Part shown: positions 1-64,000 of the stretch, one piece after another
Layout of the letters: every line of letters starts with the position of its first letter
How positions within the stretch are numbered: position 1 is the first letter of the stretch
IMG/VR virus record: IMGVR_UViG_3300022225_001767
DNA: 64,000 nucleotides
Source: a virus
Strand: one strand, 5' to 3'
Position numbers and translations under genes: made by a program
The notes under the pieces: model-generated
Databases searched by the model: none
Told to the model about the DNA's origin: nothing
Seen by the model: the letters and a program-made list of their open reading frames with translations, nothing else

Positions 1-174
1 ACGTACTTGGCAACACTTGACTACGAAGGTATTGACGCTGACAGTTACGCCAAAGAGGTGCTATTACAGAGTTTTGGCGACTCAATGACACTCTTTGATG
101 CGCCTTCTCCACACGAAGCATCACAAAACACACCTGAATTGGATGCAGCGTTACAGCACAAATTATCACGATAA
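1..174 (+). CDS. 3' end of an upstream paralogue of the 250-2250 protein (partial)
   Basis: Frame 1 reads TYLATLDYEGIDADSYAKEVLLQSFGDSMTLFDAPSPHEASQNTPELDAALQHKLSR*, nearly identical to the C-terminus of 250-2250. Confidence 0.85.
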   Translation, partial: TYLATLDYEGIDADSYAKEVLLQSFGDSMTLFDAPSPHEASQNTPELDAALQHKLSR

Positions 175-224
175 AAGGACGTTGTTGTGGCATATGAAAA
201 CGTTTCTTATATGGCGCTGTTAAA
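1..224 (+). repeat. Tandem-duplication copy 1 (homologous to 2077-2300)
   Basis: Nucleotide similarity continues past the stop codon into the first ~12 codons of the 2263 gene (TATGAAAACGTTTCTTATATGGCGCT is in both copies). Confidence 0.85.
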
Positions 225-249
225 TTATAACTAATAAAGACATGGCTTT

Positions 250-2250
250 ATGAACACAATCTCGAACAAAATCATCACCTCTGCACTAATTGCAAGCATG
301 CTGTTACCCAATGCCGCTGTCGCCTCCATGCATGAACCAACAACACCCGACAATCTTGAACAGGTTGTCGCGATATCGCAAACCCTTGAAGAGGGCATCC
401 CCACGCCTTATGCTGACATCAGCAACCCTAGTGTACTTCTTACTACCACTGACATCCAAGAAAACAATGGTGGGGTTCTTATCGACACCAGGATGCCTAA
501 AGAGGAGTGGCTGGAAGGTGTCATTGTTGTGCATCAGGATGGGTACGTAGGCAATATTAAAACCGATGACTACAAAGACGACATCCCCTCTTTGTTTTCT
601 AACTACCCCGGCTGGAACGACATCCACCACGACAAAACGACGCTGGACAGGGCAACCCTTGAATTAGGGGGGATGACGGACCACTCCGTTCATGAAGGGA
701 AAGACATGACAAACCTTTCTTTGAAACATACAAAAGAGCGAATATCGCGTTCCCTCATGTCTACATCACCCTTATTTGCACATCAAATGACGATGGAAAT
801 AGGGCTTATGGCGACTAAAAACGCCAACATTGTCAATCTCAATGAAGCCTCTAATATAATGGAGAAAGAGATTCTTAGTTTTGTCTCACCTCAACATTAC
901 GAAAGTGTCTCCCGCTATTGGCGGTCTGGTTGGATTGTGCACGAGATTGGGCACAGTCATCACCATCAAGATATCTCACAGGACAACCTTGTGTATGCAG
1001 GATCTACATCAAACAATCCTTTACAAACATTAAGCTCCACTAAAATAAAAATGGAAACGCACAGCGACGCTCAAATGATCCTCGCTGTGCAGTCCACTAT
1101 GCTAGCTAATGGTGAGCCTCAGGAGACCATAGATGCTTATACAGACGGCATCATTCGTATGCGGGAAGAAATAGCCGCATCATTGAATAAAAAAATCATT
1201 CAATCGGTTGCTTCAGAGCTTCCTTTAAAGGTCGATACTGAAACGCATAAGATCACGCTAAGTGACCCTAACGCCCCTGGTACAGATGGCGCTTTACTTT
1301 CAAGAGTTAAGCATGATACGACCCTAGGCATATACGCTATGGATGCGCTTATCAGTGCAAATGCGGAGCAAGCAAAAACATGGGATTTCGCTCAGAAAGG
1401 AAAAGTCATGGATGCATTTTACCACGCGCTTGAACACTCACCTTACATACAAAAGGAGTTATCTCAGCGCGATGATTTGATGACTTTTTCTAACATGAGT
1501 GACACTGAGTTTGCAAACGCAGCCCTTGACCTAGCAAAGGACATGGCCTCAGAACTTAACATTAACGCACCATCGGCACTCCGTTCGGTAATGCCCTTAG
1601 CCGTTGATGGTGTCGAGTATCTACAAAACGGGTTTATTGAAGTTGAAAGACAATCATTATACAACCCTCGAATGCCTGTTAAGGCGTCATTGGTCCTTAA
1701 TGGTGGTGATGGGCCTATCAAGACCGCAATTGTAACGCCTAAATCAGCCACACGAGAACACGACAGACTCCTCATTCCATTAACTAACAACAGCGAAAAT
1801 GGCATCTCTAGCACTAACGAACAGAACCAGTTGCTGAGCGATAAATTAAGCGAACACGGAATCGCTATGATGCATATTTCAACCCACATGGAAGGCCAAC
1901 GACGCTCAGAGGCTTCATCTAGCGTATTGTCAATTACACTTACAAAGCCGGGTCAGTTAAGTGTTGCTATGGACACCGTAGGCGACTGGCTTAACGAGAT
2001 TAAACTATCCCCCCAACCATCTTATGAAGGTGGATTCTTTTCGCTTAACAAAAGCACGGCCCGACTTTTTGATCACACATACCTGGCAACTCGCAAATAC
2101 GATGGCATCGACGCTGACAGTTACGCGAAAGATGTGCTATTGCAGAGTTTTGGTGATACAATGAGACTCTTTGACGTTCCTTCTCCGCACGCGGTATCAC
2201 AAAATACACCGGATTTGGACGCGTCGTTACAGCACAAATTATCACGATAA
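250..2250 (+). CDS. Exported protein with HExxH zinc-metallopeptidase-like motif
   Basis: Signal peptide (…LLPNAAVA), WIVHEIGHSH and downstream ETHSD; basic C-terminal tail. Confidence 0.6.
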   Translation: MNTISNKIITSALIASMLLPNAAVASMHEPTTPDNLEQVVAISQTLEEGIPTPYADISNPSVLLTTTDIQENNGGVLIDTRMPKEEWLEGVIVVHQDGYVGNIKTDDYKDDIPSLFSNYPGWNDIHHDKTTLDRATLELGGMTDHSVHEGKDMTNLSLKHTKERISRSLMSTSPLFAHQMTMEIGLMATKNANIVNLNEASNIMEKEILSFVSPQHYESVSRYWRSGWIVHEIGHSHHHQDISQDNLVYAGSTSNNPLQTLSSTKIKMETHSDAQMILAVQSTMLANGEPQETIDAYTDGIIRMREEIAASLNKKIIQSVASELPLKVDTETHKITLSDPNAPGTDGALLSRVKHDTTLGIYAMDALISANAEQAKTWDFAQKGKVMDAFYHALEHSPYIQKELSQRDDLMTFSNMSDTEFANAALDLAKDMASELNINAPSALRSVMPLAVDGVEYLQNGFIEVERQSLYNPRMPVKASLVLNGGDGPIKTAIVTPKSATREHDRLLIPLTNNSENGISSTNEQNQLLSDKLSEHGIAMMHISTHMEGQRRSEASSSVLSITLTKPGQLSVAMDTVGDWLNEIKLSPQPSYEGGFFSLNKSTARLFDHTYLATRKYDGIDADSYAKDVLLQSFGDTMRLFDVPSPHAVSQNTPDLDASLQHKLSR

Positions 2251-2300
2251 AAGGAAGTTGTTATGATATATGAAAACGTTTCTTATATGGCGCTATTAAA
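2077..2300 (+). repeat. Tandem-duplication copy 2 (homologous to 1-224)
   Basis: Offset of 2076 bp from copy 1. Confidence 0.85.
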
Positions 2301-2580
2301 ACGTAAAGATGGATTTTGCTTGCAGGTGAAAATGCAACCTGACGCGTGGGGGCAGTGCGATGGATTCATCTTTGGTGTTGACGCGTCGCAAGTCAAAGTT
2401 AAGGGGATGGCTGGCTCAGACGCAATTGTCGGCGTCTCTGTTGCTTTGGAAGACGACGTTCACCTACGCTGGCTCTCCAACACCCCCCTGTTGCGTGTGG
2501 AGTGCATTGCAACACCCGTTGAGGAAAGTGTTGCCTTTGTTGCCATTCAAGCCGCCAGCCTCCCAGATTACAACATTTAA
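2263..2580 (+). CDS. Hypothetical protein
   Basis: 105 aa ORF, AAGGA SD. Confidence 0.7.
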   Translation: MIYENVSYMALLKRKDGFCLQVKMQPDAWGQCDGFIFGVDASQVKVKGMAGSDAIVGVSVALEDDVHLRWLSNTPLLRVECIATPVEESVAFVAIQAASLPDYNI

Positions 2581-2645
2581 TTAAAAGTTGATTTAGCCCT
2601 CTCGACTTGTTATTGTTTACACATTCACAGCTAGAGGGATAAACC

Positions 2646-2828
2646 ATGCGTTTTTTCAATGACCCAAATTTTGTCATTTTAGACTTTCATTGCCCTTATT
2701 GCCATCGAGACACAAGCACCACCGTTCATGAAGATGGAAATGCTACGTGTAATGCTTGCATGAGTACGGTTGCACCACCCATGCGTTACGAAGAGGCCCG
2801 AGACACTTATCAACGTGAACTCCATTAA
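2646..2828 (+). CDS. Small zinc-ribbon protein
   Basis: CPYC…CNAC; GAGGG SD. Confidence 0.6.
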   Translation: MRFFNDPNFVILDFHCPYCHRDTSTTVHEDGNATCNACMSTVAPPMRYEEARDTYQRELH

Positions 2829-2855
2829 CAACACACCACCATTGAGCGAAAAACT

Positions 2856-3725
2856 ATGAACACAACACCGTTTCCACTCCCTAAAAAACACTCACTGCCG
2901 GAGCAACTTCTTGTGTTCCTCGCTAACGCCAAAGAGTCGATGCGCTCAGGGCAATATCTTTTCTTTACAGCTAAGCCAGAAAATCTGACGCCACGACATA
3001 TGCCACTCGCATCAACATACCTCACCCGCATCATCATTGATGCATACCTGATCAACAGAAGCGTAGACGAGATCCGCGACGCGCTTGCTTATCATCATGA
3101 AGAGTTCACTCGCGCCCTTGCGGTGTTTGATAGTGAGGGTATGCGAAACAATATGGCTTCGACGGTTAACGACGCATTCCGAGCCTTGTCTTGGGTGGCA
3201 AGCAACGCAACGCAACCAGAACAACTATATCAAGCGTATCGCTATGATATGTCTCGCAGTGATGCGCACACTACAGAAGCCTCTCTGCTTGCGCTTCACA
3301 GTGGGTTTCTCTTGTATTTTGGTTCACAAGCAAATAACGATCACCTTCTTCCGCTGGACGTTGAGCGTGATATGGCAGCATTGTGGTGGAGTTGGGATAA
3401 ACAGTGCGCTTCTGTTGGATTGCAGTACATAACACCACACATGCACCCAAATAATGCTTCTTCTGATATTTTCGGCGCTTCAACACTGACTCGTGAAGAA
3501 AGAAGCACCTCACGGTTTATGAAAATTAACCTTGCGCTATTTGTTAAATTATCAAATCAACACCGCATGACGCACAATCAACCTAGTTCGTCAGAATTAA
3601 CCTGTTTTGTTTTTCGTGAGGGACTTGAAGCTTACACCAACAATAAAACTTCAAAAGACAGTGCCGTTAACTACCTGGAAGCCGCAGAATATCCTGTTGT
3701 TTTCGCGCAACGCCAATGCGCTTGA
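2856..3725 (+). CDS. Hypothetical protein
   Basis: 289 aa ORF. Confidence 0.75.
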   Translation: MNTTPFPLPKKHSLPEQLLVFLANAKESMRSGQYLFFTAKPENLTPRHMPLASTYLTRIIIDAYLINRSVDEIRDALAYHHEEFTRALAVFDSEGMRNNMASTVNDAFRALSWVASNATQPEQLYQAYRYDMSRSDAHTTEASLLALHSGFLLYFGSQANNDHLLPLDVERDMAALWWSWDKQCASVGLQYITPHMHPNNASSDIFGASTLTREERSTSRFMKINLALFVKLSNQHRMTHNQPSSSELTCFVFREGLEAYTNNKTSKDSAVNYLEAAEYPVVFAQRQCA

Positions 3726-3768
3726 TTTACTCCGCCTCTTATGAGAAGATATAACCCGTCAACACAAC
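3722..3768 (+). promoter_or_regulatory. Repeated promoter + GTCAACACAAC leader
   Basis: TTGATT 3722, TGAGAAGAT, GTCAAC 3758. Confidence 0.75.
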
Positions 3769-3781
3769 AACGGAGAAATTC

Positions 3782-4381
3782 ATGTACCTTCTTGATCATA
3801 TCACAGTCAATGACTTTATTATCGCCAGTATGCTTGCCGATAACTCAAAAGAGGCGCAGGAAAAGCTCGCCTCCCGACTTAACAACATCTTTGGTGATGA
3901 TGTTGCGGAGGGTTTTTTCGAAGGCGAAGAGTTTAATGAGCTTGTGCAGCAGACGATATCGCTTATACCGGTTTGGTTGGAGAATGGTTCTGTCCAGAAA
4001 CAAACATGGTCTATGCAAGGCGTTTACCTTGAACCTGAGCAATCTTACGACACCGGTGTTATTGAAGTCTACCAAATGACGCAACAATCACATGACAGTG
4101 AGAAAAACAAAGGGTTTCGCTTTTCAGCATACCTTAACACGTTATTTGATGGGAACGATGAGGCGTTTGATCCTGACAACTTCAAGGTTGAGTCTGAACA
4201 ACCTGCATCAAGTGGCTTTATTGTTGTTGAGACACTCACTCAACAATTTTTCCATGTCACCAAATGTGATACCGAAGACGAAGCCGCTGCGCGTGTCATT
4301 GCGGCGTTAGGTGATGATGGGGTGGTTGTTACGAAAGAGGAACTTTGGATTTCTCCTCGACAATCCATTGTCGAGATATAA
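3782..4381 (+). CDS. Acidic hypothetical protein
   Basis: 199 aa, GGAG SD, follows the repeat promoter. Confidence 0.8.
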   Translation: MYLLDHITVNDFIIASMLADNSKEAQEKLASRLNNIFGDDVAEGFFEGEEFNELVQQTISLIPVWLENGSVQKQTWSMQGVYLEPEQSYDTGVIEVYQMTQQSHDSEKNKGFRFSAYLNTLFDGNDEAFDPDNFKVESEQPASSGFIVVETLTQQFFHVTKCDTEDEAAARVIAALGDDGVVVTKEELWISPRQSIVEI

Positions 4382-4588
4382 CGTCACAACATTACTTTCT
4401 CGTGACAAAGGGCGCTTTCACTCTGTATTTCGAGAGTCAAGGCTGCCCGCTTTGAGCGTTTTCCATACAACACAAAAATCGTTATCAATAGCGCAATAGG
4501 AGAAACCCGAGAAAGAACACTTATGGGAAAAGACAGTCAGTTCGGAAACCAGAAACCACAAAAGGTTTCAACAACTGAACACCCAAAC

Positions 4589-4635
4589 TTGACAACACAC
4601 TCACCTTTTGAGACAATGGCTATTGTCAACACAAC
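4589..4635 (+). promoter_or_regulatory. Repeated promoter + GTCAACACAAC leader
   Basis: TTGACA 4589, TGAGACAAT, GTCAAC 4625. Confidence 0.85.
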
Positions 4636-4654
4636 AAAACAAAAGGTATTCCTT

Positions 4655-5095
4655 GTGAGTAAAAGCACGCTCCCCTCTTATTTACGTGCAACTGATCGCT
4701 ATCTTATGATCACGCAAAGCACATCTGTTTCACTGCTGTATTACGCGATGATGATGGGGATCATTTACACTTCTTTTGCTGTCAGCCTATGGGCCATTTT
4801 GGGACTCTTGTTGGGGTTTGCTGTTAATGGCACTAACTATCAGCTAGGCTGTCTTTTTGATCATATAACAAACCGCAAAACGCTCAACGAAGAGCAACTT
4901 TTGCAATACGTAAACAGCCGCCCTAGCGCCATTCACATTGGTTTTACGGCCGTCGTTACAGGTTGGAGCTTACATCTTGCTCATACGGACACGTTGATGC
5001 TCGTGATTGCATTTGCAGGATTATGGGGTATACTATCACTTATTGTCTTACAGACATTTATCGACAAATCAGTGGTCTCTGACAGTGAGACCTAA
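4655..5095 (+). CDS. Membrane protein (about 4 TM helices)
   Basis: GTG start after AAGG SD, downstream of the repeat promoter; hydrophobic segments. Confidence 0.7.
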   Translation: MSKSTLPSYLRATDRYLMITQSTSVSLLYYAMMMGIIYTSFAVSLWAILGLLLGFAVNGTNYQLGCLFDHITNRKTLNEEQLLQYVNSRPSAIHIGFTAVVTGWSLHLAHTDTLMLVIAFAGLWGILSLIVLQTFIDKSVVSDSET

Positions 5096-5271
5096 CCGAA
5101 ACCTCTGACAGCAAGGTATGCTGTCTCCCTGGTTGCCTCTGTCTCTCGTGCAGGGGCTTTTTTTTATGTGAACTATGTGAACTATTATCGTGCACTGCCC
5201 AGCGCCTAAAGATCGCTGGCAATTCGATAAAACACAAATTGCATAATGTGGTAAAATGAGACTTATCGTCT

Positions 5272-5316
5272 ACAGACATGCCATCTCATTAAGGTATACT
5301 AACATCGTCAACACAA
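5272..5316 (+). promoter_or_regulatory. Repeated promoter + GTCAACACAA leader (weak -35)
   Basis: TATACT 5295, GTCAAC 5307. Confidence 0.7.
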
Positions 5317-5322
5317 AAGGAG

Positions 5323-5775
5323 ATGACGATGAAAAACACATTAGACATTCAAGCGTTATGGCGCGCCATGACATTGGCTGCAACACAACTTATTACCACC
5401 AATACATACCCTTCAAAAGATGAACCGGAAGTAAACCGACTTTCCATATTGAAAAACAAAGTGGTCTCGACCATATCTTCGATGGAAGAGAAAGAAGCGG
5501 TGCTTCACACCCTAAATGGCCTGCATGACACTTACATGCTACATTTTATGCTTGCTGGCGAACAAGTGTCGTGGAAGTGCGATACAAGCCCACTGTGGGA
5601 GCATGACGCGACGGTCGATATTGCACTTTACACCATTGATGAAGATGGCGTTCATGCATCCGCAGCGGCCATCAGGTCTCAATTGGCCGCGTTACTCACA
5701 TTATCCGACAAAGAGCTTATTGAAACAGTGCGAGTCGGAAATGACACCATTGACTCTCGCATTGCCGGAGAATAG
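5323..5775 (+). CDS. Hypothetical protein
   Basis: 150 aa, AGGAG SD. Confidence 0.75.
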   Translation: MTMKNTLDIQALWRAMTLAATQLITTNTYPSKDEPEVNRLSILKNKVVSTISSMEEKEAVLHTLNGLHDTYMLHFMLAGEQVSWKCDTSPLWEHDATVDIALYTIDEDGVHASAAAIRSQLAALLTLSDKELIETVRVGNDTIDSRIAGE

Positions 5776-5852
5776 CCTTTCGGCGTCATGCACCATTGAC
5801 GCCACGCTTGCTTTTATGTATGATCATCGAGGTAAAAATACAGGATGCAAAC

Positions 5853-6134
5853 ATGAAAGAACTTAACGCGTTTAGTGGTACGTGTAAACCTGCCCCCAAC
5901 CAAACGGTGCAAGTGAAAATAGAAAGTGATGAGGCCCAGTATGAGCTTTTGCTTTCACCGAGCAACAGTGTTGCACCTTGCGACATTGAGATTGTCTCGT
6001 ATGCAACCTCAGACACTCATTGGAAAAAGGGCATGCTGCCTAGCATGCTAGCAACGTCACTACCAGAGCGTATTGTTGCCTTCTGCCATATTCGCTACGC
6101 ATCCATGCAGCAGAGAGGCCGCCTTACTTCTTAA
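5853..6134 (+). CDS. Hypothetical protein
   Basis: ATG after AGGA SD within the 5796 ORF. Confidence 0.55.
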   Translation: MKELNAFSGTCKPAPNQTVQVKIESDEAQYELLLSPSNSVAPCDIEIVSYATSDTHWKKGMLPSMLATSLPERIVAFCHIRYASMQQRGRLTS

Positions 6135-6157
6135 CGCGGCCTTCGGGCCTGCAACAC

Positions 6158-6868
6158 TTACGCTTTTCGTCGCCTGGTCCATGCGCCTGCGCCCAGGCAC
6201 ATCAAACCTAACATAGATACGCCACCAACAGAAACATTTGTTGCTGAAGGCGAGTTAGGGTTTCTGGCATTAAGCGTAGGATCGTTGATTGAGCTTAATG
6301 TCACACCGCCATCTGACACCAAAAATACACCATATGGTGTTGATGATCTCGAATAGCCAGCCGCATTGTATTCCGTTCCATACAGTACACTATAAGCACT
6401 TGAGTTAACATAAGAACCCGCTAGCGCTACGCTATCGTTTTCATCAATATACTTCCCGAGCGTATAATTGGCGCTGCGAGATCCGTTCCCGAACAAATCA
6501 GCAAAGTCATACATTGGGTTCGTTGCTTCATTTTCTCTCACGGTGCTCTGAGTGCCATCATGCGCATAACCGCTAAAGAAAGCCGCCATCATCGTTTCCA
6601 CTTCGCTGTTTAGCGCAAAGCGCCACCCTGTAAACGCATTCGGCGTATCGCTCGCCAACAGGCTTTCAATTTGATTGATGGAGTAGTTGCGTGTTTCTGT
6701 CAAATCAAGCCACTCTATCCCTGTTGCTCTATGTAGCGTTGCTTTGGCATCGCCTGCTACAGCAACATCCGTCGTCATAAATTCATCGCCGGAATTTGAT
6801 ATAAAGGTTTCGGCATTGACCGCGCCTGACGCTAAAAACATTGCCGCAAGTAACAATTTGTATCGCAT
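6158..6868 (-). CDS. Exported protein with PEP-CTERM-like sorting tail
   Basis: Signal peptide; C-terminal NVSVGG + TM helix + RRRKA; paralogous to 16333 and 18344 (shared TGIEWLDLTET, FLVSDGG). Confidence 0.8.
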   Translation of the reverse strand: MRYKLLLAAMFLASGAVNAETFISNSGDEFMTTDVAVAGDAKATLHRATGIEWLDLTETRNYSINQIESLLASDTPNAFTGWRFALNSEVETMMAAFFSGYAHDGTQSTVRENEATNPMYDFADLFGNGSRSANYTLGKYIDENDSVALAGSYVNSSAYSVLYGTEYNAAGYSRSSTPYGVFLVSDGGVTLSSINDPTLNARNPNSPSATNVSVGGVSMLGLMCLGAGAWTRRRKA

Positions 6869-7025
6869 TGAAAAATCCTATTTTCGTTATTAATATGCAT
6901 ATTCATAATGCTAACCATTGCCGTAATCCTGCAAATTCAATGCCACACCTTGGCCTGTTTTGCATGTTGCCAAAAAGCCACCTTCATGTTATTATTCATC
7001 CAATCTTGGTCAAGAAGAAATAAAC

Positions 7026-7832
7026 ATGACGCTCGCATCAAACTTACAGAAAGACAGTAAAAATACAGCCTCACTAGCCGCATTTCTTAATGCACTTAAC
7101 TTGGCACTGTCTTATCGCATTCAAGAGTTTTCACCTAGGCCACATTATTCATGCTTACCAGGCGAACAAATACCAACACCATTCAACTTCAGTATCACGC
7201 CTGTTCTGCGCGATAAATGCAAAGGGCGCATCGTTTATCCCACGCCAGATATGGAAACCACAAGAAGAGAGGTGTCTTATATAGAAAGAAACACGGCGAC
7301 TGATGTATTGATGGCATGGGTCAAAGACAGCGAAAAAGGCATAAAGGAAACCATAGAGGAGTTCGACAAACTCTTGCACCATGAGAAGAAAAAACGACTT
7401 AAGTTTCTTCAGGACAATTTCACAATTGAGTTTTGTGAAGAATCACTGCCGCGCCTTCGCGCACTACTTGACGATCCAGCCACAGCAATTGAGCGAAAGC
7501 ATTTACCCTGCATCAATGGCACTGCGCCACTCAATTACGGTAGCGAACTGACCTTTGTTTACGCGCCAAGCTTTGACACGGGCTTTCACTTCGAACGCTT
7601 TCCTGTCAGTGTTGATGGCGTTTCTTTTAATAAAGAGGGGGACGCCACCACAGCTAATATTACGTATCAAGCAGGAAGCCATAGCGTTAGCCTCCCTCTT
7701 GGTTTTCATGTTGATGATAAAGAACCGATGCCTTATCATGCTTCCAATGTGAGGGTTTTCGCCTCCCATGAGTCTGCTGTCGCTTATGCTAAGCAGTCAA
7801 TCCAAAGAATGTCAGAATTGCTGAGCACATAG
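7026..7832 (+). CDS. Hypothetical protein
   Basis: ATG at 7026 in the 6960 ORF. Confidence 0.75.
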   Translation: MTLASNLQKDSKNTASLAAFLNALNLALSYRIQEFSPRPHYSCLPGEQIPTPFNFSITPVLRDKCKGRIVYPTPDMETTRREVSYIERNTATDVLMAWVKDSEKGIKETIEEFDKLLHHEKKKRLKFLQDNFTIEFCEESLPRLRALLDDPATAIERKHLPCINGTAPLNYGSELTFVYAPSFDTGFHFERFPVSVDGVSFNKEGDATTANITYQAGSHSVSLPLGFHVDDKEPMPYHASNVRVFASHESAVAYAKQSIQRMSELLST

Positions 7833-7976
7833 TGGCGCAACGTCTCGGTGTCGAATCGCGATGTCTATTTTCTGACATCCACTTTACTTTGCTCACAGAA
7901 TCCATTAAAATGTCGACCTTCACTAAGAGAACTCTCTAAGTGAAGCCTACACAACTTGATAATCTGTCAGGAGATA

Positions 7977-8171
7977 ATGATGGCAAAGAAAAGAGGTCAG
8001 CGCCCCGATGGTGCTCCCCGAAACTTTGTTCATCTTCACGGCATTGCGTTTAACAAAGGTGAGTTCCACACCGATAAACGTAAGGAAGCAAAGATGGGCA
8101 AACGTAAACACAAAACCGCTTGGGAGAAAAACCCAGGCGGTTATTTTTTTGTCCTTTGTTCAATGACATAG
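7977..8171 (+). CDS. Small basic ArfA-like / DUF7230-like putative ribosome-rescue factor
   Basis: AGGAG SD; RNFV…FNKG…HTDKRKEAKMGKRKHK…W; intrinsic terminator inside the ORF. Confidence 0.55.
   Translation: MMAKKRGQRPDGAPRNFVHLHGIAFNKGEFHTDKRKEAKMGKRKHKTAWEKNPGGYFFVLCSMT
8114..8150 (+). terminator. Intrinsic terminator within the 7977 ORF, upstream of its stop codon
   Basis: AACCGCTTGGG-7 nt loop-CCCAGGCGGTT followed by ATTTTTTT. Confidence 0.75.
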
Positions 8172-8236
8172 CAGCACTAATTATCCTCTCACCCTCTTCT
8201 TTTTTGCATCAGATAACCACACTGCTTGTATTTTTG

Positions 8237-8282
8237 TTGACAATATAACGAACTTTTGAGACAATAAAAGCGTCAACACAAC
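8237..8282 (+). promoter_or_regulatory. Repeated promoter + GTCAACACAAC leader
   Basis: TTGACA 8237, TGAGACAAT, GTCAAC 8272. Confidence 0.85.
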
Positions 8283-8294
8283 TGAGGAAACTCC

Positions 8295-8549
8295 ATGAAT
8301 TTACATATTCACACTTTGACCACGGCTGTTATCAGCGATTTGAGTGCTAAGCAAAAAGACGAACTGTCCAAAGCGCTAGGTTATCCGTTTACAACCACTA
8401 ATGACAATGGTTACATGGTCATTGATATGGAAGAGCTTAACAACATGCTGAGTGACGACCCTGATTTTGATGATGGTAAGTTCATCAAAGGAATGCTTAT
8501 CAGCTGGGATCTTGATCTTGAAGACGTCGATCGCGTTGAAATCATTTAA
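8295..8549 (+). CDS. Small acidic protein
   Basis: 84 aa, D/E-rich, GAGG SD. Confidence 0.75.
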   Translation: MNLHIHTLTTAVISDLSAKQKDELSKALGYPFTTTNDNGYMVIDMEELNNMLSDDPDFDDGKFIKGMLISWDLDLEDVDRVEII

Positions 8550-8592
8550 TGACAAGGGCGCACTGCGCCCTACCTTGGCTGTGTCGCTTTCC

Positions 8593-9078
8593 ATGCAACA
8601 TAACAAGGCATTAGATAAAGAGCTAAGTGCGATACGTCGTTTCTTGTTGCCTCGCTGGCAAGAAAAGCATGCCATGTATGAAAAACTAGGTGTTGCGGTT
8701 AAAGGAGGCCCTTTCGCCACGCCAGATAAAAGCATGTGCAAGTTCACCTCCGTCTTTCTGGAAACGGCGCTACCTGCACTTGGTCTTGTGGATGCCGAAT
8801 TAGCAATGGGACATGTCGTCAACGAGAGAGGGGAGCGCTTTAGTCATCATTGGATAACTGCCGATGATGACTATATCATTGATTTGACGGCCGCGCAGTT
8901 TGGTGGACCTGAGATGGTTTACACATCGTCATCTTCAGATGTTTATGAAAGCATGCCTTCTAGCCCTTCTTTGGAAGACGCGCTTTATGATGCTAGAGAG
9001 GCTGTGGATTTCACAGTTTCAGAATGGCTCGACGACTTTTTCACACAATTTTCACTACACAGTGACACGTCGCTGTAG
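8593..9078 (+). CDS. Transglutaminase/papain-like fold protein (putative Cys-His-Asp triad)
   Basis: SMCKFTS…SHHWI…IIDLTAAQF; start uncertain. Confidence 0.5.
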   Translation: MQHNKALDKELSAIRRFLLPRWQEKHAMYEKLGVAVKGGPFATPDKSMCKFTSVFLETALPALGLVDAELAMGHVVNERGERFSHHWITADDDYIIDLTAAQFGGPEMVYTSSSSDVYESMPSSPSLEDALYDAREAVDFTVSEWLDDFFTQFSLHSDTSL

Positions 9079-9098
9079 GTTAACGAATAAGGAAAAAT

Positions 9099-9569
9099 AT
9101 GGAACACAATACGTTTTTTAAAACCAAAGGCGCATATCTTGAGCAGTGGGTTAATTTTTACGAAGCACAACTGACTCCTCGCGCTATAAACATTGTCGCT
9201 GTCGCCATCATGTCTAAAGATCCTGATGCACCTCTGTTATTTGATGTACCTGTCGACATGGTTGATGCCCAAAAAGGTACGGTGACATTAAATATCGTCT
9301 CTTCAGCGGTCGGCTATCGCAGCTTCGGTGAACACGGACTTGCCGTCGCCTTGTCTTTTAAAGGAAAGCCCGTTGAGGTGCTTATTCCTTATGGCAATAT
9401 TATTTTTATTGGCGCGTTTGACAACGGCATGGAGCTTCTGGTAACAGAAACATATTCTCCGGTCTTCATCGCTCCTTTTAAAGCAGTCTCAGGTGAGTCA
9501 GCTGCGCCTAAAGATGAGAACAAAAACGCCGACGACCGCGTGGTCTCTTTGTTTAAAGATAAACATTAG
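9099..9569 (+). CDS. sspB: SspB-like ClpXP adaptor (stringent starvation protein B family)
   Basis: VPVDMV…GTVTLNIVSSAV…SFKGKPVEVLIPYGNI…DNG resembles the SspB core; C-terminal VVSLF tail. Confidence 0.65.
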   Translation: MEHNTFFKTKGAYLEQWVNFYEAQLTPRAINIVAVAIMSKDPDAPLLFDVPVDMVDAQKGTVTLNIVSSAVGYRSFGEHGLAVALSFKGKPVEVLIPYGNIIFIGAFDNGMELLVTETYSPVFIAPFKAVSGESAAPKDENKNADDRVVSLFKDKH

Positions 9570-9680
9570 ATTAACGTTACTGAGGCGGTAACTCCCGCCT
9601 CGCAATCAGAAAAAGGGCAAGTGTCAGTCTTTTTTACACTTGCCCATCAACTCCCCCATTGAGTGTAAAGCTCAATCATT

Positions 9681-10814
9681 CTACCTTGATACTTTAGGTG
9701 ACTCAGGCTTATCAGGCTCTGGCTCACGGCCCAACAAATTATCAATCGTTCTAGCATCCGTCTGGATCAAGTTACTAGCACTTGCACGAAACGTAGGGTC
9801 AGCTTTGATGATTTTACTGGCGTTCTCTTCACTCGGTGACACTACACCCACCAGCGATCCATCGCCGCGTATTACCGCCATACCCTCTACCCATTCATGA
9901 CCCGTTTGCACTGCAACATCAAACTTTAACCCCACACTTTCGTTTGCAGGGACAGTAGGCAGTCTAGAAAGCGGGCTAGGGATGGTTGCATCTCGCGATA
10001 TAGCAGAGAGAATTGAATTTTGCATCGCATCCGCAACCGTTTTCATTTGCATCATATCAGATAGAGAATCAAGTTGACTGTTAGAACGCATCACTGTTGC
10101 GGCTTCATCTATCGTGCTATGCTGAAGCGGAGTGATTGCAGGGAACAATGAAGCTAAGCGCCGGTGGTTCGGATTGGCTTCGATACGCTCTTTCATGAAC
10201 GGCCAAATTTCATCCATATTATCACTGGTTATGCCGTGTTCTTGTCGGGTTTGCTCGGCCATTGCTCGAAACACTACCGCTGGAACAGATTCCGTGTTCA
10301 AGTCTTGCTGAAGCAATTCATTAAATGGTTTTGAACGATGTGCCATAACAATCATGTCTTCAAGATAGGATGCAACCGCTGTCGCCTCTCTACCGCTTTC
10401 AAACTTCATAGAAGGCATATTTCCGCTCAGCATACTTGGGCCTGCTACTTCATAGTGTGTATAGCGATAGTTTTCCGGCTTGCGCCAGTCAGGATTTAAG
10501 TTTTTAAAGTTAATGGATATATCACCGCTAACGCCCTCTAATGCTACCGTCTTTTCTGTCGAAGGGTGTGCGGGGTCGATAGTTTTTAGCGCCGCATTGA
10601 CCTTGGCCGCCAGGCTTTTTCTTACATCTGGCACATGCAGCTGTGTGTCGTTTTCGTGGACAAACGCCTCTACAGGCAGCTCAAGGACACCCGGTACAAT
10701 ACGGTAATCCCCCTCACTTTCTAATACACGTAGAGGCAGCTTGGCATTAAATGTTTCATTGTTGTGGCTTATCGTTACATCTAGATCTCTGTTCGGCGAG
10801 AGTGGCATAGTCAT
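9681..10814 (-). CDS. Hypothetical protein with basic C-terminal tail (SPKVSR)
   Basis: 377 aa, AAGGA SD. Confidence 0.75.
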   Translation of the reverse strand: MTMPLSPNRDLDVTISHNNETFNAKLPLRVLESEGDYRIVPGVLELPVEAFVHENDTQLHVPDVRKSLAAKVNAALKTIDPAHPSTEKTVALEGVSGDISINFKNLNPDWRKPENYRYTHYEVAGPSMLSGNMPSMKFESGREATAVASYLEDMIVMAHRSKPFNELLQQDLNTESVPAVVFRAMAEQTRQEHGITSDNMDEIWPFMKERIEANPNHRRLASLFPAITPLQHSTIDEAATVMRSNSQLDSLSDMMQMKTVADAMQNSILSAISRDATIPSPLSRLPTVPANESVGLKFDVAVQTGHEWVEGMAVIRGDGSLVGVVSPSEENASKIIKADPTFRASASNLIQTDARTIDNLLGREPEPDKPESPKVSR

Positions 10815-10949
10815 ATCCTTTATGCATTGCGTTATACCATTGATAGTATCACATTAGAAATAATTATCGTGCCATTTAAACATCAGCTTAAAGCAAGCAA
10901 AAAACCACCCTCTTAACCATGCTTATTTTCAACAGTAAGCATGTAACGC

Positions 10950-10994
10950 TTGACATATCACCGGGTTGTTGAGATAATGACCATGTCAACACAC
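10950..10994 (+). promoter_or_regulatory. Repeated promoter + GTCAACACA leader
   Basis: TTGACA 10950, TGAGATAAT, GTCAAC 10985. Confidence 0.85.
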
Positions 10995-11006
10995 AGGAGA
11001 TAAACC

Positions 11007-11501
11007 ATGCGAAACCTTATTCAAAAAACCTCAGCACTACTTGTTGCCGCAGTTAGCGTAGTCACACTTAGCGGTTGTGAGTCAACACCTAAGAACGACA
11101 ATGTGCGCGTGTTTTATACAGATGCCACGATTATCTCATTAGAGACAGCCACTCGTTGCAGCGGAAACGGGAATAGCAATGGCCCGTCACTTTTGGCTAT
11201 TATCGGTGGCGCAGCGCTGGGTGCTCACTTTGGCGGCAGCGACAGGGCAAAAGCGGGATTTGCGCTTCTTGGTGGTGCAGCAGGTGGGGCTATCTCTTCA
11301 GGTGCAAGCTCACGTGAACCTTATGGTCGCCAGCGCTGCAATGACAACTTTTATATAGCCAAGGTCAGCTTTATCGATCCTCTTACTATGCGCAAAGAAA
11401 TTTCAACGGTCAAACTGTCCAGTCGACCTTATTCAAAGCATTTGGAAAATGTAAAGATTGTTGCACCCAAGCTACCATTGAGCAACACACCAGTAAGGTA
11501 A
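11007..11501 (+). CDS. Lipoprotein with glycine-zipper 2TM motif
   Basis: Lipobox LSGC; IIGGAALGAHFGG…LLGGAAGG. Confidence 0.75.
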   Translation: MRNLIQKTSALLVAAVSVVTLSGCESTPKNDNVRVFYTDATIISLETATRCSGNGNSNGPSLLAIIGGAALGAHFGGSDRAKAGFALLGGAAGGAISSGASSREPYGRQRCNDNFYIAKVSFIDPLTMRKEISTVKLSSRPYSKHLENVKIVAPKLPLSNTPVR

Positions 11502-11612
11502 CATCAATCAGGCAATCTCATAGGCATACACAGTATGCCTTATCTTTTTTAAGGCTATGCGCGAGACTTTGTTCGAAAAAACGCTTGCCGTGGCATTGGG
11601 TTACACCTTAAA

Positions 11613-12113
11613 GTGAAAGACTTCTTACAGCTATATTCGCCTGATGAGCATCGCAATGTGTTTGACAAGCGCGTTTTTTTGTTGACATTTCATCTCATTG
11701 CTGAGATAATGAAATCTGTCAACACAACAAGAGTAAGCGTTATGCCAACAAGAGAAAAAGCACTTCTGTCTGTTCAAGCCACTCACCCTATCCATAGCGA
11801 TATCACGCATGTTGATATTGTGGTTGATTATTTCGAGGGACAGTACCGCATGGTGCTTCAACCTAAAAACAAGCGAGATGGTTTAGATAGCACTATTATC
11901 GTTGTTGGGAAAAACAGCGTTGGTACAAAAATCGTGCTTCGCCGAGTTTCTCGTTATTCATCAAAAACGCTTGAGAACATCTACCCTTCTGCATCTAACT
12001 GGCACACAATCTATGATGCTGTTTTTGCGCAAGGTTTCATTCTTGACGATGAGGCCAAAGAGGCACTGCAATGTGAGGTTGAATTGGCGGAAGAAGCGCG
12101 CTCTCAGCTGTAG
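11613..12113 (+). CDS. Hypothetical protein
   Basis: 166 aa ORF. Confidence 0.65.
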   Translation: MKDFLQLYSPDEHRNVFDKRVFLLTFHLIAEIMKSVNTTRVSVMPTREKALLSVQATHPIHSDITHVDIVVDYFEGQYRMVLQPKNKRDGLDSTIIVVGKNSVGTKIVLRRVSRYSSKTLENIYPSASNWHTIYDAVFAQGFILDDEAKEALQCEVELAEEARSQL

Positions 12114-12147
12114 CGCGCCATCACCTCACACAGCAATTACAAAATCA

Positions 12148-12192
12148 TTGACAACGCCCACAGCGCATGAGATGATATCACCGTCAACACAA
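12148..12192 (+). promoter_or_regulatory. Repeated promoter + GTCAACACAA leader
   Basis: TTGACA 12148, TGAGATGAT, GTCAAC 12183. Confidence 0.85.
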
Positions 12193-12206
12193 AAGCGAAC
12201 TTTAAT

Positions 12207-12617
12207 ATGAATTCTCAATTTAACAATGCGTACCAGTTACTGTCGGACGAAGATAACAATGCGCAATTAATCATTACGCCCAGCGCGCAATTCACGAAAG
12301 AGACGTCGCTCATGCTCGTGCCTGAGACTACATCTTCATCGTTGCTGGTTGTGGACTTAAGCATGAAGGAAAATATCGACCTTTCCTCTTTTGTTCAAAG
12401 TGCCTCGGTTGCCAATTCAGCGTGTGACGTTGCCCCGTTAGTGCTTAAAGACAACCCTGATGCGACATTAACATTTTCGCTTGAAAGTGACTGTGATCCA
12501 TATCGCTTGTTTATTGTGGCTGATTTTGAAAACAGTGTCGATGGCAGTAAAAACTTTCGCATAACGCTGCCATTGTCGACCACAGCCGACGCTCTTTTGA
12601 ATGCGTTAAACCATTAA
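12207..12617 (+). CDS. Hypothetical protein
   Basis: 136 aa, follows the repeat promoter. Confidence 0.75.
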   Translation: MNSQFNNAYQLLSDEDNNAQLIITPSAQFTKETSLMLVPETTSSSLLVVDLSMKENIDLSSFVQSASVANSACDVAPLVLKDNPDATLTFSLESDCDPYRLFIVADFENSVDGSKNFRITLPLSTTADALLNALNH

Positions 12618-12637
12618 TTATTTAGAGGGGAAGCATC

Positions 12638-12961
12638 ATGAATTACGACAATGCGGGGGCACGTGTCGCATCAACATCAAAGTGGGAGTGCCGCTTTGAT
12701 CATGCGACACTTTCTGCGCTTAAGGCGGAAAGTGAGACGGTTCGCAAGATGAACAATGGCGTAGCGAGGCGAGAACGCCTTCTTGCGCTGCTTAAGCGCG
12801 GATTCAGAGTCTGCCTCGATTTTTCTCATGGTGGCTCTTGGAGCAGCAAAGATAAAGACGTGAAGTATTTACTTAAAAAGAACAAAGTGATGCTTCACAA
12901 ACAGTATGAGCACTCAGCTGTTACCGAACATAAAAGTCACAATTACTTAGGCATTGTTTAA
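12638..12961 (+). CDS. Hypothetical protein
   Basis: 107 aa, GAGGGG SD. Confidence 0.7.
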   Translation: MNYDNAGARVASTSKWECRFDHATLSALKAESETVRKMNNGVARRERLLALLKRGFRVCLDFSHGGSWSSKDKDVKYLLKKNKVMLHKQYEHSAVTEHKSHNYLGIV

Positions 12962-12985
12962 CTGTCACAACAAAGAGAATGCAAA

Positions 12986-13816
12986 ATGACACGACATACC
13001 GTCACCATAACTAACCCTGAACGCACGTTTATTGTTGCGGATATCCATGGCCAAGACGCCTTACTCGAAAAGGCGTTAGGTGAGGTTGGTTTTTCAGCGG
13101 CGAATGGCGATGTGCTTTATGGTTTAGGCGATCTGATTGACAGGGGTCCTCAAAACACTGATGTGCTGTATCGATTTACACAACCTGGTTACCATACGAC
13201 CCTTGGCAACCATGAAGCCATCTTTCTAGCGTTGTTGGACAACTTGTCACCTGAGGATGCCATTGACATCGCAACGTTTCTTCATGAAGGCGGCATGGCG
13301 CTTATTATTGAATTTGTAAATGATGAAAAGACAAGGGTGAGGTATCGCTCGCATCTACCTGAAGCGTTGCAGGCCAATATGCTTATGGTGAGCTGGCTGT
13401 ATAACGGCGGAGCATGGTTCTTTGTCGATGCCAATCGTCGACCTGCTATACAATGGGAGGCGATTGAATACGCCAAACAGATCGACTTTCATCAAGCCAT
13501 TGAACTCGATACTCCACTGGGCAAGTTGGGGCTTGTTCATGCAGCGGTCCCTGATGGCGATTGGTCAGGTACAGACAGACTTGCTGTGGATGTTGACGCC
13601 TACCATCTCTGGGACAAGCATGCTGCCAAACTTGCGTTTGACGACACGTCGCCTGCCCCAACCTATGTTGCCAATATAGACAGGGTGGTGGTAGGTCATT
13701 GCATCACACCAACACATCGTCCCTTGTTAAGCGGGAACACTGTGTATATGGACACTGGAGCCGCAAAAGGCTTATCTCCTAGGGTTATGTCTGTCTCTGA
13801 TATTTTTTCACTTTAG
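12986..13816 (+). CDS. PPP-family metallophosphoesterase (PphA / lambda NinI-like Ser/Thr phosphatase)
   Basis: DIHG, GDLIDRG, GNHE, VHA, GH, DTGA motifs. Confidence 0.9.
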   Translation: MTRHTVTITNPERTFIVADIHGQDALLEKALGEVGFSAANGDVLYGLGDLIDRGPQNTDVLYRFTQPGYHTTLGNHEAIFLALLDNLSPEDAIDIATFLHEGGMALIIEFVNDEKTRVRYRSHLPEALQANMLMVSWLYNGGAWFFVDANRRPAIQWEAIEYAKQIDFHQAIELDTPLGKLGLVHAAVPDGDWSGTDRLAVDVDAYHLWDKHAAKLAFDDTSPAPTYVANIDRVVVGHCITPTHRPLLSGNTVYMDTGAAKGLSPRVMSVSDIFSL

Positions 13817-13841
13817 TGTTGTATCTTGACTAAGGCTGTTG

Positions 13842-14570
13842 CTATCGCTTACGACGCGACAGCAACAGCATACCAAACCCGAATCCACCCAGCATACCAA
13901 CAGGCACATCGCTAACGCTTTGTTGTAAATAACCAAAAGTGTTTAGCGCCTGGCGTGACTCTTCGTTATCCTCCAGGGAAAATGTCATCGACGGCAACGC
14001 AACGCCTGTGCTATTGCCTGTACCGTCCAACCTGTCATTGTGAATAACAACCCTGAAGTCACGCGCGAGCTCCGGCACTTTTACATCATTGACTTCGCGA
14101 TACCCCCATGAGCTCAAATCGTAATAGCCTAACTGTGTAATAGCGCCGGCTTGCGCTCCAGCCTCATTAAAAAACGTCACATACATACGCGAACGATCAC
14201 GGTCATTATACGATGAGTTAATATACATACCCATATCCATAGTAACCAATCCAGTATCAACAAGATCTATGTTTATGCCTCTGGCCTGGAGGTTACCAAA
14301 TTGCTCCATATAAGCATTGGCCGTACTTCCGCCCCACGCTGCGTAAAACTGTCCATCGTATCCATCTATCTCCCCGGTCCTATCCGGGAAGCGAAATTCC
14401 CCTGCAAAAATATCCCACTCTTCGCGCGCCCCAGTGCGGGCGTCAGCACCATTCACAGGTTGGAATGTGCTGTTCGCTATTAGATTTTCAGTAGTAACAA
14501 TGTTCGCGAAAGCTGAACTCGATAATAAGCACCCCGCAACGACGCCCAACCATTTCATAAAATCCCTCAT
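13842..14570 (-). CDS. Exported protein with PEP-CTERM-like tail
   Basis: Signal peptide; VSDVPVG + TM + SRRKR; related to the 28238 gene. Confidence 0.8.
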   Translation of the reverse strand: MRDFMKWLGVVAGCLLSSSAFANIVTTENLIANSTFQPVNGADARTGAREEWDIFAGEFRFPDRTGEIDGYDGQFYAAWGGSTANAYMEQFGNLQARGINIDLVDTGLVTMDMGMYINSSYNDRDRSRMYVTFFNEAGAQAGAITQLGYYDLSSWGYREVNDVKVPELARDFRVVIHNDRLDGTGNSTGVALPSMTFSLEDNEESRQALNTFGYLQQSVSDVPVGMLGGFGFGMLLLSRRKR

Positions 14571-14635
14571 TCATATTCTTTTCATTAAAATGACTATAAA
14601 GCAAACCCTGTTCCTCTTTTGCTGGATGCCCCATG

Positions 14636-14681
14636 TTGACAACGTTCTCACATAGTGAGATACTGGTCTTCGTCAACACAA
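14636..14681 (+). promoter_or_regulatory. Repeated promoter + GTCAACACAA leader
   Basis: TTGACA 14636, TGAGATACT, GTCAAC 14672. Confidence 0.85.
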
Positions 14682-14698
14682 TTACAGGAAACAACACC

Positions 14699-15322
14699 AT
14701 GAACACAACAACGATTTTAACACCGCGTGCGTCGCGTGATGACATTATTGCACGCGTGCGAGATGAACAATGTGTCTACAGCAATGTAATGACAAGTGAA
14801 GCGCTTAATGTAATGGCGCTATGCTTATTGTATCGTATGCTATATGAAACTCATCCGAATAAAAATGACGTCACAGCGGATGCGTTAGGTGACTGGGCAG
14901 AAGAGCACACGCTCTTAAACAATATTTGCGATAAAGCTGAAGCGCTACTGGATATTGACACTTCGGGAATGGAAGGCGAACCAGACGACATTGCACGGTT
15001 CACGCACGCCACTGATATCGAACGAGTGGAGATCATACTGTCCATGCTTGCCACTCCCCTGTATGCGCTTTTACCTGAACTCAACACGATGCCGGTTTAT
15101 CTTATCTTGGACAATGGTGGCTCGCTTGACGCATGGGGTAACGCGCTGGCACAAGGCGAGTCGGAGGATTCCCCTATCCTTGTGTTTGGGGACAGCCTGT
15201 CGGCAGCGTCGCTTCATGATGAGCTACTTGCCACAATGATGACCTCTGGTGCTCTTTCTTCAGCGACGCCGTCGCAAGAGGAGAGCTCAATCGCTTTTCT
15301 TTCTCTTATCAAAAAAAGATGA
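14699..15322 (+). CDS. Acidic hypothetical protein
   Basis: ATG 14699 after AGGA SD. Confidence 0.75.
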   Translation: MNTTTILTPRASRDDIIARVRDEQCVYSNVMTSEALNVMALCLLYRMLYETHPNKNDVTADALGDWAEEHTLLNNICDKAEALLDIDTSGMEGEPDDIARFTHATDIERVEIILSMLATPLYALLPELNTMPVYLILDNGGSLDAWGNALAQGESEDSPILVFGDSLSAASLHDELLATMMTSGALSSATPSQEESSIAFLSLIKKR

Positions 15323-15918
15323 GGCATTACATGCATAACATAGAAGAACGATTACTTTCCGGCATTGGAGGCAACCCTTTTTCGCGCGCACCATTAGAAG
15401 AAATCACCTTTTCTCCCCGTCGCTTCGCAAGTCAATTTCTTGCTATGAATGTCGATGCTGAGGCGCACTTCGAGGAGCATGGCGACCTGAGGTCCGCACT
15501 GCAACTAATGACACCTGGTTTTCAGCGTGATGCTGACAAGTGGTCCAGAGAAAAGCAGGTTAAATTCATAGAAAATTCACTATCCGGTTTTCGGTCGACA
15601 CTGCAAATCTTTGGGCTTGCCAGTGACACTACTTACAGCAACAGCATACCGCTTCACAGCAAAGTGCTTGATGGGTTGCAGCGATCAACAGCATGGGTAG
15701 ACTTTACTGAAAATAAATTTACGGTATTTAATGGATTGAGTTTCGATGACATTAAGAGCTTGTCATTGCTTAACCATGTGCGCTGTCACCTTCAGTGCTT
15801 CGTTTTCGAGACCGAGCGTGAAGCCTGCACCTATTATATCGATATCAATCGCGGTTTCACTCACTCAGAAGCGGATATTGTTCGAGCTGAGAAGTATATG
15901 GAAAATTTACCAAAATGA
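15319..15918 (+). CDS. DUF262 (ParB/Srx-like, GmrSD N-terminal-type) domain protein
   Basis: PGFQRD…W…Q…FIEN…G and VLDGLQRSTA signature. Confidence 0.75.
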   Translation: MRHYMHNIEERLLSGIGGNPFSRAPLEEITFSPRRFASQFLAMNVDAEAHFEEHGDLRSALQLMTPGFQRDADKWSREKQVKFIENSLSGFRSTLQIFGLASDTTYSNSIPLHSKVLDGLQRSTAWVDFTENKFTVFNGLSFDDIKSLSLLNHVRCHLQCFVFETEREACTYYIDINRGFTHSEADIVRAEKYMENLPK

Positions 15919-15920
15919 TC

Positions 15921-15946
15921 AAAAAGGAGGCTAGCCTCCTTTTTTT
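15921..15946. terminator. Bidirectional intrinsic terminator
   Basis: AAAAAGGAGG-CTAG-CCTCCTTTTTT between convergent genes. Confidence 0.8.
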
Positions 15947-16292
15947 ACGCCCTAGCCAAAGCATGTACACCGTAACCGTATTTTTTCTTTATAGGCGCGT
16001 TTAGCGCGCGCTGTAATTTATTCCAAGCGTCCTTGATCTCACGCTTACTCTTCTTCGGCGCTTTAACAGACACCATTTTACCATCATGAAGACAGGCATC
16101 TTCTGTTATTGGCAGTCCAACAAAATAATGGTACCTCATCTTACTGTCCATATCACACAGCACAACCAGGCCTTTTTCCCTACAGTCCTCAATGATGTCA
16201 TCTACCAAACCAGCTTCTACAGCATCTTTCTTGGTTCTAAATATCGCACGGTAACCTTGCATAACGGTAACGTATAACATTATCATCTCCAA
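15945..16292 (-). CDS. Hypothetical protein
   Basis: 115 aa ORF ending at the terminator. Confidence 0.65.
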   Translation of the reverse strand: MEMIMLYVTVMQGYRAIFRTKKDAVEAGLVDDIIEDCREKGLVVLCDMDSKMRYHYFVGLPITEDACLHDGKMVSVKAPKKSKREIKDAWNKLQRALNAPIKKKYGYGVHALARA

Positions 16293-16332
16293 TAAACAGA
16301 TAGCTCATGGATAATATCACTGACGCGGAAAA

Positions 16333-17052
16333 CTATGGTTTTTTTCTTGATCTAAACAGCGCACACCCTGTTATTATCGCCACGGCACTTAAGGGAAATG
16401 TGCCTGTTATGCCTACATCGTTAACGGTTGATGTTCTTGTTGAACTTAAGGTATACCCACCTTCAGAAACCAAAAAGACTGCGCTGTGATCCTGACTGTT
16501 GAAGTAACCTGAACGATTGTAATCTGACATTTTCATCCTGAAGCTATCTCCAAACAACTCTATAGAGGTTCTCCCTGAGGCGTTTTCATCAGGGTGAGTG
16601 CTTGGCAGGTGGTATCCTGACACATACATTGAACTGCTTGAACTTCTTGTTTCTCCCAACAGTAACTTTGCTCGTTCATAGTTCTCATGGTGTTTAGGGT
16701 CATTGTGTCGATTTAGGGAGAGCGAGTCTGTCGCGCCTGGGGAGGGCAAATGTGACACATAATCATAATTTGTGACAGCCATCATAAAGTGATACACTTC
16801 TTCAGCTGTTGGTATCCGAAACCCCTCAAACCGCCCAGACTCAATCATATCACCATGCAAGCGTGCTCCCTCAACACTTGACATCGACATGCGATGCGTT
16901 TCAGTTAAATCTAGCCACTCTAATCCGGTGTCCTCATGGAGTGTGATTTTTTTATCACCTTCCACTTTCCAATCGCCCTCAACCAATCCCGCTTGAGCGC
17001 CAAAAGACATTGCTGCAAAAACAATGCTTGAGATTATTGTACGTCGTTTCAT
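16333..17052 (-). CDS. Exported protein with PEP-CTERM-like tail
   Basis: Signal peptide; TLHEDTGLEWLDLTET; VNDVG + TM + RSRKKP. Confidence 0.8.
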   Translation of the reverse strand: MKRRTIISSIVFAAMSFGAQAGLVEGDWKVEGDKKITLHEDTGLEWLDLTETHRMSMSSVEGARLHGDMIESGRFEGFRIPTAEEVYHFMMAVTNYDYVSHLPSPGATDSLSLNRHNDPKHHENYERAKLLLGETRSSSSSMYVSGYHLPSTHPDENASGRTSIELFGDSFRMKMSDYNRSGYFNSQDHSAVFLVSEGGYTLSSTRTSTVNDVGITGTFPLSAVAIITGCALFRSRKKP

Positions 17053-17118
17053 ATCAATCCCTTATTACGAATAAAATGAAAAAGAAAGCAAGTATTACGC
17101 CCATATCAACCTTAAATC

Positions 17119-17164
17119 TTGCGAATCATTGTGAATAATGAGATAATTTACAGGTCAACACAAC
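17119..17164 (+). promoter_or_regulatory. Repeated promoter + GTCAACACAAC leader
   Basis: TTGCGA 17119, TGAGATAAT, GTCAAC 17154. Confidence 0.8.
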
Positions 17165-17177
17165 ACGGAAACGAAAC

Positions 17178-17534
17178 ATGCTATATTTGAACGATTCGGC
17201 AGGAAACTCAATTGCTATACCTTCTCTGAAGGAGGTCACGCATCTTCTACGAAGAAATCTATGGGTAAAAAGACAATACCCGATATTGCGTGCTTACCTG
17301 GCTGGCAGCACCTCCAGAGGGGAAGCTCGTCCTGACAGCGATCTGGATATCCTTTTAGTGATAAATCCGGTAAAAGGCAAGCGGTCAATTAGCGTGTCAG
17401 AGCATTATCATGCAAGATTTACCGCTGACCACCAAAAGCCTCACTTTGAAGGAAGGCAGGTGGACTTTCAGTTTTATTACCCTGATGAAGAGTCACGCAT
17501 TTTAAAAATGAACAACCCTATTTTGTTGGCCTGA
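17178..17534 (+). CDS. Minimal nucleotidyltransferase (Pol-beta superfamily, MNT-like)
   Basis: YLAGSTSRGEARPDSDLDILL and third acidic residue in VDF. Confidence 0.85.
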   Translation: MLYLNDSAGNSIAIPSLKEVTHLLRRNLWVKRQYPILRAYLAGSTSRGEARPDSDLDILLVINPVKGKRSISVSEHYHARFTADHQKPHFEGRQVDFQFYYPDEESRILKMNNPILLA

Positions 17535-17548
17535 ATTCCGCGTCACAC

Positions 17549-17592
17549 TTGACTACAAACACAGCTTTTGAGATAATAGTTTTGTCAACACA
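17549..17592 (+). promoter_or_regulatory. Repeated promoter + GTCAACACA leader
   Basis: TTGACT 17549, TGAGATAAT, GTCAAC 17584. Confidence 0.85.
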
Positions 17593-17606
17593 GTACGGAG
17601 AATATC

Positions 17607-17999
17607 ATGTCTACAACCTATACCTCACCTCGCTTAGCGGTTTTAATTGCAGGTTTTATCATTGGTGCAAATGCGGCTGCGCTTAATTTAGCCAAAGTGG
17701 AGTCTGTTGCTGAGGCGTCCACTGCATACGTAACACCAACAGAGCGCATTACACTTGGATTTAACGCACTATCTGCGATACGAAACAAAGCGGCCGACCT
17801 CCCACGGGACACGGCGCTTTACACACACTTCGATGAGAATGAGATTATTACTGTTGCCCATTATATTGGCGACTACAACATGCAGGTGAGAGAAACCTGT
17901 AATAACGATAAACTAATGCCGTTGTCATTGGACATGACAAACCAGCGCATTAGCATCGCTACGTCATCATTTATCAAAGCTTGTCGCGGCCATTTGTAG
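17607..17999 (+). CDS. Exported or membrane-anchored hypothetical protein
   Basis: N-terminal hydrophobic segment, GGAG SD. Confidence 0.7.
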   Translation: MSTTYTSPRLAVLIAGFIIGANAAALNLAKVESVAEASTAYVTPTERITLGFNALSAIRNKAADLPRDTALYTHFDENEIITVAHYIGDYNMQVRETCNNDKLMPLSLDMTNQRISIATSSFIKACRGHL

Positions 18000-18037
18000 T
18001 CGCGCAAAAAAAAAGATCGAAAAAAATAGAAAAAGTG

Positions 18038-18072
18038 TTGACAGGATCTAAATGTTGTGAGAGGATACACAT
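18038..18072 (+). promoter_or_regulatory. Promoter of the candidate sRNA
   Basis: A-tract UP element, TTGACA 18038, 17-bp spacer ending TGA, GAGGAT; the +1 region reads GTCGAA rather than GTCAAC. Confidence 0.6.
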
Positions 18073-18329
18073 GTCGAAAGGGAGAACACAGGTTCAAACC
18101 TGACGACAATGCTAACAACGCCTTGAGATTACTCGGCCTGTTAGCCGCGGGGGCACTAAGAACGTCAACACTTAATGCCTATATAACCGCCCAGTTTATT
18201 TGCCTGGCACCTGTTGTGTTGACGCCCTCTTGGTGCTAGGCCCCCCTTCGCTGCACGCTCTGTTGTGTTGACGCCTTCTCAGCGTGCAGCCCCTAAACAA
18301 AAAAAAGCGCCTTTGTGGCGCTTTTTTTG
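18073..18329 (+). ncRNA. Candidate trans-acting sRNA, antisense to the GUCAACACAACAG mRNA leaders
   Basis: No credible ORF. Hairpins 18203-18240 and 18250-18290 each present (C)TGTTGTGTTGACGCC in the loop; own promoter and terminator. Confidence 0.7.
18299..18329. terminator. Bidirectional intrinsic terminator
   Basis: AAAAAAAGCGCC-TTTGT-GGCGCTTTTTTT. Confidence 0.85.
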
Positions 18330-18343
18330 TATCTGTAGATAGC

Positions 18344-19021
18344 TCAAACCCTTGCTGTTCTTCGACGCAGCATTAGTCCAATTGTCATCAGGCCAAAGCC
18401 TCCAAGCAAAGGTGCTGACACTTGGTTAATCGGCGCCTGAGGATTTTGAATGTTTAATGATGGGTCATTGATGGAGCTTAATGTAACGCCGCCATCGGAC
18501 ACCAACAACACGCCCATGTACTGGTTTGTATAATCAGTTGTGTCGTCACCATACCCGTACCAATACGACGTCTGTCCCGATGCGCGCGACACACCAAAAA
18601 AACCAAGCTGCCCGTTCTCTTTGTACCCCAGTCCATAAGACCGGATTGTCGGCGAAGGGGTCACTTCACCCATGTTCGAAACCCAATCCTGCGCTTGCTG
18701 TGTGTAAAGCGAATAATTTCGACGGGTCCCCTGAGGATTGTTCAGCATAGAACTGCCTGCAAAATTCGCCTCCCATAATGTTACTATTTCCTCTGACGTA
18801 GGAATACGCCACCCCTCAAGACTTCCACCAGGAGCCAGCTCAGCCTGAACATCATCGACACTTTGCCCTAATGTGTTTGTCACCTTAAGCCACTCAATGC
18901 CGGTTTCTTCATGCAGCGTTGCCAACCCATCACCTGACACTTTCCAATCAGTATCAATAAATCCTGCTTGGCTGGCACAGGATAATACGGTAAACACTGC
19001 GCCCACTAACCACTTTCTCAT
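18344..19021 (-). CDS. Exported protein with PEP-CTERM-like tail
   Basis: Signal peptide; QVSAP + TM + RRRTARV; paralogue of 6158. Confidence 0.8.
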   Translation of the reverse strand: MRKWLVGAVFTVLSCASQAGFIDTDWKVSGDGLATLHEETGIEWLKVTNTLGQSVDDVQAELAPGGSLEGWRIPTSEEIVTLWEANFAGSSMLNNPQGTRRNYSLYTQQAQDWVSNMGEVTPSPTIRSYGLGYKENGQLGFFGVSRASGQTSYWYGYGDDTTDYTNQYMGVLLVSDGGVTLSSINDPSLNIQNPQAPINQVSAPLLGGFGLMTIGLMLRRRTARV

Positions 19022-19112
19022 ATTCTCATTCCTTTTTTCGGCATACCTAAGCCACTTTCCTTAAATAAAGCAAAACTTATTCCATTATTTAAATCAAAAT
19101 TTCAAAAAGCCA

Positions 19113-19158
19113 TTGACAAAGCACACAGCCTCAGGCATGATGTTACCTGTCAACACAA
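19113..19158 (+). promoter_or_regulatory. Repeated promoter + GTCAACACAA leader
   Basis: TTGACA 19113, CATGAT, GTCAAC 19149. Confidence 0.8.
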
Positions 19159-19170
19159 ACGGAGAAACAC

Positions 19171-20016
19171 ATGCACCTCAGTACAATAACCCGCGTTCAA
19201 CGCGTTACCCCATTACGTAAACCAGGCCGCCTTCAGGTTATGAGCACTCTGTCTGATGATCCTCTTGGCCGCACAGGCTCAATGGTCACCGCTATCGCCT
19301 TCGAACCAAGCACACAGCGCGTCCAAGGCTTAAATGGGTGGGTATATCACATTGCAGATGGCGCCGCCGACAAAGATAGCCTCCAAGCATTATCAACGCT
19401 TAAAGACACCATCATTGATGACAATATTCCGGCGTGGTGGAAAGAAGGACGTCCCGTTTATCCTACGCGTGGTGAATTCAGAGAGTTCTCCGACAAGAGA
19501 GACTATGAAGTTTACTCTGTCCCTGCACCTAAAGATGACATTATACTGTCACCAATAAACCTTAGCTCTGAGCAGTTACCTAGCACCTTAACACTCGAAC
19601 AGTGGCTAATGAAATGCGTTGAGGACAATGACATTCTTCATGGCGACATGCACCTTGCCGCTAACCCTATCCCTGACGATAACAACAATATAAAGCTCTA
19701 TGCAAGCAAAGGTCTCGCCTTTCGTAAGGCTGAATGGCTATCCATGCACTCTCCCGTCCCTGGGCATTGCATTCGTTTATATATGAGTGACCAACAAACC
19801 ATCATGGCTTTTGGCCCCAAAACCTTCAAGAGCGCTATGGCAAAGCGGGCTTTAGCGCTGAAAGATTTTGACGTTAGTGCGCTTATTGATGCCATGCGTT
19901 CAGAGTCAAGTGTTGCGGTCGACTTTATCAAAACGGATGATGGCTATCATGCACACACCTTCTGGCGTTACGATGACATTGACGATGTTGTTTACGCCGA
20001 TGAGCTTAAGCTCTAA
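19171..20016 (+). CDS. Hypothetical protein
   Basis: 281 aa, GGAG SD. Confidence 0.8.
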   Translation: MHLSTITRVQRVTPLRKPGRLQVMSTLSDDPLGRTGSMVTAIAFEPSTQRVQGLNGWVYHIADGAADKDSLQALSTLKDTIIDDNIPAWWKEGRPVYPTRGEFREFSDKRDYEVYSVPAPKDDIILSPINLSSEQLPSTLTLEQWLMKCVEDNDILHGDMHLAANPIPDDNNNIKLYASKGLAFRKAEWLSMHSPVPGHCIRLYMSDQQTIMAFGPKTFKSAMAKRALALKDFDVSALIDAMRSESSVAVDFIKTDDGYHAHTFWRYDDIDDVVYADELKL

Positions 20017-20104
20017 CCTTGGCATGATGGAAGGCGAAAGCCTTCCACACCAAGAACACCTTTTCATCGTTGATTTAACTCACCAACCCTGTTAACATTA
20101 ACTC

Positions 20105-20293
20105 GTTCACAAAAGCGCTCGCTCCGAAATACGGGCAGCAGCAAGAATGGGTTTGCCCCCTTTGATCTCAACATGCTACAAGCATGACAGACAGCTAAAC
20201 ATCACATTTGCAATGTAACTTCATCAATAAGTCACTTGCTTTGATGTATTGAGATCCATCTTGTCAACAAGTGCAAATATTGAGGAAGTCAAA
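20105..20293 (+). ncRNA. Structured 5' leader A (pseudoknot-like family)
   Basis: Promoter TTGATT 20070 / TAACAT 20093. GATCTCAA 20164 pairs with TTGAGATC 20249, which lies in the loop of hairpin CACTTG 20233 / CAAGTG 20268. Confidence 0.55.
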
Positions 20294-20842
20294 ATGACCA
20301 AATTTAACCTTTCCACCCCCAACGGCCTGTCTGGTTTTCTAAAGAACCTTAAGCGTCAATTTACGCTGGCCAACATGGATATTCGCAAAACGAAAGACAG
20401 CAAGCTGCTTCATCGCGCAGCCGAAGCCATGGGGCTGGAGGACTGGCCCACATTGTCAGCGTCACTCACACCCCCTCTTAAGATCAATAACAGGACCGTA
20501 TCTGAGAGCAAACAGCGAGACGCAGAAGCGACACTAAAAGACTTACTTGAAAGTAACCAGCGTATCGAAAATGGTGAAGATGTTGATATCGACGACAGTA
20601 TATACGGCCGCTCAGTGTCTCGTATCGAGGTATTCTTCTCACTAGGCTCAGACAGGGATATTACGTTTACGGTTGCGGTTGGTGCTCGTGGTGAATTTGA
20701 TATAGAAAGTGCGAAAATTACCGTTCGCGGCTTTGATACCATTGGCATCGTTCAACCTGAAGGAGAAGCGCTCCTTTCGCTCTGTGATCTTTTTGAATCC
20801 AGAGTGGGATTTGAAGTCGATCGTTTTTTCTCAGGTAAGTAA
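20294..20842 (+). CDS. Protein with Glyoxalase_8-like N-terminal helical motif
   Basis: KDSKLLHRAAEAMGLEDWPTLSA; GAGG SD. Confidence 0.6.
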   Translation: MTKFNLSTPNGLSGFLKNLKRQFTLANMDIRKTKDSKLLHRAAEAMGLEDWPTLSASLTPPLKINNRTVSESKQRDAEATLKDLLESNQRIENGEDVDIDDSIYGRSVSRIEVFFSLGSDRDITFTVAVGARGEFDIESAKITVRGFDTIGIVQPEGEALLSLCDLFESRVGFEVDRFFSGK

Positions 20843-20852
20843 CGTGCTCATC

Positions 20853-20880
20853 AAAAAAGCCGCTTTTAAAGCGGCTTTTT
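20853..20880. terminator. Bidirectional intrinsic terminator
   Basis: AAAAAAGCCGC-TTTTAAA-GCGGCTTTTT. Confidence 0.8.
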
Positions 20881-20899
20881 ATTCTACATCAGGCTCAGA

Positions 20900-21157
20900 T
20901 TACTTCTTTATCGTTCCTCTTTTGCCTTTCTTTGTTGTTGTTGTTTCGTGTTCAGGCGGAGGAGGCGCAACATCGATAAGCATCGACTTATTCATCTGCG
21001 TTTCTGCTGAACCCATGTCAATAACGACTGGTGCGCCGTCATTCATAGCATCTGCGGCCAAATCGCCACCATTTACAGAGGTGGCGGCACTTGCTGCGGT
21101 TGAAGCAAAAGCGACGGCTGCAACCAAAAGAGTATTTTTAACTAAACGCGTTCGCAT
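20900..21157 (-). CDS. Small secreted protein with Pro/Lys-rich C-terminus
   Basis: Signal peptide ending ASA-A; AAGGA SD. Confidence 0.65.
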   Translation of the reverse strand: MRTRLVKNTLLVAAVAFASTAASAATSVNGGDLAADAMNDGAPVVIDMGSAETQMNKSMLIDVAPPPPEHETTTTKKGKRGTIKK

Positions 21158-21227
21158 GATAATATTTCCTTCTTTTTGGATTAAATATTTACAATAATAT
21201 AAAATGGACAGATGGAATTACGCCTTA

Positions 21228-21440
21228 CTACTTTTTAGACGCAGGTGGAAGTCGAGGTCCTTTGGGCTTTTTCTCTTGCTCTGTTAGTGGCGACGCCACG
21301 ATCAAGCTTAAACCAACCACGTCACGAGACACTCTACTTTCGTCACTAACAGCAACGCCTTTTTCTGACGCCGCACTGGCCGTCATACTCATCGTTAACG
21401 CTGAGGCTAAAAGCGAAACTTTTAGTACCGTTTTTCGCAT
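21228..21440 (-). CDS. Small secreted protein with Pro/Lys-rich C-terminus
   Basis: MRKTVLKVSLLASALTMSMTASA signal peptide; same layout as its neighbour. Confidence 0.65.
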   Translation of the reverse strand: MRKTVLKVSLLASALTMSMTASAASEKGVAVSDESRVSRDVVGLSLIVASPLTEQEKKPKGPRLPPASKK

Positions 21441-21712
21441 GTTCATCATCCTTTCTACTAATTGTATCAATGGGTTGAGATTTACTGCGCTCCTTAACAG
21501 GAGTAAATTTACAGTACGGAATATTTTTATCTAAGTCAACGTCTTATTTTGTGAAAATTTTAACGAATGCTCGCTAACCCCCGCCACCTAAGACTTCGCA
21601 TGGTCAAAAAAAACTAAACCAATGTCTAATGTACATTATTTGACCCACGACATATAATTGTGTATTCTCCTCCTATAGCGAGAAAACCCACCACTAATAA
21701 AAATGGAATATT

Positions 21713-22537
21713 ATGAAAAACACACTCTGTACGCTTATTTTAAGCTCGGTCGCGTTCGTATCATCAGTGAATGCAGAGCCGATCCTGGTACACGACTATC
21801 CTGAAGCAAAAAAGCTTTTTTATACGGAAACCAAGGTTGATCACTCTCTACCTAATGGTGGACAACGTGGGCATGATATTGCGGTTCGTACCGGAAATGG
21901 CAGTCACGGCGATTCATCCAATTTAAATTGGTTGAGCTACGATGGGAACCACAATCTTGATTGGTTCAAACATACGTTTGATTGGTCTATCACGCGTGAT
22001 GGAACTGACACCACTTATTCATTTGGTGGGACAACAGTGCAAACACAGTCTCTGGAAGGGGATTGGGACGCGCTTGGTATTTATTTTAACACCTCTGGCT
22101 GGTCAGGCTATTTCTTTGATAATGCCTACATCAACATGACGTTAGATACATGGAATGAAACGGCACTCATCGATCCTATCTCTTACAAGTCAAAACTTGG
22201 TAAGACAAAATTCATGGAGTTTACTGACAGCGATGAGCAGTGGATTGAGTCAGTTTCTGGTACCGCAACGTTTCACTGGAACGTCAAAGATTATTATTCA
22301 TATTACCATTGGAAAGAGAAATCTCCCAACGGCCGCCTTGCTATGTACTTCAAAGGCTATGACTACCTTGGCGCAGACTACACGTCGCCAGGCAACGACG
22401 CAGACATCCCCATTGACGAAACAGGCAACATCATTGAAAATCCAACGAATGTCGGCGCGCCTATGCTCGCCTCTGCGGGGCTGCTGATGCTGGGCGCTTC
22501 TTGGGTGAGACGACGAAAAAGTCTCATGCAAATGTAA
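21713..22537 (+). CDS. Exported protein with PEP-CTERM-like tail
   Basis: Signal peptide; TNVGAP + TM + RRRKS. Confidence 0.8.
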   Translation: MKNTLCTLILSSVAFVSSVNAEPILVHDYPEAKKLFYTETKVDHSLPNGGQRGHDIAVRTGNGSHGDSSNLNWLSYDGNHNLDWFKHTFDWSITRDGTDTTYSFGGTTVQTQSLEGDWDALGIYFNTSGWSGYFFDNAYINMTLDTWNETALIDPISYKSKLGKTKFMEFTDSDEQWIESVSGTATFHWNVKDYYSYYHWKEKSPNGRLAMYFKGYDYLGADYTSPGNDADIPIDETGNIIENPTNVGAPMLASAGLLMLGASWVRRRKSLMQM

Positions 22538-22543
22538 CCAGAC

Positions 22544-22570
22544 AAAAAACCACGCTTATGCGTGGTTTTT
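22544..22570. terminator. Bidirectional intrinsic terminator
   Basis: AAAAAACCACGC-TTAT-GCGTGGTTTTT. Confidence 0.8.
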
Positions 22571-22573
22571 GTT

Positions 22574-23293
22574 TTAGGCATTTACCATCCACTGCTTACG
22601 CACTTTTTTCCTTTTCCAAGTTCGTTCTAAGCACACGTACTTTTCATTAAACTCATTTGGCAACGCTGAAGCACCGCGCTTACCGCGAACGTTTGGCGCA
22701 TCAGGCTCCATCTTAAGGGCCTCAAGGCTCCGGCGCTCTGCCATTACCTTAGGGCGGCGATAACAGTACCCTGTTCTCACATAGCCAGGTTGATGCTTGA
22801 ACTTACTTAACCAACTGTTAAAACCAGACTCCCGTTCTCCAGGGAGCACGCCGCGATTATAAGGCGAACAATCGCTTTCCATCCATGCAGCCACTGACGT
22901 TAAGTGACCTCGCGGCCCCCATGGACGCGGCTTAGTAGGCTCAGGCAAGGGATCACCAAACTCAGTGGTTACCTTGGCGACTTCATAGAAGTCTTCGCGC
23001 GCATGAGGCACGAACTCCCTTGCTCTTAAACGAAAATAATACATCCTTTCAGACTCACCTTCTCGCGGCCTTAAAGGTGTCTCTCGCTTCCTAAGACGAT
23101 GCTTGCAATCGCTACCTATCGCCTGTTCGAGCGTTAAGTATCTTGCGTCACAGTGACGACACACATAGGCTTCTGAAGCGGTTGCTTTCCGTTTCACCGG
23201 GGAAGCAATGTATGCTGCCAAGTTTTCAAAAATGCGAACCCGTGTCGGCGTGCGCTCTATAATTTTAGGCTCATAAACAGGAACCTCGTACAT
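22574..23293 (-). CDS. Basic hypothetical protein
   Basis: 239 aa, AGGAG SD, CxxC and C-terminal RTWKRKKVRKQW. Confidence 0.75.
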   Translation of the reverse strand: MYEVPVYEPKIIERTPTRVRIFENLAAYIASPVKRKATASEAYVCRHCDARYLTLEQAIGSDCKHRLRKRETPLRPREGESERMYYFRLRAREFVPHAREDFYEVAKVTTEFGDPLPEPTKPRPWGPRGHLTSVAAWMESDCSPYNRGVLPGERESGFNSWLSKFKHQPGYVRTGYCYRRPKVMAERRSLEALKMEPDAPNVRGKRGASALPNEFNEKYVCLERTWKRKKVRKQWMVNA

Positions 23294-23425
23294 GATTTAT
23301 CTCCTAATGTAAAACTTCACATTCGGAATGTCATGCGTCCCTGTATGGCATGGTACTTAATCGGCATAATGCCTCCTTACTTAAACTTTAATTATTATAA
23401 CACCAATGTGTCAAAATACAATAAA

Positions 23426-23454
23426 TAAAAAGGGCAGATTATACTGCCCTTTTT
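23426..23454 (-). terminator. Intrinsic terminator downstream of the porin gene
   Basis: AAAAAGGGCAG-ATTATA-CTGCCCTTTTT. Confidence 0.75.
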
Positions 23455-23469
23455 GGTTCAACTGTAAAT

Positions 23470-24639
23470 CTAGAATACAAAATTAACCGCAACGCGCGCC
23501 AATGTGCCATCATTATCGTCTGACACATCATCATTGTATCGAGACACATCAGCCTTTAATGCCACACCGCTATCCAAATCATAGCGCAATGCCACAGATG
23601 TAATACTGTAATCTTCAACCTGAGAAGCCTGCGCACCTAATGCGACGCTTGTTAAGGTTGCAGCCACGCTGTCTGGTAGCCCTGAACCAGCGATATCATT
23701 GATAAGTGACGCGTTATTGATAGACAACTCAGACTCGAAGCGTTCATACGTAATAGACGGTGTCCACTTACCATAACGCGCACCGGCGGTGACATAGTAT
23801 GCCGTATCATCATTGCTAAAACTATCATCAATCATCACTTTAGTTAGCTCTGCGCCTACAAAATACTGATAGTTGTCCCACATCACGCTAGCGCCCAGGA
23901 ATTGACCTTCATCATCTTCCATTTCAAGCGAGTCCGATAGCGCGACTAAACCCAGCTCTCGCATAGTTGAGAAGCCACCTGCCAGCAAGGCCGCCTGCTC
24001 ATCACTTGAACCTGCAAGATCAAGGGTGGCATCTGTTCGCCCAACCACCCCACGGACGGTCAAGCTTTCATTACTCGCCTGCAATGATACTAACAGCGTG
24101 TTTTCTCCACGAAGGTCCGCACCAAAGGCGTCACCTTTAAATTGCCCTGCCGCCACATCAGTCAGGATATCCCAACCGCCCAGCATGTTGCTGTAGCTCA
24201 CTTTTACACCATCAAGGTTATTGAAAGGCACATTGTAGATTGCATTCGGTGCGGTTACCCAATGATAGGTATAACCCACATCCAGTGACGCCGAATAGGC
24301 AAATAAAGGAAGACGAGAGCGGCCCGCGGTTACGGTCCAGTTGTTGTTAACTTCGTAAGAGAGGTAAGCCCACTCAAACGCCACATCAAAGTCATCTTCA
24401 CCACGCGATAACACCTGGGCTGTTGCCGTTATCTTGTCTGATACGTCTGATGAAAATTGTAACGCAAACAAGCTGTCGTTTTGAAAATCGATATTGTCAT
24501 CAAAATTCAACACAACATCATCACTGCTGGCGATACCGCCAACAACGTTACCGAATCCATTGATCGTCACATCCGCCTGCGCACCCGCTGCGGCCAACAT
24601 AACACTCGCTGCTAACAATGATTTTTTCATGTTCTTCAT
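23470..24639 (-). CDS. Outer-membrane beta-barrel (porin)
   Basis: Signal peptide; INGFG, EWAYLSY, GRSRLP; terminal Phe (VNFVF). Confidence 0.8.
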   Translation of the reverse strand: MKNMKKSLLAASVMLAAAGAQADVTINGFGNVVGGIASSDDVVLNFDDNIDFQNDSLFALQFSSDVSDKITATAQVLSRGEDDFDVAFEWAYLSYEVNNNWTVTAGRSRLPLFAYSASLDVGYTYHWVTAPNAIYNVPFNNLDGVKVSYSNMLGGWDILTDVAAGQFKGDAFGADLRGENTLLVSLQASNESLTVRGVVGRTDATLDLAGSSDEQAALLAGGFSTMRELGLVALSDSLEMEDDEGQFLGASVMWDNYQYFVGAELTKVMIDDSFSNDDTAYYVTAGARYGKWTPSITYERFESELSINNASLINDIAGSGLPDSVAATLTSVALGAQASQVEDYSITSVALRYDLDSGVALKADVSRYNDDVSDDNDGTLARVAVNFVF

Positions 24640-24650
24640 TTTGCTGTCCC

Positions 24651-25064
24651 CTACTTGGTCAATACGACTTTAACATCACCCGTGACGCTTGATGCATCGA
24701 CGTAAGAGATGGCGTTTTTATTGTCTTTAACGAGATTGATGACGGCGGCGTCATCACTTACTTGTTTTGGCGCCGATCCTTTTCCGGTAAACACCTGTTT
24801 TGCCCAATAGCTGGCGACCTGTGAGCTGCTACGATTTAGCAACCCCGTATTAAAAGCATCCGTCGTCGTCGCTGTTTCTTGCGTGATAGGGAGCACCTCC
24901 TTACCATCGCTAAATTGGCCCGCCTTACCCAAGAACATACGCGCTACATCTTCAGCAGTAATTTCTGCTGTGTTTTCAGGGTGAACAATGACAGCCACTT
25001 CAGCAAATGCAGAGACGGCAACACTCGCACTAAGCGATAACGCTAATACTACTTTTTTAAGCAT
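24651..25064 (-). CDS. Small periplasmic binding-protein-like ('phosphate ABC transporter substrate-binding'-like) porin partner
   Basis: AEVAVIVHPEN…MFLGK…YWAKQVFTGKG…P…AISYVD. Confidence 0.8.
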   Translation of the reverse strand: MLKKVVLALSLSASVAVSAFAEVAVIVHPENTAEITAEDVARMFLGKAGQFSDGKEVLPITQETATTTDAFNTGLLNRSSSQVASYWAKQVFTGKGSAPKQVSDDAAVINLVKDNKNAISYVDASSVTGDVKVVLTK

Positions 25065-25257
25065 TATTATTCCTTCTTACAGGGTTGTGTTTGAAAATGA
25101 TTTTATATTGCGTTGACAGCAATGACATGAATTCTTTCATACTTTCAAGTAAATAACAACACTACTTTAAAATAAGGCAACAAATTAACTTACTCTCTTC
25201 ACCTGCACAACATTTTAAATAGCTTGCCTTTATCCCCTACTGTGGTATTATTTAATT

Positions 25258-25424
25258 ACTTCGAGTTGGCATAGCCGTAAAATCTTGAATGGGCACTCGG
25301 CCCGCCGCCTCACATTGGCAAAAGAGTACACAGCAACAGCACATAGTATAAACACAACATGCGTTGTCGTGGTGGTGAGTGAGGTAACCCGTAAAGTAAA
25401 AAGACAACGTTTTTGGAGTGTTAT
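25258..25424 (+). ncRNA. Structured 5' leader B (pseudoknot-like family)
   Basis: Promoter TTGCCT 25224 / TATTAT 25246. CCTCAC 25308 pairs with GTGAGG 25379, in the loop of CGTTGTC 25362 / GACAACG 25403. Confidence 0.55.
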
Positions 25425-25970
25425 ATGATGCATTGCCCACCTATTCTTGGCTTCCTTTCGGTGGCCCACTTTCGAGATGAAACAAAAAAGCTGTCAGAAC
25501 ATCTCAACATCCCCTTAAACAAACTGAGAAAGAAAATTGCCAATCGACACGGTTTCAAAGGCATTGAACCCTACGAGGCTCAACTTTCGCTTTTCGAAGC
25601 GCAGGATGTTGACGCCATACCGCCTTATCGTATTGGCGGAGGGAAAATTGTATACCTGATCTGCTATGAAACGCTAAGACACACATCATCAGGTTACGTA
25701 TGGAATGAGAACAAGAAAGGCATTATGGCCGAGTTAAGCTCCATGATGAACTTCAATCACAACAACGTACACCGTGATAACATTCAACTCCTCATCACTC
25801 GTGTCGAGGTGCCATGGGATATGGATCATGACGAGATTACAGACACGTTGTCTAATTTTGAGGAGCGCATTATGTTGGAGCATAAGGGATTTCGTTACCC
25901 GCTGACTCAGAAGGGGTTTAAAGACAGTGTCGCTGCTGTTAACGCGGACAATGATGATGAAATTGATTGA
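25425..25970 (+). CDS. Protein with Glyoxalase_8-like N-terminal helical motif
   Basis: PLNKLRKKIANRHGFKGIEPYEAQL; GGAG SD. Confidence 0.6.
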   Translation: MMHCPPILGFLSVAHFRDETKKLSEHLNIPLNKLRKKIANRHGFKGIEPYEAQLSLFEAQDVDAIPPYRIGGGKIVYLICYETLRHTSSGYVWNENKKGIMAELSSMMNFNHNNVHRDNIQLLITRVEVPWDMDHDEITDTLSNFEERIMLEHKGFRYPLTQKGFKDSVAAVNADNDDEID

Positions 25971-26012
25971 CAATACTCACAGTGTTTGTAATACTGTCCC
26001 TGTCAACACAAC
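25967..26012 (+). promoter_or_regulatory. Repeated promoter + GTCAACACAAC leader
   Basis: TTGACA 25967, TGTAATACT, GTCAAC 26002. Confidence 0.85.
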
Positions 26013-26028
26013 TCGGAGTAATATTACC

Positions 26029-26403
26029 ATGCCATCACCAATTAGCTTTAATATCCGTCCTAACACGGGAAACGATATCGCCGACCGCAAAGTTCAGTTC
26101 GATTCATTAATTGACTTTGCTTGGGAAGGCATGAGCAAAGGGCTAGGTAATCGTATGTGGGTCTTTAGTGCAACGTACCTTGGGGTTAATGCGTTGGGCT
26201 TAGTCTTTGCTAAGGACGAAGACGACGCAAGGGCACTACTGTCAAAGAACGTACGCATTAGTGAGCCTCTACTTCCAACAGACGTACCTAACGACGGCTA
26301 TCCTGTTCAATGCTTAAGCGCCAACATGGAGCGCGCCCACATGTTTAATGCATTGGCCGCCCTGAGCTATTACCTCCCTGTTTTTAATGAAGCGGCAGCC
26401 TAA
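26029..26403 (+). CDS. Hypothetical protein
   Basis: ATG after GGAG SD. Confidence 0.75.
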   Translation: MPSPISFNIRPNTGNDIADRKVQFDSLIDFAWEGMSKGLGNRMWVFSATYLGVNALGLVFAKDEDDARALLSKNVRISEPLLPTDVPNDGYPVQCLSANMERAHMFNALAALSYYLPVFNEAAA

Positions 26404-26482
26404 AAGCTGTCCGTTCAACATCATTATCCTGAGGGCGTGACCCGCCCTCGCTATCAATTTTCCTCAACGGAAAGGACACCTA

Positions 26483-26806
26483 ATGCAACCAACGCCACTT
26501 GAAAACTTAAAAAAAGAAACTAATCCACATATTCGCACGCTGGCTTTAGCGCTACACGCCGCAGGCGTTGACGTGACTCTCACTGACAACGCAGAGCCGA
26601 CGCTCCTTGATGATTGCTTGGTTACCGGTGTCGTCAACCAGGATGGCGGCGAGCTTTCTGTGGCTGTTCCTAATGAACACTCAGAGTATGAAGATCCACG
26701 CTATCGCCTTACCATCGGCATGAAAAATGGCACGTTCATACACGGTCTGAAAACGAACGATCCCAATGCCATGGTAAAGGCCATTCTCGATATTAAAGGC
26801 GACTGA
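26483..26806 (+). CDS. Hypothetical protein
   Basis: 107 aa, AAGGA SD. Confidence 0.75.
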   Translation: MQPTPLENLKKETNPHIRTLALALHAAGVDVTLTDNAEPTLLDDCLVTGVVNQDGGELSVAVPNEHSEYEDPRYRLTIGMKNGTFIHGLKTNDPNAMVKAILDIKGD

Positions 26807-26864
26807 GAACTTACTCTTTTTAGGGCGAGCGCCGCCCTAAAAACGCCATTTCTGCACATTTCTA

Positions 26865-26910
26865 TTGACAACGCCCTCACTTATTGAGATACTAATCCTG
26901 TCAACACAAC
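26865..26910 (+). promoter_or_regulatory. Repeated promoter + GTCAACACAAC leader
   Basis: TTGACA 26865, TGAGATACT, GTCAAC 26900. Confidence 0.9.
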
Positions 26911-26924
26911 AACGAGAAAAAACA

Positions 26925-27212
26925 ATGGAAATCATTACTCATACAGGTCTGCGTCGCATCCCAAACAACATCAAGATGCGCGGCAAGTCACTAGCAAGAA
27001 AGAACTCTCAACCTAACCATAAGCTAAACCTTCGTATTCGCAACATCATGCGCGATTTGGACACTGAAGATATCCGTATCACGTATGGTTCTGGTAATAC
27101 ACCCGATGTATTACGCAATATGAAAACTGGCGAACGTGTAGAAATGGAAACCCCATTTTACCTTATTGCGGAACATGACCTTCGCCGCATCATGAGTAAG
27201 CTTGCAGGTTAA
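26925..27212 (+). CDS. Basic hypothetical protein
   Basis: ATG 26925 after the leader. Confidence 0.7.
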   Translation: MEIITHTGLRRIPNNIKMRGKSLARKNSQPNHKLNLRIRNIMRDLDTEDIRITYGSGNTPDVLRNMKTGERVEMETPFYLIAEHDLRRIMSKLAG

Positions 27213-27288
27213 TATTTTTTATTGAGGTGGCCACTGCGCCATCTCGCCATGTCTCAACAACGTAAAACAACACAAAAAGGCATTTCTT

Positions 27289-27669
27289 ATGGCAAACGCA
27301 ACCTCAATGGCTGTATCTTTTGATGTAGCTGAACAAGAAGATGTTTTTATCGCACGCTTTTCACGTGAACAGCAAGCTGACCTTGATGTACTTGAAGATG
27401 AAGAAACGTGTAATGGGCTCACTCTTGTTATCGGCAAGGATAGTGACCCTTTGTCGGGCTACACGCCCAGCGCGCCTCAAGAGCATACGCTGAAAAACTG
27501 GACGCTTACGTGGATGATTTCACGCCATCAAACGGGCGCAGAACGCTTGCACTTGCGTCTCCGCCACAACAAAAAAACGTGCCCTACTTACATGAGCACA
27601 GATGCATCATCAAATGGCGCGCTTGTCCTTAATGTTGCTAATGGTATGCCTGAAAAAACATATCCTTAG
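27289..27669 (+). CDS. Hypothetical protein
   Basis: 126 aa ORF. Confidence 0.65.
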   Translation: MANATSMAVSFDVAEQEDVFIARFSREQQADLDVLEDEETCNGLTLVIGKDSDPLSGYTPSAPQEHTLKNWTLTWMISRHQTGAERLHLRLRHNKKTCPTYMSTDASSNGALVLNVANGMPEKTYP

Positions 27670-27712
27670 ACACGGTCACATCAACCTCTATTAACGATAA
27701 AGAGAGAATAGT

Positions 27713-28180
27713 ATGACGACACTGAGTTCACTTTGCAATTCGCTGGGATTGAGTGCTGAAACGGCACTTAATTTGCTCGACGATTTCATAAAGGAAAAAA
27801 ATCTCGATGGCGAGGCGCATGAATACCTTCGCGGCGTCGCCAATAATGCGCGCGAGAAGGTGTACGGACTTACTCAAGCCTGCGATATCATTATGGAAGA
27901 GCCGGAGTGCTCTCTCATTGTTGCCACAGTGGGAACCGCCGATATAGACGACCCAGGCACCTTTATTGAAACTTATGAAGTAGCCATGTGCTCAGACGGG
28001 TACACGAAACCTGTTGATTTAATGCGATGTTTTTCATCGATACTTCGAAACCACTTAACAAATTTCGGTGATTTGCATCTTGCACTCGACGCGGAGAGTA
28101 TATCTTACTACGGAGGTGCTGACCTTGATGCGGTTGCACATAAAGATGAAACAACAGGTGAGTGGTCGCTTTTAGTGTAA
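27713..28180 (+). CDS. Acidic hypothetical protein
   Basis: 155 aa ORF. Confidence 0.7.
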   Translation: MTTLSSLCNSLGLSAETALNLLDDFIKEKNLDGEAHEYLRGVANNAREKVYGLTQACDIIMEEPECSLIVATVGTADIDDPGTFIETYEVAMCSDGYTKPVDLMRCFSSILRNHLTNFGDLHLALDAESISYYGGADLDAVAHKDETTGEWSLLV

Positions 28181-28190
28181 ATCAACAGGC

Positions 28191-28221
28191 AAAAAAACGC
28201 TAGATAATCATCTAGCGTTTT
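28191..28221. terminator. Bidirectional intrinsic terminator
   Basis: AAAAAAACGCTAGAT-AATC-ATCTAGCGTTTT. Confidence 0.75.
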
Positions 28222-28237
28222 CCTTGACGGCCTTTTT

Positions 28238-29008
28238 CTATTTCTTGCGACGCATTGTTGCGCCAGCAAACACCATCAGTGCACCGAATGCGCCTACCAA
28301 TGGTACATTGGTGAACTGAGCTTGCGCGACATTTTGAGCTTCCTGTAAGGAAAGCGATGTGTCGATGTTTAACAGATTGCGATTTGCTTCATTGTCCTCA
28401 ATTAACAATGTCATGGTCGGGTCAAAAACATAACCGTTGTTGGCCGTGCCATAATCACGATCAGAGTCCAAAAATATATGCAAAGACACCGCGTCTTCAT
28501 GCAGCATCCCTGAAGCAGTATAGCGATAGGGTTCATTGATTTGCGTAAAGCCAGTGTTAACAACGTCACCAATATAATTACCCGCCGCATCTTTTTGAAG
28601 CACGCGCGCACGGGCGTCATCTGTTGCACCTGACCACATCCATGCATCTAACTTTATCGTCACTACACCACTGCGGAAAAATGACGCGTTGTATTCAGAC
28701 AAAGACGTTAAATCGAATGACTGTGTTACACTATTAAAAGCACTACGACCACCATAAAAATAACGTCCCTCTTTATCAAAGGGATGATTGGCTAACGTCG
28801 TGGTGTCGATAAACTGCGTCGTTTGTGTTCCAGCGGCAAACTGCCAGCCTGTTGGCTCTGTGCTAATGTTCCCGGCATAACTTCCGTTATCGTCCAAAAA
28901 CAAGCCGTTTTCAACCAAATTTTCTGTTTCTATTAGGTTAGCCGCGTTGGCGCTCATAGCCATCCCTATTGCTAGCGCGCCGATGGCTTTAAATGTTGCC
29001 TTTAACAT
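28238..29008 (-). CDS. Exported protein with PEP-CTERM-like tail
   Basis: Signal peptide; TNVPLVG + TM + RRKK; related to 13842. Confidence 0.8.
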   Translation of the reverse strand: MLKATFKAIGALAIGMAMSANAANLIETENLVENGLFLDDNGSYAGNISTEPTGWQFAAGTQTTQFIDTTTLANHPFDKEGRYFYGGRSAFNSVTQSFDLTSLSEYNASFFRSGVVTIKLDAWMWSGATDDARARVLQKDAAGNYIGDVVNTGFTQINEPYRYTASGMLHEDAVSLHIFLDSDRDYGTANNGYVFDPTMTLLIEDNEANRNLLNIDTSLSLQEAQNVAQAQFTNVPLVGAFGALMVFAGATMRRKK

Positions 29009-29069
29009 GAAATTGTTCCTATTCAACATGTCTTAAAAATAACATAAAACTTTGCAATACGTGTGCCAA

Positions 29070-30086
29070 CTACCTTAACTTCATTGAGTGAGGTTCCACT
29101 GAAACACTGTGGCTATTCTCATGCTCGATGACCTCTTTCGATTCACTTCTCACCGACAACAATGCGCTTTTCGCATCAGGTGATAAAGGCAGGCTATCGA
29201 TGACATGACTAACAGCATCCCGCTCACTGCCACCACATGGCGCCCCACCATTTCTTAACCAATGATAAGTCAACGCTTGTAAACGCGGCACACCGGTTTC
29301 AACATCAGCGTCTGGCATTTTTTCTCGAAGCGCATTCATGCACACCTCCAGTACATCCTCTGGTGCACTCGTCATCATCTCATTTAGCACATGCTCAAAA
29401 GACGGCGGGCAAAGATAGCGCTCTCGTTGCGCAACACTTAATTGCGCCAACAGGTACTCTCTATCTGATTGTGAACGAGTAAGCGAACGCGCAAACGCAG
29501 CTATCACATCAGCATGTGCTGTTGCTATAGGACGGTGGTTAGCAACATCCGCCAGGGCTTGTTGAAATTCACCAAACGTCATGTCTCCCAACGCATTACG
29601 AAGATACTGCTTTTGCCACTTGGCATCATTGCTGAGCAACGCCGTAAAACGAGATAGGCGTTCACTTGGAGTTAACCGACTGTCCCGAGACATGATCCTA
29701 TCGCCGTCGAGCAGGCTGTCAGCGACGACAAAATCACGCTGAAACAACCATCGCTGTATAATGGGGTTCGTGGCATGAATTAAGGCTGGCATATCCATCT
29801 CTGCGCTGTACATATCGCATTCGTCCATCGCCACCTCAAACAACTTACGTCCCACACCTTGCGATTGCGCCTCAGGACTGATGGCGATATCCGCATCGAA
29901 AGGATCTGTGCTTATAAATACGGCCCCCGTTAACACACCGTTGTCATCTGCGCTGTAAGCAAACAATGACTTTCCGCTCTCTACGTATATGCCGGCTGAC
30001 TTCACTAAGTCATCAATACCCGACAAGTCCACGCCACTATCGCTTTCATTGTCGCCCTCTGGATCATAAAAGAAAATATTACTCAT
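29070..30086 (-). CDS. GNAT-family acetyltransferase domain protein
   Basis: IAISPEAQSQGVGRKLF acetyl-CoA-binding motif A; basic tail HSMKLR. Confidence 0.65.
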   Translation of the reverse strand: MSNIFFYDPEGDNESDSGVDLSGIDDLVKSAGIYVESGKSLFAYSADDNGVLTGAVFISTDPFDADIAISPEAQSQGVGRKLFEVAMDECDMYSAEMDMPALIHATNPIIQRWLFQRDFVVADSLLDGDRIMSRDSRLTPSERLSRFTALLSNDAKWQKQYLRNALGDMTFGEFQQALADVANHRPIATAHADVIAAFARSLTRSQSDREYLLAQLSVAQRERYLCPPSFEHVLNEMMTSAPEDVLEVCMNALREKMPDADVETGVPRLQALTYHWLRNGGAPCGGSERDAVSHVIDSLPLSPDAKSALLSVRSESKEVIEHENSHSVSVEPHSMKLR

Positions 30087-30177
30087 TGTAGCCTCACCAC
30101 CAAGCTTTCATTTACATTGAGGTTATCACATCGCAGAAAAAACATCGGCAAACGCACCATTCCGCCTTTTATTTTCG

Positions 30178-30227
30178 TTGACTCATTTTATTAAACCTAG
30201 TAATATTAAGTCTATATTGTCAACACA
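30178..30227 (+). promoter_or_regulatory. Repeated promoter + GTCAACACA leader (longer spacing)
   Basis: TTGACT 30178, TAATAT 30201, GTCAAC 30219. Confidence 0.65.
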
Positions 30228-30239
30228 GCGAACATTGTT

Positions 30240-31262
30240 ATGAGCACACTATGCCACCTTTCCGGCTTACCTATAAAAGAAGGTGAGCCCGTTATCGTTT
30301 TACCTTTACTGTTGAGTTCTGCAACCAGCCACGGCTATACAAGCGTAGCCAATAAAGCTGCGGACATGTTTCACTTTCCCTTTAAGGGCACCATGGGTGA
30401 GTATGGCAGTGTAACTACTGATGAAGGTCACGCGCTGTTGAATTATGTCAACGAAAACATGGCCAACAAAACAGATTGGTTTAAAGGCCTGTCCCCGTTT
30501 GCGCTTGGCAGTGAGCTTTTTGCAACGGTCAAAAGCAATGACGGAGGCGTTGAACGAGGAGAGTGGATCCCACATCGTGCGTTTGACAATATAGAGTCAG
30601 CGGAGACACGGGCAAACTACTTCCACACGGACAACGAATTCGACACGTGCGATGCTTTGCTTAACGTGATGATGAACGGCAGCTTGATTAAACTTGGTCG
30701 AACGCCTACCTTTTTAACCTACATTATCATTGACGCGGCTTTTTTTGAGAAAACCTCTTCCATGATCCTCGGTGACGTTCCTAAAGCGTCTACGCAAGTG
30801 ATGTTATCGTTGGCAATGAATGCCTACGAGGTCGCAAGCGCATCAGAGAAAGACAAACATTGGATAACCTTGGAAAAAGCCCTTACAGGTAGTGAGTTTT
30901 TCGAAGCTAAGCGTATTTTTGTCAACACTGGTGTTGACGAGCTCATTAAGTCTTCGTTGAGAGAGGTCTTATTCGATGGATTGCAAACCCAAGCCCCTGT
31001 GGCGGAGATGAAGGACAAAATCAGCCCACTACTTACATCTATAGCCACCCTGTCATCCATTTATGCGCTTTACCATAAACTCGGGCGTACCTTCTTGCCT
31101 CAAATGATAAGAGCCAACATGGAAACCAAAGCTATGTTTACGCACATTGTAGCCGGAGAAATAGAGTCTCGACGCGCATCAAACCGCCTCAAGCTTATCA
31201 ATGATGGCTACACGGAGGAAGATGACGCCGAATTCCTTAATGAGCGTCAGTGGTTTAATTAA
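30240..31262 (+). CDS. Hypothetical protein
   Basis: 340 aa ORF. Confidence 0.8.
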   Translation: MSTLCHLSGLPIKEGEPVIVLPLLLSSATSHGYTSVANKAADMFHFPFKGTMGEYGSVTTDEGHALLNYVNENMANKTDWFKGLSPFALGSELFATVKSNDGGVERGEWIPHRAFDNIESAETRANYFHTDNEFDTCDALLNVMMNGSLIKLGRTPTFLTYIIIDAAFFEKTSSMILGDVPKASTQVMLSLAMNAYEVASASEKDKHWITLEKALTGSEFFEAKRIFVNTGVDELIKSSLREVLFDGLQTQAPVAEMKDKISPLLTSIATLSSIYALYHKLGRTFLPQMIRANMETKAMFTHIVAGEIESRRASNRLKLINDGYTEEDDAEFLNERQWFN

Positions 31263-31371
31263 CGACTTGTTGCCATAGTGAGAAACCGGTGATATTGCTT
31301 TTCACTTATTACCTATCACTTATCACTGGGTTTTCTCGCTAAACAATCGATAAACCACACAACCAAAAACA

Positions 31372-31400
31372 AAAAAACCTCGCTGATTAGCGAGGTTTTT
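31372..31400. terminator. Bidirectional intrinsic terminator
   Basis: AAAAAAACCTCGCT-GATT-AGCGAGGTTTTT. Confidence 0.8.
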
Positions 31401-31416
31401 GTTTTTTACGCTACCA

Positions 31417-32439
31417 TCAATCCTTGCGCTTACTGCTCTCGTAGTGCGCTTTACAGCGAATGTCACTTGCATCAAGGTACAACCCTGCGCCCACATAAGG
31501 CACGCCTAATCTAGTGATTATCACGCTCGCATTATAGTGGTCGTAGTATAAATCATAAGGTTCATAAAACGCAGTCGCATTCCCCTTTTTATTAAAGCCT
31601 GCTCGGGATATGAGGGTCTCCACCACCGTTTCATTCAGGTCTTTTTCGAACAGTTCAGGATGCGCCTTCATCATCACGTCACTCAGAGACTTTAGCGTCT
31701 CACGCGGGTCGGATGCATCATGGTCAATGCCAATAACCTTACAGTCACCTTCACCAAAATTAACGGCCAGCGGATCACCCATGCCCTCAAAGTTGACTCC
31801 TACTCCTGCCTGAACCACCAAATGGCTCATTAGTTCAGGTAAATCTTTTGTTTTTCGGGTAAAACTAAAATACGATGGGATCCTATCCAGCAAATCAGGG
31901 ACACTGCTTAAATTGAAGGCCGCGCCTGTCAATGGTGATGTGGCGTCGAAGAAATAACGGTAGCCTTCAACTTCATCACGGCGAAGATCCTTTTTAATCT
32001 CTGCCTCATACTCAAAAGCATGCAGTTCTTTTTCAAACTTGTAATGAAAGATGTCTGGATACATGTAAAGCATATCAAGTACGCCAACTTCTACACCTTG
32101 TTCACGTACTACATTGACGCTTGCGTCATCATACTCACGATGGTGACGAAACAGAGAAACATTGAAGTATTGGACTTGGTAATGCGCAAACATTTCATTA
32201 GTGTTGTGAAACCCCAACATGTCAGCGGCGAGCTTATCGGCTGCGCTTTGCTTTATGCTATCACGCGCTTTTTGGCCTACCGCACGCGCAACACTGTCAC
32301 CCAGCGATTCCTTTTTAATGGTATGCTTAAATAGACCGACAACTTGCTCTAACGTCAGTGACGCTCGTAAACTTTCTCTTAACGCAGCTAGGTCTTTTTC
32401 GTTTTGGATTACTTTTCTTAATGGTATTTCGTTTGACAT
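31417..32439 (-). CDS. Protein with Glyoxalase_8-like N-terminal helical motif
   Basis: IKQSAADKLAADMLGFHNTNEMFA; GAGG SD. Confidence 0.65.
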   Translation of the reverse strand: MSNEIPLRKVIQNEKDLAALRESLRASLTLEQVVGLFKHTIKKESLGDSVARAVGQKARDSIKQSAADKLAADMLGFHNTNEMFAHYQVQYFNVSLFRHHREYDDASVNVVREQGVEVGVLDMLYMYPDIFHYKFEKELHAFEYEAEIKKDLRRDEVEGYRYFFDATSPLTGAAFNLSSVPDLLDRIPSYFSFTRKTKDLPELMSHLVVQAGVGVNFEGMGDPLAVNFGEGDCKVIGIDHDASDPRETLKSLSDVMMKAHPELFEKDLNETVVETLISRAGFNKKGNATAFYEPYDLYYDHYNASVIITRLGVPYVGAGLYLDASDIRCKAHYESSKRKD

Positions 32440-32594
32440 GATATCATCCTCTTGATAGCAGTGTGTTGTGCCCCGTTTCCATCACACTGCTTGACGATGT
32501 AACGACAAACGGTGTCATAAAAAAAGTTGATGTAACTATTCATAGTGCGTTGCGCCAAGGGGCGGCGTGGTGCAAAACCACATCTCAAAGAGAC
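32440..32594 (-). ncRNA. Structured 5' leader C (pseudoknot-like family)
   Basis: Minus-strand promoter TTGACT 32629-32624 / TAATAT 32606-32601. GCCCC (32563-32559) pairs with GGGGC (32474-32470), in the loop of GCAGTGTG / CACACTGC. Confidence 0.55.
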
Positions 32595-32637
32595 CGTTTT
32601 ATATTAACCACATAACCAACATAAGTCAAATATTCTG

Positions 32638-32681
32638 TTGACAATAAACACAGTTCTTGAGAGAATAACCTTGTCAACACA
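32638..32681 (+). promoter_or_regulatory. Repeated promoter + GTCAACACA leader
   Basis: TTGACA 32638, TGAGAGAAT, GTCAAC 32673. Confidence 0.85.
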
Positions 32682-32697
32682 CTCTTTGGAGATCCTT

Positions 32698-33051
32698 ATG
32701 CCTAAAAACATCCCGATTACGGTAGATAAATTACGTGATGTTATTGAAAGTCAGCGCTGCCTTTATGGTGATGCGCCTGTTGTAGTCCGTCCGGAACCTG
32801 CAAACCCTTTTTTTATCAAAGTGGCCAACCACTATATCCTTGATTGTCAGCGCGACGTCGATATGGCGGAAGACGGCATTACGCTGAAAACGCTATCAGA
32901 GGCGCTTAAGGGCTTGCCGGGGCATGCTCGCGTTATGTCTGAAGATCGCATTCGCAACAATACTGAAATTGGTTTTTATTCCCCCGAAGAAGGTTTCGTG
33001 GCCACATTGATGGCGAATGAAATAGGGCGTAAGCGCATACAAGCCGCGTAG
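32698..33051 (+). CDS. Hypothetical protein
   Basis: ATG after GGAG SD. Confidence 0.7.
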   Translation: MPKNIPITVDKLRDVIESQRCLYGDAPVVVRPEPANPFFIKVANHYILDCQRDVDMAEDGITLKTLSEALKGLPGHARVMSEDRIRNNTEIGFYSPEEGFVATLMANEIGRKRIQAA

Positions 33052-33085
33052 CCTAAATTTCACCTTCTCTCGCAGCAAGTTACCC

Positions 33086-33129
33086 TTGACGGTGAGTGCT
33101 TTTGCTGCGAGAATGGGTACGTCAACACA
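33086..33129 (+). promoter_or_regulatory. Repeated promoter + GTCAACACA leader
   Basis: TTGACG 33086, TGCGAGAAT, GTCAAC 33121. Confidence 0.8.
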
Positions 33130-33150
33130 GCAACAGGAACCATTCTGTCA

Positions 33151-33795
33151 ATGAAATCACCTACGCCATTTTCGTGTAAAGATATTACACTTACACTATC
33201 GCCTATCACTTCTGATAACGATTCAGTTGTAGGTGATATGCCTAATCCAGAGCGCGTAAGCACATCGCGATTATGCATGACGTTTAGCGCTATGAATCAG
33301 TACGTCATGGACAATTATCTTTCTAGCGAAGAACGTGAAAATGAATTTGTAGTTCAGTTCAGCGCGCCCGCGACGGGTTACCATACCGACGGCTCGAATG
33401 AGACGTTTATTCGCAGCGTGATCACTTACATCACGGCATGTCAAACCGCCTTTGATCATGAGCAAGCATCACTCACCGTTGATAATCCTTCTCACGCACG
33501 TCAGTTTCTTGGTAACCACACACCTAACCATTACCAAGACGTCAGCAATGTTATGCTGGCTAAATTCATCGAACTTGTCAGCCCAGAACGCTCAACTTTT
33601 TCCACTAGTGAGCTCGACTTGATTGATGACTATCGACTTATTTGCTATCACACTATGAAGTGGTTGTATTGCGCGATTTCTGGCGATGACTTTACTACCA
33701 TGGTGGGTAACGATGGCAGCGTTTACGATGCCAGCAACGTGCCGCTTTTTGATTGTGTAGATGATGTTCTCGCTGTGCTACACAACCAACTTTAA
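33151..33795 (+). CDS. Hypothetical protein
   Basis: 214 aa ORF. Confidence 0.75.
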   Translation: MKSPTPFSCKDITLTLSPITSDNDSVVGDMPNPERVSTSRLCMTFSAMNQYVMDNYLSSEERENEFVVQFSAPATGYHTDGSNETFIRSVITYITACQTAFDHEQASLTVDNPSHARQFLGNHTPNHYQDVSNVMLAKFIELVSPERSTFSTSELDLIDDYRLICYHTMKWLYCAISGDDFTTMVGNDGSVYDASNVPLFDCVDDVLAVLHNQL

Positions 33796-33818
33796 CTCCC
33801 TAACCCACATTCTTTGTG

Positions 33819-33864
33819 TTGACTTGAACACTTACTTTTGAGATAATTAACATGTCAACACAAC
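33819..33864 (+). promoter_or_regulatory. Repeated promoter + GTCAACACAAC leader
   Basis: TTGACT 33819, TGAGATAAT, GTCAAC 33854. Confidence 0.85.
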
Positions 33865-33872
33865 GAGGAAAT

Positions 33873-34355
33873 ATGATGTCTTTACTTAAAAGCAGTTCGG
33901 TAACACTTCATTTCTTACCAGCAAAGGCGATTAAACCCGGTCTAACCATTGCTATTGAAAACGACGATGGTTCCGTGGTTACAGGTGAGGTATCCAATGT
34001 GCACGTAGGCGGCGAGTCACCGGATTCGCCAACTGACTTTGCCATTCTCATCAATAACGATGAACACTTCAAGGTGATGGATGCGGATGACCCCGTTAAG
34101 CTTATTGTGCCGTATTTAGCAGGTGCTGACCTTACGATTTTGCAGCGGGCTGCGTTATCGTTACTCAACGACATCAATGTGGCGGGTGGACTTTATGAAC
34201 GTAACGGCAACTTTGATACGGTCGAAGGTTGGGACGAAGATGGATGGCCTGACCTTGCTGAGTCAGTAGTTCAAACCTACCATGCACTAAAGAACGAAGG
34301 CGTGATGGACGCTTGTCTTTTGATTACTGATGTTAGTGATGATGAAGACAACTAG
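33873..34355 (+). CDS. Acidic hypothetical protein
   Basis: ATG after GAGG SD. Confidence 0.75.
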   Translation: MMSLLKSSSVTLHFLPAKAIKPGLTIAIENDDGSVVTGEVSNVHVGGESPDSPTDFAILINNDEHFKVMDADDPVKLIVPYLAGADLTILQRAALSLLNDINVAGGLYERNGNFDTVEGWDEDGWPDLAESVVQTYHALKNEGVMDACLLITDVSDDEDN

Positions 34356-34382
34356 TTTATGAGGGCGGCGTAAAGTCGCCTA

Positions 34383-34429
34383 TTGACAACCTACTCAAGT
34401 TTTGAGATACTTATTCCTGTCAACACAAC
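34383..34429 (+). promoter_or_regulatory. Repeated promoter + GTCAACACAAC leader
   Basis: TTGACA 34383, TGAGATACT, GTCAAC 34419. Confidence 0.9.
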
Positions 34430-34442
34430 ACAGGAAAATGTT

Positions 34443-34646
34443 ATGTATCCAAATATTGTTACATTTGTGCCAGGCGTAGACAAAAAACCTGAAGGCCTAG
34501 GCAAATGCATCGGTTCTTTAGTGTATCGGATGTCATCAGGCACGGTAAAAGCTGCGGTGCACGTTGCGCCTAACGGCAACGAGGCGCTGGCACGAAAAGA
34601 GCTGGATGCCATTAATCTTAACAGTCAGCGCGCACAGATGCGCTGA
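34443..34646 (+). CDS. Small hypothetical protein
   Basis: ATG after AGGA SD. Confidence 0.7.
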   Translation: MYPNIVTFVPGVDKKPEGLGKCIGSLVYRMSSGTVKAAVHVAPNGNEALARKELDAINLNSQRAQMR

Positions 34647-34652
34647 TTGTTG

Positions 34653-34696
34653 TTGACAAGAGGCCATCTCATTGAGATAATGCCATCGTCAACACA
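34653..34696 (+). promoter_or_regulatory. Repeated promoter + GTCAACACA leader
   Basis: TTGACA 34653, TGAGATAAT, GTCAAC 34688. Confidence 0.85.
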
Positions 34697-34838
34697 CGTA
34701 CATGTCGCACACTTTAGGCAACCGTAGATCATTATTCTACAACTTGCCACGCAAACAATCACTACGCTCATGCTGCGATAACTCGATTATACGTCGGGAT
34801 AAAGCTTGAGCTGAACAACGTATTTATTGGAGTCTATT

Positions 34839-35129
34839 ATGACACAGAAAGTTTCTAAAGCGATCCTAAACGTATCGCGTATCGACACGGCCATTAAAAA
34901 AGCCAAAGAGGTACTTGTTAAGCGCGCAAAGAAAAGCGGAATCACTGAGAACTTTGGACGGGCAGAAGTGGACGCTATTCGTGAGAAGTTTATCAACCCC
35001 TCTGATTTTAGTAATGATGAACTTAAGAAGCGTTCTCAGCTAACGGCGTTCTCTGATTGGGCAGCTTCGCTTAGTTTAGAAGACCTTGAAGATAAACCGG
35101 CAAGCAAACGGATTTCTATGTTTGACTAG
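34839..35129 (+). CDS. Hypothetical protein
   Basis: ATG after GGAG SD. Confidence 0.7.
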   Translation: MTQKVSKAILNVSRIDTAIKKAKEVLVKRAKKSGITENFGRAEVDAIREKFINPSDFSNDELKKRSQLTAFSDWAASLSLEDLEDKPASKRISMFD

Positions 35130-35185
35130 AAGGCCTGGTATTATGGCGTTTCTTAATCTGGCGATTTCACTGTATTGGAGGGAGC

Positions 35186-35467
35186 GTGGCTGATAGCAAC
35201 CTCGATGGCGTTGTCGCCTTGTATAAGTCTGATATCAATGCGATAATTGATGCACTTGAGAAGGAGGTCTCACCCTCTCTTTTCATTAAGCTCTCGGGCT
35301 TCCTTATGCCTACGCTAAACGTTAACGTCATGGACGAAGAGGGTAACGCTCTCCCCTATCTTTGTGCCGTTTACGTACACAGATTGAATGGGTTTTACGC
35401 CACTCTCGCGTCCTCGGTTCCTTTGCGTACAAGACGAGCGCTACCCAGGATCCGACCCACTCAATAA
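35186..35467 (+). CDS. Hypothetical protein
   Basis: GTG start after GGAGGGAG. Confidence 0.5.
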   Translation: MADSNLDGVVALYKSDINAIIDALEKEVSPSLFIKLSGFLMPTLNVNVMDEEGNALPYLCAVYVHRLNGFYATLASSVPLRTRRALPRIRPTQ

Positions 35468-35743
35468 CATAGAGGATTGCTCTTTTATTAGGCTGTGACG
35501 GAAGGCCGCACGCGCATCCCACGTCCCGTCATCTTCGAGCTCAGCCAGGCGCTCAGCAGCGTCTGGGTAAGTGCTCATGTTTTCTTTTGTTATTTCAAAC
35601 ACACTTATTGCCATGTGCTGCAATCTTGGCATCTCAGCCAATGGTGCATCGCAAATGATACGCGAGACAGCTTGCTTATCACCGCTATTTGAGGCTTTTG
35701 CCATCGCCACCATCCAATCCCATTCGGATTTAGATTGACTCAT
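35441..35743 (-). CDS. Hypothetical protein
   Basis: 100 aa, AAGGGA SD. Confidence 0.65.
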   Translation of the reverse strand: MSQSKSEWDWMVAMAKASNSGDKQAVSRIICDAPLAEMPRLQHMAISVFEITKENMSTYPDAAERLAELEDDGTWDARAAFRHSLIKEQSSMLLSGSDPG

Positions 35744-35793
35744 AAATATCCCTTCGCGTTGTTTAATGTCACCTCTATACTATCACAAAACGA

Positions 35794-35838
35794 TTGCTTT
35801 TTGAGTCCATTTTTGGCATACTTAATTATGTCAACACA
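35794..35838 (+). promoter_or_regulatory. Repeated promoter + GTCAACACA leader
   Basis: TTGCTT 35794, TGGCATACT, GTCAAC 35830. Confidence 0.8.
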
Positions 35839-35850
35839 CAAGGAAAAACC

Positions 35851-36486
35851 ATGCGAACCCTAACCAAAAGTTACACAGGTCAAACAGAGTCAACCGACAA
35901 CTTACAACGCGCACTTCATGCCATTATGCATGCCAATAGTATTATCAGTGCACGTGAAGAGTCATTTGATCCTTCATTTGTTACGCTCGCAGCTTCTGAG
36001 GTGCTAGAAGAGACGGCAACTCTGGCCAACGCTTTCCCGTGTCCTGAAATCGAGGCCATTCAGGCCGTTCTGCCTCGGATTGTCGCAGGTACCATCGCAT
36101 CGACAGAGTTTCGCTTAACGCTTCAAGAACCGGAGTTTCAAAAAGCGTCGTTTGGCACACTCCCGGACAAGCGAACTGTGTGTTTTTCATTCCCAAGCGT
36201 GAATGGTGATAAAGAAATGCGTGTTGCGTTTTCTGTTAAGCGCGTAGCTGCGTTTAGCGAGCATCATTACGAAATAGACCGTGATGGTGAAGTGTCTCAC
36301 CCTTACTCAACGTTAGGTACGCCATCGGCCGCGACCCTTGATTTTTTTACTACACTCCTTAACCGCATTGTCTTCAGCGACCTCTCATTCCCTCTGACTG
36401 TCACTGATGATGAACTTGTGGAGGCGCAAAACACGCTACGTAAATACCGCGCTTTACTTGATGCGGCAGATGAACTGCAAGGATAA
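35851..36486 (+). CDS. Hypothetical protein
   Basis: ATG after AAGGA SD. Confidence 0.75.
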   Translation: MRTLTKSYTGQTESTDNLQRALHAIMHANSIISAREESFDPSFVTLAASEVLEETATLANAFPCPEIEAIQAVLPRIVAGTIASTEFRLTLQEPEFQKASFGTLPDKRTVCFSFPSVNGDKEMRVAFSVKRVAAFSEHHYEIDRDGEVSHPYSTLGTPSAATLDFFTTLLNRIVFSDLSFPLTVTDDELVEAQNTLRKYRALLDAADELQG

Positions 36487-36490
36487 AAGC

Positions 36491-37783
36491 ATGAACCCAC
36501 TTGGCAAACGCCTTAACAAGTTAAACATTACCCCTTCCTCATCAGTGTCGCTAGATACAGCACACCTTGTTGAGGTGTACTGCCCCGACACGTCGGTTGC
36601 CTCATGGTTACTTTCGATGCTAAAAGAAACGGGGGTTGTACTATTTCACAAGGAGCAAATAGCGATCCTTTACCCGGGGTCTGGCTATGGGTTGGCTGCG
36701 CATTGGTATTTTGCTGATGCCAACGCTGTCACCGTCATGCGTTCTCTCATACAGAAGGCTAAGCGCGAGGTGTTCAGCGAGGTGTTTACAGATAAAGAGA
36801 CCTTTAAAGACACCTCAACATTCCTCTCAACAGCGACACAGGCCGCTACGCTAAGTGATATTGACTTCACCCATCTTGATGGCGCGCTTCACCGTTCGGT
36901 TACCACGCCCGACGAAGCAGCCGTGTTCATCAAGCATAGAGTTGACAACATTGACAACAAGCGCATCAGTATCGCTCACCGTCTTATTGCGCAACGCCAG
37001 TGCGACCATATCAATGCACAGATAGCGCAACAGCACAGCTTTTCTGCTCGCTGCAACAATGTGGCAACACTTATGTGTGAAGGGTTTATCTCCTTTCCTC
37101 TTGATGCTGTACTTGACATCATGTCATCGATGTTACCCTGGTGCACACAGGAAATGACATCCCTACTTGGTGATGGCGGCAACAATAGTGATATGTGGAC
37201 ACTGCTGAATGCTTATCGCCAACATGTATTTAATGACCATAATTCATTGGATTTAGATGTTAGCTTTGCCCCTACAGAGATAATTACGCAGCTTTTTTTA
37301 CCCACCTTACCCAAGGAGATTGACGACGCTATCGAGGTGCTGATCAAAGATATAACTGTTGGGTTTGAGCCTTTAATGACAGGTGCGTTTAAAACACCGT
37401 TTATTGGTATGCTTTCGGCGGGGTATGAAAATTTCTCCGAACATTTGCTTAGCGCAATGCGCACTATTCATGCGCACACGGAATCTCAACGGCATGCGCA
37501 GTACGAGCCTCAAATGCTTTCTTCCACACTCAACTTTGAGGCTCGTGCAGGTGGAAGCAATGCAGCGCCAAAACAACGTGAAACAGTGAAAGAAGTCATT
37601 AAGCGCCTAATGGTCAACACTCTTGTTGATATCATAAGAATGGCGCGACAATGTGATGCACACGCCGCGGTGTGCTACAGCTTGTTTGAACAAGGTGCTG
37701 ACGGCAATCAAGAGCCTAAAGCGCAGTTTCATGCGCTTATTGAAGAGCTTAGCGCTATCAGCAATAGGCGATACGGCTGTTAG
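36491..37783 (+). CDS. Hypothetical protein
   Basis: 430 aa, immediately after the previous gene. Confidence 0.8.
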   Translation: MNPLGKRLNKLNITPSSSVSLDTAHLVEVYCPDTSVASWLLSMLKETGVVLFHKEQIAILYPGSGYGLAAHWYFADANAVTVMRSLIQKAKREVFSEVFTDKETFKDTSTFLSTATQAATLSDIDFTHLDGALHRSVTTPDEAAVFIKHRVDNIDNKRISIAHRLIAQRQCDHINAQIAQQHSFSARCNNVATLMCEGFISFPLDAVLDIMSSMLPWCTQEMTSLLGDGGNNSDMWTLLNAYRQHVFNDHNSLDLDVSFAPTEIITQLFLPTLPKEIDDAIEVLIKDITVGFEPLMTGAFKTPFIGMLSAGYENFSEHLLSAMRTIHAHTESQRHAQYEPQMLSSTLNFEARAGGSNAAPKQRETVKEVIKRLMVNTLVDIIRMARQCDAHAAVCYSLFEQGADGNQEPKAQFHALIEELSAISNRRYGC

Positions 37784-38625
37784 CCAGCAGCGTTCTTAAT
37801 ATCCTCACCAATAAGCCTTGCAAAGACAGGGCTTTTGCTCAAATCAAACCCATGCCGGGCACCTTTCGACAAATAATCAGCGACCAGCATATGACCTTGC
37901 GCATCCCGGGTATGAATAACCCCGGTGTGCTCGCTACCCGGACGAAGCAGTCCCAAGTGAACAACCGGATCACGTAGATTAGCGAAATGCTCTTGCACTA
38001 TCGCCTCATGCAGTTGATTTTCTCTAAAACCTGCCCCAAACGTGATGTATCTTACGCGCTGCAACTGCGCACGGCCTAAACGCGCTGTCAATATGCTTAG
38101 CGCCCTCGTCGCAATAATTGCACCCTGTGAATAACCAACTACGGTCACCGGATAGGGGGATGTTTTCAGTGTGTATTCGATTTGCGCGACCAATCCATGT
38201 GCAAGCATTGTCGGCTCGCCATAACGATCTTGGTGGCATTCGAGCAAATCAGCAATGAGGCTTTCAGTAGGGTTATAAACCAGGCCGACAGGTTGCTTAA
38301 ACAGCATTTGTAGGCAGTCGCGCTGCCATTGGGCTAAGCTATAGGGTGTCATCACCCCATTGACAAAAAGAATACGTGCGTTTTTGCATCCATCGAGACA
38401 GACCCCGGCAAAATCTTTTTTAGACAGACTGTCAGAGACGACTTTTAACATGTTTCTCCCGCCGCTCAGGTCACAGTCTTTGCGTATCATCGTTCTTAAA
38501 TTGAAGAGATGGTGTAATTGGAATTTCCCACCCAGCAGCAACCCTACGTCATCGCGAACCGCTTCACCGTATCGGTCGACAAGGTACTGTGTTATCGTCT
38601 CGTCTATTTTTTTTAACATCATCAT
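37780..38625 (-). CDS. Alpha/beta-hydrolase fold protein
   Basis: FVNG oxyanion-like region, GYSQG nucleophile elbow, NLRDPV, GH. Confidence 0.75.
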   Translation of the reverse strand: MMMLKKIDETITQYLVDRYGEAVRDDVGLLLGGKFQLHHLFNLRTMIRKDCDLSGGRNMLKVVSDSLSKKDFAGVCLDGCKNARILFVNGVMTPYSLAQWQRDCLQMLFKQPVGLVYNPTESLIADLLECHQDRYGEPTMLAHGLVAQIEYTLKTSPYPVTVVGYSQGAIIATRALSILTARLGRAQLQRVRYITFGAGFRENQLHEAIVQEHFANLRDPVVHLGLLRPGSEHTGVIHTRDAQGHMLVADYLSKGARHGFDLSKSPVFARLIGEDIKNAAG

Positions 38626-38733
38626 CTTTCTTATAGGATTCCGCTTAACAATGGTGGACGCGCATTGTGATACTGCGGGACAAATAATATATTGTTTATT
38701 ATATCATCAAAACAAAAAACTGCACCAAATTTA

Positions 38734-38779
38734 TTGACTTCATACACAGACTTTGAGATACTAGCTCCGTCAACACAAC
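38734..38779 (+). promoter_or_regulatory. Repeated promoter + GTCAACACAAC leader
   Basis: TTGACT 38734, TGAGATACT, GTCAAC 38769. Confidence 0.9.
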
Positions 38780-38793
38780 TAACGGAGTCATCC

Positions 38794-39474
38794 ATGCCAT
38801 CATTAAATACCCTTTGGTCTCGCGAGAACATCAACGCACTCTCTGATATGACCAAGAAATTACACGCTGCACGCACCACCTTAGACACGTACAACTCTTT
38901 TGATCAGAGTGAAGCACCCATGCATCTGAAAAACTTCATTTCATATGTGGGCTTGAAAACCATCACCTCACTGATAAAAAAAGAAATCAAAGATGCCGCC
39001 ATTTTAGATACTGTGCTTAACACTATTTCTGAAGGCATTGCTGAGTTTGCCGATGGTAAAGACCAAGCGGTCAAACTTATCCGAAAGCGCATCGACAATG
39101 ACACCAATGGCAATAACCATTATGCCAACATCCTTCGCTTCACCAGCACCGCGTCCGGCGACACCACGGTGGAACTGTTGGGTGTTATTTTTTACGAGCG
39201 GGATGTGCACGGTTATAATCTTGAGGTATCTCAATTCAACTGTGAACACGCGGGAGTTTACCTAAACGGCGAAAAAATTACCATTGACACCGACCAATTT
39301 GGTGATTCACCACTGTTAACTAAGCTCGGTGCCTTCTCGGAACGCTGTGAAGATGATGAAGACTGCCCTTATTTCCCAGATAAACCTACGATAGAGGAAT
39401 ACAACGCCGCTCGCTTGCTGTTTTCTGATACCCAGTCGATTAGAGAGGCACTACTCTCTTTACCGCAACGCTAA
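38794..39474 (+). CDS. Hypothetical protein
   Basis: ATG after GGAG SD. Confidence 0.75.
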   Translation: MPSLNTLWSRENINALSDMTKKLHAARTTLDTYNSFDQSEAPMHLKNFISYVGLKTITSLIKKEIKDAAILDTVLNTISEGIAEFADGKDQAVKLIRKRIDNDTNGNNHYANILRFTSTASGDTTVELLGVIFYERDVHGYNLEVSQFNCEHAGVYLNGEKITIDTDQFGDSPLLTKLGAFSERCEDDEDCPYFPDKPTIEEYNAARLLFSDTQSIREALLSLPQR

Positions 39475-39541
39475 TACAGGCTCTGAGGGCAAGGCGAACG
39501 TCTTGCCTTTTCTGCTTAACTTACCCAAGGAACTACTGCTC

Positions 39542-39856
39542 ATGTCGTATTCACTACTCACTGAAATAGATGACATCGAAAACCGCGTTCGCAATATCAT
39601 CGTCGACTTAAGAGAACGTCATAACCAGGATTCGCTGCCTGACGTTGGTGGCGCACCTACAGATCAACCTCTTTTTCTATTTCCTCAGGGCGATCATCTG
39701 CCGGAGCTGCTTATTGATGGCTACCCTGTTGTGGCGGCGAGTGAAGATTATGTTTTCACCAACAGCGAGTACCCTGGACAAATGGATCTTACTTCATTTG
39801 TGGAAGACAACCTTAAGGCGCTGTGTGAGGTGTTGGATTTTTGCCGGGACGTATAA
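39542..39856 (+). CDS. Acidic hypothetical protein
   Basis: ATG after AAGGA SD. Confidence 0.7.
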   Translation: MSYSLLTEIDDIENRVRNIIVDLRERHNQDSLPDVGGAPTDQPLFLFPQGDHLPELLIDGYPVVAASEDYVFTNSEYPGQMDLTSFVEDNLKALCEVLDFCRDV

Positions 39857-39889
39857 GCTCTTGTTACGCTAAACCCTAAACAAACCATT

Positions 39890-39914
39890 AAAACCTGCCT
39901 AGCGCAGGTTTTTT
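39890..39914 (+). terminator. Intrinsic terminator
   Basis: AAAACCTGC-CTAGC-GCAGGTTTTTT. Confidence 0.75.
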
Positions 39915-39949
39915 GTTGACTTTTTACGCCTATATGTTATCCTTTTTTT

Positions 39950-40149
39950 TGTGAGATGCACTTGCTTTGCATGTGTCAGTCATCTCATGGGGCAGCTCCC
40001 CTCTACGACCCACCCGCTCGCCGGGTTACGCATAAGCGTCACTGGAAAACCGCCAGCAACACCCTTGATTGACACCGGACATTATCATGGTGGCAAGGAG
40101 GAACGGGTCGGACTCTACCATGCCACAACATTGATAGGACGGTACCCTT
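39950..40149 (+). ncRNA. Structured 5' leader D (pseudoknot-like family)
   Basis: Promoter TTGACT 39916. CGACCC 40006 pairs with GGGTCG 40105, in the loop of GTGGCA 40090 / TGCCAC 40121. Confidence 0.55.
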
Positions 40150-40821
40150 ATGCAAATTACATTTTCGCTTCGCAACAACAATCTTATTATCGACAGCTCA
40201 CAGAGCTTAGATGACTTTTCCGCCGCATTCGCTGACCTTACAAAGCTGAAAAAGACGCACGTCAAAAGTACGATAAGCAAAACCTTAGGTTTCAGCCATA
40301 TCAAGGCGCTTGAGAGCGCACTTACACCATACATTAGCGCCCCAGATGTTCGCCTTGCCGATAAAACGATAAAGGGGCTTCAAGATCTTTACTGGTGGCT
40401 TGATGATAACATCGACATGAACACTGAGATGTATTTTGATAGCAATGGTGAGGTTGACTCAAAAGCGTTGCAGGACATGTTATCGCCTTTGTTTGATATG
40501 ATGCGACAACAACAGGCATCAGGTAAACCTATCACGAACCGTGCAGAGGAAATCACCGCTAAGCGCGATGGTATACTTTCCGACATGACGAAACATGCCC
40601 TTCAGCATGCGGATGTCGACAACGAAGCGCAGCTAGAGCAAAAACATTATTACGCGGTTCAAGATGACGTTGAAGCACTCAACCGAAAATTATTTAACCA
40701 TGATGATTATGGGAAAGCCTTGGCGCTACTTGAACGTGAGGGCATGCAAGATTTTGCGAACCTTCTTGCCGAGATGACAGAAACGAAAACGGCAGAGGAT
40801 CACATCGCGCATACACTGTAG
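40150..40821 (+). CDS. Protein with Glyoxalase_8-like N-terminal helical motif
   Basis: LKKTHVKSTISKTLGFSHIKALESAL. Confidence 0.6.
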   Translation: MQITFSLRNNNLIIDSSQSLDDFSAAFADLTKLKKTHVKSTISKTLGFSHIKALESALTPYISAPDVRLADKTIKGLQDLYWWLDDNIDMNTEMYFDSNGEVDSKALQDMLSPLFDMMRQQQASGKPITNRAEEITAKRDGILSDMTKHALQHADVDNEAQLEQKHYYAVQDDVEALNRKLFNHDDYGKALALLEREGMQDFANLLAEMTETKTAEDHIAHTL

Positions 40822-40844
40822 CACCATGCTCTCGCCAATCACTT

Positions 40845-40869
40845 AAAGCCCGTACATACGGGCTTTTTT
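40845..40869 (+). terminator. Intrinsic terminator
   Basis: AAAGCCCGTA-CA-TACGGGCTTTTTT. Confidence 0.75.
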
Positions 40870-40948
40870 ATTTTTGGTTATTTTCAATAAATGTATATTT
40901 TTTCTGATGGATATTGACATCACTCACAGGCGGTGAGATAATCACCAT

Positions 40949-41174
40949 ACCTGCTCGACCCTACACTGCGGTGCGTGGTAACAGCAGAGGGAGGCTCCAG
41001 ACCTTCGTCGCATCTCAGGTGCAACAGTACACAATACCGTCGCACTCATGGCTAATACTGGCAACGTCTTCACTTAATAAAGACAACACACCCCTTTTTC
41101 GACATAACGTTACTTGACGAGTCGCAATTGGAACGAGATGCACAATGATGATTACGACTCACTTGGAGAATGAT
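40949..41174 (+). ncRNA. Structured 5' leader E (pseudoknot-like family)
   Basis: Promoter TTGACA 40914 / GATAAT 40937. GCATCTC 41010 pairs with GAGATGC 41135, in the loop of GAGTCG 41119 / CGACTC 41155. Confidence 0.6.
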
Positions 41175-41825
41175 ATGTCTACACCTGTTACTATCTTGGG
41201 CGCTGATCGCGCCACGTTAATGAACAACACCCGACGCGCACTGGAAGGATTCCAAAAAGGACGTCCTGTTACGCGTGATGCATTGGTGAGAAAAGCGCTG
41301 GCCACCATCTTAGGGCAAGATAATGAGCACCTCCCTACCGCGGACTTCTCAATTAATAATGCCTCACTGGAGACACGCTTGCGTAACGCTATGGCGCCAC
41401 TTACGTTTTTGCAAGACTGGGGCACTGGGGATGACGAGTACCTTGATTTAAACTTTGAAGCGCGCGCGTGGGATGCCAATGCAGAGAAGGACGACATTAC
41501 CGTCGACTACCGCATCAGCTTCCATATTCCGGGTAAATACGCCTATTTCATTATCGGTAAAAATTATGGCAGTGGGATGGTCGGTGCCATTGAAATCCCG
41601 CTCTCACACCTACCTTACGCGCCGATGTTATTGCTTGAAGGCAGCCGTGATGCGCAGTGGCTTGACGAGTCAGAGATTTTTGTTGGCATCGAAAAGATGT
41701 TGGATGTTTACCATGCTATTTGCGCCGATCCATTGCTAAAAGAAGTTTTTATCGATAACCGCCCTGCACTTTCTCTTAAATCCGCGAAAGATGCAGTCAC
41801 AACATCGCACAGCGAGGTGCGTTGA
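41175..41825 (+). CDS. Protein with Glyoxalase_8-like N-terminal helical motif
   Basis: RDALVRKALATILGQDNEHL; GGAG SD. Confidence 0.6.
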   Translation: MSTPVTILGADRATLMNNTRRALEGFQKGRPVTRDALVRKALATILGQDNEHLPTADFSINNASLETRLRNAMAPLTFLQDWGTGDDEYLDLNFEARAWDANAEKDDITVDYRISFHIPGKYAYFIIGKNYGSGMVGAIEIPLSHLPYAPMLLLEGSRDAQWLDESEIFVGIEKMLDVYHAICADPLLKEVFIDNRPALSLKSAKDAVTTSHSEVR

Positions 41826-41826
41826 T

Positions 41827-42417
41827 ATGAGCAGCATACTGCTTCATGAGAACAACCAAAGATTAGTGTATGACGATGCCACCTTAACGTGGGTGGCACC
41901 GCAAACCCAATACCCACTCATTAACCCTCATTCTCAGCTTCCGGCCATCCCTAGCCCCCGGCATAAGCATGAGATTGTGGGCACATTAACAATTCGGGTT
42001 TATGATACACGCTCACGTAAAGTAGAGCTTTTCCCCTTGGCATTGCGCCAGGGGGTAATACATACGCCAAAACGTTGCTATGTCGGTGCAAGCTTAACGC
42101 TTGACGCTGTCAATAAGATGGGAATGTGGCTAAAATCCTGCGGAATTAACCATGAGTGGTCGCATCGCTATGTGACAAACATCATCCAAGCACTCAATCA
42201 CGGCGATGTGCTATGTGGCGAAATTGAAGCCATCTACCGCAAAAAGAAACCCAATCCATCTGGAAAGCTTTATTTTGACCGCGCCGCCTACGAGTCTCGC
42301 CCGACCATTTTGACGTGGGGGGTTAACGTTGACCCACCACGCCAACGCGCATGCTCACCCTTGTTGACGTTGGCGGTAAACAACAGTAAAACCATTGACA
42401 ACGCTCACACCTTGTGA
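41827..42417 (+). CDS. Hypothetical protein
   Basis: ATG after GAGG SD. Confidence 0.65.
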   Translation: MSSILLHENNQRLVYDDATLTWVAPQTQYPLINPHSQLPAIPSPRHKHEIVGTLTIRVYDTRSRKVELFPLALRQGVIHTPKRCYVGASLTLDAVNKMGMWLKSCGINHEWSHRYVTNIIQALNHGDVLCGEIEAIYRKKKPNPSGKLYFDRAAYESRPTILTWGVNVDPPRQRACSPLLTLAVNNSKTIDNAHTL

Positions 42418-42440
42418 GACACTGACATTGTCAACACAAC
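42395..42440 (+). promoter_or_regulatory. Repeated promoter + GTCAACACAAC leader
   Basis: TTGACA 42395, TGAGACACT, GTCAAC 42430. Confidence 0.85.
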
Positions 42441-42456
42441 GGTTAGAGAACCCATT

Positions 42457-43092
42457 ATGAATCAACCAACATGCGCTTCCATTTTGTCATACGCACCCAC
42501 AGGCTGTCCGTCTCACTTACCATCCGCAGCAGGGGATGTTGATTTATATTTCAACACAGGCGCGCGCCATCATCGTTTTCACGCATTTGCGCTGCTAGAT
42601 GGCAATCAGCTGACAAGCGTTGAGTTTTCACGTTGTCGTACGCATTGCAAGCACAGTGAAGAAAGGCTTAACGCCGTTGTCAAAAGCTATCAGTCATATG
42701 ACAAAAAGCTGGCTCGACAGTACCCTTTTGCCTACGGATTTTTCGCTCACGCTGAGGCAGATACACCGTCACCTAAGGACGCATACCTTGACGACCACCA
42801 ATTCTCGCTTGAGCTCATTGACGCCGAAACAACCATTGATTATTACTGTTGCAGCGTCCCTGTCGCATTAGAGCATGGACGCCAAGGCTACCGCCACTAC
42901 CACAGCCTCCATCTTGTTTTTCATGAGAAGGGGAAGGAGTACGCTTACTCTCTCTTTGATGCGTCCCTGTGTCGTGACGCAATCCAACGCTACAATCAAT
43001 GCGTGGAAGGCACTCGACGCTCACCTAAGTGCGCTGACGACGGTTCACTACCACAGCACTTCTGCCCTGAAGCTTACGCGCTGCAACATTAA
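42457..43092 (+). CDS. Hypothetical protein
   Basis: 211 aa ORF. Confidence 0.7.
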   Translation: MNQPTCASILSYAPTGCPSHLPSAAGDVDLYFNTGARHHRFHAFALLDGNQLTSVEFSRCRTHCKHSEERLNAVVKSYQSYDKKLARQYPFAYGFFAHAEADTPSPKDAYLDDHQFSLELIDAETTIDYYCCSVPVALEHGRQGYRHYHSLHLVFHEKGKEYAYSLFDASLCRDAIQRYNQCVEGTRRSPKCADDGSLPQHFCPEAYALQH

Positions 43093-43111
43093 CTTTGATA
43101 AGGATTAAACC

Positions 43112-43414
43112 ATGCCTACACTAAAGGACTGCATCATTACTGCGCCCAGCACAGGCGCGTGTGAAATTGATATAGAAAAAGCTAAAAAGTACTTCGATAA
43201 ACACTGTTTCATCTCAAAGTGGCAAGGCGAGAAAGGCGATGAATATCGACTGGTGAGAACCAAAGCCAATGCGCGAAATTTCAATCACGTCAAGGTCACC
43301 ATCAGCGAAGAAGATGCATTAACCATCATCGACGCCCTTAACATGTACGAAATCACAAGCCGCATGTTTAACCGCGGCTCAACATTCCACGCGCCACAGG
43401 ACTCAGATTTTTAG
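43112..43414 (+). CDS. Hypothetical protein
   Basis: 100 aa, AAGGA SD. Confidence 0.75.
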   Translation: MPTLKDCIITAPSTGACEIDIEKAKKYFDKHCFISKWQGEKGDEYRLVRTKANARNFNHVKVTISEEDALTIIDALNMYEITSRMFNRGSTFHAPQDSDF

Positions 43415-43417
43415 ATA

Positions 43418-43461
43418 TTGACTTTGCACACAGCATGTGAGACACTAATATTGTCAACACA
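43418..43461 (+). promoter_or_regulatory. Repeated promoter + GTCAACACA leader
   Basis: TTGACT 43418, TGAGACACT, GTCAAC 43453. Confidence 0.85.
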
Positions 43462-43474
43462 TCAGGGAAAATCA

Positions 43475-43783
43475 ATGCCCAAAACAACCAAAGAACAGCT
43501 TGCTGCCATCAAAGCGGATTACGAGTACGTTAAACGTACGTATGGTGACGTCATCGACTTCACTGGCTCTGGCATGGAAGCGATTCAGCTTGAAAACCTG
43601 CTTAACGCTCCTAGCATAGAGACAGCGGTAGACTGCTTTAAAGAGCGCCTCATTTCCCTTTATGAGGATGGTTACGAAGTGTCGGACAGGGAGTCTAAGG
43701 CTTTGCCGTACTTTGATGATGAACGACTTCAAGCAATTGGAGACCGCCATTTACTGCCCATACCGGACGTCGAACTCGCATAA
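43475..43783 (+). CDS. Hypothetical protein
   Basis: ATG after AGGGA SD. Confidence 0.75.
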   Translation: MPKTTKEQLAAIKADYEYVKRTYGDVIDFTGSGMEAIQLENLLNAPSIETAVDCFKERLISLYEDGYEVSDRESKALPYFDDERLQAIGDRHLLPIPDVELA

Positions 43784-43827
43784 TGTGAGTATCGAGGCAT
43801 TGTTCACCACATAGAGAGAAAGCCAAA

Positions 43828-44526
43828 ATGAATACACTGTCTAGCATCGCGCCCATCCCAACAACGCTACCTATCCTTATCCATGAGAATGAGGATTATG
43901 GGCAAACGGGGTTTATTTTGCGTCAGTTTGCCACTATGGACAATCCACTGGTGGATTTTGGGAGCGGTGAAATGCTTGCGCACGACATCGTAGAACACAT
44001 TAACGGACTTGACGCAGTGGGGACTATTCATGATGAACTCGTGGCCTTAGGTGCGATGTTCGCCGTGCGTGTCGAAACGGGTGCGATGAGTACGCAAAAA
44101 TGGGCGGGGATGTTTTACGATCAGCTTGTGACGTACTGTGAGTCGCCTTACGCACTACCTTACACCGAGGATGCTGACAGTGCTAGTGCCAATCCAGTGA
44201 ATGCACCATTGTCAAAAGCACTGGCGGCATTACAGGATGATTACGGCATTGTGAGAACGCCAGAAGAACAAAAGGCGTTTGAGGACTTTTGCCGTGCAGC
44301 CAAGTGCCTAGTGGTGCAGGGGTATCAACGTCTCCTACGTGGGTATGCGTGGGCGGGAAACTCAGGGAAAGCCGCCTTGGCGCTTTTTAATCACATTCAA
44401 TCATCGGTGCAACAACACCAAAGCGCGGTAGATGACGAACTCATTGGTACGCCATATGTGCTTTCAATTCACAAACTGTCTGCCACAATGGAACAAGAAG
44501 TATTTGATGGAACAATACAAAATTAA
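43828..44526 (+). CDS. Hypothetical protein (possible metal-binding HDxxEH…E motif)
   Basis: LAHDIVEH…HDELVALGA. Confidence 0.7.
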   Translation: MNTLSSIAPIPTTLPILIHENEDYGQTGFILRQFATMDNPLVDFGSGEMLAHDIVEHINGLDAVGTIHDELVALGAMFAVRVETGAMSTQKWAGMFYDQLVTYCESPYALPYTEDADSASANPVNAPLSKALAALQDDYGIVRTPEEQKAFEDFCRAAKCLVVQGYQRLLRGYAWAGNSGKAALALFNHIQSSVQQHQSAVDDELIGTPYVLSIHKLSATMEQEVFDGTIQN

Positions 44527-44652
44527 TTACGATAACGCGCGTCATAATGTGCGCTTCTGTGATACCATCTTTTTTATCAGTAATGATAAGGGCTGGCAGG
44601 AAGCAACGTCCATAAAAACCTGCCGCACAGACAATAACGATGCGAGGGCATT

Positions 44653-45144
44653 ATGACGGACAAAACAGCAACACTACTTTCACTCTTTCCTGGCGACATC
44701 AGCCGCACCCATGAGCAATACCAAACGATTAAAACGGGACGCGCGCCATCACTGACACAAGATATATTCATTAGAAATATCTTGCGCGGTGTGCAGCAAC
44801 ACTCACACGCACACCTTGGCAAAGCGGCCCTTTTACTGTCGGCAGATAAGGCCATTCCTCAAAAAGAAGGCGTAACGTTTCTTGATGCAGCCATTGCAAC
44901 CTCAGCGGCCGCTATTTTTAGCTACGTCGTTGGCGTGCTCCACAGCGATGATGTGCCAGAACGTATTGACGGCATCGTTGCTACGACATGGAGATACATG
45001 GAAAAAGAAACGATGGGTGTGCAAACTCAAGAACATCCCGACACACCTAATAAAACGTCGAACGCTCGCACCTTCACAGAATCTCAAATTCGGGCAGAAC
45101 TTGATGCAATGGCGGATGGCTGCGGGGGCGCTTGCACCATATAG
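44653..45144 (+). CDS. Hypothetical protein with C-terminal CGGAC motif
   Basis: 163 aa, GAGGG SD. Confidence 0.65.
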   Translation: MTDKTATLLSLFPGDISRTHEQYQTIKTGRAPSLTQDIFIRNILRGVQQHSHAHLGKAALLLSADKAIPQKEGVTFLDAAIATSAAAIFSYVVGVLHSDDVPERIDGIVATTWRYMEKETMGVQTQEHPDTPNKTSNARTFTESQIRAELDAMADGCGGACTI

Positions 45145-45180
45145 CACGGCCAACTTTCACACTAATAAAACAAAGTTTTC

Positions 45181-45226
45181 TTGACAACATACACTGTTTT
45201 TGAGATACTAATTCTGCCAACACAAC
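45181..45226 (+). promoter_or_regulatory. Repeated promoter + variant GCCAACACAAC leader (ssb)
   Basis: TTGACA 45181, TGAGATACT, GCCAAC 45216. Confidence 0.85.
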
Positions 45227-45246
45227 AGATAACAAAGGAAACATTT

Positions 45247-45831
45247 ATGGCCACTAAGGGCGTAAACAAAGTCATCCTTGTAGGTAATCTTGGGAACGAT
45301 CCTGAGGTTCGCTACATGCCTAACGGCAATGCCGTTGCCAACTTAAGTCTAGCAACAAGCGAAAGCTGGAAAGATCAGCAGGGTCAAGTTCAGGAACGCA
45401 CTGAATGGCACCGACTTACCATGTATCGCCGACTGGCTGAGATTGCTGGTGAATACCTGAAAAAAGGTTCACAAATTTACGTTGAAGGTAAACTTCAAAC
45501 GCGCAAATGGCAAGACCAGCAGGGTCAAGACAAGTACACTACTGAAATCATTGTCGATCAGATGCAAATGCTAGGCGGTCGCAATAACAATGGTGGCGGC
45601 AACCAAGGTGGTTACAACCAAGGCAATAACCAAAATCAAGGCGGTTACAACCAAGGCAACAACCAAAACCAAGGCGGCGGTAATCAAGGTGGTTACAACC
45701 AGAACCAAGGCGGCAATAATGGCGGTGGCAACCAAGGTGGCGGTAATCAAAATCAAGGCGGTCAGAACGCTGGTAAGAACCCACCTATGGCAGAACCAGA
45801 TTTTGACTTTGATGACGATATTCCTTTTTAG
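45247..45831 (+). CDS. ssb: Single-stranded DNA-binding protein
   Basis: [23 protein letters not shown]…TEWHR…[11 protein letters not shown]; Gly/Asn/Gln linker; DDDIPF tail. Confidence 0.97.
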
Positions 45832-45951
45832 CGAAGGTTAAGTTATTGATTTATAAGGTTTTTTTTGAGGGGTGGGTTCCCACCCACTACCTGCCCCTCA
45901 CCCTCCCCGCTACGCCAAACAATAATACCAAAAACACAAAGAGGCACCGCT

Positions 45952-47208
45952 ATGCGACGCGTATTACGTTTAATTGTTCCCACTCTCGTTTTCTCTTTTG
46001 TTACACTCACCAATATTGCACTCGCGTCACCGACTACAGAAGAAAGACTTGTCGCCAAATACAACAGCGCAATGTTCCAAATATCGACATCACTAAAAGG
46101 CGCAAGCGGCATCACCTCATACGGCACAGGCTTTCTCATAAAAAACAATCTCCTTGTTACCAATTATCACGTTATTGATGATTATTTTCTTGCGCAGGAA
46201 GACTATAAAATTATTGTTACGCGAGGCACCGACAAAACCATCTATCCGGTATCGCTTCACACCGTCGATATGCTCAACGACCTCGCCATATTTACGGTAG
46301 AGACAAATACAGACGACATTACGCCTTTTACATTAGGGGAAAGTAACGTTCAACAGGGCGCAACCGTATACAGCATGGGCAACCCAAAAAGCTCTGGTTT
46401 TATGATTGTGCCTGGCGTATACAACGGTGTACGAGAGGCTTCCAAAAAGGAACTCCTTAATTTTACTGGCTCGCTTAATAGCGGCATGAGCGGAGGACCT
46501 GTTATCGACAGTAACGAAATACTCGTAGGTGTCAATGTGTCCTCTTCTGGCAATGGCATGGGATACGCGGTCAATGCAAAACACCTTAAGGCGCTAGTGG
46601 CTCACGTCAACAGCAACCCGCCCAATACAGATAGCCTTTCTGTTGCAGAAGAACAGCTTCATGCGTGGTCATCGCTTATCACCGATATGCTGAAAGGTAA
46701 ATTCAGCGCGCCGTCAAATGCACTAGAAGTAGACTCGCCGTTCGTGAAATGCAACAGCGATAAAGTTGATGATGACGCTATCTCTGTCCATATAAAACAT
46801 TGCTATACCTTGGAGGATTTGGGACTTGGCGGTAGACACACATTAGAGGGTTTTTCAGTATTTTCTTACCACGTAGAAGACAGCGAACCAAGCTTTATAC
46901 GGCGTATAATGGGGTTAACCCCTCTGTTTCTCTTGTCTCAATTATCCCCTCTCATTCAGGACGATGACGCTTCTCTCTACAGCAGTTCATCCTGTGAGTT
47001 TATCGTTACCACATTAACAAACAATCGTCGGGCAAAGATCAGAAACTGCGCAGTACGTGGCAACACATCGCCGTCCTATTGGATACATCGCGTCACCATT
47101 TCTTACGCCATCGACAGCAACAATGCGATCGCCAATGACATTACATTTCAAGGGCTATCCCCCATGGCGAGTGCCACATTGCTTGCTGACATTATAGAGG
47201 AGCTTTAA
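45952..47208 (+). CDS. Exported trypsin-like (S1C-type) serine protease, no PDZ domain evident
   Basis: Signal peptide; TNYHV, DLA, GMSGGP catalytic triad. Confidence 0.85.
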   Translation: MRRVLRLIVPTLVFSFVTLTNIALASPTTEERLVAKYNSAMFQISTSLKGASGITSYGTGFLIKNNLLVTNYHVIDDYFLAQEDYKIIVTRGTDKTIYPVSLHTVDMLNDLAIFTVETNTDDITPFTLGESNVQQGATVYSMGNPKSSGFMIVPGVYNGVREASKKELLNFTGSLNSGMSGGPVIDSNEILVGVNVSSSGNGMGYAVNAKHLKALVAHVNSNPPNTDSLSVAEEQLHAWSSLITDMLKGKFSAPSNALEVDSPFVKCNSDKVDDDAISVHIKHCYTLEDLGLGGRHTLEGFSVFSYHVEDSEPSFIRRIMGLTPLFLLSQLSPLIQDDDASLYSSSSCEFIVTTLTNNRRAKIRNCAVRGNTSPSYWIHRVTISYAIDSNNAIANDITFQGLSPMASATLLADIIEEL

Positions 47209-48077
47209 TGATGCGCACTTATGGATTCCAATACGCGACGTCAGGCGAACCTCAAGACAACCACTTCATTTCACTTGATGAATATTATTCATCGGTAGGC
47301 TCTGACTATAGCACCACACTTAATATAAAATCATCAACGCTTCCTTATAAAGCCTTTCGCGTCAAATCACTAAAGGGCAAGCTTTGCGTGGATGCGTTGA
47401 GTCCAGGCGTAACGATAACGCTCAAGGACAGCCGTTCGGAAATGCTTCCGCAAAACAAAGTGAGTCGATATAACATTGATGATGTCGCCTCAATCTCTTA
47501 TGGCTCGCACGTTTTCAACATTGTTCCTCCTATTGAAATAACACTGCCTGACATTGTCAGCCCTGCAAAGCCAACGCAAGACAATGTACCTTTTTTAAAG
47601 AAGCTAGGCATTACGCTTATCACTGTATTGGCCATTATTTTAAACTACGGCTCCCCCTCATGGCTCTATGCCGCTTTTCCACTCTTACTAGGGGTTTCTA
47701 CGCAGGTGGTTTGGTTAGCGTCCCCACGCACAGCTACGCGCGCGCTTAACATCGCTTTCACGTTTGGCGTTGCATTTTTACTTGCCCCGTTTTTCTCCCT
47801 GCTCTCAATCATTGATGAAAACTGGGTGTCTGTCTTTATCATTATGGCGATAACATTTTTTATGCCCATGCTGCTGGCCGTTGTGTTCTATCCTAACTAC
47901 GAACGCAAAAGTAGCCTGCTCGTCACCTCGGCGCTAAAGGTGCTGCCATTGATGTTCTTTATGTCGACGTTCCTTGATGCAGGGGTGGTTCCACAAAACA
48001 CACTTTCCTCACTGCTGCTTGAGCAAAGTCGTGAGGACATCATATGGCATTCGACGTTCTCAAATATAGACAATTAA
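47208..48077 (+). CDS. Membrane protein coupled to the protease (soluble N-domain plus about 5 TM helices)
   Basis: TAATG stop/start overlap; hydrophobic C-terminal half. Confidence 0.7.
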   Translation: MMRTYGFQYATSGEPQDNHFISLDEYYSSVGSDYSTTLNIKSSTLPYKAFRVKSLKGKLCVDALSPGVTITLKDSRSEMLPQNKVSRYNIDDVASISYGSHVFNIVPPIEITLPDIVSPAKPTQDNVPFLKKLGITLITVLAIILNYGSPSWLYAAFPLLLGVSTQVVWLASPRTATRALNIAFTFGVAFLLAPFFSLLSIIDENWVSVFIIMAITFFMPMLLAVVFYPNYERKSSLLVTSALKVLPLMFFMSTFLDAGVVPQNTLSSLLLEQSREDIIWHSTFSNIDN

Positions 48078-48114
48078 ATTTTCCGCCTCGCGTCTCCATT
48101 TTTAGCGCGAGGCA

Positions 48115-48162
48115 TTGACAACCATCGCAGATTTTGAGATACTGATCCTGTCAACACAACAG
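48115..48162 (+). promoter_or_regulatory. Repeated promoter + GTCAACACAACAG leader
   Basis: TTGACA 48115, TGAGATACT, GTCAAC 48150. Confidence 0.9.
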
Positions 48163-48171
48163 GAGAATGAC

Positions 48172-48579
48172 ATGCCTAAAATCACCCGCATTGATAAGAG
48201 CAACGCACGTGATGTTGCTAATATTATTAGAGATAAACTGAGCGAACTTAAAAACGAGTACGGTCTGACGGTCACGCTAGAAGGAAGTATGACACTTCAA
48301 GCGGATGGGTCCGGCATGTCGTCAAAAATCAACATTGCGGCTGACATCAACAGAGAAGACATAGAGGCTCAGGCCAAGGCGGATTGGGCGCTTTACGCAC
48401 CACGCTTCGACCTTCCTGCCGATGGTTACGGTACGGTGCTTATTATTAACAACAAGCAGTACACTGCCGCTGGCATTAAACCCAACCGACCTAAGAACTC
48501 ATTGGTTATCAGGGATGTCAAAACAGGCGAAACCCGCATTGGTCCACCTTCGCTTTTTCATACCTGCAAAGTGGCGTAA
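48172..48579 (+). CDS. Hypothetical protein
   Basis: ATG after AGGAG SD. Confidence 0.8.
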   Translation: MPKITRIDKSNARDVANIIRDKLSELKNEYGLTVTLEGSMTLQADGSGMSSKINIAADINREDIEAQAKADWALYAPRFDLPADGYGTVLIINNKQYTAAGIKPNRPKNSLVIRDVKTGETRIGPPSLFHTCKVA

Positions 48580-48647
48580 CCACACAACAAGAGGTGCCCT
48601 ACGTGGCCCCTCGCCCTATTTTTAGAACAAAACATTAAGGCAACACC

Positions 48648-49004
48648 ATGAATATGGAAGACGTTAAAGCAATGACTGAGGGTGAATCTCTCAACACTCC
48701 TATGGCACTATCTGTGGCCGACGCGGTGTATGCAATAGGCTGGTGGATCGCTATTCCTAGCGACGGTGCTGAGGCGACGCTTGATGACGCAAAAGCGGCC
48801 ATCAACAAGGTTGACGGTGCCGCTATTGATGTGGTTGTTCCGTTTGAACCTGATTATTGCGATAGCGTTCGCGTGAGCGGTACTGACGACGGTGTGTTTT
48901 CTGTTTACGTGTTGTGTAATACGGCGACACCGAGCTACACCTGCTCACTAGAAACGCTAACGGGCACCATCTGGAAAGCTGTTACTGAGTACAACAACCG
49001 CTGA
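48648..49004 (+). CDS. Acidic hypothetical protein
   Basis: 118 aa ORF. Confidence 0.7.
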   Translation: MNMEDVKAMTEGESLNTPMALSVADAVYAIGWWIAIPSDGAEATLDDAKAAINKVDGAAIDVVVPFEPDYCDSVRVSGTDDGVFSVYVLCNTATPSYTCSLETLTGTIWKAVTEYNNR

Positions 49005-49034
49005 GTGTAATGCTCACACTATCGGAGATAAGCG

Positions 49035-49379
49035 ATGTCATCAGCTCTATTAAGACAACTACCAATGCCTGCATTGAAGCGCTTGCTTAAGCAATGTGGC
49101 ATTCCATCTGAAAAAGGTGACATCGAAAAAACGTTCAATGTTGCGATCACTTTTAGTAGCAATAATAATGGCGAGATGTTCGCCACGGTGGATACGCGAA
49201 CGGCGGATGATCTTTGGTGGATAGAAAACAAGCACAACCTTAAACATGCTGTGCGATGGCGTGAGTCATGCCACTCTAGGTACATTTTCACCAATTTTGC
49301 AGACACCTATGAGCGCGCCATGTTTATCGCCGTTATTGATGCTGTTAAGCCGGAGACATGCGCAATGCACCTTACTTAA
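49035..49379 (+). CDS. Hypothetical protein
   Basis: 114 aa, GGAG SD. Confidence 0.7.
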   Translation: MSSALLRQLPMPALKRLLKQCGIPSEKGDIEKTFNVAITFSSNNNGEMFATVDTRTADDLWWIENKHNLKHAVRWRESCHSRYIFTNFADTYERAMFIAVIDAVKPETCAMHLT

Positions 49380-49426
49380 CCGGTGGTGCATCATTCGTTC
49401 TCAACGGCAGATAGGTGTATTATCTG

Positions 49427-49471
49427 TTGACAAAAAACACAGGCTGTGCGAACCTGTTTTAGTCAACACAA
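49427..49471 (+). promoter_or_regulatory. Repeated promoter + GTCAACACAA leader
   Basis: TTGACA 49427, weak -10, GTCAAC 49462. Confidence 0.75.
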
Positions 49472-49483
49472 ATGGAGCGCATT

Positions 49484-49810
49484 ATGGCGTTAACAGAGAA
49501 AGACAAGAAGCTATTAATCAACAAGCCTAACCGACACTTTGCTCGAACTGGCGACGGCATGGGCGTACGCATGATAGTGTGCAGCGCAACGCAAGCCATC
49601 CTTGATGTCTACGAAAGCGAACGTGACAATATTCAAGGCGAGCTGATCATTGTTCGTAACCGAAAGGATGAAACCCTGGCGGCCTCCGCGCGAAACAGTG
49701 CCTGCAACGCCTTATTGGTCTTCACTTATCAACCTGACAGTTATTTTACATCGACTTGTTATGAAGTTACGCTATCCGATGCGCTACGCAAGCGTGCGTT
49801 AACTGATTAA
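49484..49810 (+). CDS. Hypothetical protein
   Basis: ATG after GGAG SD. Confidence 0.7.
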   Translation: MALTEKDKKLLINKPNRHFARTGDGMGVRMIVCSATQAILDVYESERDNIQGELIIVRNRKDETLAASARNSACNALLVFTYQPDSYFTSTCYEVTLSDALRKRALTD

Positions 49811-49825
49811 TTACCACGGGAACCT

Positions 49826-50452
49826 ATGATGTCGCCAACAGAATTTATGCCGCCTTTATTGTGGTTGCTACCGCAGGAAAAGTACCGTTTTTACTTTTCA
49901 CAAACCAGCAAGAATGCTTCAGGCAGTCAAAAAACCAACTCGCGTCAGAGCGGGATGGAAATCGCCGTCAGTGCAGCCGACATGGTAGCCTACGTCGGCA
50001 AGGCTATCCCAGAACATTTACGTCACCTTACTCACGTACAGAACGCGCAAGGGGCATTTATTTGGAGTGCAAAACACGGTTGGGAAAACGAGTGGTTTGT
50101 TGAACTTGTTGGACAGTGGGTCGCGCTGATTGATGCGGGTATGGAGGTTAATAACCAGAGCATTGAATCCCTTGCCCAAAATAATGTTAGCCTACCTTAT
50201 TGTCTTGACTGTGTGTTTGACGACACCCCATTTACACCCAAATTTGATATAGGTTTTGACGACGCTACGCAGCGTGTAAAGCTCACCATGAAGCTCAATT
50301 GGCCTCTTGATGAACCTCGAACACCGATTGATAGCGCGACCTTGCTACTGCCAGCAGACCCGCATACGCTGTTTGATGTTCGCCGTAGCGATGGTGAAAC
50401 TATCCGTGGACGACTTGAAGACGGCCTATTACCTAGCGCATTACGCGCATAA
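49826..50452 (+). CDS. Hypothetical protein
   Basis: 208 aa ORF. Confidence 0.75.
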   Translation: MMSPTEFMPPLLWLLPQEKYRFYFSQTSKNASGSQKTNSRQSGMEIAVSAADMVAYVGKAIPEHLRHLTHVQNAQGAFIWSAKHGWENEWFVELVGQWVALIDAGMEVNNQSIESLAQNNVSLPYCLDCVFDDTPFTPKFDIGFDDATQRVKLTMKLNWPLDEPRTPIDSATLLLPADPHTLFDVRRSDGETIRGRLEDGLLPSALRA

Positions 50453-50472
50453 CGTTATCACTGGAATGCACG

Positions 50473-50688
50473 ATGAAACTTGTCGACCGAATATTGGCCC
50501 ATTTGCGAACGCAGCCTAATGGAAGCGATTCCGACTGGGGGATAATGAACGCGCTTTATCCTGACGCGCAACAAGGCACTCCATCGAATGGCGCACGCAT
50601 CGCCAACATCCGGCGAACGGTTCACTCGCACGAAGACTTATGCTTCTCGCAGAATGACAGTCGAATAGTGCTGCTTATTGAAAGATAA
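50473..50688 (+). CDS. Small hypothetical protein
   Basis: 71 aa, GGA SD. Confidence 0.6.
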   Translation: MKLVDRILAHLRTQPNGSDSDWGIMNALYPDAQQGTPSNGARIANIRRTVHSHEDLCFSQNDSRIVLLIER

Positions 50689-50718
50689 GCTTCTTAAACC
50701 TCACAATATTTCGTTAAC

Positions 50719-50745
50719 AAAAAGCGCCATTTTAGGCGTTTTTTT
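50719..50745 (+). terminator. Intrinsic terminator
   Basis: AAAAAGCGCC-ATTTTA-GGCGTTTTTTT. Confidence 0.75.
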
Positions 50746-50781
50746 GTTGACTTTCATGTTCAATACTGCCAAAATGAAAAT

Positions 50782-50965
50782 GCTTCACAGTGATGTGCGG
50801 CAAACACAGGTGAGAACCTAGCAGCCTTCCGGCGCCATGCGCTTGCAAATATCATTAACGATGAACATTACGCTATCATTTAGCAATCCACGTTTACATT
50901 ATGAACTGTAGCGTGTCATCACCCCGGGAAGGCAAGAAAAAGACACGCAATACGGAGAATGATGT
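50782..50965 (+). ncRNA. Structured 5' leader F (pseudoknot-like family)
   Basis: Promoter TTGACT 50747 / CAAAAT 50770. GCCTTCC 50824 pairs with GGAAGGC 50927, in the loop of GCGTGTC 50911 / GACACGC 50942. Confidence 0.6.
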
Positions 50966-51778
50966 ATGAACACACCTAAGTTATTTTTTACCACGCTTGT
51001 TAATGCTCTGCGCACTAAAGATGATGCAAAGGCATTGCGTCAGCACATGAATGACGTGAACGCCAAGCACTTCGGAAACACCCAAAAACCCGCCAAATTG
51101 TTCGCTTATTTCGCTGACATGATGGGCACATCAAACGCAAACAAGCTATCAGCGTTACTTGATGAAAAAGTCAGCGACAATTTTGACGATCCTGCAACCT
51201 TCATCAGCACACTACTTAGCCCCATGATGTCGCGTGTTGCGCGTGTTGGCGAAGTGGGTAGAGTGATTTCAGGTAGCGACCCAGCCCCTAGCTGGTTTAT
51301 GAACCTTCCATTATTAACCATAAAAACGACGGGATACACCGACGATCCTGAAAAAACCACCTGCTATCTTGGCGTTATTATCAACGTTGAATACTCTAGG
51401 GCCTTCGGTAAACTTCTCGTTGATGCGACATTAAAACTGTTTGATGATGCTGATCTCTCTGCCTGTGATATTGGGTACGAAGTAGAACTTGAAACGCAAA
51501 ATGACATCACCGAATACTTTAGCAGCGAGATGGAAATGGGATTTGGTCAAGCGACAAGCATCTCACTTCATGAGGGCGGCAAATTATTCTCCTCGTTAAC
51601 TGGATTAACAACCTCTACGTTTGATGAAGGTGACGACCCCATTATTCCCTTTCTCGTCAGCGGGATTGGCCATGAGCTCATTCGAACATTGTCGCCGGTG
51701 TGCGATTTAACGTTAAATTGCGGTGACATCGCATGCCAACAGATGTTTTTAGCATCCGGTAAAATAGAAAAACGTTAA
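50966..51778 (+). CDS. Protein with Glyoxalase_8-like N-terminal helical motif
   Basis: QKPAKLFAYFADMMGTSNANKLSALL; GGAG SD. Confidence 0.6.
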   Translation: MNTPKLFFTTLVNALRTKDDAKALRQHMNDVNAKHFGNTQKPAKLFAYFADMMGTSNANKLSALLDEKVSDNFDDPATFISTLLSPMMSRVARVGEVGRVISGSDPAPSWFMNLPLLTIKTTGYTDDPEKTTCYLGVIINVEYSRAFGKLLVDATLKLFDDADLSACDIGYEVELETQNDITEYFSSEMEMGFGQATSISLHEGGKLFSSLTGLTTSTFDEGDDPIIPFLVSGIGHELIRTLSPVCDLTLNCGDIACQQMFLASGKIEKR

Positions 51779-51899
51779 TTTGTTCATAAAAAAACGCCAC
51801 CGGCAACCTGGTGGCGCTTGTGTTCTTTATCGAAAATCGTCGAGAAAACCCCGTGAACAGAGCGAAGCGATGTCGCTGGGTAGTTCACTTTAGAGGTGA

Positions 51900-51946
51900 T
51901 TGACTACCTACACTGCCTGTGAGACAATGGCTATTGTCAACACAAC
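51900..51946 (+). promoter_or_regulatory. Repeated promoter + GTCAACACAAC leader
   Basis: TTGACT 51900, TGAGACAAT, GTCAAC 51936. Confidence 0.85.
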
Positions 51947-51960
51947 GTAGGTAATCATTT

Positions 51961-52677
51961 ATGACATGCTCTCACCACCCAATGCCAGAGTTACAGGTAA
52001 GCTACCATGATGCCTCTTGCATTATTGACGGTAAAGGAATTTCTTTTGTTGACGACAATCTCATCATGCACTCAGGGCTTCATGAGCTGGGTATGACATA
52101 TGTTATCGCCAACAGCCTCCAAAAGAACGACCAAGAAAATCACATCTTTCTTAGGCGTGCCGACATGGTGCCTGATGGCATTATTGATACAATAAAAACG
52201 ACTGTTAATGTAAAAAGGAATCACTTAACACTCTATCGCAAAGATGTGGCGGACTTCTTTCACGACGCAACCGGCTTTTTCGTCACTTACTTTGAACATG
52301 GTATTGGGATAACTAAGCTTCATAGCGCTGGTGGCCCTTGCGTTAAACAAAACGTCTATGCCACCGTGGTAACCCCAGATGGCGAATCTTTTACCGGCAC
52401 AAACCTTTGCCGCAACCCTCAAAAGGTATGCCCTCGTGAGGTGCAGGGCATGAAATCCGGCGAAGGATACGAACTTTGTCAAAGCGTGTGCCAGCAGGAC
52501 GGGCACGCAGAGGTTAATGCGCTTCGTGCGGCGGGAAATAAAGCAAAAGGCAGCATCCTGTACCTCTCTGGTCACCTCTATGCCTGTGGTGGCTGCCAGT
52601 CAGCGATAAAAGAAGCGAACATTGCAGAACTTCGCATCATGAACAATCGCGTTCCTTTCTATCGCTCAAAACCATAA
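51961..52677 (+). CDS. Zinc-dependent cytidine/dCMP-deaminase-family protein with extra N-terminal domain
   Basis: GHAEVNAL and ACGGC zinc ligands; C.K..V.A and CPR…C dCMP-deaminase-like elements. Confidence 0.75.
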   Translation: MTCSHHPMPELQVSYHDASCIIDGKGISFVDDNLIMHSGLHELGMTYVIANSLQKNDQENHIFLRRADMVPDGIIDTIKTTVNVKRNHLTLYRKDVADFFHDATGFFVTYFEHGIGITKLHSAGGPCVKQNVYATVVTPDGESFTGTNLCRNPQKVCPREVQGMKSGEGYELCQSVCQQDGHAEVNALRAAGNKAKGSILYLSGHLYACGGCQSAIKEANIAELRIMNNRVPFYRSKP

Positions 52678-52719
52678 ATAATAGTTGCATTGATGCCTGT
52701 ATTTTGTTAATATTTAACT

Positions 52720-52887
52720 GTCGCCGCTAATAGCGACTGCCTCCTCCGCCCTAACGGGTAAGGCCCATATTAGCAAGTTACACCGACCTGATTTTTATTG
52801 AAACTACTGTCACCAGCGGTTCTCCAATAACAGGCGCAAGGGAGGAACGAGCTGTTAAACTGAACCGAAAACGGAAACAGTACAATC
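52720..52887 (+). ncRNA. Structured 5' leader G (pseudoknot-like family)
   Basis: Promoter TTGCAT 52685 / TAATAT 52708. TCCTCC 52742 pairs with GGAGGA 52841, in the loop of CGGTTC..TAACAG / CTGTTA..GAACCG. Confidence 0.55.
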
Positions 52888-53817
52888 ATGAAATTCACTA
52901 CTTCATTTATCAATGCGGCCCTTACACGTCTACGTAACAGCATGACGCTTCATACCTCACGCGATCGTGTTTCCGCTGCCATTAAGCAGATGGCCTACAA
53001 AGCCAATGATGAGGACAAAACACAACTCGATACGCTACGCCATCAACTCGATACGCTTACGCTTGAAGATGCACCGATGGACAGAAAGCGCGCGCAAGAA
53101 ACATTGGCAACGATCCTTACCGGTCAGAATTATGCCCTTTTGAAGCGCGATGCAGATGCGCCACTCTCGCCCACGCACAATGATTTTAATGCGGCGAAGG
53201 GTATGTTGAACAACGCATTGAGCATGATCAATGATATGCAACATTATGAGCGAGAATCTGAACGCGCTTACAATAAGCTACTTAAATTGTTAACCGACAA
53301 TGCAGGTGATGCAGCTGCTGTAAAAGGAGATGCGCTTTCACCATGGACGAGCAATGCAGCCCTGTGCGCTTACTACCGCGACAAACTCATTGAACACAAA
53401 TCGTCGTTTAAATTCCGCATTAAAGACCTAGACGGCCCCATGTTTAGCCGTTCAGGCAGTGATGCCTATGAGGTTAAGGTTTCTTTCCTTTTTGGTGGCC
53501 ACAGCATCAATGTTCTTTGGGAAGTTAAAAACAATGAGTATGCTGAGTTTGACGATGAGTTTGTTTCTGTTGAACTTGATGGCGACGACATTGAATCTGT
53601 CACATCCAGTGAACCGTGCAACAATGGGCATTATGTTTTTGACTTATTCAACGACATAATGTCAGATTACTTACGCGACAACGTTCGGTTAGGTGACGAT
53701 GACGTGTGCTCTCCTGATGAAGCATCACGTGACGCCGAGAGGGAACTCGCTTTGCAAGCGTTGACAATGGGTCACCGTTGGTTCGAGAAGCAAAAAAAGA
53801 GAGAAAAACACTCGTGA
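52888..53817 (+). CDS. Protein with Glyoxalase_8-like helical motif and acidic C-terminal domain
   Basis: MDRKRAQETLATILTGQNYALLK. Confidence 0.6.
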   Translation: MKFTTSFINAALTRLRNSMTLHTSRDRVSAAIKQMAYKANDEDKTQLDTLRHQLDTLTLEDAPMDRKRAQETLATILTGQNYALLKRDADAPLSPTHNDFNAAKGMLNNALSMINDMQHYERESERAYNKLLKLLTDNAGDAAAVKGDALSPWTSNAALCAYYRDKLIEHKSSFKFRIKDLDGPMFSRSGSDAYEVKVSFLFGGHSINVLWEVKNNEYAEFDDEFVSVELDGDDIESVTSSEPCNNGHYVFDLFNDIMSDYLRDNVRLGDDDVCSPDEASRDAERELALQALTMGHRWFEKQKKREKHS

Positions 53818-54440
53818 ATTTAATAAAAGAGGTGGCGGCATTGTCGCCACTTCGCCGTAATCAACAAATCATGTCGTTCTACCTACTGTTTGTCAATGCG
53901 TTGCTTGGCGCAGCAATTGTCATGCTGTACGTTGATTTATTTAATGCAGATGGACTAGTGCTTAAAAACTATGCGCTGTCAGTACTTGGCCTTGCTATTT
54001 TCATTCCTGCCTTAGGGAAAATGGCTAAAGAGCATCCTATGAAAACCTTTCATATCGCCATTGGTTTTGAGGTGCTCGCTTTTGTTTTCTATATGCTTAC
54101 AATCTATGACGTTTTTCCTCACGTGATATTGCCGATTGCGACAATTGTTACGTATTCTTCAAATATTATTATGTCGCCCATACTCAACCAAACCACCAGC
54201 ATTGTTACCGCAGGTTGCGCTGACTATTCGTTACTTAAATCAAAGCTTGATATGCTCTATACCGCAATAGGTGCGGCGGTAGGTGCCTGCTTTGTGATCT
54301 TTGACGTCCACCTTACCGTCGTCATGGTAAGTTACGCGTCAGCATTGATTATGGCGCGCTATTATCGCCACAAAGTGTTAACTGAAATATATAAGGACAC
54401 GCCAGAAAACATCCTTGATGGCGACGCCTCAAAAGCATAA
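53814..54440 (+). CDS. Polytopic membrane protein (about 6 TM helices)
   Basis: GTG start overlapping the previous stop; hydrophobic helices. Confidence 0.7.
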   Translation: MNLIKEVAALSPLRRNQQIMSFYLLFVNALLGAAIVMLYVDLFNADGLVLKNYALSVLGLAIFIPALGKMAKEHPMKTFHIAIGFEVLAFVFYMLTIYDVFPHVILPIATIVTYSSNIIMSPILNQTTSIVTAGCADYSLLKSKLDMLYTAIGAAVGACFVIFDVHLTVVMVSYASALIMARYYRHKVLTEIYKDTPENILDGDASKA

Positions 54441-54445
54441 AAAGA

Positions 54446-54493
54446 TTGCATTTAGCCTCTCTTTTTGAGACAATAAAAACGTCAACACAACAG
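54446..54493 (+). promoter_or_regulatory. Repeated promoter + GTCAACACAACAG leader
   Basis: TTGCAT 54446, TGAGACAAT, GTCAAC 54481. Confidence 0.85.
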
Positions 54494-54503
54494 GAGAAAC
54501 TTC

Positions 54504-55004
54504 ATGCCAACATCTGTTTATCCGGCAGAGCACCCGGTAGCGATACAAGATAGCTTCGCATTGCCTTTGCGTGTCGTCAGCGAGCAGGTTGTCGCGTTAG
54601 ATAAGATTGCTACCATACTGGCAACGAATCTGTCGAAAAGCGACTTGCTGAGTGAAACGTGTATCACCGCACACCGCACTGCTATCACTAATATGCTGTC
54701 ATTCCGCGACGCCCTGATGGCGGCCGAGGATGCCGTGGGTTACCGCGACCAGAGTCGCCTGCTTACTGGCATTAGCGAAGCGCGAATTGTGACCGACCCG
54801 AATCCACCAGCATATACGGAAGAAGAGGAGTTTGACCTTCTCATTGAACAAGACATTCGTTTTCGCACCGTGTTTTCTGAGCTTGAGCGATTCAAAGACA
54901 CTTCACTTGTTGCGCCTGACTATCAAGACGCAATCACTGAGCTTAGCGCGTTCGTTTGCCAACACATTCGCTCAGCGAAGTATATCGTTCAAGCCTATCT
55001 TTAA
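54504..55004 (+). CDS. Hypothetical protein
   Basis: 166 aa, AGGAG SD. Confidence 0.75.
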   Translation: MPTSVYPAEHPVAIQDSFALPLRVVSEQVVALDKIATILATNLSKSDLLSETCITAHRTAITNMLSFRDALMAAEDAVGYRDQSRLLTGISEARIVTDPNPPAYTEEEEFDLLIEQDIRFRTVFSELERFKDTSLVAPDYQDAITELSAFVCQHIRSAKYIVQAYL

Positions 55005-55047
55005 TTAATGGAGGGCGGCACATCGGCCGCTCTCAAGAGGACTTCTT

Positions 55048-55305
55048 ATGTCAGATACACTATTTAAGTCGAGCTACTACGATCAGTACTTTACGGAAGA
55101 TTGCGTTGAACGTGCGCTTGAGGAATATGAAAGCTTCTGCAAACGTGACAACTTGCCATTTGAGATCGGTGACGATGTGGAACACGCCCTCGAAGCGCTT
55201 AAAATGGAACGTGATGCAGGTGAGGACGCGATGCTAAACACCGTGATGTACCACGCCATTGAAATCATGGGCATGGAAAACCCTAATGATGATGACGATG
55301 ATTAG
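55048..55305 (+). CDS. Small, highly acidic protein
   Basis: 85 aa, very D/E-rich, GAGG SD. Confidence 0.75.
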   Translation: MSDTLFKSSYYDQYFTEDCVERALEEYESFCKRDNLPFEIGDDVEHALEALKMERDAGEDAMLNTVMYHAIEIMGMENPNDDDDD

Positions 55306-55348
55306 TTTAATGAGTGATTGCTGGTTCCGACAGCGATAGCCACGACAA

Positions 55349-55693
55349 ATGAACTCAATTCATCGCAAACAAGATAAGGCCCGGGTCGACACCATTGTCA
55401 TCCCAGCCTATTACATCCCATTGTCGAGTATACGTCGCCTGTATAAGCGATATGCTCACCCACAGCATGACACGGGCTCATTGTGCAACATCATCGAGAA
55501 CGTGGCATTACTCGCCTCTGAGCTTAAGCAAACACAGGTGGAGATAGAGCACCTTCAAGCGCGCGTCGTTGGCGACATGACACGTATATCGGCGTTACAA
55601 CAACACTACCACCTTGTACTTAATCTCAAAGCGCACGTTCATCAATTTGGTAGCGCACGGGAAACCACGTTAGCGCTGACGATGCTTGGCTAA
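55349..55693 (+). CDS. Hypothetical protein
   Basis: 114 aa ORF. Confidence 0.6.
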   Translation: MNSIHRKQDKARVDTIVIPAYYIPLSSIRRLYKRYAHPQHDTGSLCNIIENVALLASELKQTQVEIEHLQARVVGDMTRISALQQHYHLVLNLKAHVHQFGSARETTLALTMLG

Positions 55694-55706
55694 CCACATT
55701 GACATG

Positions 55707-55752
55707 TTGACATCACTCACAGAATTTGAGACACTGACATTGTCAACACAAC
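55707..55752 (+). promoter_or_regulatory. Repeated promoter + GTCAACACAAC leader
   Basis: TTGACA 55707, TGAGACACT, GTCAAC 55742. Confidence 0.9.
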
Positions 55753-55763
55753 AAGGAATACAC

Positions 55764-56189
55764 ATGCTTTCACATACCCCTATTTATAAAAACGACGACA
55801 AGCAAGCCGTACTTGGTTATGAGCTGTCATTTGCGCTACGCGTTGGTAACGTCAGCCTTAATGTGCTGTATGAAGAAGACGAAGATGGCTCCGCGTCAAT
55901 TGTCGTCAAAAGCGCCTACAAGCCACTGAACTTGACCGTTGATGTTGTTTTTGAAGATAAGCCAACACCCACCATCCAAAAAAATGACGACGAGCAAACA
56001 GCGACCGTTAATTTCCACGATTGCAGTGTTGTAGCAAGTTGGAAAAGGTTGCCTTCATGCACTGACGGCAACGGCTTTATTCAAGTTGAAATTGTTGAGA
56101 CCGACATTGATGGCTCTAAGGCTGTCCTCGCTGAAGCAGGATTAAGCGGTTTAGGTATTTTGCAACTTGATGGGGTGCGCCTGCTATGA
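55764..56189 (+). CDS. Hypothetical protein
   Basis: ATG after AAGGA SD. Confidence 0.75.
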   Translation: MLSHTPIYKNDDKQAVLGYELSFALRVGNVSLNVLYEEDEDGSASIVVKSAYKPLNLTVDVVFEDKPTPTIQKNDDEQTATVNFHDCSVVASWKRLPSCTDGNGFIQVEIVETDIDGSKAVLAEAGLSGLGILQLDGVRLL

Positions 56190-56605
56190 GTCTCTTAGAT
56201 CGTGTTTTGTCATCAAAAATCACACCGGCACCGCTGCCTGAAATAGCGGCGAAACTTGGGGCGTCTTACGATGATATTGAGGACCTCAACTTGCCTTTCT
56301 ATGACATCGCCACATCGAGCTATCCAGACAGTTACATCATTGTAAAAACGGCGCTGTATACGCATCAAAATGCTTCATGTATGATGCTGTCTAGCGATTT
56401 ATATGATGAGAACGGTAACGGTGATCATGTTGATTCATTGCTTGACGCAGAATCACCGTGCAGCTTCGCTTCTGGACTCATGGAGACATGGACGCTTGAT
56501 CTCAGTCTCAGTAAAGCGCGGATTGACGCCATCCGAGACATTGTGAAAGCAACGGTTGCCGCCAACCTTGACGGTGAGCTCGCAGAAGACTTTAAAAATT
56601 GGTAA
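56186..56605 (+). CDS. Acidic hypothetical protein
   Basis: ATGA overlap with the previous gene. Confidence 0.7.
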   Translation: MSLLDRVLSSKITPAPLPEIAAKLGASYDDIEDLNLPFYDIATSSYPDSYIIVKTALYTHQNASCMMLSSDLYDENGNGDHVDSLLDAESPCSFASGLMETWTLDLSLSKARIDAIRDIVKATVAANLDGELAEDFKNW

Positions 56606-56657
56606 TGATATGGCGAGAGCGCGTGCTTTCGCCACATCTCTTAAAAGGAAACTTATC

Positions 56658-56855
56658 ATGTTTAAAGAAGGTGAAAAGGTGCGTTTTATCAAGGCGCACG
56701 GCTCAATGAACGCTCACTTGAAAGCCCTAGAAGGACATGTTGGCACTGTATCATGTGACAGCTACTCGTATGGAAAAACGATGGTTCGATTCAACGATGC
56801 ACCCATGAAGCCTCAATTTAATATTGCCAATGAAAGGCTCGTCGCTGTGACGTGA
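56658..56855 (+). CDS. Small SH3/KOW-like hypothetical protein
   Basis: MFKEGEKVRF…GHVGTV…VRF; AAGGA SD. Confidence 0.6.
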   Translation: MFKEGEKVRFIKAHGSMNAHLKALEGHVGTVSCDSYSYGKTMVRFNDAPMKPQFNIANERLVAVT

Positions 56856-56865
56856 CACTAAAACA

Positions 56866-56911
56866 TTGACAACGCCCACATGTTTTGAGATACTTGATTT
56901 GTCAACACAAC
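56866..56911 (+). promoter_or_regulatory. Repeated promoter + GTCAACACAAC leader
   Basis: TTGACA 56866, TGAGATACT, GTCAAC 56901. Confidence 0.9.
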
Positions 56912-56925
56912 ATGGAGCGGCACTC

Positions 56926-57522
56926 ATGCCAACATTTACTATTTACCAAGAAACCGATGCACTGAACCCACGCGAAGCTGAGAACAAAGGCCGAATGCTG
57001 TGCAAACATCGTCGCTATATATTAGGCGATGTTGATGCTTCTGGTGATCTTTCAGATATGATTTCTGGGCATCCTGATTTTGATTCAGTATCTGCCGACT
57101 TTGACCGCCAAGATCCTGCATCATTGTTTCGACTGGCTCAAGGTTTAGGCATTATTGCCGTCTACTTGGAACTGCATCTTTACGACCACTCTGGCATCAC
57201 CATGTCAACGATCCCGTTCTCATGCGCTTTTGATAGCGGACAGGTCGGAGTCATTTACATGACGCACAGCGACATGGACACCTATTATGGCGGCACTGAA
57301 GCTCACCACTGCAACCAAGCTAAAGAACACATGAAAGCCGAGGTTAAAGCGTACGACGCCTTTATTTCGGAAGACACTTTCGGCTTTCTTCTGGTCGATG
57401 ATGACGGCACGATGATTTGCGAACGTTCTGGCTATGAAGGCTGTGACATCGAGTCTAATGGTATGCTCAATGACATTGATGCGCAATATCACGAGTTAGT
57501 GCGCAAGTCCGTAAACGCCTAG
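56926..57522 (+). CDS. Mobile-element-type hypothetical protein (LYDHSG…FSC.FDSGQVG motif)
   Basis: Motif I recall from uncharacterised phage/plasmid proteins; GGAG SD. Confidence 0.7.
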   Translation: MPTFTIYQETDALNPREAENKGRMLCKHRRYILGDVDASGDLSDMISGHPDFDSVSADFDRQDPASLFRLAQGLGIIAVYLELHLYDHSGITMSTIPFSCAFDSGQVGVIYMTHSDMDTYYGGTEAHHCNQAKEHMKAEVKAYDAFISEDTFGFLLVDDDGTMICERSGYEGCDIESNGMLNDIDAQYHELVRKSVNA

Positions 57523-57585
57523 GCACCATTTTCTTTTTTTGACTAAACCACAGGGCCGCGGTCAGCGGCCTAATAAGGAATTGCT

Positions 57586-57945
57586 ATGACGCAAAAAACA
57601 AGCTACATCAAAACCCAGCTGTCACGCCTAGAAAACAAAAACAGCGATGGCCTTAAACCTTCTGTTCAACTGTATGGAGCCGTATCCGGCAAGACGAACC
57701 AACTTAGCGTTTCGCCAACGCAACTTGATGCCATCTCAACCGTGTTAATGATGGACGATTCAGGCGATGAAGCAAGCGCCTCAGCGCAAGAAAATGTGGG
57801 CAACGCCATTGCACAAATGCTTGGACTAAAGACAGGTGCTGATGGCCGCTATGTTACCAACCGTGGGGCCAAAACCGCACGTGGGTTGGGCGCAACCGTA
57901 CTGCAAACGATGGCGGAATCATTAAAATCTACCGCCGAGTCCTAA
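57586..57945 (+). CDS. Hypothetical protein
   Basis: 119 aa, AAGGA SD. Confidence 0.7.
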   Translation: MTQKTSYIKTQLSRLENKNSDGLKPSVQLYGAVSGKTNQLSVSPTQLDAISTVLMMDDSGDEASASAQENVGNAIAQMLGLKTGADGRYVTNRGAKTARGLGATVLQTMAESLKSTAES

Positions 57946-57966
57946 TTAATAATCAATCAACAACAC

Positions 57967-58005
57967 AGAAGCGAGTTTCCCCCGCCATAACCTCGCTTCT
58001 TTTTT
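57967..58005 (+). terminator. Intrinsic terminator
   Basis: AGAAGCGAG…CTCGCTTCT followed by TTTTT. Confidence 0.7.
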
Positions 58006-58040
58006 ATTGACATTTTAATCAATACTGGTATTATTAACAC

Positions 58041-58238
58041 AAGTTTCGAGAGCGTTACGACGCTATGACCGAAATGTGTGTTGCAGCACACGCCGCCTAC
58101 CGCCCTTTGGGTGTTTGTTTTATACAGACCGGCCACTCTTGCACCATTGAATGCACACTTACGTTTATAATCGTTTACCGCGTGAGGCTTCAAGGTTAAT
58201 TGGTAGGGCTTGAACATTCACATTCGGAGAACGCTATT
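58041..58238 (+). ncRNA. Structured 5' leader H (pseudoknot-like family)
   Basis: Promoter TTGACA 58007 / TATTAT 58029. CCTACC 58096 pairs with GGTAGG 58202, in the loop of GTGA..TTCAAG / CTTGAA..TCAC. Confidence 0.55.
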
Positions 58239-58865
58239 ATGAGCAACCCATTACGCCACCTTGCCACCGCCATTGTTACTGCTTGTCAAACTAAAGACAA
58301 CGCAAAACACGTCAAACAGAGCACCGTCCTTGATGTTCTTACTAAGCATGAAGGCTACAGAAGTATACAGGCGCGAGACAACGCAACTGCTACGCGTAAC
58401 GATGACAAACCACTGCCATCGGACGTTGTCGCATTGCGAGGGCTTCTTTACGCCAACTATCCACATTCTGACTTACTTCCCATAGAACTTGGTGAAGCCA
58501 TCACATTTAAAGGCTCCCTCGTTTCGCACCCTGATTGGGGATGCGATGCACCCTTCGCCGTCATGTGGGATTTACTCAGTAATGAACTACATGCAGCGGT
58601 CGATGAGCTTGAGCGCTGGAACCGCTTGTGCGACCGCCTTGAAGACGTTATTGAGTCTGGCACTGACGCTATAAACGAAGTGTTGATTGCTTTCCCACCA
58701 CGTATTGCGCAGTTTCTTCACGCAGAGTTTGATGAAGTGACCGACGACACCATGTTGCCTGTTAAACAGGCTGCGGAGAAATATCGCGCCCTAGAGCGCT
58801 TTCAATCTGATGTTGAGAGTGTCACGGATGCGCTTCGCAATGCCCGTTCGGCACAAGACAGATAA
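58239..58865 (+). CDS. Protein with Glyoxalase_8-like N-terminal helical motif
   Basis: VKQSTVLDVLTKHEGYRSIQA; GGAG SD. Confidence 0.6.
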   Translation: MSNPLRHLATAIVTACQTKDNAKHVKQSTVLDVLTKHEGYRSIQARDNATATRNDDKPLPSDVVALRGLLYANYPHSDLLPIELGEAITFKGSLVSHPDWGCDAPFAVMWDLLSNELHAAVDELERWNRLCDRLEDVIESGTDAINEVLIAFPPRIAQFLHAEFDEVTDDTMLPVKQAAEKYRALERFQSDVESVTDALRNARSAQDR

Positions 58866-58889
58866 CCATCAATTTGTGGCCTGTGTTTG

Positions 58890-58936
58890 TTGACACAGGC
58901 TGTGTTTGTTGTTAATATAATAACCGTCAACACAAC
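58890..58936 (+). promoter_or_regulatory. Repeated promoter + GTCAACACAAC leader
   Basis: TTGACA 58890, TGTTAATAT, GTCAAC 58926. Confidence 0.85.
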
Positions 58937-58951
58937 AACAGGAATGCACAC

Positions 58952-59194
58952 ATGAAAGTATCTCGTTTACTTGAACTCAACGAAGACCGTCGCATGAAAA
59001 AGGCGAAAACGGAAGACTTGCACGGTACGGTAACGGTCTCTGATACGCTCGCTTGCTTGGACACCTATACGTTCATCAGACAAAAAGAAGAAGGCTTCTA
59101 CTTGCTGAACGTTGACCCCCTCAGCGAAGAAATCACCAGCATTCTGGTTAAATCAGAGTTCCTCAGTGCAGACGTGCTGGCTATCTTTAAATAG
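58952..59194 (+). CDS. Small hypothetical protein
   Basis: 80 aa, AGGA SD. Confidence 0.7.
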   Translation: MKVSRLLELNEDRRMKKAKTEDLHGTVTVSDTLACLDTYTFIRQKEEGFYLLNVDPLSEEITSILVKSEFLSADVLAIFK

Positions 59195-59261
59195 CCACTT
59201 CGTTTTACGCTACAGCTAGGCGCTTCGGCGCCTTCACAGTCTCATTGATAAAGGGAACGCC

Positions 59262-59753
59262 ATGTATAAGCATGTCACCGTTACGCTCATTCGCGCATTT
59301 TTTGCCAACGTTAAATCATTAGCTGTATTGGTTAACCGAGTGCCTGTCTTAACCTCAGATCAAGTGGGGGATGACGAGGTCTTTGAGCGTTTAGCATCGA
59401 CGCTGATCGCCCGGTTAAAGGAAGCCCATAGTCATGTGGACTACGGCATCTACGACGTCATTATGAGTACGACATCAGCAGAAGTGGATTGGGTTAAAAC
59501 CATCGACTACCTCACAGAGAAGAACATACCGCCCACATCGTCTGATACCGCCATGTATGTCAAAGAAGTCACGGTCACCGATCCTGACACGCAACTTCCC
59601 GTCGACATCGTTATCTACAAAGACCGTGGTACTGACGCCATGTTTGGCGTGGACAGCGCATACATATCAAGGCTCGGAGACGATGAAGGCGTGATCAGCC
59701 CTGTTAGCGGAAAAGGTGTTATTCTCGTTGAGCCAGAAGAAACCTCTTCCTAA
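59262..59753 (+). CDS. Hypothetical protein
   Basis: 163 aa ORF. Confidence 0.75.
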   Translation: MYKHVTVTLIRAFFANVKSLAVLVNRVPVLTSDQVGDDEVFERLASTLIARLKEAHSHVDYGIYDVIMSTTSAEVDWVKTIDYLTEKNIPPTSSDTAMYVKEVTVTDPDTQLPVDIVIYKDRGTDAMFGVDSAYISRLGDDEGVISPVSGKGVILVEPEETSS

Positions 59754-59855
59754 CGAGCAGCGACAAGACGAACCAAGCCACCGTCAGCCTTTTTAATTAG
59801 ACCATGGCGACACAGCACACACTGTGATTGCCATGACTCCTACGGAGCCTTTGTT

Positions 59856-60326
59856 ATGTATATCACGACTTACGAAACGCGACACTTTGAGTTTATTGCC
59901 GTAGGCACCACGCCTGAGAGCGCCAAGACTGGACTGGACAGTGCCGTTCAGCGCCACGGTAAGATCTACCCTGACTGCAACGCAGAAGAACTGTTAAACG
60001 ACATTAGAGATGACGGCGTTAACCTCTACTTTATCCCCTGCGGAGAAGGCATCAATATGCTTTCTTCAGACTGCGAGACATTTAACGGCCCGCATAACAA
60101 TGTCAGCGTTCCGTTAACCATTAACATCTATAACGGCATAACGCCAACCAACCCAGCGCCAACGCAACGCTGCATCCCGCTTCATGGTGTTAGCGACATG
60201 CTGAGTCATGCGTCCCAATTACTTGCTGCACGAAAGGCGTTACGTGAAGGGCGTATAACCGAAGCCGCATTCGATGCACTGTTCGATGAACTTGATGAGT
60301 CATTGTCGACATACTTGTCTGAATAA
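59856..60326 (+). CDS. Hypothetical protein
   Basis: 156 aa, GGAG SD. Confidence 0.75.
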   Translation: MYITTYETRHFEFIAVGTTPESAKTGLDSAVQRHGKIYPDCNAEELLNDIRDDGVNLYFIPCGEGINMLSSDCETFNGPHNNVSVPLTINIYNGITPTNPAPTQRCIPLHGVSDMLSHASQLLAARKALREGRITEAAFDALFDELDESLSTYLSE

Positions 60327-60332
60327 ATTTTG

Positions 60333-60380
60333 TTGCACTTTGTCAAATTTATTGATATATTTAAACTGTCAACACAACAG
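60333..60380 (+). promoter_or_regulatory. Repeated promoter + GTCAACACAACAG leader
   Basis: TTGCAC 60333, TGATATATT, GTCAAC 60368. Confidence 0.8.
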
Positions 60381-60389
60381 GAGAGAAAC

Positions 60390-60587
60390 ATGCACCTTAG
60401 TCAACTTATCGACAACGCTTGCGAGGCTGTAACCAACATTAACCTTACGCTGCAAAAAAGCAAGATGGCGCTCATGTCAGATGCCTCATTCACACAAGAG
60501 CAAAAGCAAGCCATTTTAACAATGCTGGAGCCAACTGAAAGCGCAATATCACAAGCTACTCAAAGCTTCGTCATTTCGGAAGAGTAA
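60390..60587 (+). CDS. Small hypothetical protein
   Basis: ATG after AGGAG SD. Confidence 0.7.
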   Translation: MHLSQLIDNACEAVTNINLTLQKSKMALMSDASFTQEQKQAILTMLEPTESAISQATQSFVISEE

Positions 60588-60624
60588 TCTTTCCTTAATT
60601 CACGCGACACACTTGTCGGAAATA

Positions 60625-60672
60625 TTGACAACGCTCTCTGACTTTGAGACGCTGACATGGTCAACACAACAG
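60625..60672 (+). promoter_or_regulatory. Repeated promoter + GTCAACACAACAG leader
   Basis: TTGACA 60625, TGAGACGCT, GTCAAC 60660. Confidence 0.85.
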
Positions 60673-60681
60673 GAGAATGCC

Positions 60682-60918
60682 ATGACGCTTAATGACTTTG
60701 TCTTATCTCGCCAACGAGCAATAAGCGCTAATTTTGCATTACGTAATCGCGCTCCCTACTCCCGACAACGCAATCCTGAAAGGGTGCTTCAATGGCGTGC
60801 GCAGCAGCGTGCTACAATACGCCGTTTCATCCAGGAAGTCAGGCTTTCGGAAAACAAAGATACCGCTCATATCATGAGTAAGGCCGTCGCCAACTTGGTG
60901 ACACCTAAGTTTAACTAA
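60682..60918 (+). CDS. Small basic hypothetical protein
   Basis: ATG after AGGAG SD. Confidence 0.7.
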   Translation: MTLNDFVLSRQRAISANFALRNRAPYSRQRNPERVLQWRAQQRATIRRFIQEVRLSENKDTAHIMSKAVANLVTPKFN

Positions 60919-60942
60919 TACGAGCAATATGTCGGTTTCTTA

Positions 60943-60990
60943 TTGACAACACTCTCAGTTTTTGAGATACTAATCCTGTCAACACAACAG
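60943..60990 (+). promoter_or_regulatory. Repeated promoter + GTCAACACAACAG leader (consensus-like copy)
   Basis: TTGACA-ACACTCTCAGTTTTTGA-GATACT-AATCCT-GTCAACACAACAGGAG. Confidence 0.9.
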
Positions 60991-60999
60991 GAGAGAGAC

Positions 61000-61269
61000 A
61001 TGGCTTTATCTGAACAAGCAATGATCAGCAAAATCAATAAGGCGCTACCAGAAGCGAACGCCGTACCTATGGCTGAATTTTACGGCGACCCGTCACGTAA
61101 AGGCATCTGGCTACGAGGCAGCGAAGAGTTTGCATCAGATGGTTTACCTATCTTTAACGCAGGCACTATCGAGGACGCTCTGCACCCTACACTACAAGCT
61201 ATCGTCGATGACAATGGCTGGTACGGCGAACCCTATGACGGTGGCACGCTAATGCTATACAAGGTGTAG
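61000..61269 (+). CDS. Small hypothetical protein
   Basis: ATG after AGGAG SD. Confidence 0.75.
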   Translation: MALSEQAMISKINKALPEANAVPMAEFYGDPSRKGIWLRGSEEFASDGLPIFNAGTIEDALHPTLQAIVDDNGWYGEPYDGGTLMLYKV

Positions 61270-61271
61270 CC

Positions 61272-61577
61272 GTGTGCTGGGCCACGCCTTATATCACTAA
61301 GTTGCAGCGAGGCGAAACCGTGTCGTTTCGTCCGCGAGGCAACTCAATGACAGGGCGCATATCGTCAGGACAAAAGGTCACCGTGCGCCCTCTTGGCAGC
61401 GACGAGGGCCTTAAAAAACGTGATATTGTGCTCTGTACGGTATCAGGGGTGCAGTATTTGCACCTTGTCACTGCGGTGCAGCCAGGTCGCGTCCAAATAT
61501 CCAACAACCACGGCAAGGTTAATGGGTGGACACCGATAAAAAATATTTACGGCAAGTGCATCCGCGTAGAACCGTAG
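61272..61577 (+). CDS. Stand-alone S24/S26 peptidase-like protein
   Basis: RGNSM…I.SGQKV…DIVLC…YLHLV. Confidence 0.6.
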   Translation: MCWATPYITKLQRGETVSFRPRGNSMTGRISSGQKVTVRPLGSDEGLKKRDIVLCTVSGVQYLHLVTAVQPGRVQISNNHGKVNGWTPIKNIYGKCIRVEP

Positions 61578-61611
61578 GTGCACATGTTAAAAACGAGTTG
61601 AGGAAATAACG

Positions 61612-61821
61612 ATGGCGAATAAAAGACGCCCTTACGGGATTTATAAAGGCAACCCTGAACACATCTCGCCCTACGGGCCGGATGTTGCAGACTGCCAAGA
61701 GTTTCTTCCTCAGGGAGAACGCATTCGCAACAAGAAAGCGAAACGTCGCTACCACAACAAAGTGGCACGAGCGACGGCTAAAAAAGCCATGAACGACGAT
61801 GTTCGCGATAGCTTTTCTTGA
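61612..61821 (+). CDS. Small basic hypothetical protein
   Basis: 69 aa, GAGG SD. Confidence 0.65.
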   Translation: MANKRRPYGIYKGNPEHISPYGPDVADCQEFLPQGERIRNKKAKRRYHNKVARATAKKAMNDDVRDSFS

Positions 61822-61848
61822 TTTTTCTGGATGTTCTTCACGCGATTA

Positions 61849-61896
61849 TTGACAAAAAACACAGCTTTTGCAATACTCGCTCTGTCAGCACAACAG
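61849..61896 (+). promoter_or_regulatory. Repeated promoter + variant GTCAGCACAACAG leader
   Basis: TTGACA 61849, TGCAATACT, GTCAGC 61884. Confidence 0.8.
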
Positions 61897-61906
61897 AGGA
61901 AATATT

Positions 61907-62191
61907 ATGGTCTTACGCAACATCCCAACGGTCTACATATCCGTACTTGAAAATGGCACTTTCAATATGGTCGACCGTCATGTAAATTTTCGTGTAGGCG
62001 ACGAGGGGCAACTTTTTTGTTCAGACATCGACGCCATCAGCTACGATTGCGAAGTCAGAGGCTATCAGTGGATTGCCCCTGCACTTGAACAATGGGCAAA
62101 GAAGCAAAAGGGCTACTGGGAATGGGAGAATGCGGAAACTATTGTTTTCGTACACGAAAGTGATCAGGTTCGTTTTCGAGCCCCACAATAA
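61907..62191 (+). CDS. Hypothetical protein
   Basis: ATG after GAGG SD. Confidence 0.7.
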   Translation: MVLRNIPTVYISVLENGTFNMVDRHVNFRVGDEGQLFCSDIDAISYDCEVRGYQWIAPALEQWAKKQKGYWEWENAETIVFVHESDQVRFRAPQ

Positions 62192-62241
62192 ACAATGAGG
62201 GGGGCACCCCTTATTCAATCTATGCAAAATAAGGTTTATCT

Positions 62242-62613
62242 ATGAACAACGCATCACAACCACAGGGCGACACCCTTTATCTTAGCCGACAGATTGCCGC
62301 ACGCCTCACCGATTTCGTCAAGGCAACCAAATCGCCCATTATTATCACCAACCCGTGGTTGGCTCAGGCGCTGTTTATGCTAAAGCGAACATTGCCGCTT
62401 CGTTATGATAACGCGCCATATGCTGATTTAGAGTACTTGTTTACGCAATACCCTGGCTTCTCTATTGCATTTGTTAACGAAAACATTGCAATTGGATGGG
62501 AAGGTTGCAACGACAACCCCTTAATACCCATTGACCTTGCGACGTTAGGTAATATGCTTTGCCCTACATCACGGGCGACGCTGCGAAGCATCATTGATTT
62601 GGATGAACAATAA
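62242..62613 (+). CDS. Hypothetical protein
   Basis: 123 aa ORF. Confidence 0.7.
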   Translation: MNNASQPQGDTLYLSRQIAARLTDFVKATKSPIIITNPWLAQALFMLKRTLPLRYDNAPYADLEYLFTQYPGFSIAFVNENIAIGWEGCNDNPLIPIDLATLGNMLCPTSRATLRSIIDLDEQ

Positions 62614-62963
62614 TGTCACGACTATCATCTAAAGCGATAAACGCCTTTCTCAGCGAGAACTTTGGAGGTGAACTCTCTGCTAATGTGGCCGCCAGCACGA
62701 CATCTGAACTCGTTCAGATCATGACGGATGCAGGCATCCCACCCGGCGAACCCGAAAATGACAGCGTGCTTTTAAGCGATATTCGCGATGTCATCGTTGA
62801 GCTTGCGGCAGTATACGAGTGTTTGCTTAACACGACGAACACGGGCGCGCCACTGGCAATTGACATCCCCTCAATAGAGACACCATTAGGGCAGCGTATC
62901 AACGACATCTTACCTCGCCCAGGTGAAACCCCTAACATCAACGATAACAAAGGCAGAGATTAA
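62613..62963 (+). CDS. Hypothetical protein
   Basis: TAATG overlap. Confidence 0.7.
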   Translation: MSRLSSKAINAFLSENFGGELSANVAASTTSELVQIMTDAGIPPGEPENDSVLLSDIRDVIVELAAVYECLLNTTNTGAPLAIDIPSIETPLGQRINDILPRPGETPNINDNKGRD

Positions 62964-62964
62964 C

Positions 62965-63243
62965 ATGGGCCCTTACGACAACGAGACCGGCAAGTACCTC
63001 TTTGACAATGATATTATGTCAGCACACTGGCTTTACCATGATGACAGTGAATCACTGTATATTATCGGGCGTGATGAGCACGGCTTTGAAGGCTATGGCA
63101 ATGATGATGACATCGAGGCGGCGCTTTTTGCGCTTACTGACAGCGAGTTAGACAATGACGCGCTCATGGAAAGCAAAGGCTTTACGCTTGTGCCAGACCC
63201 GCTACGCCGCTTTGGTGTGAATGAAGGTTATTACGCGGCATAA
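62965..63243 (+). CDS. Small acidic protein
   Basis: 92 aa, D/E-rich. Confidence 0.7.
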   Translation: MGPYDNETGKYLFDNDIMSAHWLYHDDSESLYIIGRDEHGFEGYGNDDDIEAALFALTDSELDNDALMESKGFTLVPDPLRRFGVNEGYYAA

Positions 63244-63275
63244 CGTTGCAAGAGGCGGCCTTTTGCCTAATTTAC

Positions 63276-63323
63276 TTGACAACGCTCACACCATTTGAGA
63301 TACTTGTCTTGTCAACACAACAG
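63276..63323 (+). promoter_or_regulatory. Repeated promoter + GTCAACACAACAG leader
   Basis: TTGACA 63276, TGAGATACT, GTCAAC 63311. Confidence 0.9.
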
Positions 63324-63332
63324 GAGGCCGTC

Positions 63333-63554
63333 ATGCCGTCAATATGCAAATACTGTAATCAACCCGTTATCCTTTCACCTTCAGCGTCAGAACGCGCAAA
63401 GAAGAGTGATAAGCCGGCATCGTATTACACTGCGCTTTTTCCCAATCACTCTGAATGTGAAGTGGCTGCGAGAAGTGCAGGCTCTGTTGCGCTAATGCGC
63501 AGTATCAAAAAGCAGCGTGCTGCCGAGCGCGTCACTTATCCACTTGGGCAGTAA
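63333..63554 (+). CDS. Small putative zinc-binding protein
   Basis: CKYC…HSEC; AGGAGG SD. Confidence 0.7.
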   Translation: MPSICKYCNQPVILSPSASERAKKSDKPASYYTALFPNHSECEVAARSAGSVALMRSIKKQRAAERVTYPLGQ

Positions 63555-63579
63555 GCTGCCCTCACAAGGAATCTCAATC

Positions 63580-64000
63580 ATGAACGAAAAACGCTACTTT
63601 TACTTTGTCAGCACGCCTGATGCAGCCAAAGCGATATTGAGTAACTTTGATGCCAACATCGCCCCTAAGCGTGATGAAATTGTGAACTCGCTTTATATCG
63701 AAGCCGGTGGTGCCGTCGCGCATACTGAAGCGTCCAACTGGGGCAGGGCGTCTAGCATTCGCTATTTGGTCTACCCCGTCGCTCACCCAATTGTGTCTGC
63801 CTCGCACATTAAAGTCCATGACACCCGTGAGCATAACGGTGAGAAAGTGGCGATTGTCGGTGGCAAAGGCAATCATAAGCTTGGTAAGGCACTGAACGCC
63901 CTTGTTGCCAAAGCCAATGACGCACTGACCGAGTATCCGTACCTTAGCGACTGGTTTATTTCTTCTAATAACCTGATGCGAACCATGATTGGCGATCGCG
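63580..64000 (+). CDS. Hypothetical protein (runs off the window)
   Basis: AAGGA SD, ATG 63580 MNEKRYFYFVS…; no stop seen in the part read. Confidence 0.65.
   Translation, partial: MNEKRYFYFVSTPDAAKAILSNFDANIAPKRDEIVNSLYIEAGGAVAHTEASNWGRASSIRYLVYPVAHPIVSASHIKVHDTREHNGEKVAIVGGKGNHKLGKALNALVAKANDALTEYPYLSDWFISSNNLMRTMIGDR

Follow-up and report, generated by a model that had tools for sequence, protein, structure and literature searches.

Tagged Promoter Modules of a Marine Mobile Element

The stretch of DNA analyzed here in its entirety (64 kb; the window) belongs to an uncultured marine mobile element, in which ~90% of the proteins have no known function. Its + strand carries 36 copies of a promoter-plus-leader module, TTGACA-N17-(TG)nGAYAMT-N6/7-GTCAACACAAC-SD-ATG, and all of them are co-oriented. 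The first-pass annotation, made from the sequence letters, counted about 35 such copies; the module is present at each of the 35 coordinates given there, and one more was found at 11718. The copies, with the position of the invariant G of their leader (hereinafter, the tag) and the gene that follows, are listed below together with one untagged promoter.

3722..3770, +, module with a TTGATT −35, TGAGAAGAT; tag G 3758; gene 3782–4381
4589..4637, +, module; tag G 4625; gene 4655–5095
5273..5319, +, module with a poor −35, 16-nt spacer, TATACT; tag G 5307; gene 5329–5775
8237..8284, +, module; tag G 8272; gene 8295–8549
10950..10997, +, module; tag G 10985; gene 11007–11501
11682..11730, +, module absent from the earlier list; tag G 11718; gene 11742–12113
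12148..12195, +, module; tag G 12183; gene 12207–12617, weak SD
14636..14684, +, module; tag G 14672; gene 14699–15322
17119..17166, +, module; tag G 17154; gene 17178–17534 (NTP_transf_2)
17549..17596, +, module; tag G 17584; gene 17607–17999
19113..19161, +, module; tag G 19149; gene 19171–20016
25967..26014, +, module; tag G 26002; gene 26029–26403
26865..26912, +, module; tag G 26900; gene 26925–27212
30178..30231, +, atypical copy, TTGACT-N17-TAATAT, 12 nt, tag G 30219; gene 30240–31262; not a full module by the profile HMM
32638..32685, +, module; tag G 32673; gene 32698–33051
33086..33133, +, module; tag G 33121; gene 33151–33795
33819..33866, +, module; tag G 33854; gene 33873–34355
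34383..34431, +, module; tag G 34419; gene 34443–34646
34653..34700, +, module; tag G 34688; then a ~140-nt leader, no nearby ORF
35794..35842, +, module with a weak −35 (TTGCTT); tag G 35830; gene 35851–36486
38734..38781, +, module; tag G 38769; gene 38794–39474
40914..40942, +, untagged promoter of the same flavor, TTGACA..CTCACAG..TGAGATAAT; ~190-nt structured leader; gene 41145–41825
42395..42442, +, module; tag G 42430; gene 42457–43092
43418..43465, +, module; tag G 43453; gene 43475–43783
45181..45228, +, module with the variant tag GCCAACACAAC, kept in relative L093; ssb 45247–45831
48115..48162, +, module; tag G 48150; gene 48172–48579
49427..49474, +, module; tag G 49462; gene 49484–49810
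51900..51948, +, module; tag G 51936; gene 51961–52677 (deaminase-like)
54446..54493, +, module; tag G 54481; gene 54504–55004
55707..55754, +, module; tag G 55742; gene 55764–56189
56866..56913, +, module; tag G 56901; gene 56926–57522
58890..58938, +, module without TGn, 18-nt spacer; tag G 58926; gene 58952–59194
60333..60380, +, module; tag G 60368; gene 60390–60587
60625..60672, +, module; tag G 60660; gene 60682–60918
60943..60990, +, module with the top profile score; tag G 60978; gene 61000–61269
61849..61896, +, module with the variant tag GTCAGCACAAC; tag G 61884; gene 61907–62191
63276..63323, +, module; tag G 63311; gene 63333–63554

The spacer is 17 nt long in 34 of the 36 modules, TGn directly precedes the −10 in 32, and the tag G lies at the canonical +1 position, 6 nt past the −10 hexamer at 27 sites and 7 nt past it at eight; hence the −35 starts 35–36 nt ahead of the tag G, as stated in the first-pass annotation. 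Site 5307 has a poor −35, and at site 30219 the promoter is atypical, with 12 nt between TAATAT and the G. The start codon follows the tag G by 19–31 nt in 33 of 36 modules, and the 5′ UTRs are uniformly short. The promoters are best read, in line with the initial description, as near-consensus sigma70-type ones with an extended −10, i.e., as ordinary duplex promoters and not Frpo-like hairpins. Certain spacer bases (C at −24 and −22, G at −12) are conserved across the modules as well. Since promoters without a tag occur in the window as well (18038, 39916, 40914, 50747, 58007), the tag appears to be an added address which the promoter itself does not need.

The exact 9-mer GTCAACACA occurs 34 times on the + strand and three times on the − strand (the chance expectation for any 9-mer in 64 kb is, arithmetically, ~0.24 per strand); with one mismatch allowed, 68 matches were recorded vs. 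20.6 ± 5.1 in shuffles. All exact + strand copies reside within modules and none within genes, and only two of the 36 tags are variants (GCCAACACA at 45216, upstream of ssb, and GTCAGCACA at 61884). On the + strand, 35 of the modules were recovered by a profile HMM derived from them; its − strand matches were limited to two loops of a small RNA described below. As noted initially, the shared leader heads unrelated small genes including ssb: the tagged genes are mutually unrelated, and ~90% of them lack a Pfam family. At least 36 transcription units of the window probably share a strong promoter and an identical 11-base mRNA start.

Element Specificity and Conservation of the Module

The module is a feature of the element, not of its host. 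Above the chance level, it was not found in 401 Alteromonadaceae genomes, an Alteromonas megaplasmid, GTDB representatives, or IMG/VR, and it recurs in marine metagenome contigs from Tara and JGI. The pattern TTGAC-N29-31-GTCARCACA occurs no more than twice in any of the 401 family genomes, the same as for the control; TTGAC-N15-TGAGAYAMT, found 21 times on the + strand of the window and never on its − strand, is absent from 121 genomes. According to the first-pass annotation, a motif equally common on the host chromosome or on the two strands would speak against a regulon; neither was seen.

Among contigs with ~90% identity, mismatches number 0/143 in the tag and 13/468 (2.8%) in the promoter and amount to 2.9% in the SD region, whereas third codon positions differ at 18.8% and the remaining intergenic DNA at 9.1%; in relatives with 71–85% identity, the tag differs at 3/77 positions vs. 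21% overall. These figures point clearly to purifying selection on both tag and promoter. The copies share only ~47 bp, of which 9–13 bases are identical, and possess random upstream flanks and diverged spacers; hence they are not recent duplicates, and their sameness is likely maintained by selection. Nine tag bases do not vary in 34 of the 36 copies or in orthologues.

A Predicted Small RNA Complementary to the Tag

The window also harbors a predicted small RNA unit comprising the following features:

18038..18331, +, anti-tag small RNA unit; promoter resembling that of the modules but untagged (TTGACA at 18038, TGAGAGGAT); ~258-nt RNA; terminator 18299–18329
18164..18172, +, tag mimic GTCAACACT internal to the RNA; base-paired, in the MFE fold, to the first anti-tag
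18202..18241, +, hairpin 1; loop holds CTGTTGTGTTGACGCC; anti-tag 18211–18223
18250..18290, +, hairpin 2; a different stem with the same 16-nt loop; anti-tag 18260–18272

The unit is free of ORFs, has its own predicted promoter and terminator, and is the only one of its kind in the window, vs. 36 strong promoters. Its predicted fold is stable (−100 kcal/mol, z −6.1). Both hairpin loops contain the exact complement of tag positions +1 to +13, and the only exact + strand copies of CTGTTGTGTTGAC in the window are those at 18211 and 18260. Between the two hairpins, all eight base pairs are kept, five of them changed on both sides, and the 16-nt loop is identical; no homologues of the small RNA were recovered from other contigs, so this compensatory evidence comes from two paralogous hairpins of one sequence. 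Predicted loop–tag duplexes range from −14 to −27 kcal/mol across all 36 leaders, and in the full-length MFE fold the internal tag mimic occupies the first anti-tag. The conservation of the tag and its complementarity to the loops both end exactly at +1.

The Tag as a Probable Address for RNA Pairing

The presence of an anti-tag RNA in the same window, a link to the module that the first-pass annotation did not draw, suggests a likely function for the shared leader. We consider it somewhat better than even (a probability of about 0.55) that the tag is a common address for this element-encoded small RNA acting on all tagged mRNAs. Each module would be fired by the host sigma70-type RNA polymerase, recognizing TTGACA, the 17-nt spacer, and the extended −10 TGnGAYAMT, with transcription most likely initiated at the invariant G. 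At least 36 mRNAs would then open with 5′-GUCAACACAAC, directly followed by the SD, with the start codon ~23 nt from the 5′ end. The tag (11–13 nt, ACA-rich) is predicted to be single-stranded (unpaired with a probability of 0.78 vs. 0.55 for random 13-mers in the same context, p = 7e-12) and probably aids ribosome loading; ACA motifs just 5′ of the SD are described as proven translation enhancers silenced by a GU-rich sRNA (PMC3879156). The small RNA, if made, would display CUGUUGUGUUGAC, the exact complement of +1 to +13, in its two loops, and the pairing, reaching the edge of the SD, would cause a translation block or decay of all tagged mRNAs. Pairing could equally activate, stabilize, or titrate.

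The same 11–13 bp could, though it is unlikely, operate as DNA: an element-encoded repressor may bind the asymmetric +1 to +11 box as a monomer, in the manner of the mycobacteriophage L5 or Cluster A repressor at its operators and stoperators, and would, by occupying the start site, turn off all 36 promoters together, the co-orientation reflecting the geometry of protein and polymerase. Dozens of asymmetric 11–13 bp copies oriented with transcription match the description of L5-type sites (PMC9283540), and +1 to +11 is a classic repressor position. The extra conserved spacer bases, which the small-RNA model does not explain, may reflect contacts of a protein with the promoter and thus a further DNA-binding factor. 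However, no HTH, RHH, or other DNA-binding families were found by Pfam among the 112 ORFs of the window, and all copies keep a fixed distance from a promoter, with none at an intergenic “stoperator” position. A duplex-DNA site would have no need of the compensatory changes in the stems around the two reversed copies, and the termination of both complementarity and conservation exactly at +1 argues against it as well.

Slightly less probable still is a role of the tag solely in cis, as an optimized initial transcribed sequence and unstructured ACA-rich leader that maximizes promoter escape and mRNA stability as well as ribosome loading; a trans regulator would be lacking, and the hairpins would have another role. 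The predicted unpaired state of the tag and the short 5′ UTRs suit this explanation; ACA motifs alone are described as enhancing translation (PMC3879156), and plasmid leading regions are reported as adapted for translational efficiency (PMC13478746). Still, enhancers are described as tolerant of variation in sequence and position (PMC3879156), whereas the tag is nearly invariant, and the two exact 13-nt complements in hairpin loops would be left unexplained.

It is improbable that the tag is a site which an RNA-binding protein binds or a ribonuclease cleaves, with the anti-tag RNA being a decoy or antagonist and not the primary regulator. Phage T4 RegA and RegB, which act on early mRNAs, are analogues; an invariant, 5′-terminal, predicted single-stranded site would fit, and the factor could hide among the function-unknown proteins of the element. 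However, no candidate protein was identified, and as the anti-tag RNA is complementary to the tag instead of repeating it, decoy action would be limited to the single internal mimic at 18164.

The first-pass annotation also suggested that gene cassettes could be shuffled by recombination at the repeats, a role put forward for the CUP repeats of IncN plasmids. This is very improbable: the modules do flank unrelated genes, but the three indels or breakpoints vs. 86–91%-identical contigs (a small sample of events) fall either within genes or 36 nt ahead of a −35 and never at a module, the relatives L080, L086, and L092 are collinear, and only 9–13 bases within ~47 bp are identical amid random flanks, which is short for homologous recombination.

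Parallels in Known Systems

The anti-tag RNA partially resembles GcvB, where one G/U-rich RNA is described as acting on many mRNAs via an ACA-rich, unstructured target just upstream of the SD that also enhances translation (PMC3879156). GcvB targets are, by the same account, degenerate, variably placed, and chromosomal (PMC3879156), in contrast to the invariant 9–13-mer at the extreme mRNA 5′ end, behind one promoter type, of a mobile element. For the anti-tag RNA, neither a relation to GcvB (by sequence or Rfam) nor an Rfam C4 match at the gathering threshold was found. The c4 RNA of P1/P7 is likewise a mobile-element antisense RNA with complementary sequences in loops, blocking translation near the ribosome-binding site in an immunity/establishment switch (PMC12197685), a mode of action that may hold for the window RNA too; c4 controls one operon (ant), compared with at least 36 predicted targets here. 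In the Cuckoo/CcsR RNAs of Alphaproteobacteria, two hairpins share one conserved loop motif that can pair with the ribosome-binding region of mRNAs, a generic anti-SD (CCUCCUCCC) directed at those of the host (PMC8034643). The loops described here complement a private 5′ tag and not the SD, in another taxon and context.

CUP repeats are longer than the modules and are under a protein repressor. In IncN pKM101/R46, such promoter-bearing repeats are described as preceding several unrelated small leading-region genes, forming a regulon (PMC3490853), and as proposed recombination sites (Delver and Belogurov 1997, cited in PMC3490853). CUP copies are few, unlike the 36 short modules with an invariant transcribed tag, an antisense RNA, and no recombination seen at the copies. 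The operators/stoperators of Cluster A phages comprise >20 asymmetric 13-mers oriented with transcription and mediating genome-wide silencing by one regulator, but they are protein-bound DNA sites, many of them intergenic and away from promoters (PMC9283540, PMC6550527). In the window, all copies lie at promoter +1, and an RNA complement is present. SAS motifs of Cluster K mycobacteriophages adjoin the start codon, and no promoter accompanies them, whereas the window motif is locked to the presumed transcription start. Like the tag, SAS are short and conserved and directly precede the start codons of numerous unrelated genes within one mobile element (PMC3203893). Frpo-driven leading-region anti-defence islands also combine many small co-oriented genes, including ssb and mostly unknown ones, expressed as a set, from long single-strand hairpin promoters (PMC11541004), in contrast to the plain duplex ones here. 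Typical leading regions are far shorter than the tagged block, and no oriT, relaxase, psiB, ardA, klcA, methyltransferase, or phage hallmark genes were found within the window.

Overall, the idea of a regulon put forward in the first-pass annotation is supported, whereas the establishment or early-gene role attached to it there is hypothetical. RNA pairing is the probable means of joint control of the tagged genes, most of which have no known function, since they share the mRNA start and the loops of the predicted small RNA are exactly complementary to it. These genes would be on as long as little or no small RNA is present, e.g., just after entry into a new cell, and would be damped as it accumulates.

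Architecture and Distribution of the Module

All 35 sites named in the first-pass annotation proved, once their flanks were printed, to carry one architecture, and an additional site at 11718 had been overlooked there. The resulting 36 copies of the module (the repeated promoter and leader unit) consist of TTGACA, a 17-nt spacer with a TGA end, GAYAMT, 6–7 nt, GTCAACACAAC, a Shine–Dalgarno sequence (SD) and a start codon. The spacer is 17 nt long in 34/36 copies, TGn stands directly 5' of the -10 hexamer in 32/36, and a start codon with an SD before it follows 19–31 nt after an invariant G in 33/36. The -10 hexamer precedes this G, which opens the tag (the 11–13-nt beginning shared by the mRNAs), by 6 nt in 27 copies and by 7 nt in 8; by this geometry the G is the canonical +1, i.e., the predicted start site. 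Certain copies deserve separate mention (all on the + strand, coordinates of the tag G):

5307, copy with a poor -35
30219, copy with atypical spacing
34688–34826, tagged promoter followed by ~140 nt without a nearby start codon or SD, which may represent a long leader or a non-coding RNA that carries the tag
45216, tag variant GCCAACACAAC, before ssb
61884, tag variant GTCAGCACAAC

In the 64-kb window, exact matches to the 9-mer GTCAACACA number 34 on the + strand and three on the - strand; a search tolerating one mismatch gives 68, compared with 20.6 ± 5.1 after dinucleotide-preserving shuffling. Trained on the module copies, a profile HMM recovers 35 on the + strand along with two promoter-only matches (18036 and 40912), its only matches on the - strand being two short ones (18209–18223 and 18259–18272). 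No exact tag copy away from a promoter was revealed anywhere in the window by either the exact-match scan or the profile HMM. All 36 asymmetric copies are on the + strand, the only reversed ones being the two located within a putative small RNA (see below).

Conservation and Selection

When the copies are anchored on the tag, positions +1 to +9 are invariant and +10/+11 (AC) almost invariant, with a sharp drop of conservation at -1. Pairwise identity among the copies is 41% over the 14 variable spacer positions, 35% over the discriminator and no different from random over the 12 nt located 5' of the -35. A mobile repeat or a recent duplication of the modules was rejected on the grounds of this divergence of spacers, discriminators and upstream flanks.

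Mismatch rates were derived from four marine metagenome contigs, 86–91% identical to parts of the window. Within codons, third positions mismatch in 18.8% of cases, exceeding first (7.8%) and second (5.1%) positions, which argues that the small ORFs are real genes. The rate is 9.1% in other intergenic DNA, 2.8% (13/468) in the promoter from -36 to -1, 2.9% in the SD region and 0/143 in the tag. In three more distant relatives (contigs L080, L086 and L092, 71–85% identity), the tag accumulated 3/77 mismatches vs. 21% overall, and the modules stand before genes absent from the window. Judging from these substitution patterns, purifying selection acts on the module and most strongly on the tag. 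The initial proposal of a large regulon is supported; the 36 modules are co-oriented, element-specific and situated before unrelated genes.

A further proposal, that the repeats serve as recombination points, is not supported. The three breakpoints relative to related contigs (window 43665–44518, 46095–48079 and 55188) are located within genes or 36 nt 5' of a -35, the sequence common to the module copies is short, and the other relatives are collinear. For this idea, the CUP regulon described on IncN plasmids (PMC3490853) offers the nearest precedent.

Promoter Type

The promoter part corresponds to the sigma70 type with an extended -10, as proposed initially, with regard to the -35, the spacer, TGn and the A-11/T-7 pair alike. 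In the 30 aligned copies, TTGAC is present in 28–30, A-11 and T-7 in all 30; perfect TTGACA is found in 22/36. The logo anchored on the -10, TTGACAA..(C-24)n(C-22)A...TTTGAGAYAMT, includes a G at -12 (27/30), unlike the consensus T. The conserved C-24, C-22 and G-12 are not explained by the RNA polymerase consensus and may reflect a second, DNA-level control.

The window also harbors strong untagged promoters with long structured leaders:

18038 (+), promoter of the putative small RNA
39916–40149, untagged strong promoter and leader
40914–41144, untagged strong promoter and leader
50747–50965, untagged strong promoter and leader
58007–58199, untagged strong promoter and leader

The latter four, followed by G+C-rich, apparently structured leaders of ~190–230 nt and by genes of ~220–270 aa each, form another, separate type of transcription unit of the element; among them, only 40914 has the spacer and -10 flavour of the module. 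Since strong promoters lacking the tag exist in the window, the tag can be regarded as an optional address and not as a part of the promoter. A comparison of L080 (~3430–3462) with L092 (~20–55) revealed, in one of these relatives, a module short of four bases (TGAG) of the extended -10 with its tag and gene intact; it looks like a naturally crippled copy.

Several DNA-level structures were considered and rejected. A single-strand promoter of the Frpo/ssi type is not apparent: DNA folds of 12 module regions contain no hairpin pairing the -35 with the -10, the significant folds being upstream terminators. A discriminator–SD hairpin with the tag in its loop, whether formed in RNA or in DNA, was dismissed, because matched and mismatched pairs behaved alike (permutation p = 0.26). 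The -35 TTGAC and the tag GTCAA are inverted repeats; a global dyad symmetry was rejected, since TTGAC/GTCAA and the spacer repeat CTCA/TGAG have different centres, and the extension further upstream lacks conservation. On inspection of the sequence, TGTCAA, taken as the -35 of a promoter running antisense on the - strand, lacks a correctly spaced -10. A role as a polar DNA motif, like Chi or KOPS, is at odds with the lack of copies outside promoters.

Element Specificity and Host

Neither Megablast with 20 kb as query against PLSDB and INPHARED nor tblastn with two large proteins against the plasmid collection returned a match, and scans of GTDB representative genomes and IMG/VR for the module pattern gave single chance matches only. 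A scan of metagenome contigs retrieved eight marine contigs with 2–8 co-oriented module copies each.

The N-terminal 109 residues encoded by the ssb of the element are identical (109/109) to those of ssb from the Alteromonas mediterranea megaplasmid pAMCP48-600. Between the SSB-encoding segments (45247–45573 in the window and 20001–20327 in L001, the comparison sequence carrying the megaplasmid ssb), third codon positions are 41% identical and nucleotides 77% overall. By this codon pattern, the identity of the SSB core appears to be a matter of extreme protein-level constraint or of convergence on the host SSB core, not of recent transfer. Together with the G+C content of the window (45%), the ssb match points to an Alteromonas-like host.

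In pAMCP48-600, the tag 9-mer occurs at background frequency only. The pattern TTGAC-N29-31-GTCARCACA was found at most twice per genome, not above the reversed control, in 401 genomes from the family of a Pseudoalteromonas MAG. The promoter-only pattern TTGAC-N15-TGAGAYAMT, with 21 matches on the + strand and none on the - strand of the window, gave none in 121 host-family genomes, where its reversed control appeared 17 times. A host-type promoter or host motif was hence rejected, the module patterns being at control level or absent in host-family genomes. The module is equally frequent neither on the host chromosome nor on both strands, so the finding of the module stands.

The Putative Anti-Tag Small RNA

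The complement of positions +1 to +13, CTGTTGTGTTGAC, has exact + strand copies at two places only, both within a 290-bp unit without a credible ORF:

18038–18331 (+), putative anti-tag small RNA
18038 (+), TTGACA of its module-like, untagged promoter, TGAGAGGAT
18164–18172, tag near-copy GTCAACACT
18211 and 18260 (+), the two copies of CTGTTGTGTTGAC
18299–18329, strong terminator

The predicted fold of this RNA (-100 kcal/mol, z = -6.1) displays each tag complement in the loop of its own hairpin; the two stems differ, and the 16-nt loop is identical. On comparison of the hairpins, 8/8 aligned pairs are kept, five of them by two-sided changes, and slid controls pair in 12–44%. This preservation of stem pairs by compensatory changes around an identical loop points to a structure formed by a single-stranded nucleic acid, i.e., by RNA. 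Predicted loop:leader duplexes range from -14 to -27 kcal/mol across all 36 leaders. The predicted unpaired probability of the tag in the first 70 nt of the mRNAs is 0.78 vs. 0.55 for random 13-mers (p = 7e-12). Both complementarity and conservation extend from +1 to about +12 or +13, adjoining the SD. The near-copy of the tag pairs with the first anti-tag loop in the minimum-energy fold; under this model, the small RNA could switch between self-masked and active forms. The Rfam families C4, GcvB and ar14 gave no match at the gathering score, nor did any other Rfam family in the whole window.

Proposed Function of the Tag

ACA motifs directly 5' of the SD have been established experimentally as translation enhancers, silenced by the GU-rich sRNA GcvB, as reported in PMC3879156. 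The tag holds two or three such motifs. The most economical reading is that the shared 5' tag would promote translation and serve as the address of the putative anti-tag small RNA. A bolder reading is an RNA address system, in which anti-tag hairpin RNAs of one family would recognize an invariant 5'-terminal tag on ~36 mRNAs of the window and act as an establishment/immunity switch, with a second dialect represented by GUCAGCAC/GTCAGCAC; the probability of this proposal is estimated at about 0.4, i.e., somewhat below even odds.

A rival explanation of the tag is a DNA operator at +1 to +11 bound by a repressor that recognizes an asymmetric site as a monomer, as described for Cluster A mycobacteriophages (PMC9283540), where the repeated asymmetric site is likewise oriented with transcription and present in dozens of copies. 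This explanation fits the orientation and copy number of the tag, but Pfam revealed no such regulator in the window, every copy is kept at a fixed distance from a promoter with no promoterless intergenic sites of the stoperator type, and the display of the tag complement in hairpins is left unexplained. Recognition of the tag by a protein or an RNase is another rival. A purely cis-acting leader would explain neither the invariance of the tag nor its complements.

A literature search met the tag sequence in no relevant paper. The closest described systems include GcvB and its ACA targets, c4 of P1/P7 (PMC12197685), the two-hairpin Cuckoo/CcsR RNAs (PMC8034643), CUP regulons, stoperators and start-associated sequences (PMC3203893); in none of them does a fixed promoter occur together with a 5'-terminal tag that is invariant across dozens of mRNAs and with an antisense RNA to match.

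Genes of the Element

Only about ten of the 112 ORFs in the window have any Pfam family:

SSB
NinI-like phosphatase
trypsin-like protease
small nucleotidyltransferase
deaminase-like protein
GNAT
lipase-like hydrolase
SspB and GmrSD_N (weak matches)

Among these ORFs, Pfam detected no family of DNA-binding regulators, and Pfam, PHROGs and NCBIfam no plasmid or phage hallmark gene. For the functions of the tagged proteins, these three resources yielded almost nothing, and the leads from ESM Atlas were at chance level only. The tagged genes are mutually non-paralogous. Paralogous families of the window are confined to the - strand:

6158–6868, 16333–17052 and 18344–19021 (-), three paralogues of ~230 aa, 31–37% identity
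13842–14570 and 28238–29029 (-), two paralogues of ~250 aa, 27% identity

None of these five has a Pfam match or a tag. The gene at 18344–19021 is convergent with the putative small RNA, a bidirectional terminator being common to both. The tagged pair at 17178–17999, encoding a 118-aa minimal nucleotidyltransferase (NTP_transf_2) and a 130-aa protein without a Pfam match, each from its own tagged promoter, resembles by analogy an MNT-HEPN-like toxin–antitoxin system.

A 666-aa protein has counterparts in four clusters only among 5.8 billion proteins, all of them metagenomic. Its N-terminal segment recurs at the window start (within 1–2250; 78% identity over 55 aa) and twice in the related contig L077 (1068–3450; ~70% nucleotide identity), which suggests that a domain is repeated, or that paralogues stand in tandem, upstream of the window.

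An establishment or early role of the regulon, put forward in the first-pass annotation, is plausible. The sole usual leading-region gene in the window is ssb: psiB, ardA/klcA and orphan methyltransferases were not detected by Pfam or NCBIfam among the 112 ORFs, and no oriT or relaxase was found within the window. The module promoters also differ from the Frpo promoters of described leading regions (PMC11541004).

Biological Significance

The tag would afford a sequence-only listing of the co-regulated genes of the element, ~90% of them without a known family; functions in establishment, anti-defence or host manipulation may well be sought among these genes. The promoter/tag/anti-tag triplet would constitute a compact, orthogonal part for expression control, testable in Alteromonas or E. 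coli. If the proposed address system is true, one small RNA family switches dozens of unrelated genes via a private tag starting each mRNA, a design simpler and more sweeping than any described bacterial sRNA regulon, and the element controlled in this way is giant, abundant, uncultured and marine. The second tag dialect (GUCAGCAC) would then allow two gene sets to be addressed independently, or related elements to show heteroimmunity, and an RNA-based switch would govern a large block of mostly family-less, possibly anti-host genes.

Follow-up and report, generated by a model that had tools for sequence, protein, structure and literature searches.

Here we describe a candidate antisense RNA, two of whose hairpin loops carry the complement of a tag that stands at the predicted 5' end of dozens of mRNAs encoded on the same mobile element. 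The tag, GTCAACACA, precedes about 35 genes in the window, by which we mean the whole 64,000-nt stretch that was analysed (IMG/VR record IMGVR_UViG_3300022225_001767), and because its complement recurs in two loops of one RNA, that RNA probably helps to silence the gene block. The evidence supports a predicted RNA that would act in trans through loops matching a standardised 5' tag, and we consider it likely that it represses an establishment-type regulon by antisense pairing in trans, in a manner like that of IS10 RNA-OUT and GcvB. An earlier interpretation made from the letters alone (the sequence-only reading) had proposed a structured RNA with loops matched to the 5' tag, a proposal now backed by covariation with a paralogue and by matched tag/anti-tag pairs in two elements.

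The DNA of the element is common in marine metagenomes, on contigs of up to 486 kb. Its SSB and about a dozen more proteins are closest to those of Alteromonas mediterranea pAMCP48-600/pAMCP49-600, which have been described as conjugative chromids (PMC5217437). From these likenesses we infer that the element is a widespread marine Alteromonas-type megaplasmid related to pAMCP48-600.

Tagged promoters and the candidate RNA

The leader GTCAACACAAC, allowing at most one mismatch, has 35 matches in the window where 1.9 are expected, and 35 promoter-leader units on the + strand align as TTGACA-N17-GATACT-like-N6-GTCAACACA. Across these units positions +1 to +9 of the tag carry 1.8-2.0 bits, above the -35 and -10 boxes themselves. 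In 33 of the 34 measurable units the distance from the -35 box to the first base of the tag is 35-36 nt, so that the G of the tag coincides with the expected start site; the tag lies 21-31 nt (median 23) before the AUG. Positions +1 to +12 are predicted to be unpaired by 80% on average. The tagged genes are mostly small orphans, among which ssb and a nucleotidyltransferase gene can be recognised. The unit at 34688 has a full promoter and tag with no adjoining RBS or ORF; transcription from it could yield an extended leader or a decoy RNA that codes for nothing.

Table 1. Features of the window and of related elements.
Feature	Position	Strand	Basis or remark
Predicted RNA promoter	18038..18066	+	sequence; geometry as in the 35 leader promoters
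Candidate non-coding antisense RNA	18073-18329, ~257 nt	+	predicted fold, promoter, terminator
Two 5' hairpins	18073-18107, 18111-18145	+	predicted fold
Hairpin S, sense tag copy CGUCAAC in loop 18161-18170	18152-18179	+	predicted fold
Hairpin 1, anti-tag 18211-18226	18203-18240 (arms 18203-18211 / 18232-18240)	+	fold, complementarity
Hairpin 2, anti-tag 18260-18275	18250-18290 (arms 18250-18259 / 18281-18290)	+	fold, paralogue comparison
Bidirectional intrinsic terminator, common to RNA and convergent gene	18299-18329	.	sequence, fold
Upstream neighbour, 130-aa orphan protein, tagged at 17584	17607-17999	+	ORF and tag
Convergent neighbour, 225-aa secreted-type protein	18344-19021	-	signal peptide, C-terminal membrane segment, basic tail
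About 35 units of sigma-70-type promoter, GTCAACACA(AC) leader and RBS	dispersed, 3758..63323	+	alignment
Tagged units, first part	3758, 4625, 5307, 8272, 10985, 11718, 12183, 14672, 17154, 17584, 19149, 26002	+	
Tagged units, second part	26900, 30219, 32673, 33121, 33854, 34419, 34688, 35830, 38769, 42430, 43453, 45216 (ssb)	+	
Tagged units, third part	48150, 49462, 51936, 54481, 55742, 56901, 58926, 60368, 60660, 60978, 61884, 63311	+	
Paralogous anti-tag RNA	L230:15512-15700, ~14 kb past window end		order: sense-loop hairpin, hairpin 1, hairpin 2, terminator
pAMCP48-600 candidate anti-tag RNA	NZ_CP018025.1 243028-242915	-	complement in loop of long hairpin
G004 candidate anti-tag RNA, ~105 nt	47520-47414	-	z -6.9; between GOLLD and a tRNA

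The sequence-only reading placed the TTGACA at 18038, both hairpins and the terminator correctly by sequence. The fold that it called for bears out a structured unit (z -6.66, with none of 200 shuffles equally stable) whose pairing with the leaders spans 9-14 nt. Against Rfam covariance models, those of GcvB, C4, RNA-OUT, CsrB and 6S included, the unit matched no family at or above the gathering threshold, and there were no matches in the window; the best sub-threshold match, to sraL (25.5 of 39 bits), is driven mainly by the terminator. The differences among relatives within the terminator are confined to its loop and the length of the A-tract, and its U tail is compatible with Hfq dependence without being diagnostic of it.

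The predicted promoter comprises a -35 box (TTGACA, 18038-18043), a 17-nt spacer and a TG-extended -10 box (GAGGAT, 18061-18066) with an A-tract upstream, and is identical from -35 to +1 across five relatives. The claim that the RNA has a promoter of its own holds for the TTGACA and the A-tract, but the match is only moderate and lies below the threshold of a consensus promoter scanner, which misses it because the -10 box GAGGAT is weak. At +1 this promoter reads GTCGAA in place of the tag, a substitution that had been pointed out before. By prediction, and with this moderate promoter match, the unit is a stand-alone non-coding one of the trans-encoded sRNA type. It had been described as free of ORFs; a 60-codon GTG ORF (18057-18239) does overlap it, but is frameshifted in relatives, and we reject a coding role. 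The -35 regions at 18035-18043 (the RNA promoter) and 33813-33823 (the 33854 promoter) read as the reversed tag GTGTTGAC.

Hairpins 1 and 2 were said to display the same loop sequence, and the 16-mer CTGTTGTGTTGACGCC is indeed found exactly twice in the window, at 18211-18226 and 18260-18275, with no third copy on either strand and 8e-5 copies expected. Hairpin 1 holds a UUGA mini-loop of YUNR type, and mini-loops of the form GUG-UUGA-C(G/A)C are shared by hairpins 1 and 2, the G004 RNA and hairpin 2 of the paralogue. That both loops are on display is true of hairpin 2, whose anti-tag is mostly unpaired in the structure ensemble, but not of hairpin 1 in the full-length molecule. There the minimum-energy fold (-101.2 kcal/mol) lacks hairpin 1, whose loop pairs with the internal sense copy (18163-18171); imposing hairpin 1 on the fold gives -97.5 kcal/mol, a cost of 3.7 kcal/mol. 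Deleting the 5' part of the RNA restores hairpin 1 in the predicted fold, and the sense copy, folded alone, occupies the loop of the small hairpin S. In these models hairpin S is able to pair with the loop of hairpin 1 or to hide it. By our own reading, the variants of relatives at 18078 and 18137 fit the stems of the 5' hairpins.

The core of the unit (18150-18290) is invariant in five relatives (L098-L102), while neighbouring genes differ by 1.5-15%. Its convergent neighbour is a secreted-type protein and not an RNA-guided nuclease. Four minus-strand genes (6158-6868, 16333-17052, 18344-19021 and 13842-14570) encode such proteins, which have a signal peptide and whose C-terminal membrane segment and basic tail recall a PEP-CTERM-type sorting signal; the products of the first three are untagged paralogues that are also expanded in pAMCP48. 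In the relative L099 an IS607-type element with tnpB (L099:11129-12923) has taken the place of part of the 225-aa gene and of a 281-aa gene beside the RNA.

These surroundings bear on the idea that the RNA pairs with the tag by way of a dedicated protein, an RNA-guided repressor or nuclease whose target would be either the nascent transcript or positions +1 to +12 of the non-template DNA strand, and which would so control transcription or decay rather than occlude the ribosome. We regard this as unlikely. In the window element the tag has a fixed place at the predicted +1, its short duplexes are conserved (2 bits) far beyond typical sRNA targets and pAMCP48 encodes a type IV CRISPR-Cas system (PMC5217437), all of which such a protein would accommodate. 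However, neither side of the RNA has a Cas-, TnpB- or Argonaute-like gene: its neighbours are the 130-aa orphan and the secreted protein rather than the partners of a TldR-type repressor or a CRISPR mini-array, although an effector gene might lie at a distance. The IS607-type insertion in L099 truncated the convergent gene and left the RNA intact. Moreover, constant loops between variable stems are the reverse of a CRISPR array, and the aligned window promoters have no fixed motif upstream of the tag.

Pairing with the leaders and a proposed mechanism

Hairpin 1 pairs contiguously over 14 nt, into the AGG of the Shine-Dalgarno sequence, at 48150, 54481, 60368, 60660, 60978 and 63311, exactly the six sites for which perfect pairing had been claimed. 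The 9-12 nt claimed for all other sites is found at most of them, the duplex ending short of the Shine-Dalgarno, but not at 45216 and 61884, where the leaders diverge within the first five bases. Predicted pairing energies are -21.0 kcal/mol for tagged genes (weakest -15.5) against -9.1 kcal/mol for untagged ones (strongest -13.6), a separation that arises partly by construction. The RNA would thus offer an exposed, conserved seed to the translation-initiation regions of unlinked mRNAs, the hairpin-1 loop being conditionally masked.

Translational repression through direct RNA pairing is the probable mode of action. According to this model, a tagged mRNA offers UCAA at its free 5' end, on which the UUGA loop would nucleate, and the duplex would then zip over 9-14 bp toward the Shine-Dalgarno. 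It would cover an ACA-type translation enhancer within the 30S footprint and so block translation, and pairing would probably speed up mRNA decay as well. For hairpin 1, the internal sense loop may act as a delay or a buffer.

The same pairing might instead stabilise or activate its targets, a 5'-end duplex keeping 5'-end-dependent decay away from tagged mRNAs without obstructing the Shine-Dalgarno. Contiguous pairing does stop at +9 to +12, upstream of the Shine-Dalgarno, at most sites, as such protection would have it; yet the paired stretch is 9-23 nt upstream of the AUG, inside the footprint of initiation, and takes in ACA motifs of the kind that repress GcvB targets when masked (PMC3879156). 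Hairpin 1 and the G004 RNA reach into the Shine-Dalgarno, and the leaders are already unstructured, which leaves an activator nothing to open. Protection appears distinctly improbable on these grounds, and by analogy with known antisense RNAs we favour repression over stabilisation.

By analogy with Reg576, the tagged genes may be establishment genes that undergo a zygotic-type burst of expression on transfer and then fall silent as the anti-tag RNA accumulates; the support for such transient expression is the tagged ssb and a tagged DNA methyltransferase gene in pAMCP48. A protein repressor bound to a promoter palindrome may well join the shut-off. The spacer palindrome C[TA]CA-N4-7-TG[AT]G is present in 15 of the 35 window promoters (a raw count without a chance control), a CTCAC-N5-GTGAG-like palindrome lies at about -26 to -13 of each tag (for example 42430 and 11718), and the promoter of the RNA itself retains the right half alone of the latter. 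These palindromes suggest a separate protein-repressor layer acting at putative operators, of which the sequence-only reading said nothing.

A paralogue and matched pairs in other elements

The sequence-only reading had envisaged a single master sRNA, a view overturned by a second predicted RNA with two anti-tag loops on the same element (L230:15512-15700). The best reading of the sequences is that the window RNA belongs to a small family of anti-tag RNAs on this element. As in the window, CGUCAAC occupies a hairpin loop upstream of hairpin 1, and the outer stem of hairpin 1 is preserved. In hairpin 2 the 21-nt loop is identical, while six of the nine stem pairs are changed on both sides and none is broken. 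Covariation of the stems and of the loop/leader pairs had been proposed as a check, and both are seen: over both stems 15 of 15 pairs are kept, seven of them changed on both sides (a comparison of two paralogue types in four rows, with the structure derived from these same sequences), and in other elements tag and anti-tag change jointly. The paralogue, which has no obvious promoter of its own, lies directly 3' of an ORF and is possibly 3' UTR-derived.

A second system is found in pAMCP48-600 (NZ_CP018025.1), where the window-type tag is absent and 24 promoters, mostly at 81-166 kb, have their own tag, TTCACACACA. A single intergenic 13-nt complement of TTCACACACA lies at 242979 on the minus strand (0.013 expected), with CTG...GCC flanks like those of the window RNA, in a candidate RNA with a modest fold (z -2.3) and without a clear terminator. 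Predicted loop-leader pairing for the window element and pAMCP48-600 is -20.5/-19.6 kcal/mol with their own partners against -12.2/-11.1 kcal/mol across the two plasmids. In most of the pAMCP48 promoters an AATCA-N3-TGATT palindrome, likely a repressor operator, lies over the -10 box. The notion that this tag is anchored to the RBS and not to the promoter was dropped, the spreads being similar (sd 2.5 vs 2.7 nt). Since pAMCP48-600 is carried by a cultured strain, the system is open to direct testing in Alteromonas mediterranea CP48. The plasmid pAMEC615-200 has no repeated leader.

The third system, located by its leader pattern, is in a 129-kb provirus (G004, IMGVR_UViG_2920292642_000002) with about 26 promoters bearing GTCAAC(G/A)CAAC, 22 of them clustered with leaders at 69-83 kb. 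Its candidate RNA has one 15-nt antisense copy, which covers the Shine-Dalgarno and places a U opposite the leader variants G (n=21) and A (n=5), so that both variants would be tolerated by base pairing. A bias toward G-U wobbles among tag variants was also considered and dropped, being confounded with transition bias and not evident. The provirus also encodes a permuted tmRNA of alphaproteobacterial type.

Tag and anti-tag sequences change together across the three elements. A covariance model of the window RNA matches that RNA and its paralogue alone and leaves the pAMCP48 and G004 RNAs undetected; the layout is therefore common to the three, with ancestry unproven. Comparison of the unit with phages and plasmids by blastn gave chance matches or none, a search for the two-loop pattern in viral, genome and metagenome contigs gave nothing or unrelated repeats, and SSB-led viral loci have no tagged promoters.

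These comparisons weigh against the view that the tag is a DNA site (an operator, an inverted-repeat arm or an ssDNA-promoter hairpin) for which the copies at 18.2 kb serve as decoy or looping sites with no RNA-RNA pairing. In the window promoters TTGAC at -35 and GTCAA at +1 do form an inverted repeat, six of the 35 promoters fold as ssDNA with z < -2, and protein-repressed establishment regulons such as Reg576 are known (PMC6294495). Yet the mean ssDNA z is just about -0.9, which does not match Frpo/ssi ssDNA promoters, and the pAMCP48 tag has no such repeat and sits at 34-44 nt from its -35 box. An invariant loop within compensated stems is predicted for a functional RNA loop and is not predicted for a DNA site, decoys included. 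The antisense orientation within a promoter-terminator unit in three elements and the U opposite G or A in G004 would be left unexplained, and other palindromes already resemble operators. We consider a DNA site very improbable.

Several unrelated phages (L143, L179, L183, L187, L202 and others) have one to three TTGAC..GTCAACACAAC promoter-leaders, in most cases a single copy and no regulon, and their recurrence in unrelated phages suggests a solution that mobile elements have reached repeatedly. Such single leaders would also be expected if the tag were a translation-enhancing leader spread by promoter duplication and the RNA did another job, as a protein sponge or a 6S-like RNA-polymerase decoy, and ACA motifs do enhance translation by themselves (PMC3879156). 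This alternative is scarcely credible, as a CsrB-type sponge would show the leader sequence whereas the RNA shows its complement, and the anti-tag follows the tag sequence in three elements. Silencing by pairing with the tag remains the reading that we prefer, and its extension to a general RNA address system of large plasmids and phages, in which early or establishment genes are tagged, anti-tag RNAs with changeable seeds silence the class after entry and tag variants insulate regulons, falls just short of probable in our estimation. If that is so, the tag flags orphan genes of the early class and yields a list for anti-defence and host-takeover screening, and matched tag/anti-tag pairs could become orthogonal multi-gene switches.

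Relation to known systems

Repression by base pairing is well known, but a standard tag borne by dozens of genes and answered by anti-tag RNAs that the element itself encodes is an apparently undescribed combination: we found no account of the layout or its motifs in a literature whose coverage was thin for subscription journals. The closest geometry, a loop on a free 5' tail, is that of IS10, in which the loop of RNA-OUT attacks the unstructured 5' tail of RNA-IN and blocks its RBS (PMC4737173). RNA-OUT, however, is encoded in cis and matches its single target in full (PMC4737173), whereas the window RNA is encoded elsewhere, pairs over 9-14 nt and would reach dozens of targets that share a standard tag. 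With targets up to 45 kb away and pairing of at most 14 nt, it does not belong with the cis-encoded antisense RNAs (RNA-OUT, CopA, Sok).

As a multi-target trans RNA directed at A/C-rich enhancer elements just upstream of the Shine-Dalgarno, it resembles GcvB, which silences ACA enhancer motifs in that position (PMC3879156). GcvB differs in being chromosomal and Hfq-dependent and in using imperfect, variably placed sites in amino-acid genes, whereas here the tag is near-invariant, at +1 and on the same mobile element as the RNA, which has no GcvB Rfam match. The R1 seed of GcvB is likewise G/U-rich. The c4 RNA targets one antirepressor operon through two different segments, whereas here both loops are identical, the regulon is dispersed and there is no Rfam C4 match. 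The likeness to c4 of phages P1/P7 lies in a trans RNA of a mobile element with loop-displayed complements near the RBS (PMC12197685); the two segments, co-located operon and tRNA-like fold of c4/CI RNAs are not found. Nor is the RNA a sponge of the CsrB/RsmZ kind, whose loops repeat the motif of the target leaders (GGA); the loops here show the leaders in reverse complement.

Establishment genes are known to be timed after horizontal transfer by ssDNA promoters and by protein repressors. CUP/ArdK of IncN plasmids is one protein-repressed establishment regulon. Another, Reg576 of p576, is alike in its repeated promoters before small plasmid genes, which are derepressed after transfer until the repressor accumulates (PMC6294495). 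In both the repressor is a DNA-binding protein, whereas here an RNA layer is proposed atop probable operators, and the window element has about ten times more promoters. If the model is correct, a tag-directed RNA repressor would be a third timing route alongside these two, apparently in both megaplasmids and phages.

Follow-up and report, generated by a model that had tools for sequence, protein, structure and literature searches.

The window, as we call the whole 64,000-nt stretch of DNA that was analysed, resembles an Alteromonas-type megaplasmid, and eight genes on this marine bacterial replicon are each headed by a folded RNA that hides the gene's own ribosome-binding site (RBS). All eight open reading frames lie where the initial annotation had placed them, as do the eight complementary segment pairs reported in their leaders (spacing 71–125 nt), and the promoters it had proposed about 160–230 nt upstream correspond to sigma70-like sequences, from which start sites, and thus leaders of 155–226 nt, are predicted. 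The statement that these genes lack a GTCAAC leader needs qualification: the leader of gene 20294 does contain GTCAAC, at 20263, where the motif is part of the 3′ hairpin instead of lying at the start site. The sequence CGCCGCC does precede the 5′ strand in three leaders (25425, 32439 and 58239). Metatranscriptome contigs span five of the eight modules; they are uninformative on starts, strand and level and may contain DNA. No relatives of the window were found in scans of GTDB and viral sequences.

By comparative analysis, a variable linker joins the leader's compact 5′ domain to a long, bulged 3′ hairpin, and the fold contains two pseudoknots. The loop of a 5′ hairpin (P1) pairs with the strand just downstream, and a short helix (P2) presents a strand of 5–8 nt that kisses the apical loop of the 3′ hairpin, whose base pairs with the Shine-Dalgarno sequence (SD) and often with the start codon as well. 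The downstream strand had already been seen to sit in the loop of a 3′ hairpin, but the second pseudoknot and the SD-hiding stem had been missed, as had the position of the 5′ strand, which also sits in a loop and so makes the interaction a loop-loop kiss. Kiss and 3′ hairpin are present in all eight window leaders; five of them show the second pseudoknot clearly, whereas in 20294, 40150 and 50966 it is weak (an automatic descriptor parse of 40150, and of P1/P2 in 20294, differs from our manual reading of the alignment). The linkers are short, about 17–70 nt, and poorly conserved, and the conserved unpaired bases are a GAA after P2 and an AAY ahead of the kiss strand in 18 of 26 leaders.

All modules except the third lie on the plus strand; the ranks below are those of each protein's N-terminus against the PF20066 (Glyoxalase_8) profile among 91 ORFs. 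Leader 1 (20105–20293; predicted −35 element at 20070) kisses through 20164–20171 and 20249–20256, has a family-specific additional 5′ hairpin and holds the SD within its lower stem; the protein behind it (20294–20842; 182 aa) has a three-helix PF20066 domain at residues 9–58 and an acidic alpha/beta C-domain. Leader 2 (25259–25424) has P1 at 25291–25303, ACTC/GAGT as its second pseudoknot and a kiss between 25308–25313 and 25379–25384; its protein (25425–25970; 181 aa) is weakly PF20066-like (rank 19). Leader 3, on the minus strand (32440–32594; kiss 32563–32559 with 32474–32470), has two orthologs that show covariation in both pseudoknots, and precedes a 340-aa protein (31417–32439) with a PF20066-like motif at residues 62–88 (rank 5), a distant relative of which is carried by pAMCP48-600. 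Leader 4 (39951–40149; kiss 40006–40011 with 40105–40110; a weak second pseudoknot of 3 bp) heads a 223-aa protein (40150–40821) with a weakly PF20066-like N-terminus (rank 9), and leader 5 (40949–41174; kiss 41010–41016 with 41135–41141), with the longest linker among the eight, heads the poorest match (41175–41825; 216 aa; rank 27). In leader 6 (50782–50965; kiss 50824–50830 with 50927–50933) the lower stem holds both SD and start codon, and the N-terminus behind it (50966–51778; 270 aa) is PF20066-like at rank 2, with an HMM E of 0.005 among window ORFs. Leader 7 (52720–52887) has P1 at 52720–52737, a second pseudoknot of 7 bp and a kiss between 52742–52747 and 52841–52846; its protein (52888–53817; 309 aa) has PF20066-like helices at residues 44–86 (rank 3). 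Leader 8 (58042–58238; P1 58076–58091; kiss 58096–58101 with 58202–58207) is followed by a 208-aa protein (58239–58865) that is weakly PF20066-like (rank 12).

Set against shuffled leaders, the loop pairings are weak when taken singly (p = 0.02–0.07 in seven, with 25425 missed), but their summed score exceeds that of all 300 shuffles. With a two-pseudoknot descriptor, composed after the data had been inspected, six leaders outscore every one of the window's 82 other upstream regions, 50966 ranks behind a single control, and 20294 has p = 0.06. The covariation suggested earlier proved to be genuine: the quoted pairings are kept in orthologs through compensatory changes, and across 13 foreign leaders 6 of 6 pairs of the second pseudoknot show double changes (0 of 500 shuffles). 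When alignment position and the AAY anchor are used to choose the kiss strands, 47 of 48 pairs are Watson-Crick (permutation p = 5e-5).

With the bulged base of the 3′ hairpin, a structured element lies where translation of an operon encoding a putative regulator begins, which is the placement seen in autogenous translational operators. By permutation, the RBS pairs with its cognate mirror strand in the window (p = 0.005), in orthologs (p = 0.002) and in foreign leaders (p = 0.0008), and no such pairing is seen in 55 control genes (p = 0.70). Because each RBS is paired by its cognate strand, the arrangement argues for translational control in cis and not for the guide or antitoxin that had been offered as a second possibility, in which the RNA would be freed as a separate molecule and act within a ribonucleoprotein. 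A variable linker would suit this, as would the precedent of type III antitoxins, which are pseudoknots adjoining their gene; however, the fold here takes in the SD and start codon, tandem repeats are absent, and the short linkers match local DNA no better than shuffles do, with one leader compared against phages giving only short, chance-level matches, so that we regard this explanation as very improbable. Two candidate alternative pairings were rejected, namely the 5′ kiss strand as an anti-SD (p = 0.23) and the folding back of the anti-SD strand onto the 5′ domain (p = 0.73). The anti-SD strand showed no other conserved pairing partner, which fits the stabilisation of a single fold.

The initial observation is largely confirmed and can be extended: judged by their anatomy, the window leaders belong, in diverged form, to an RNA family preceding ordinary PF20066 genes. 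The same RNA lies ahead of such genes in Pseudomonas, rhizobia, Legionella and Variovorax, and searches with RNA only and with protein only converge on identical loci in other plasmids. Of seven new RNA-model matches with E < 0.05, six have a PF20066 gene or operon behind them. At one locus (L039) the domain is internal within the protein behind the leader and at another (L031) it is encoded by the second gene of the operon, as would be expected of a diffusible feedback effector. A match inside a coding region (L064) has E = 0.02, and three PF20066 matches, in W02 and W08, come without an RNA-model match. A covariance model built from foreign leaders places 4 of its 16 matches at E ≤ 10 on exact window sites (best E 0.23, leader 7 being the top match). 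On pAMCP48-600 neither the RNA model nor the protein profiles find anything, though a leader is there by inspection; both are therefore insensitive to copies as diverged as this. Rfam 15 covariance models (riboswitches, radC, STAXI, PK-repZ, c4 and type III antitoxins) gave no match on the window leaders at E ≤ 5, nor did Rfam 15 on ten foreign loci at E ≤ 1, and the literature searched held nothing on the PF20066 domain and no matching RNA motif. The module had been called undescribed, and with respect to these sources it is; what is new here is that eight diverged copies share one replicon and that the stem hiding the SD has been put to a statistical test.

Because at least eight copies are co-resident on the window plasmid, and likewise on a Variovorax megaplasmid, one could envision that some other common factor, be it a small RNA or a protein of host or plasmid, controls all leaders as a regulon, the more so as the window's other genes appear to be under one common antisense regulator. 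However, the eight leaders have little sequence in common, their kiss strands cross-pair less well than they pair with their cognates, and single copies occur on small plasmids and in diverse hosts. Such a factor is improbable in our estimation.

The shared Glyoxalase_8-like N-terminal pattern was significant for protein 20294 but not for the other seven, and none of the eight reaches the Pfam cut-off for PF20066 (23.7 bits). Protein 20294 scores best (13.2 bits; a relative, P0023, 19 bits) and the other seven yield no score; hhalign gives 20294 a probability of 92%, 10 of 11 tblastn matches of P0023 are annotated as glyoxalase superfamily protein, and Atlas features and structure point the same way, so that its membership is shown by profile and predicted structure. 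The other seven take the ranks given above in the expected register, and the rank sum of all eight N-termini is below every one of 200,000 draws; singly, the probabilities of the seven are at most 13%, an HMM of the 20294 family does not detect them, and Atlas has no usable match for 50966. Their apparent membership is thus collectively supported, with none individually significant. The window N-domains carry a net charge of +2 to +4 and the C-domains −9 to −17, and foreign PF20066 domains are mildly basic (0 to +3). In ortholog pairs, conservation is higher for the N-domain than for the C-domain, and that of the 5′ RNA domain equals or exceeds that of the linker. Fold searches gave nothing clear (best Z for the N-domain 3.9; best Foldseek E 1.1; at most weak HTH-like matches).

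Fused to PF20066 are VOC, pentapeptide repeat, Lon-N, Clp_N and ClpX zinc finger domains and acidic domains of unknown type. The Lon-N, Clp_N and ClpX zinc finger fusions would suit a leader that works without a partner, either as a thermometer whose bulged stem melts with heat or as a folding timer that admits ribosomes until the 3′ hairpin and the kiss have formed, and a bulged 3′ stem hiding the SD is a hallmark of RNA thermometers. This would leave unexplained both the near-exclusive link to one protein domain and the two conserved pseudoknots, and we consider it to have a low likelihood.

We favor, at a probability of about one half, the reading in which the basic three-helix PF20066 domain represses translation by binding to the leader of its own mRNA. 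Each module would then be a cis-acting 5′ leader controlling the gene or operon behind it; the lower stem would be weak enough to breathe, allowing a little protein to be made, and the small domain, on binding the folded leader, would lock the 3′ hairpin and stop its own synthesis. Domain and leader would form a portable dosage-control cassette, fused to many unrelated cargo domains, and divergence among the eight copies on this plasmid has probably produced distinct cognate pairs. Of the two mechanisms first proposed for these genes, translational control is the one that agrees with the anatomy, and the protein's part as effector is what we infer. Against this reading, co-occurrence and co-divergence of RNA and protein are also expected from shared descent, the mild basicity of foreign PF20066 domains gives it little help, and no solved fold points to RNA binding by the domain.

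Alternatively, the leader could be a translational riboswitch for a small molecule or ion, with the PF20066 domain part of the response and not the effector. Its two domains, variable linker and long-range pseudoknot closure are the layout of the ZTP riboswitch, the SD lies within a stem, some downstream genes are of detoxification types (MATE, VOC, pentapeptide repeat), and unpaired bases are conserved among foreign leaders. The GAA and AAY bases could make a ligand pocket. Against this, few bases are common to the foreign leaders and all eight of the window; the foreign model matches only four window leaders, and weakly; each ortholog family retains its own leader sequence; and the cargo domains share no evident pathway, their unrelatedness arguing against one shared ligand. 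That no alternative pairing was found for either the anti-SD or the 5′ kiss strand also speaks against it, although stabilisation-type riboswitches need no mutually exclusive pairings. We judge a riboswitch possible but unlikely.

If the domain is the effector, autogenous control would exist as a portable cassette outside ribosomal and replication genes, and eight natural variants on one replicon would allow a direct test of specificity; if a ligand is, the leaders would constitute a new riboswitch class. More tentatively, and with some doubt, PF20066 may be an RNA-binding domain that has gone unrecognised and whose copies pair orthogonally with their cognate double-pseudoknot leaders, eight copies coexisting without cross-reaction while the C-domain (protease-type, drug-binding or acidic) tunes binding. 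The leaders and their proteins would then be one-component regulators of translation, forming a family that doubles as a natural toolkit of mutually independent RNA-protein switches. In any case, a widespread and misleadingly named Pfam domain gains a testable function, and plasmids of Pseudomonas, rhizobia, Legionella and marine bacteria prove to carry an as yet uncatalogued regulatory RNA.

Several known systems share parts of this anatomy. ZTP and other pseudoknot translational riboswitches set two RNA domains, a variable linker and a long-range pseudoknot beside the SD; unlike them, the leaders here have no Rfam match, no common downstream pathway and few universally conserved bases. The IncI/IncB repZ leader, also on plasmids, combines long-range loop pairing with an SD-hiding stem, but its pseudoknot opens the SD and requires a leader peptide and antisense RNA, whereas here the kiss targets an apical loop, the gene is not an initiator and Rfam gives no match. 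Type III toxin-antitoxin RNAs (ToxI, CptI, TenpI) are pseudoknotted and lie directly 5′ of the cognate protein gene, as tandem repeats with a terminator ahead of a ToxN/CptN/TenpN nuclease; the present leader is a single unrepeated unit continuous with the SD, has no terminator before the gene, and precedes proteins among which no ToxN/CptN/TenpN-like Pfam match was found. Cluster 630,527, a motif without a name, is by its description similar in preceding genes called glyoxalase; it is reported ahead of glyoxalase, flavin monooxygenase and NmrA-like genes, and PF20066 does not figure in that description (bioRxiv 10.64898/2026.10.21.760802). The ssDNA-binding protein gp32 of T4 and RB69, which cross-represses between the two phages, is likewise encoded on a mobile element, has a structured operator diverged in sequence and similar in structure, and carries a C-terminal domain that can modulate binding (PMC535899); here the proposed binder is instead a separate 50-residue domain. 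Further parallels are uS15-rpsO, the uS4-alpha operon and bL20, the last with a long-range pseudoknot and an irregular hairpin, in which a 5′ leader with a pseudoknot, positioned at the initiation site or immediately ahead of it, is recognised by a small basic protein that the operon itself encodes (PMC10931766). The modules described here share that placement and, as proposed, that kind of binder, but the domain is non-ribosomal, shows no evident rRNA mimicry, is fused to arbitrary cargo and has multiplied on plasmids.

Every one of the eight ORFs (20294, 25425, 31417–32439 on the minus strand, hereafter 32439, 40150, 41175, 50966, 52888 and 58239) and of the eight complementary leader pairings described in the initial annotation was found in its place, and promoter-like hexamers lie as far upstream as had been claimed, giving predicted leaders of 155–226 nt. 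A short pairing taken alone is weak evidence: singly, seven leaders gave p 0.02–0.07 and one was missed by the statistic, and the summed pairing score exceeded all 300 shuffles. A guide or antitoxin role of these leaders, which had also been suggested, found no support when linkers were compared with local DNA and one leader with phages. GTCAACA lies downstream of 39 promoter-like sites in the window, and the eight leader genes are not of that type. The leader of 20294 (20105–20293, plus strand), one of those said to lack the short GTCAAC leader, does contain GTCAAC, within the 3' hairpin. A gene-free unit at 18038–18329 has two hairpins, each showing the reverse complement of GTCAACACAAC, the leader common to ~39 promoters; it is likely a master antisense RNA, similar in layout to P1 c4.

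The proposed covariation was borne out in orthologs of three genes, which hold the pairing with altered letters: at the same place in 20294 relatives, whether 55% identical or only remotely related (e.g., GATCTCAA/TTGAGATC, GGTTTCGA/TCGAAACC, GGTTCCGA/TCGGAACC and GCCTCG/CGAGGC), in the 32439 family (GCCCC/GGGGC, GTCCC/GGGAC, GACCTC/GAGGTC) and in the 52888 family (TCCTCC/GGAGGA, CCCTCC/GGAGGG). Among ortholog pairs of these families, conservation is higher in the N-domain than in the C-domain; in the RNA, the 5' domain equals or exceeds the linker in conservation. An extra 5' hairpin with a GAAATAC loop (window 20105–20145 and orthologs) is strongly conserved in the 20294 family and absent from other leaders. 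Directly 3' of 20294 orthologs in five outside loci (L002:10561–10923, L005:8337–8699, L006:2024–2389, L008:2409–2774, L010:10702–11067) is a conserved 120-aa gene, missing from the window, that is possibly a second gene controlled by the same leader. In two marine samples, window 57914–58041 is swapped for 739 other bases; the match picks up again at 58041, a single base away from where the leader of 58239 (58042–58238, plus strand) is predicted to start, a weak hint that this module boundary is the start site.

Leaders of 14 ordinary PF20066 (Glyoxalase_8) loci taken from plasmids share one architecture. Hairpin P1 is followed by a 3-bp helix, P2 (GCC with GGY), enclosing the 5' strand of a loop-loop "kiss" and usually a small hairpin; GAA comes next, then a strand that pairs with the loop of P1; a variable linker leads to a long 3' hairpin, whose loop bears both AAY and the 3' kiss strand. 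Double changes occur in 6/6 pairs of the P1-loop pseudoknot, and 47 of 48 kiss pairs are Watson-Crick (p 5e-5) with strands picked by position, not complementarity. This layout also fits the window leaders, six of which outscored all 82 control regions under a descriptor drawn up after the data were seen; a covariance model built solely from the foreign leaders matched four at the exact site, weakly. Over whole plasmids, seven new matches had E<0.05; six of these stand upstream of a PF20066 gene or operon, including one protein with the domain mid-protein and one MATE-PF20066 operon. A match at L006:3961–4023 (E 0.03), opposite an annotated gene and with no PF20066 gene behind it, is probably chance. 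The Variovorax megaplasmid NZ_LR594667.1 carries at least eight modules (L015, L032, L036, L039, L042, L044), some in tandem, and one of its module proteins has the domain at residues 115–147. In keeping with the supposition of an undescribed module, the RNA has no Rfam match and is absent from the papers searched.

On local folding, the 3' hairpin extends down as a bulged stem pairing the Shine-Dalgarno sequence (SD) and, in many cases, the start codon; in 21/30 leaders, three or more of the four SD bases are paired. Over positions −12 to +3, the leader's own mirror strand paired with the ribosome-binding site (RBS) better than other leaders' strands did (p 0.005, window; 0.002, orthologs; 0.0008, foreign leaders), whereas 55 control genes showed no excess (p 0.70). 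The leader RNA thus belongs to the mRNA itself and works at the initiation step. Neither of two alternative folds considered found support. A stem hiding the SD might also serve as a thermometer or folding timer, which we consider improbable.

No window protein reached the Pfam cut-off for PF20066. When 91 ORFs were ranked against a profile built from 20 foreign domains, the eight took places 1, 2, 3, 5, 9, 12, 19 and 27, as a set well outside chance expectation; of the Glyoxalase_8-like N-termini previously proposed, only that of 20294 is significant individually, and the other seven are supported as a group. A remote relative of 20294 led to annotated glyoxalase-superfamily genes in 10/11 plasmid matches, and the ESM Atlas groups 20294 with PF20066 proteins, among whose fusion partners are VOC, Clp_N, ClpX zinc finger and DUF3471. 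Its AlphaFold model (pLDDT 89.5) has three helices (residues 9–25, 35–45 and 51–58); the solved folds searched gave no clear match. The Atlas rows for 20294–20842 also include stand-alone PF20066 proteins of 58–65 aa, many in phages, which could act in trans if the domain binds RNA.

The window holds mostly unknown genes plus SSB, SspB and a few enzymes, with no close match among the phages and plasmids searched. A distant relative of 32439 lies on the 604-kb Alteromonas mediterranea plasmid pAMCP48-600, termed a chromid (PMC5217437), and 52888 recurs on metagenome contigs up to 447 kb; by its gene relationships, the window would be part of an Alteromonas-type megaplasmid. Type IV CRISPR genes (Csf1, Csf3, Cas6) lie at L003:1–2658, ~7 kb from a 20294 ortholog, and are reported for pAMCP48-600 as well. 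Scattered on the window's minus strand (6158–6868, 13842–14570, 16333–17052, 18344–19021, 28238–29029) are several proteins that look secreted, their starts resembling signal peptides; they are similar to one another, and some are clear paralogs.

We conclude that the leader is a genuine cis-regulatory RNA, so far uncatalogued, that goes with a hitherto unstudied domain; comparison establishes how it folds, that this fold is conserved, that the RBS is hidden and that the RNA is linked to a single domain, and the window contributes eight diverged co-resident copies and the tested SD-hiding stem. The best reading, about as likely as not, is that the PF20066 domain binds its leader and locks the OFF state. 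Such binding would account for the RNA accompanying the domain across unrelated cargo, for the domain not being restricted to the N-terminus or first gene, for all eight N-domains being basic on acidic proteins, and for leader sequence being kept within but not between ortholog families. That the leader is instead a riboswitch is less likely, and action of a shared trans factor on the leaders is distinctly unlikely. Binding by the encoded domain would work in a way similar to the uS15, uS4 and bL20 leaders (PMC10931766) and T4 gp32 (PMC535899), although the PF20066 leaders belong to none of those families.
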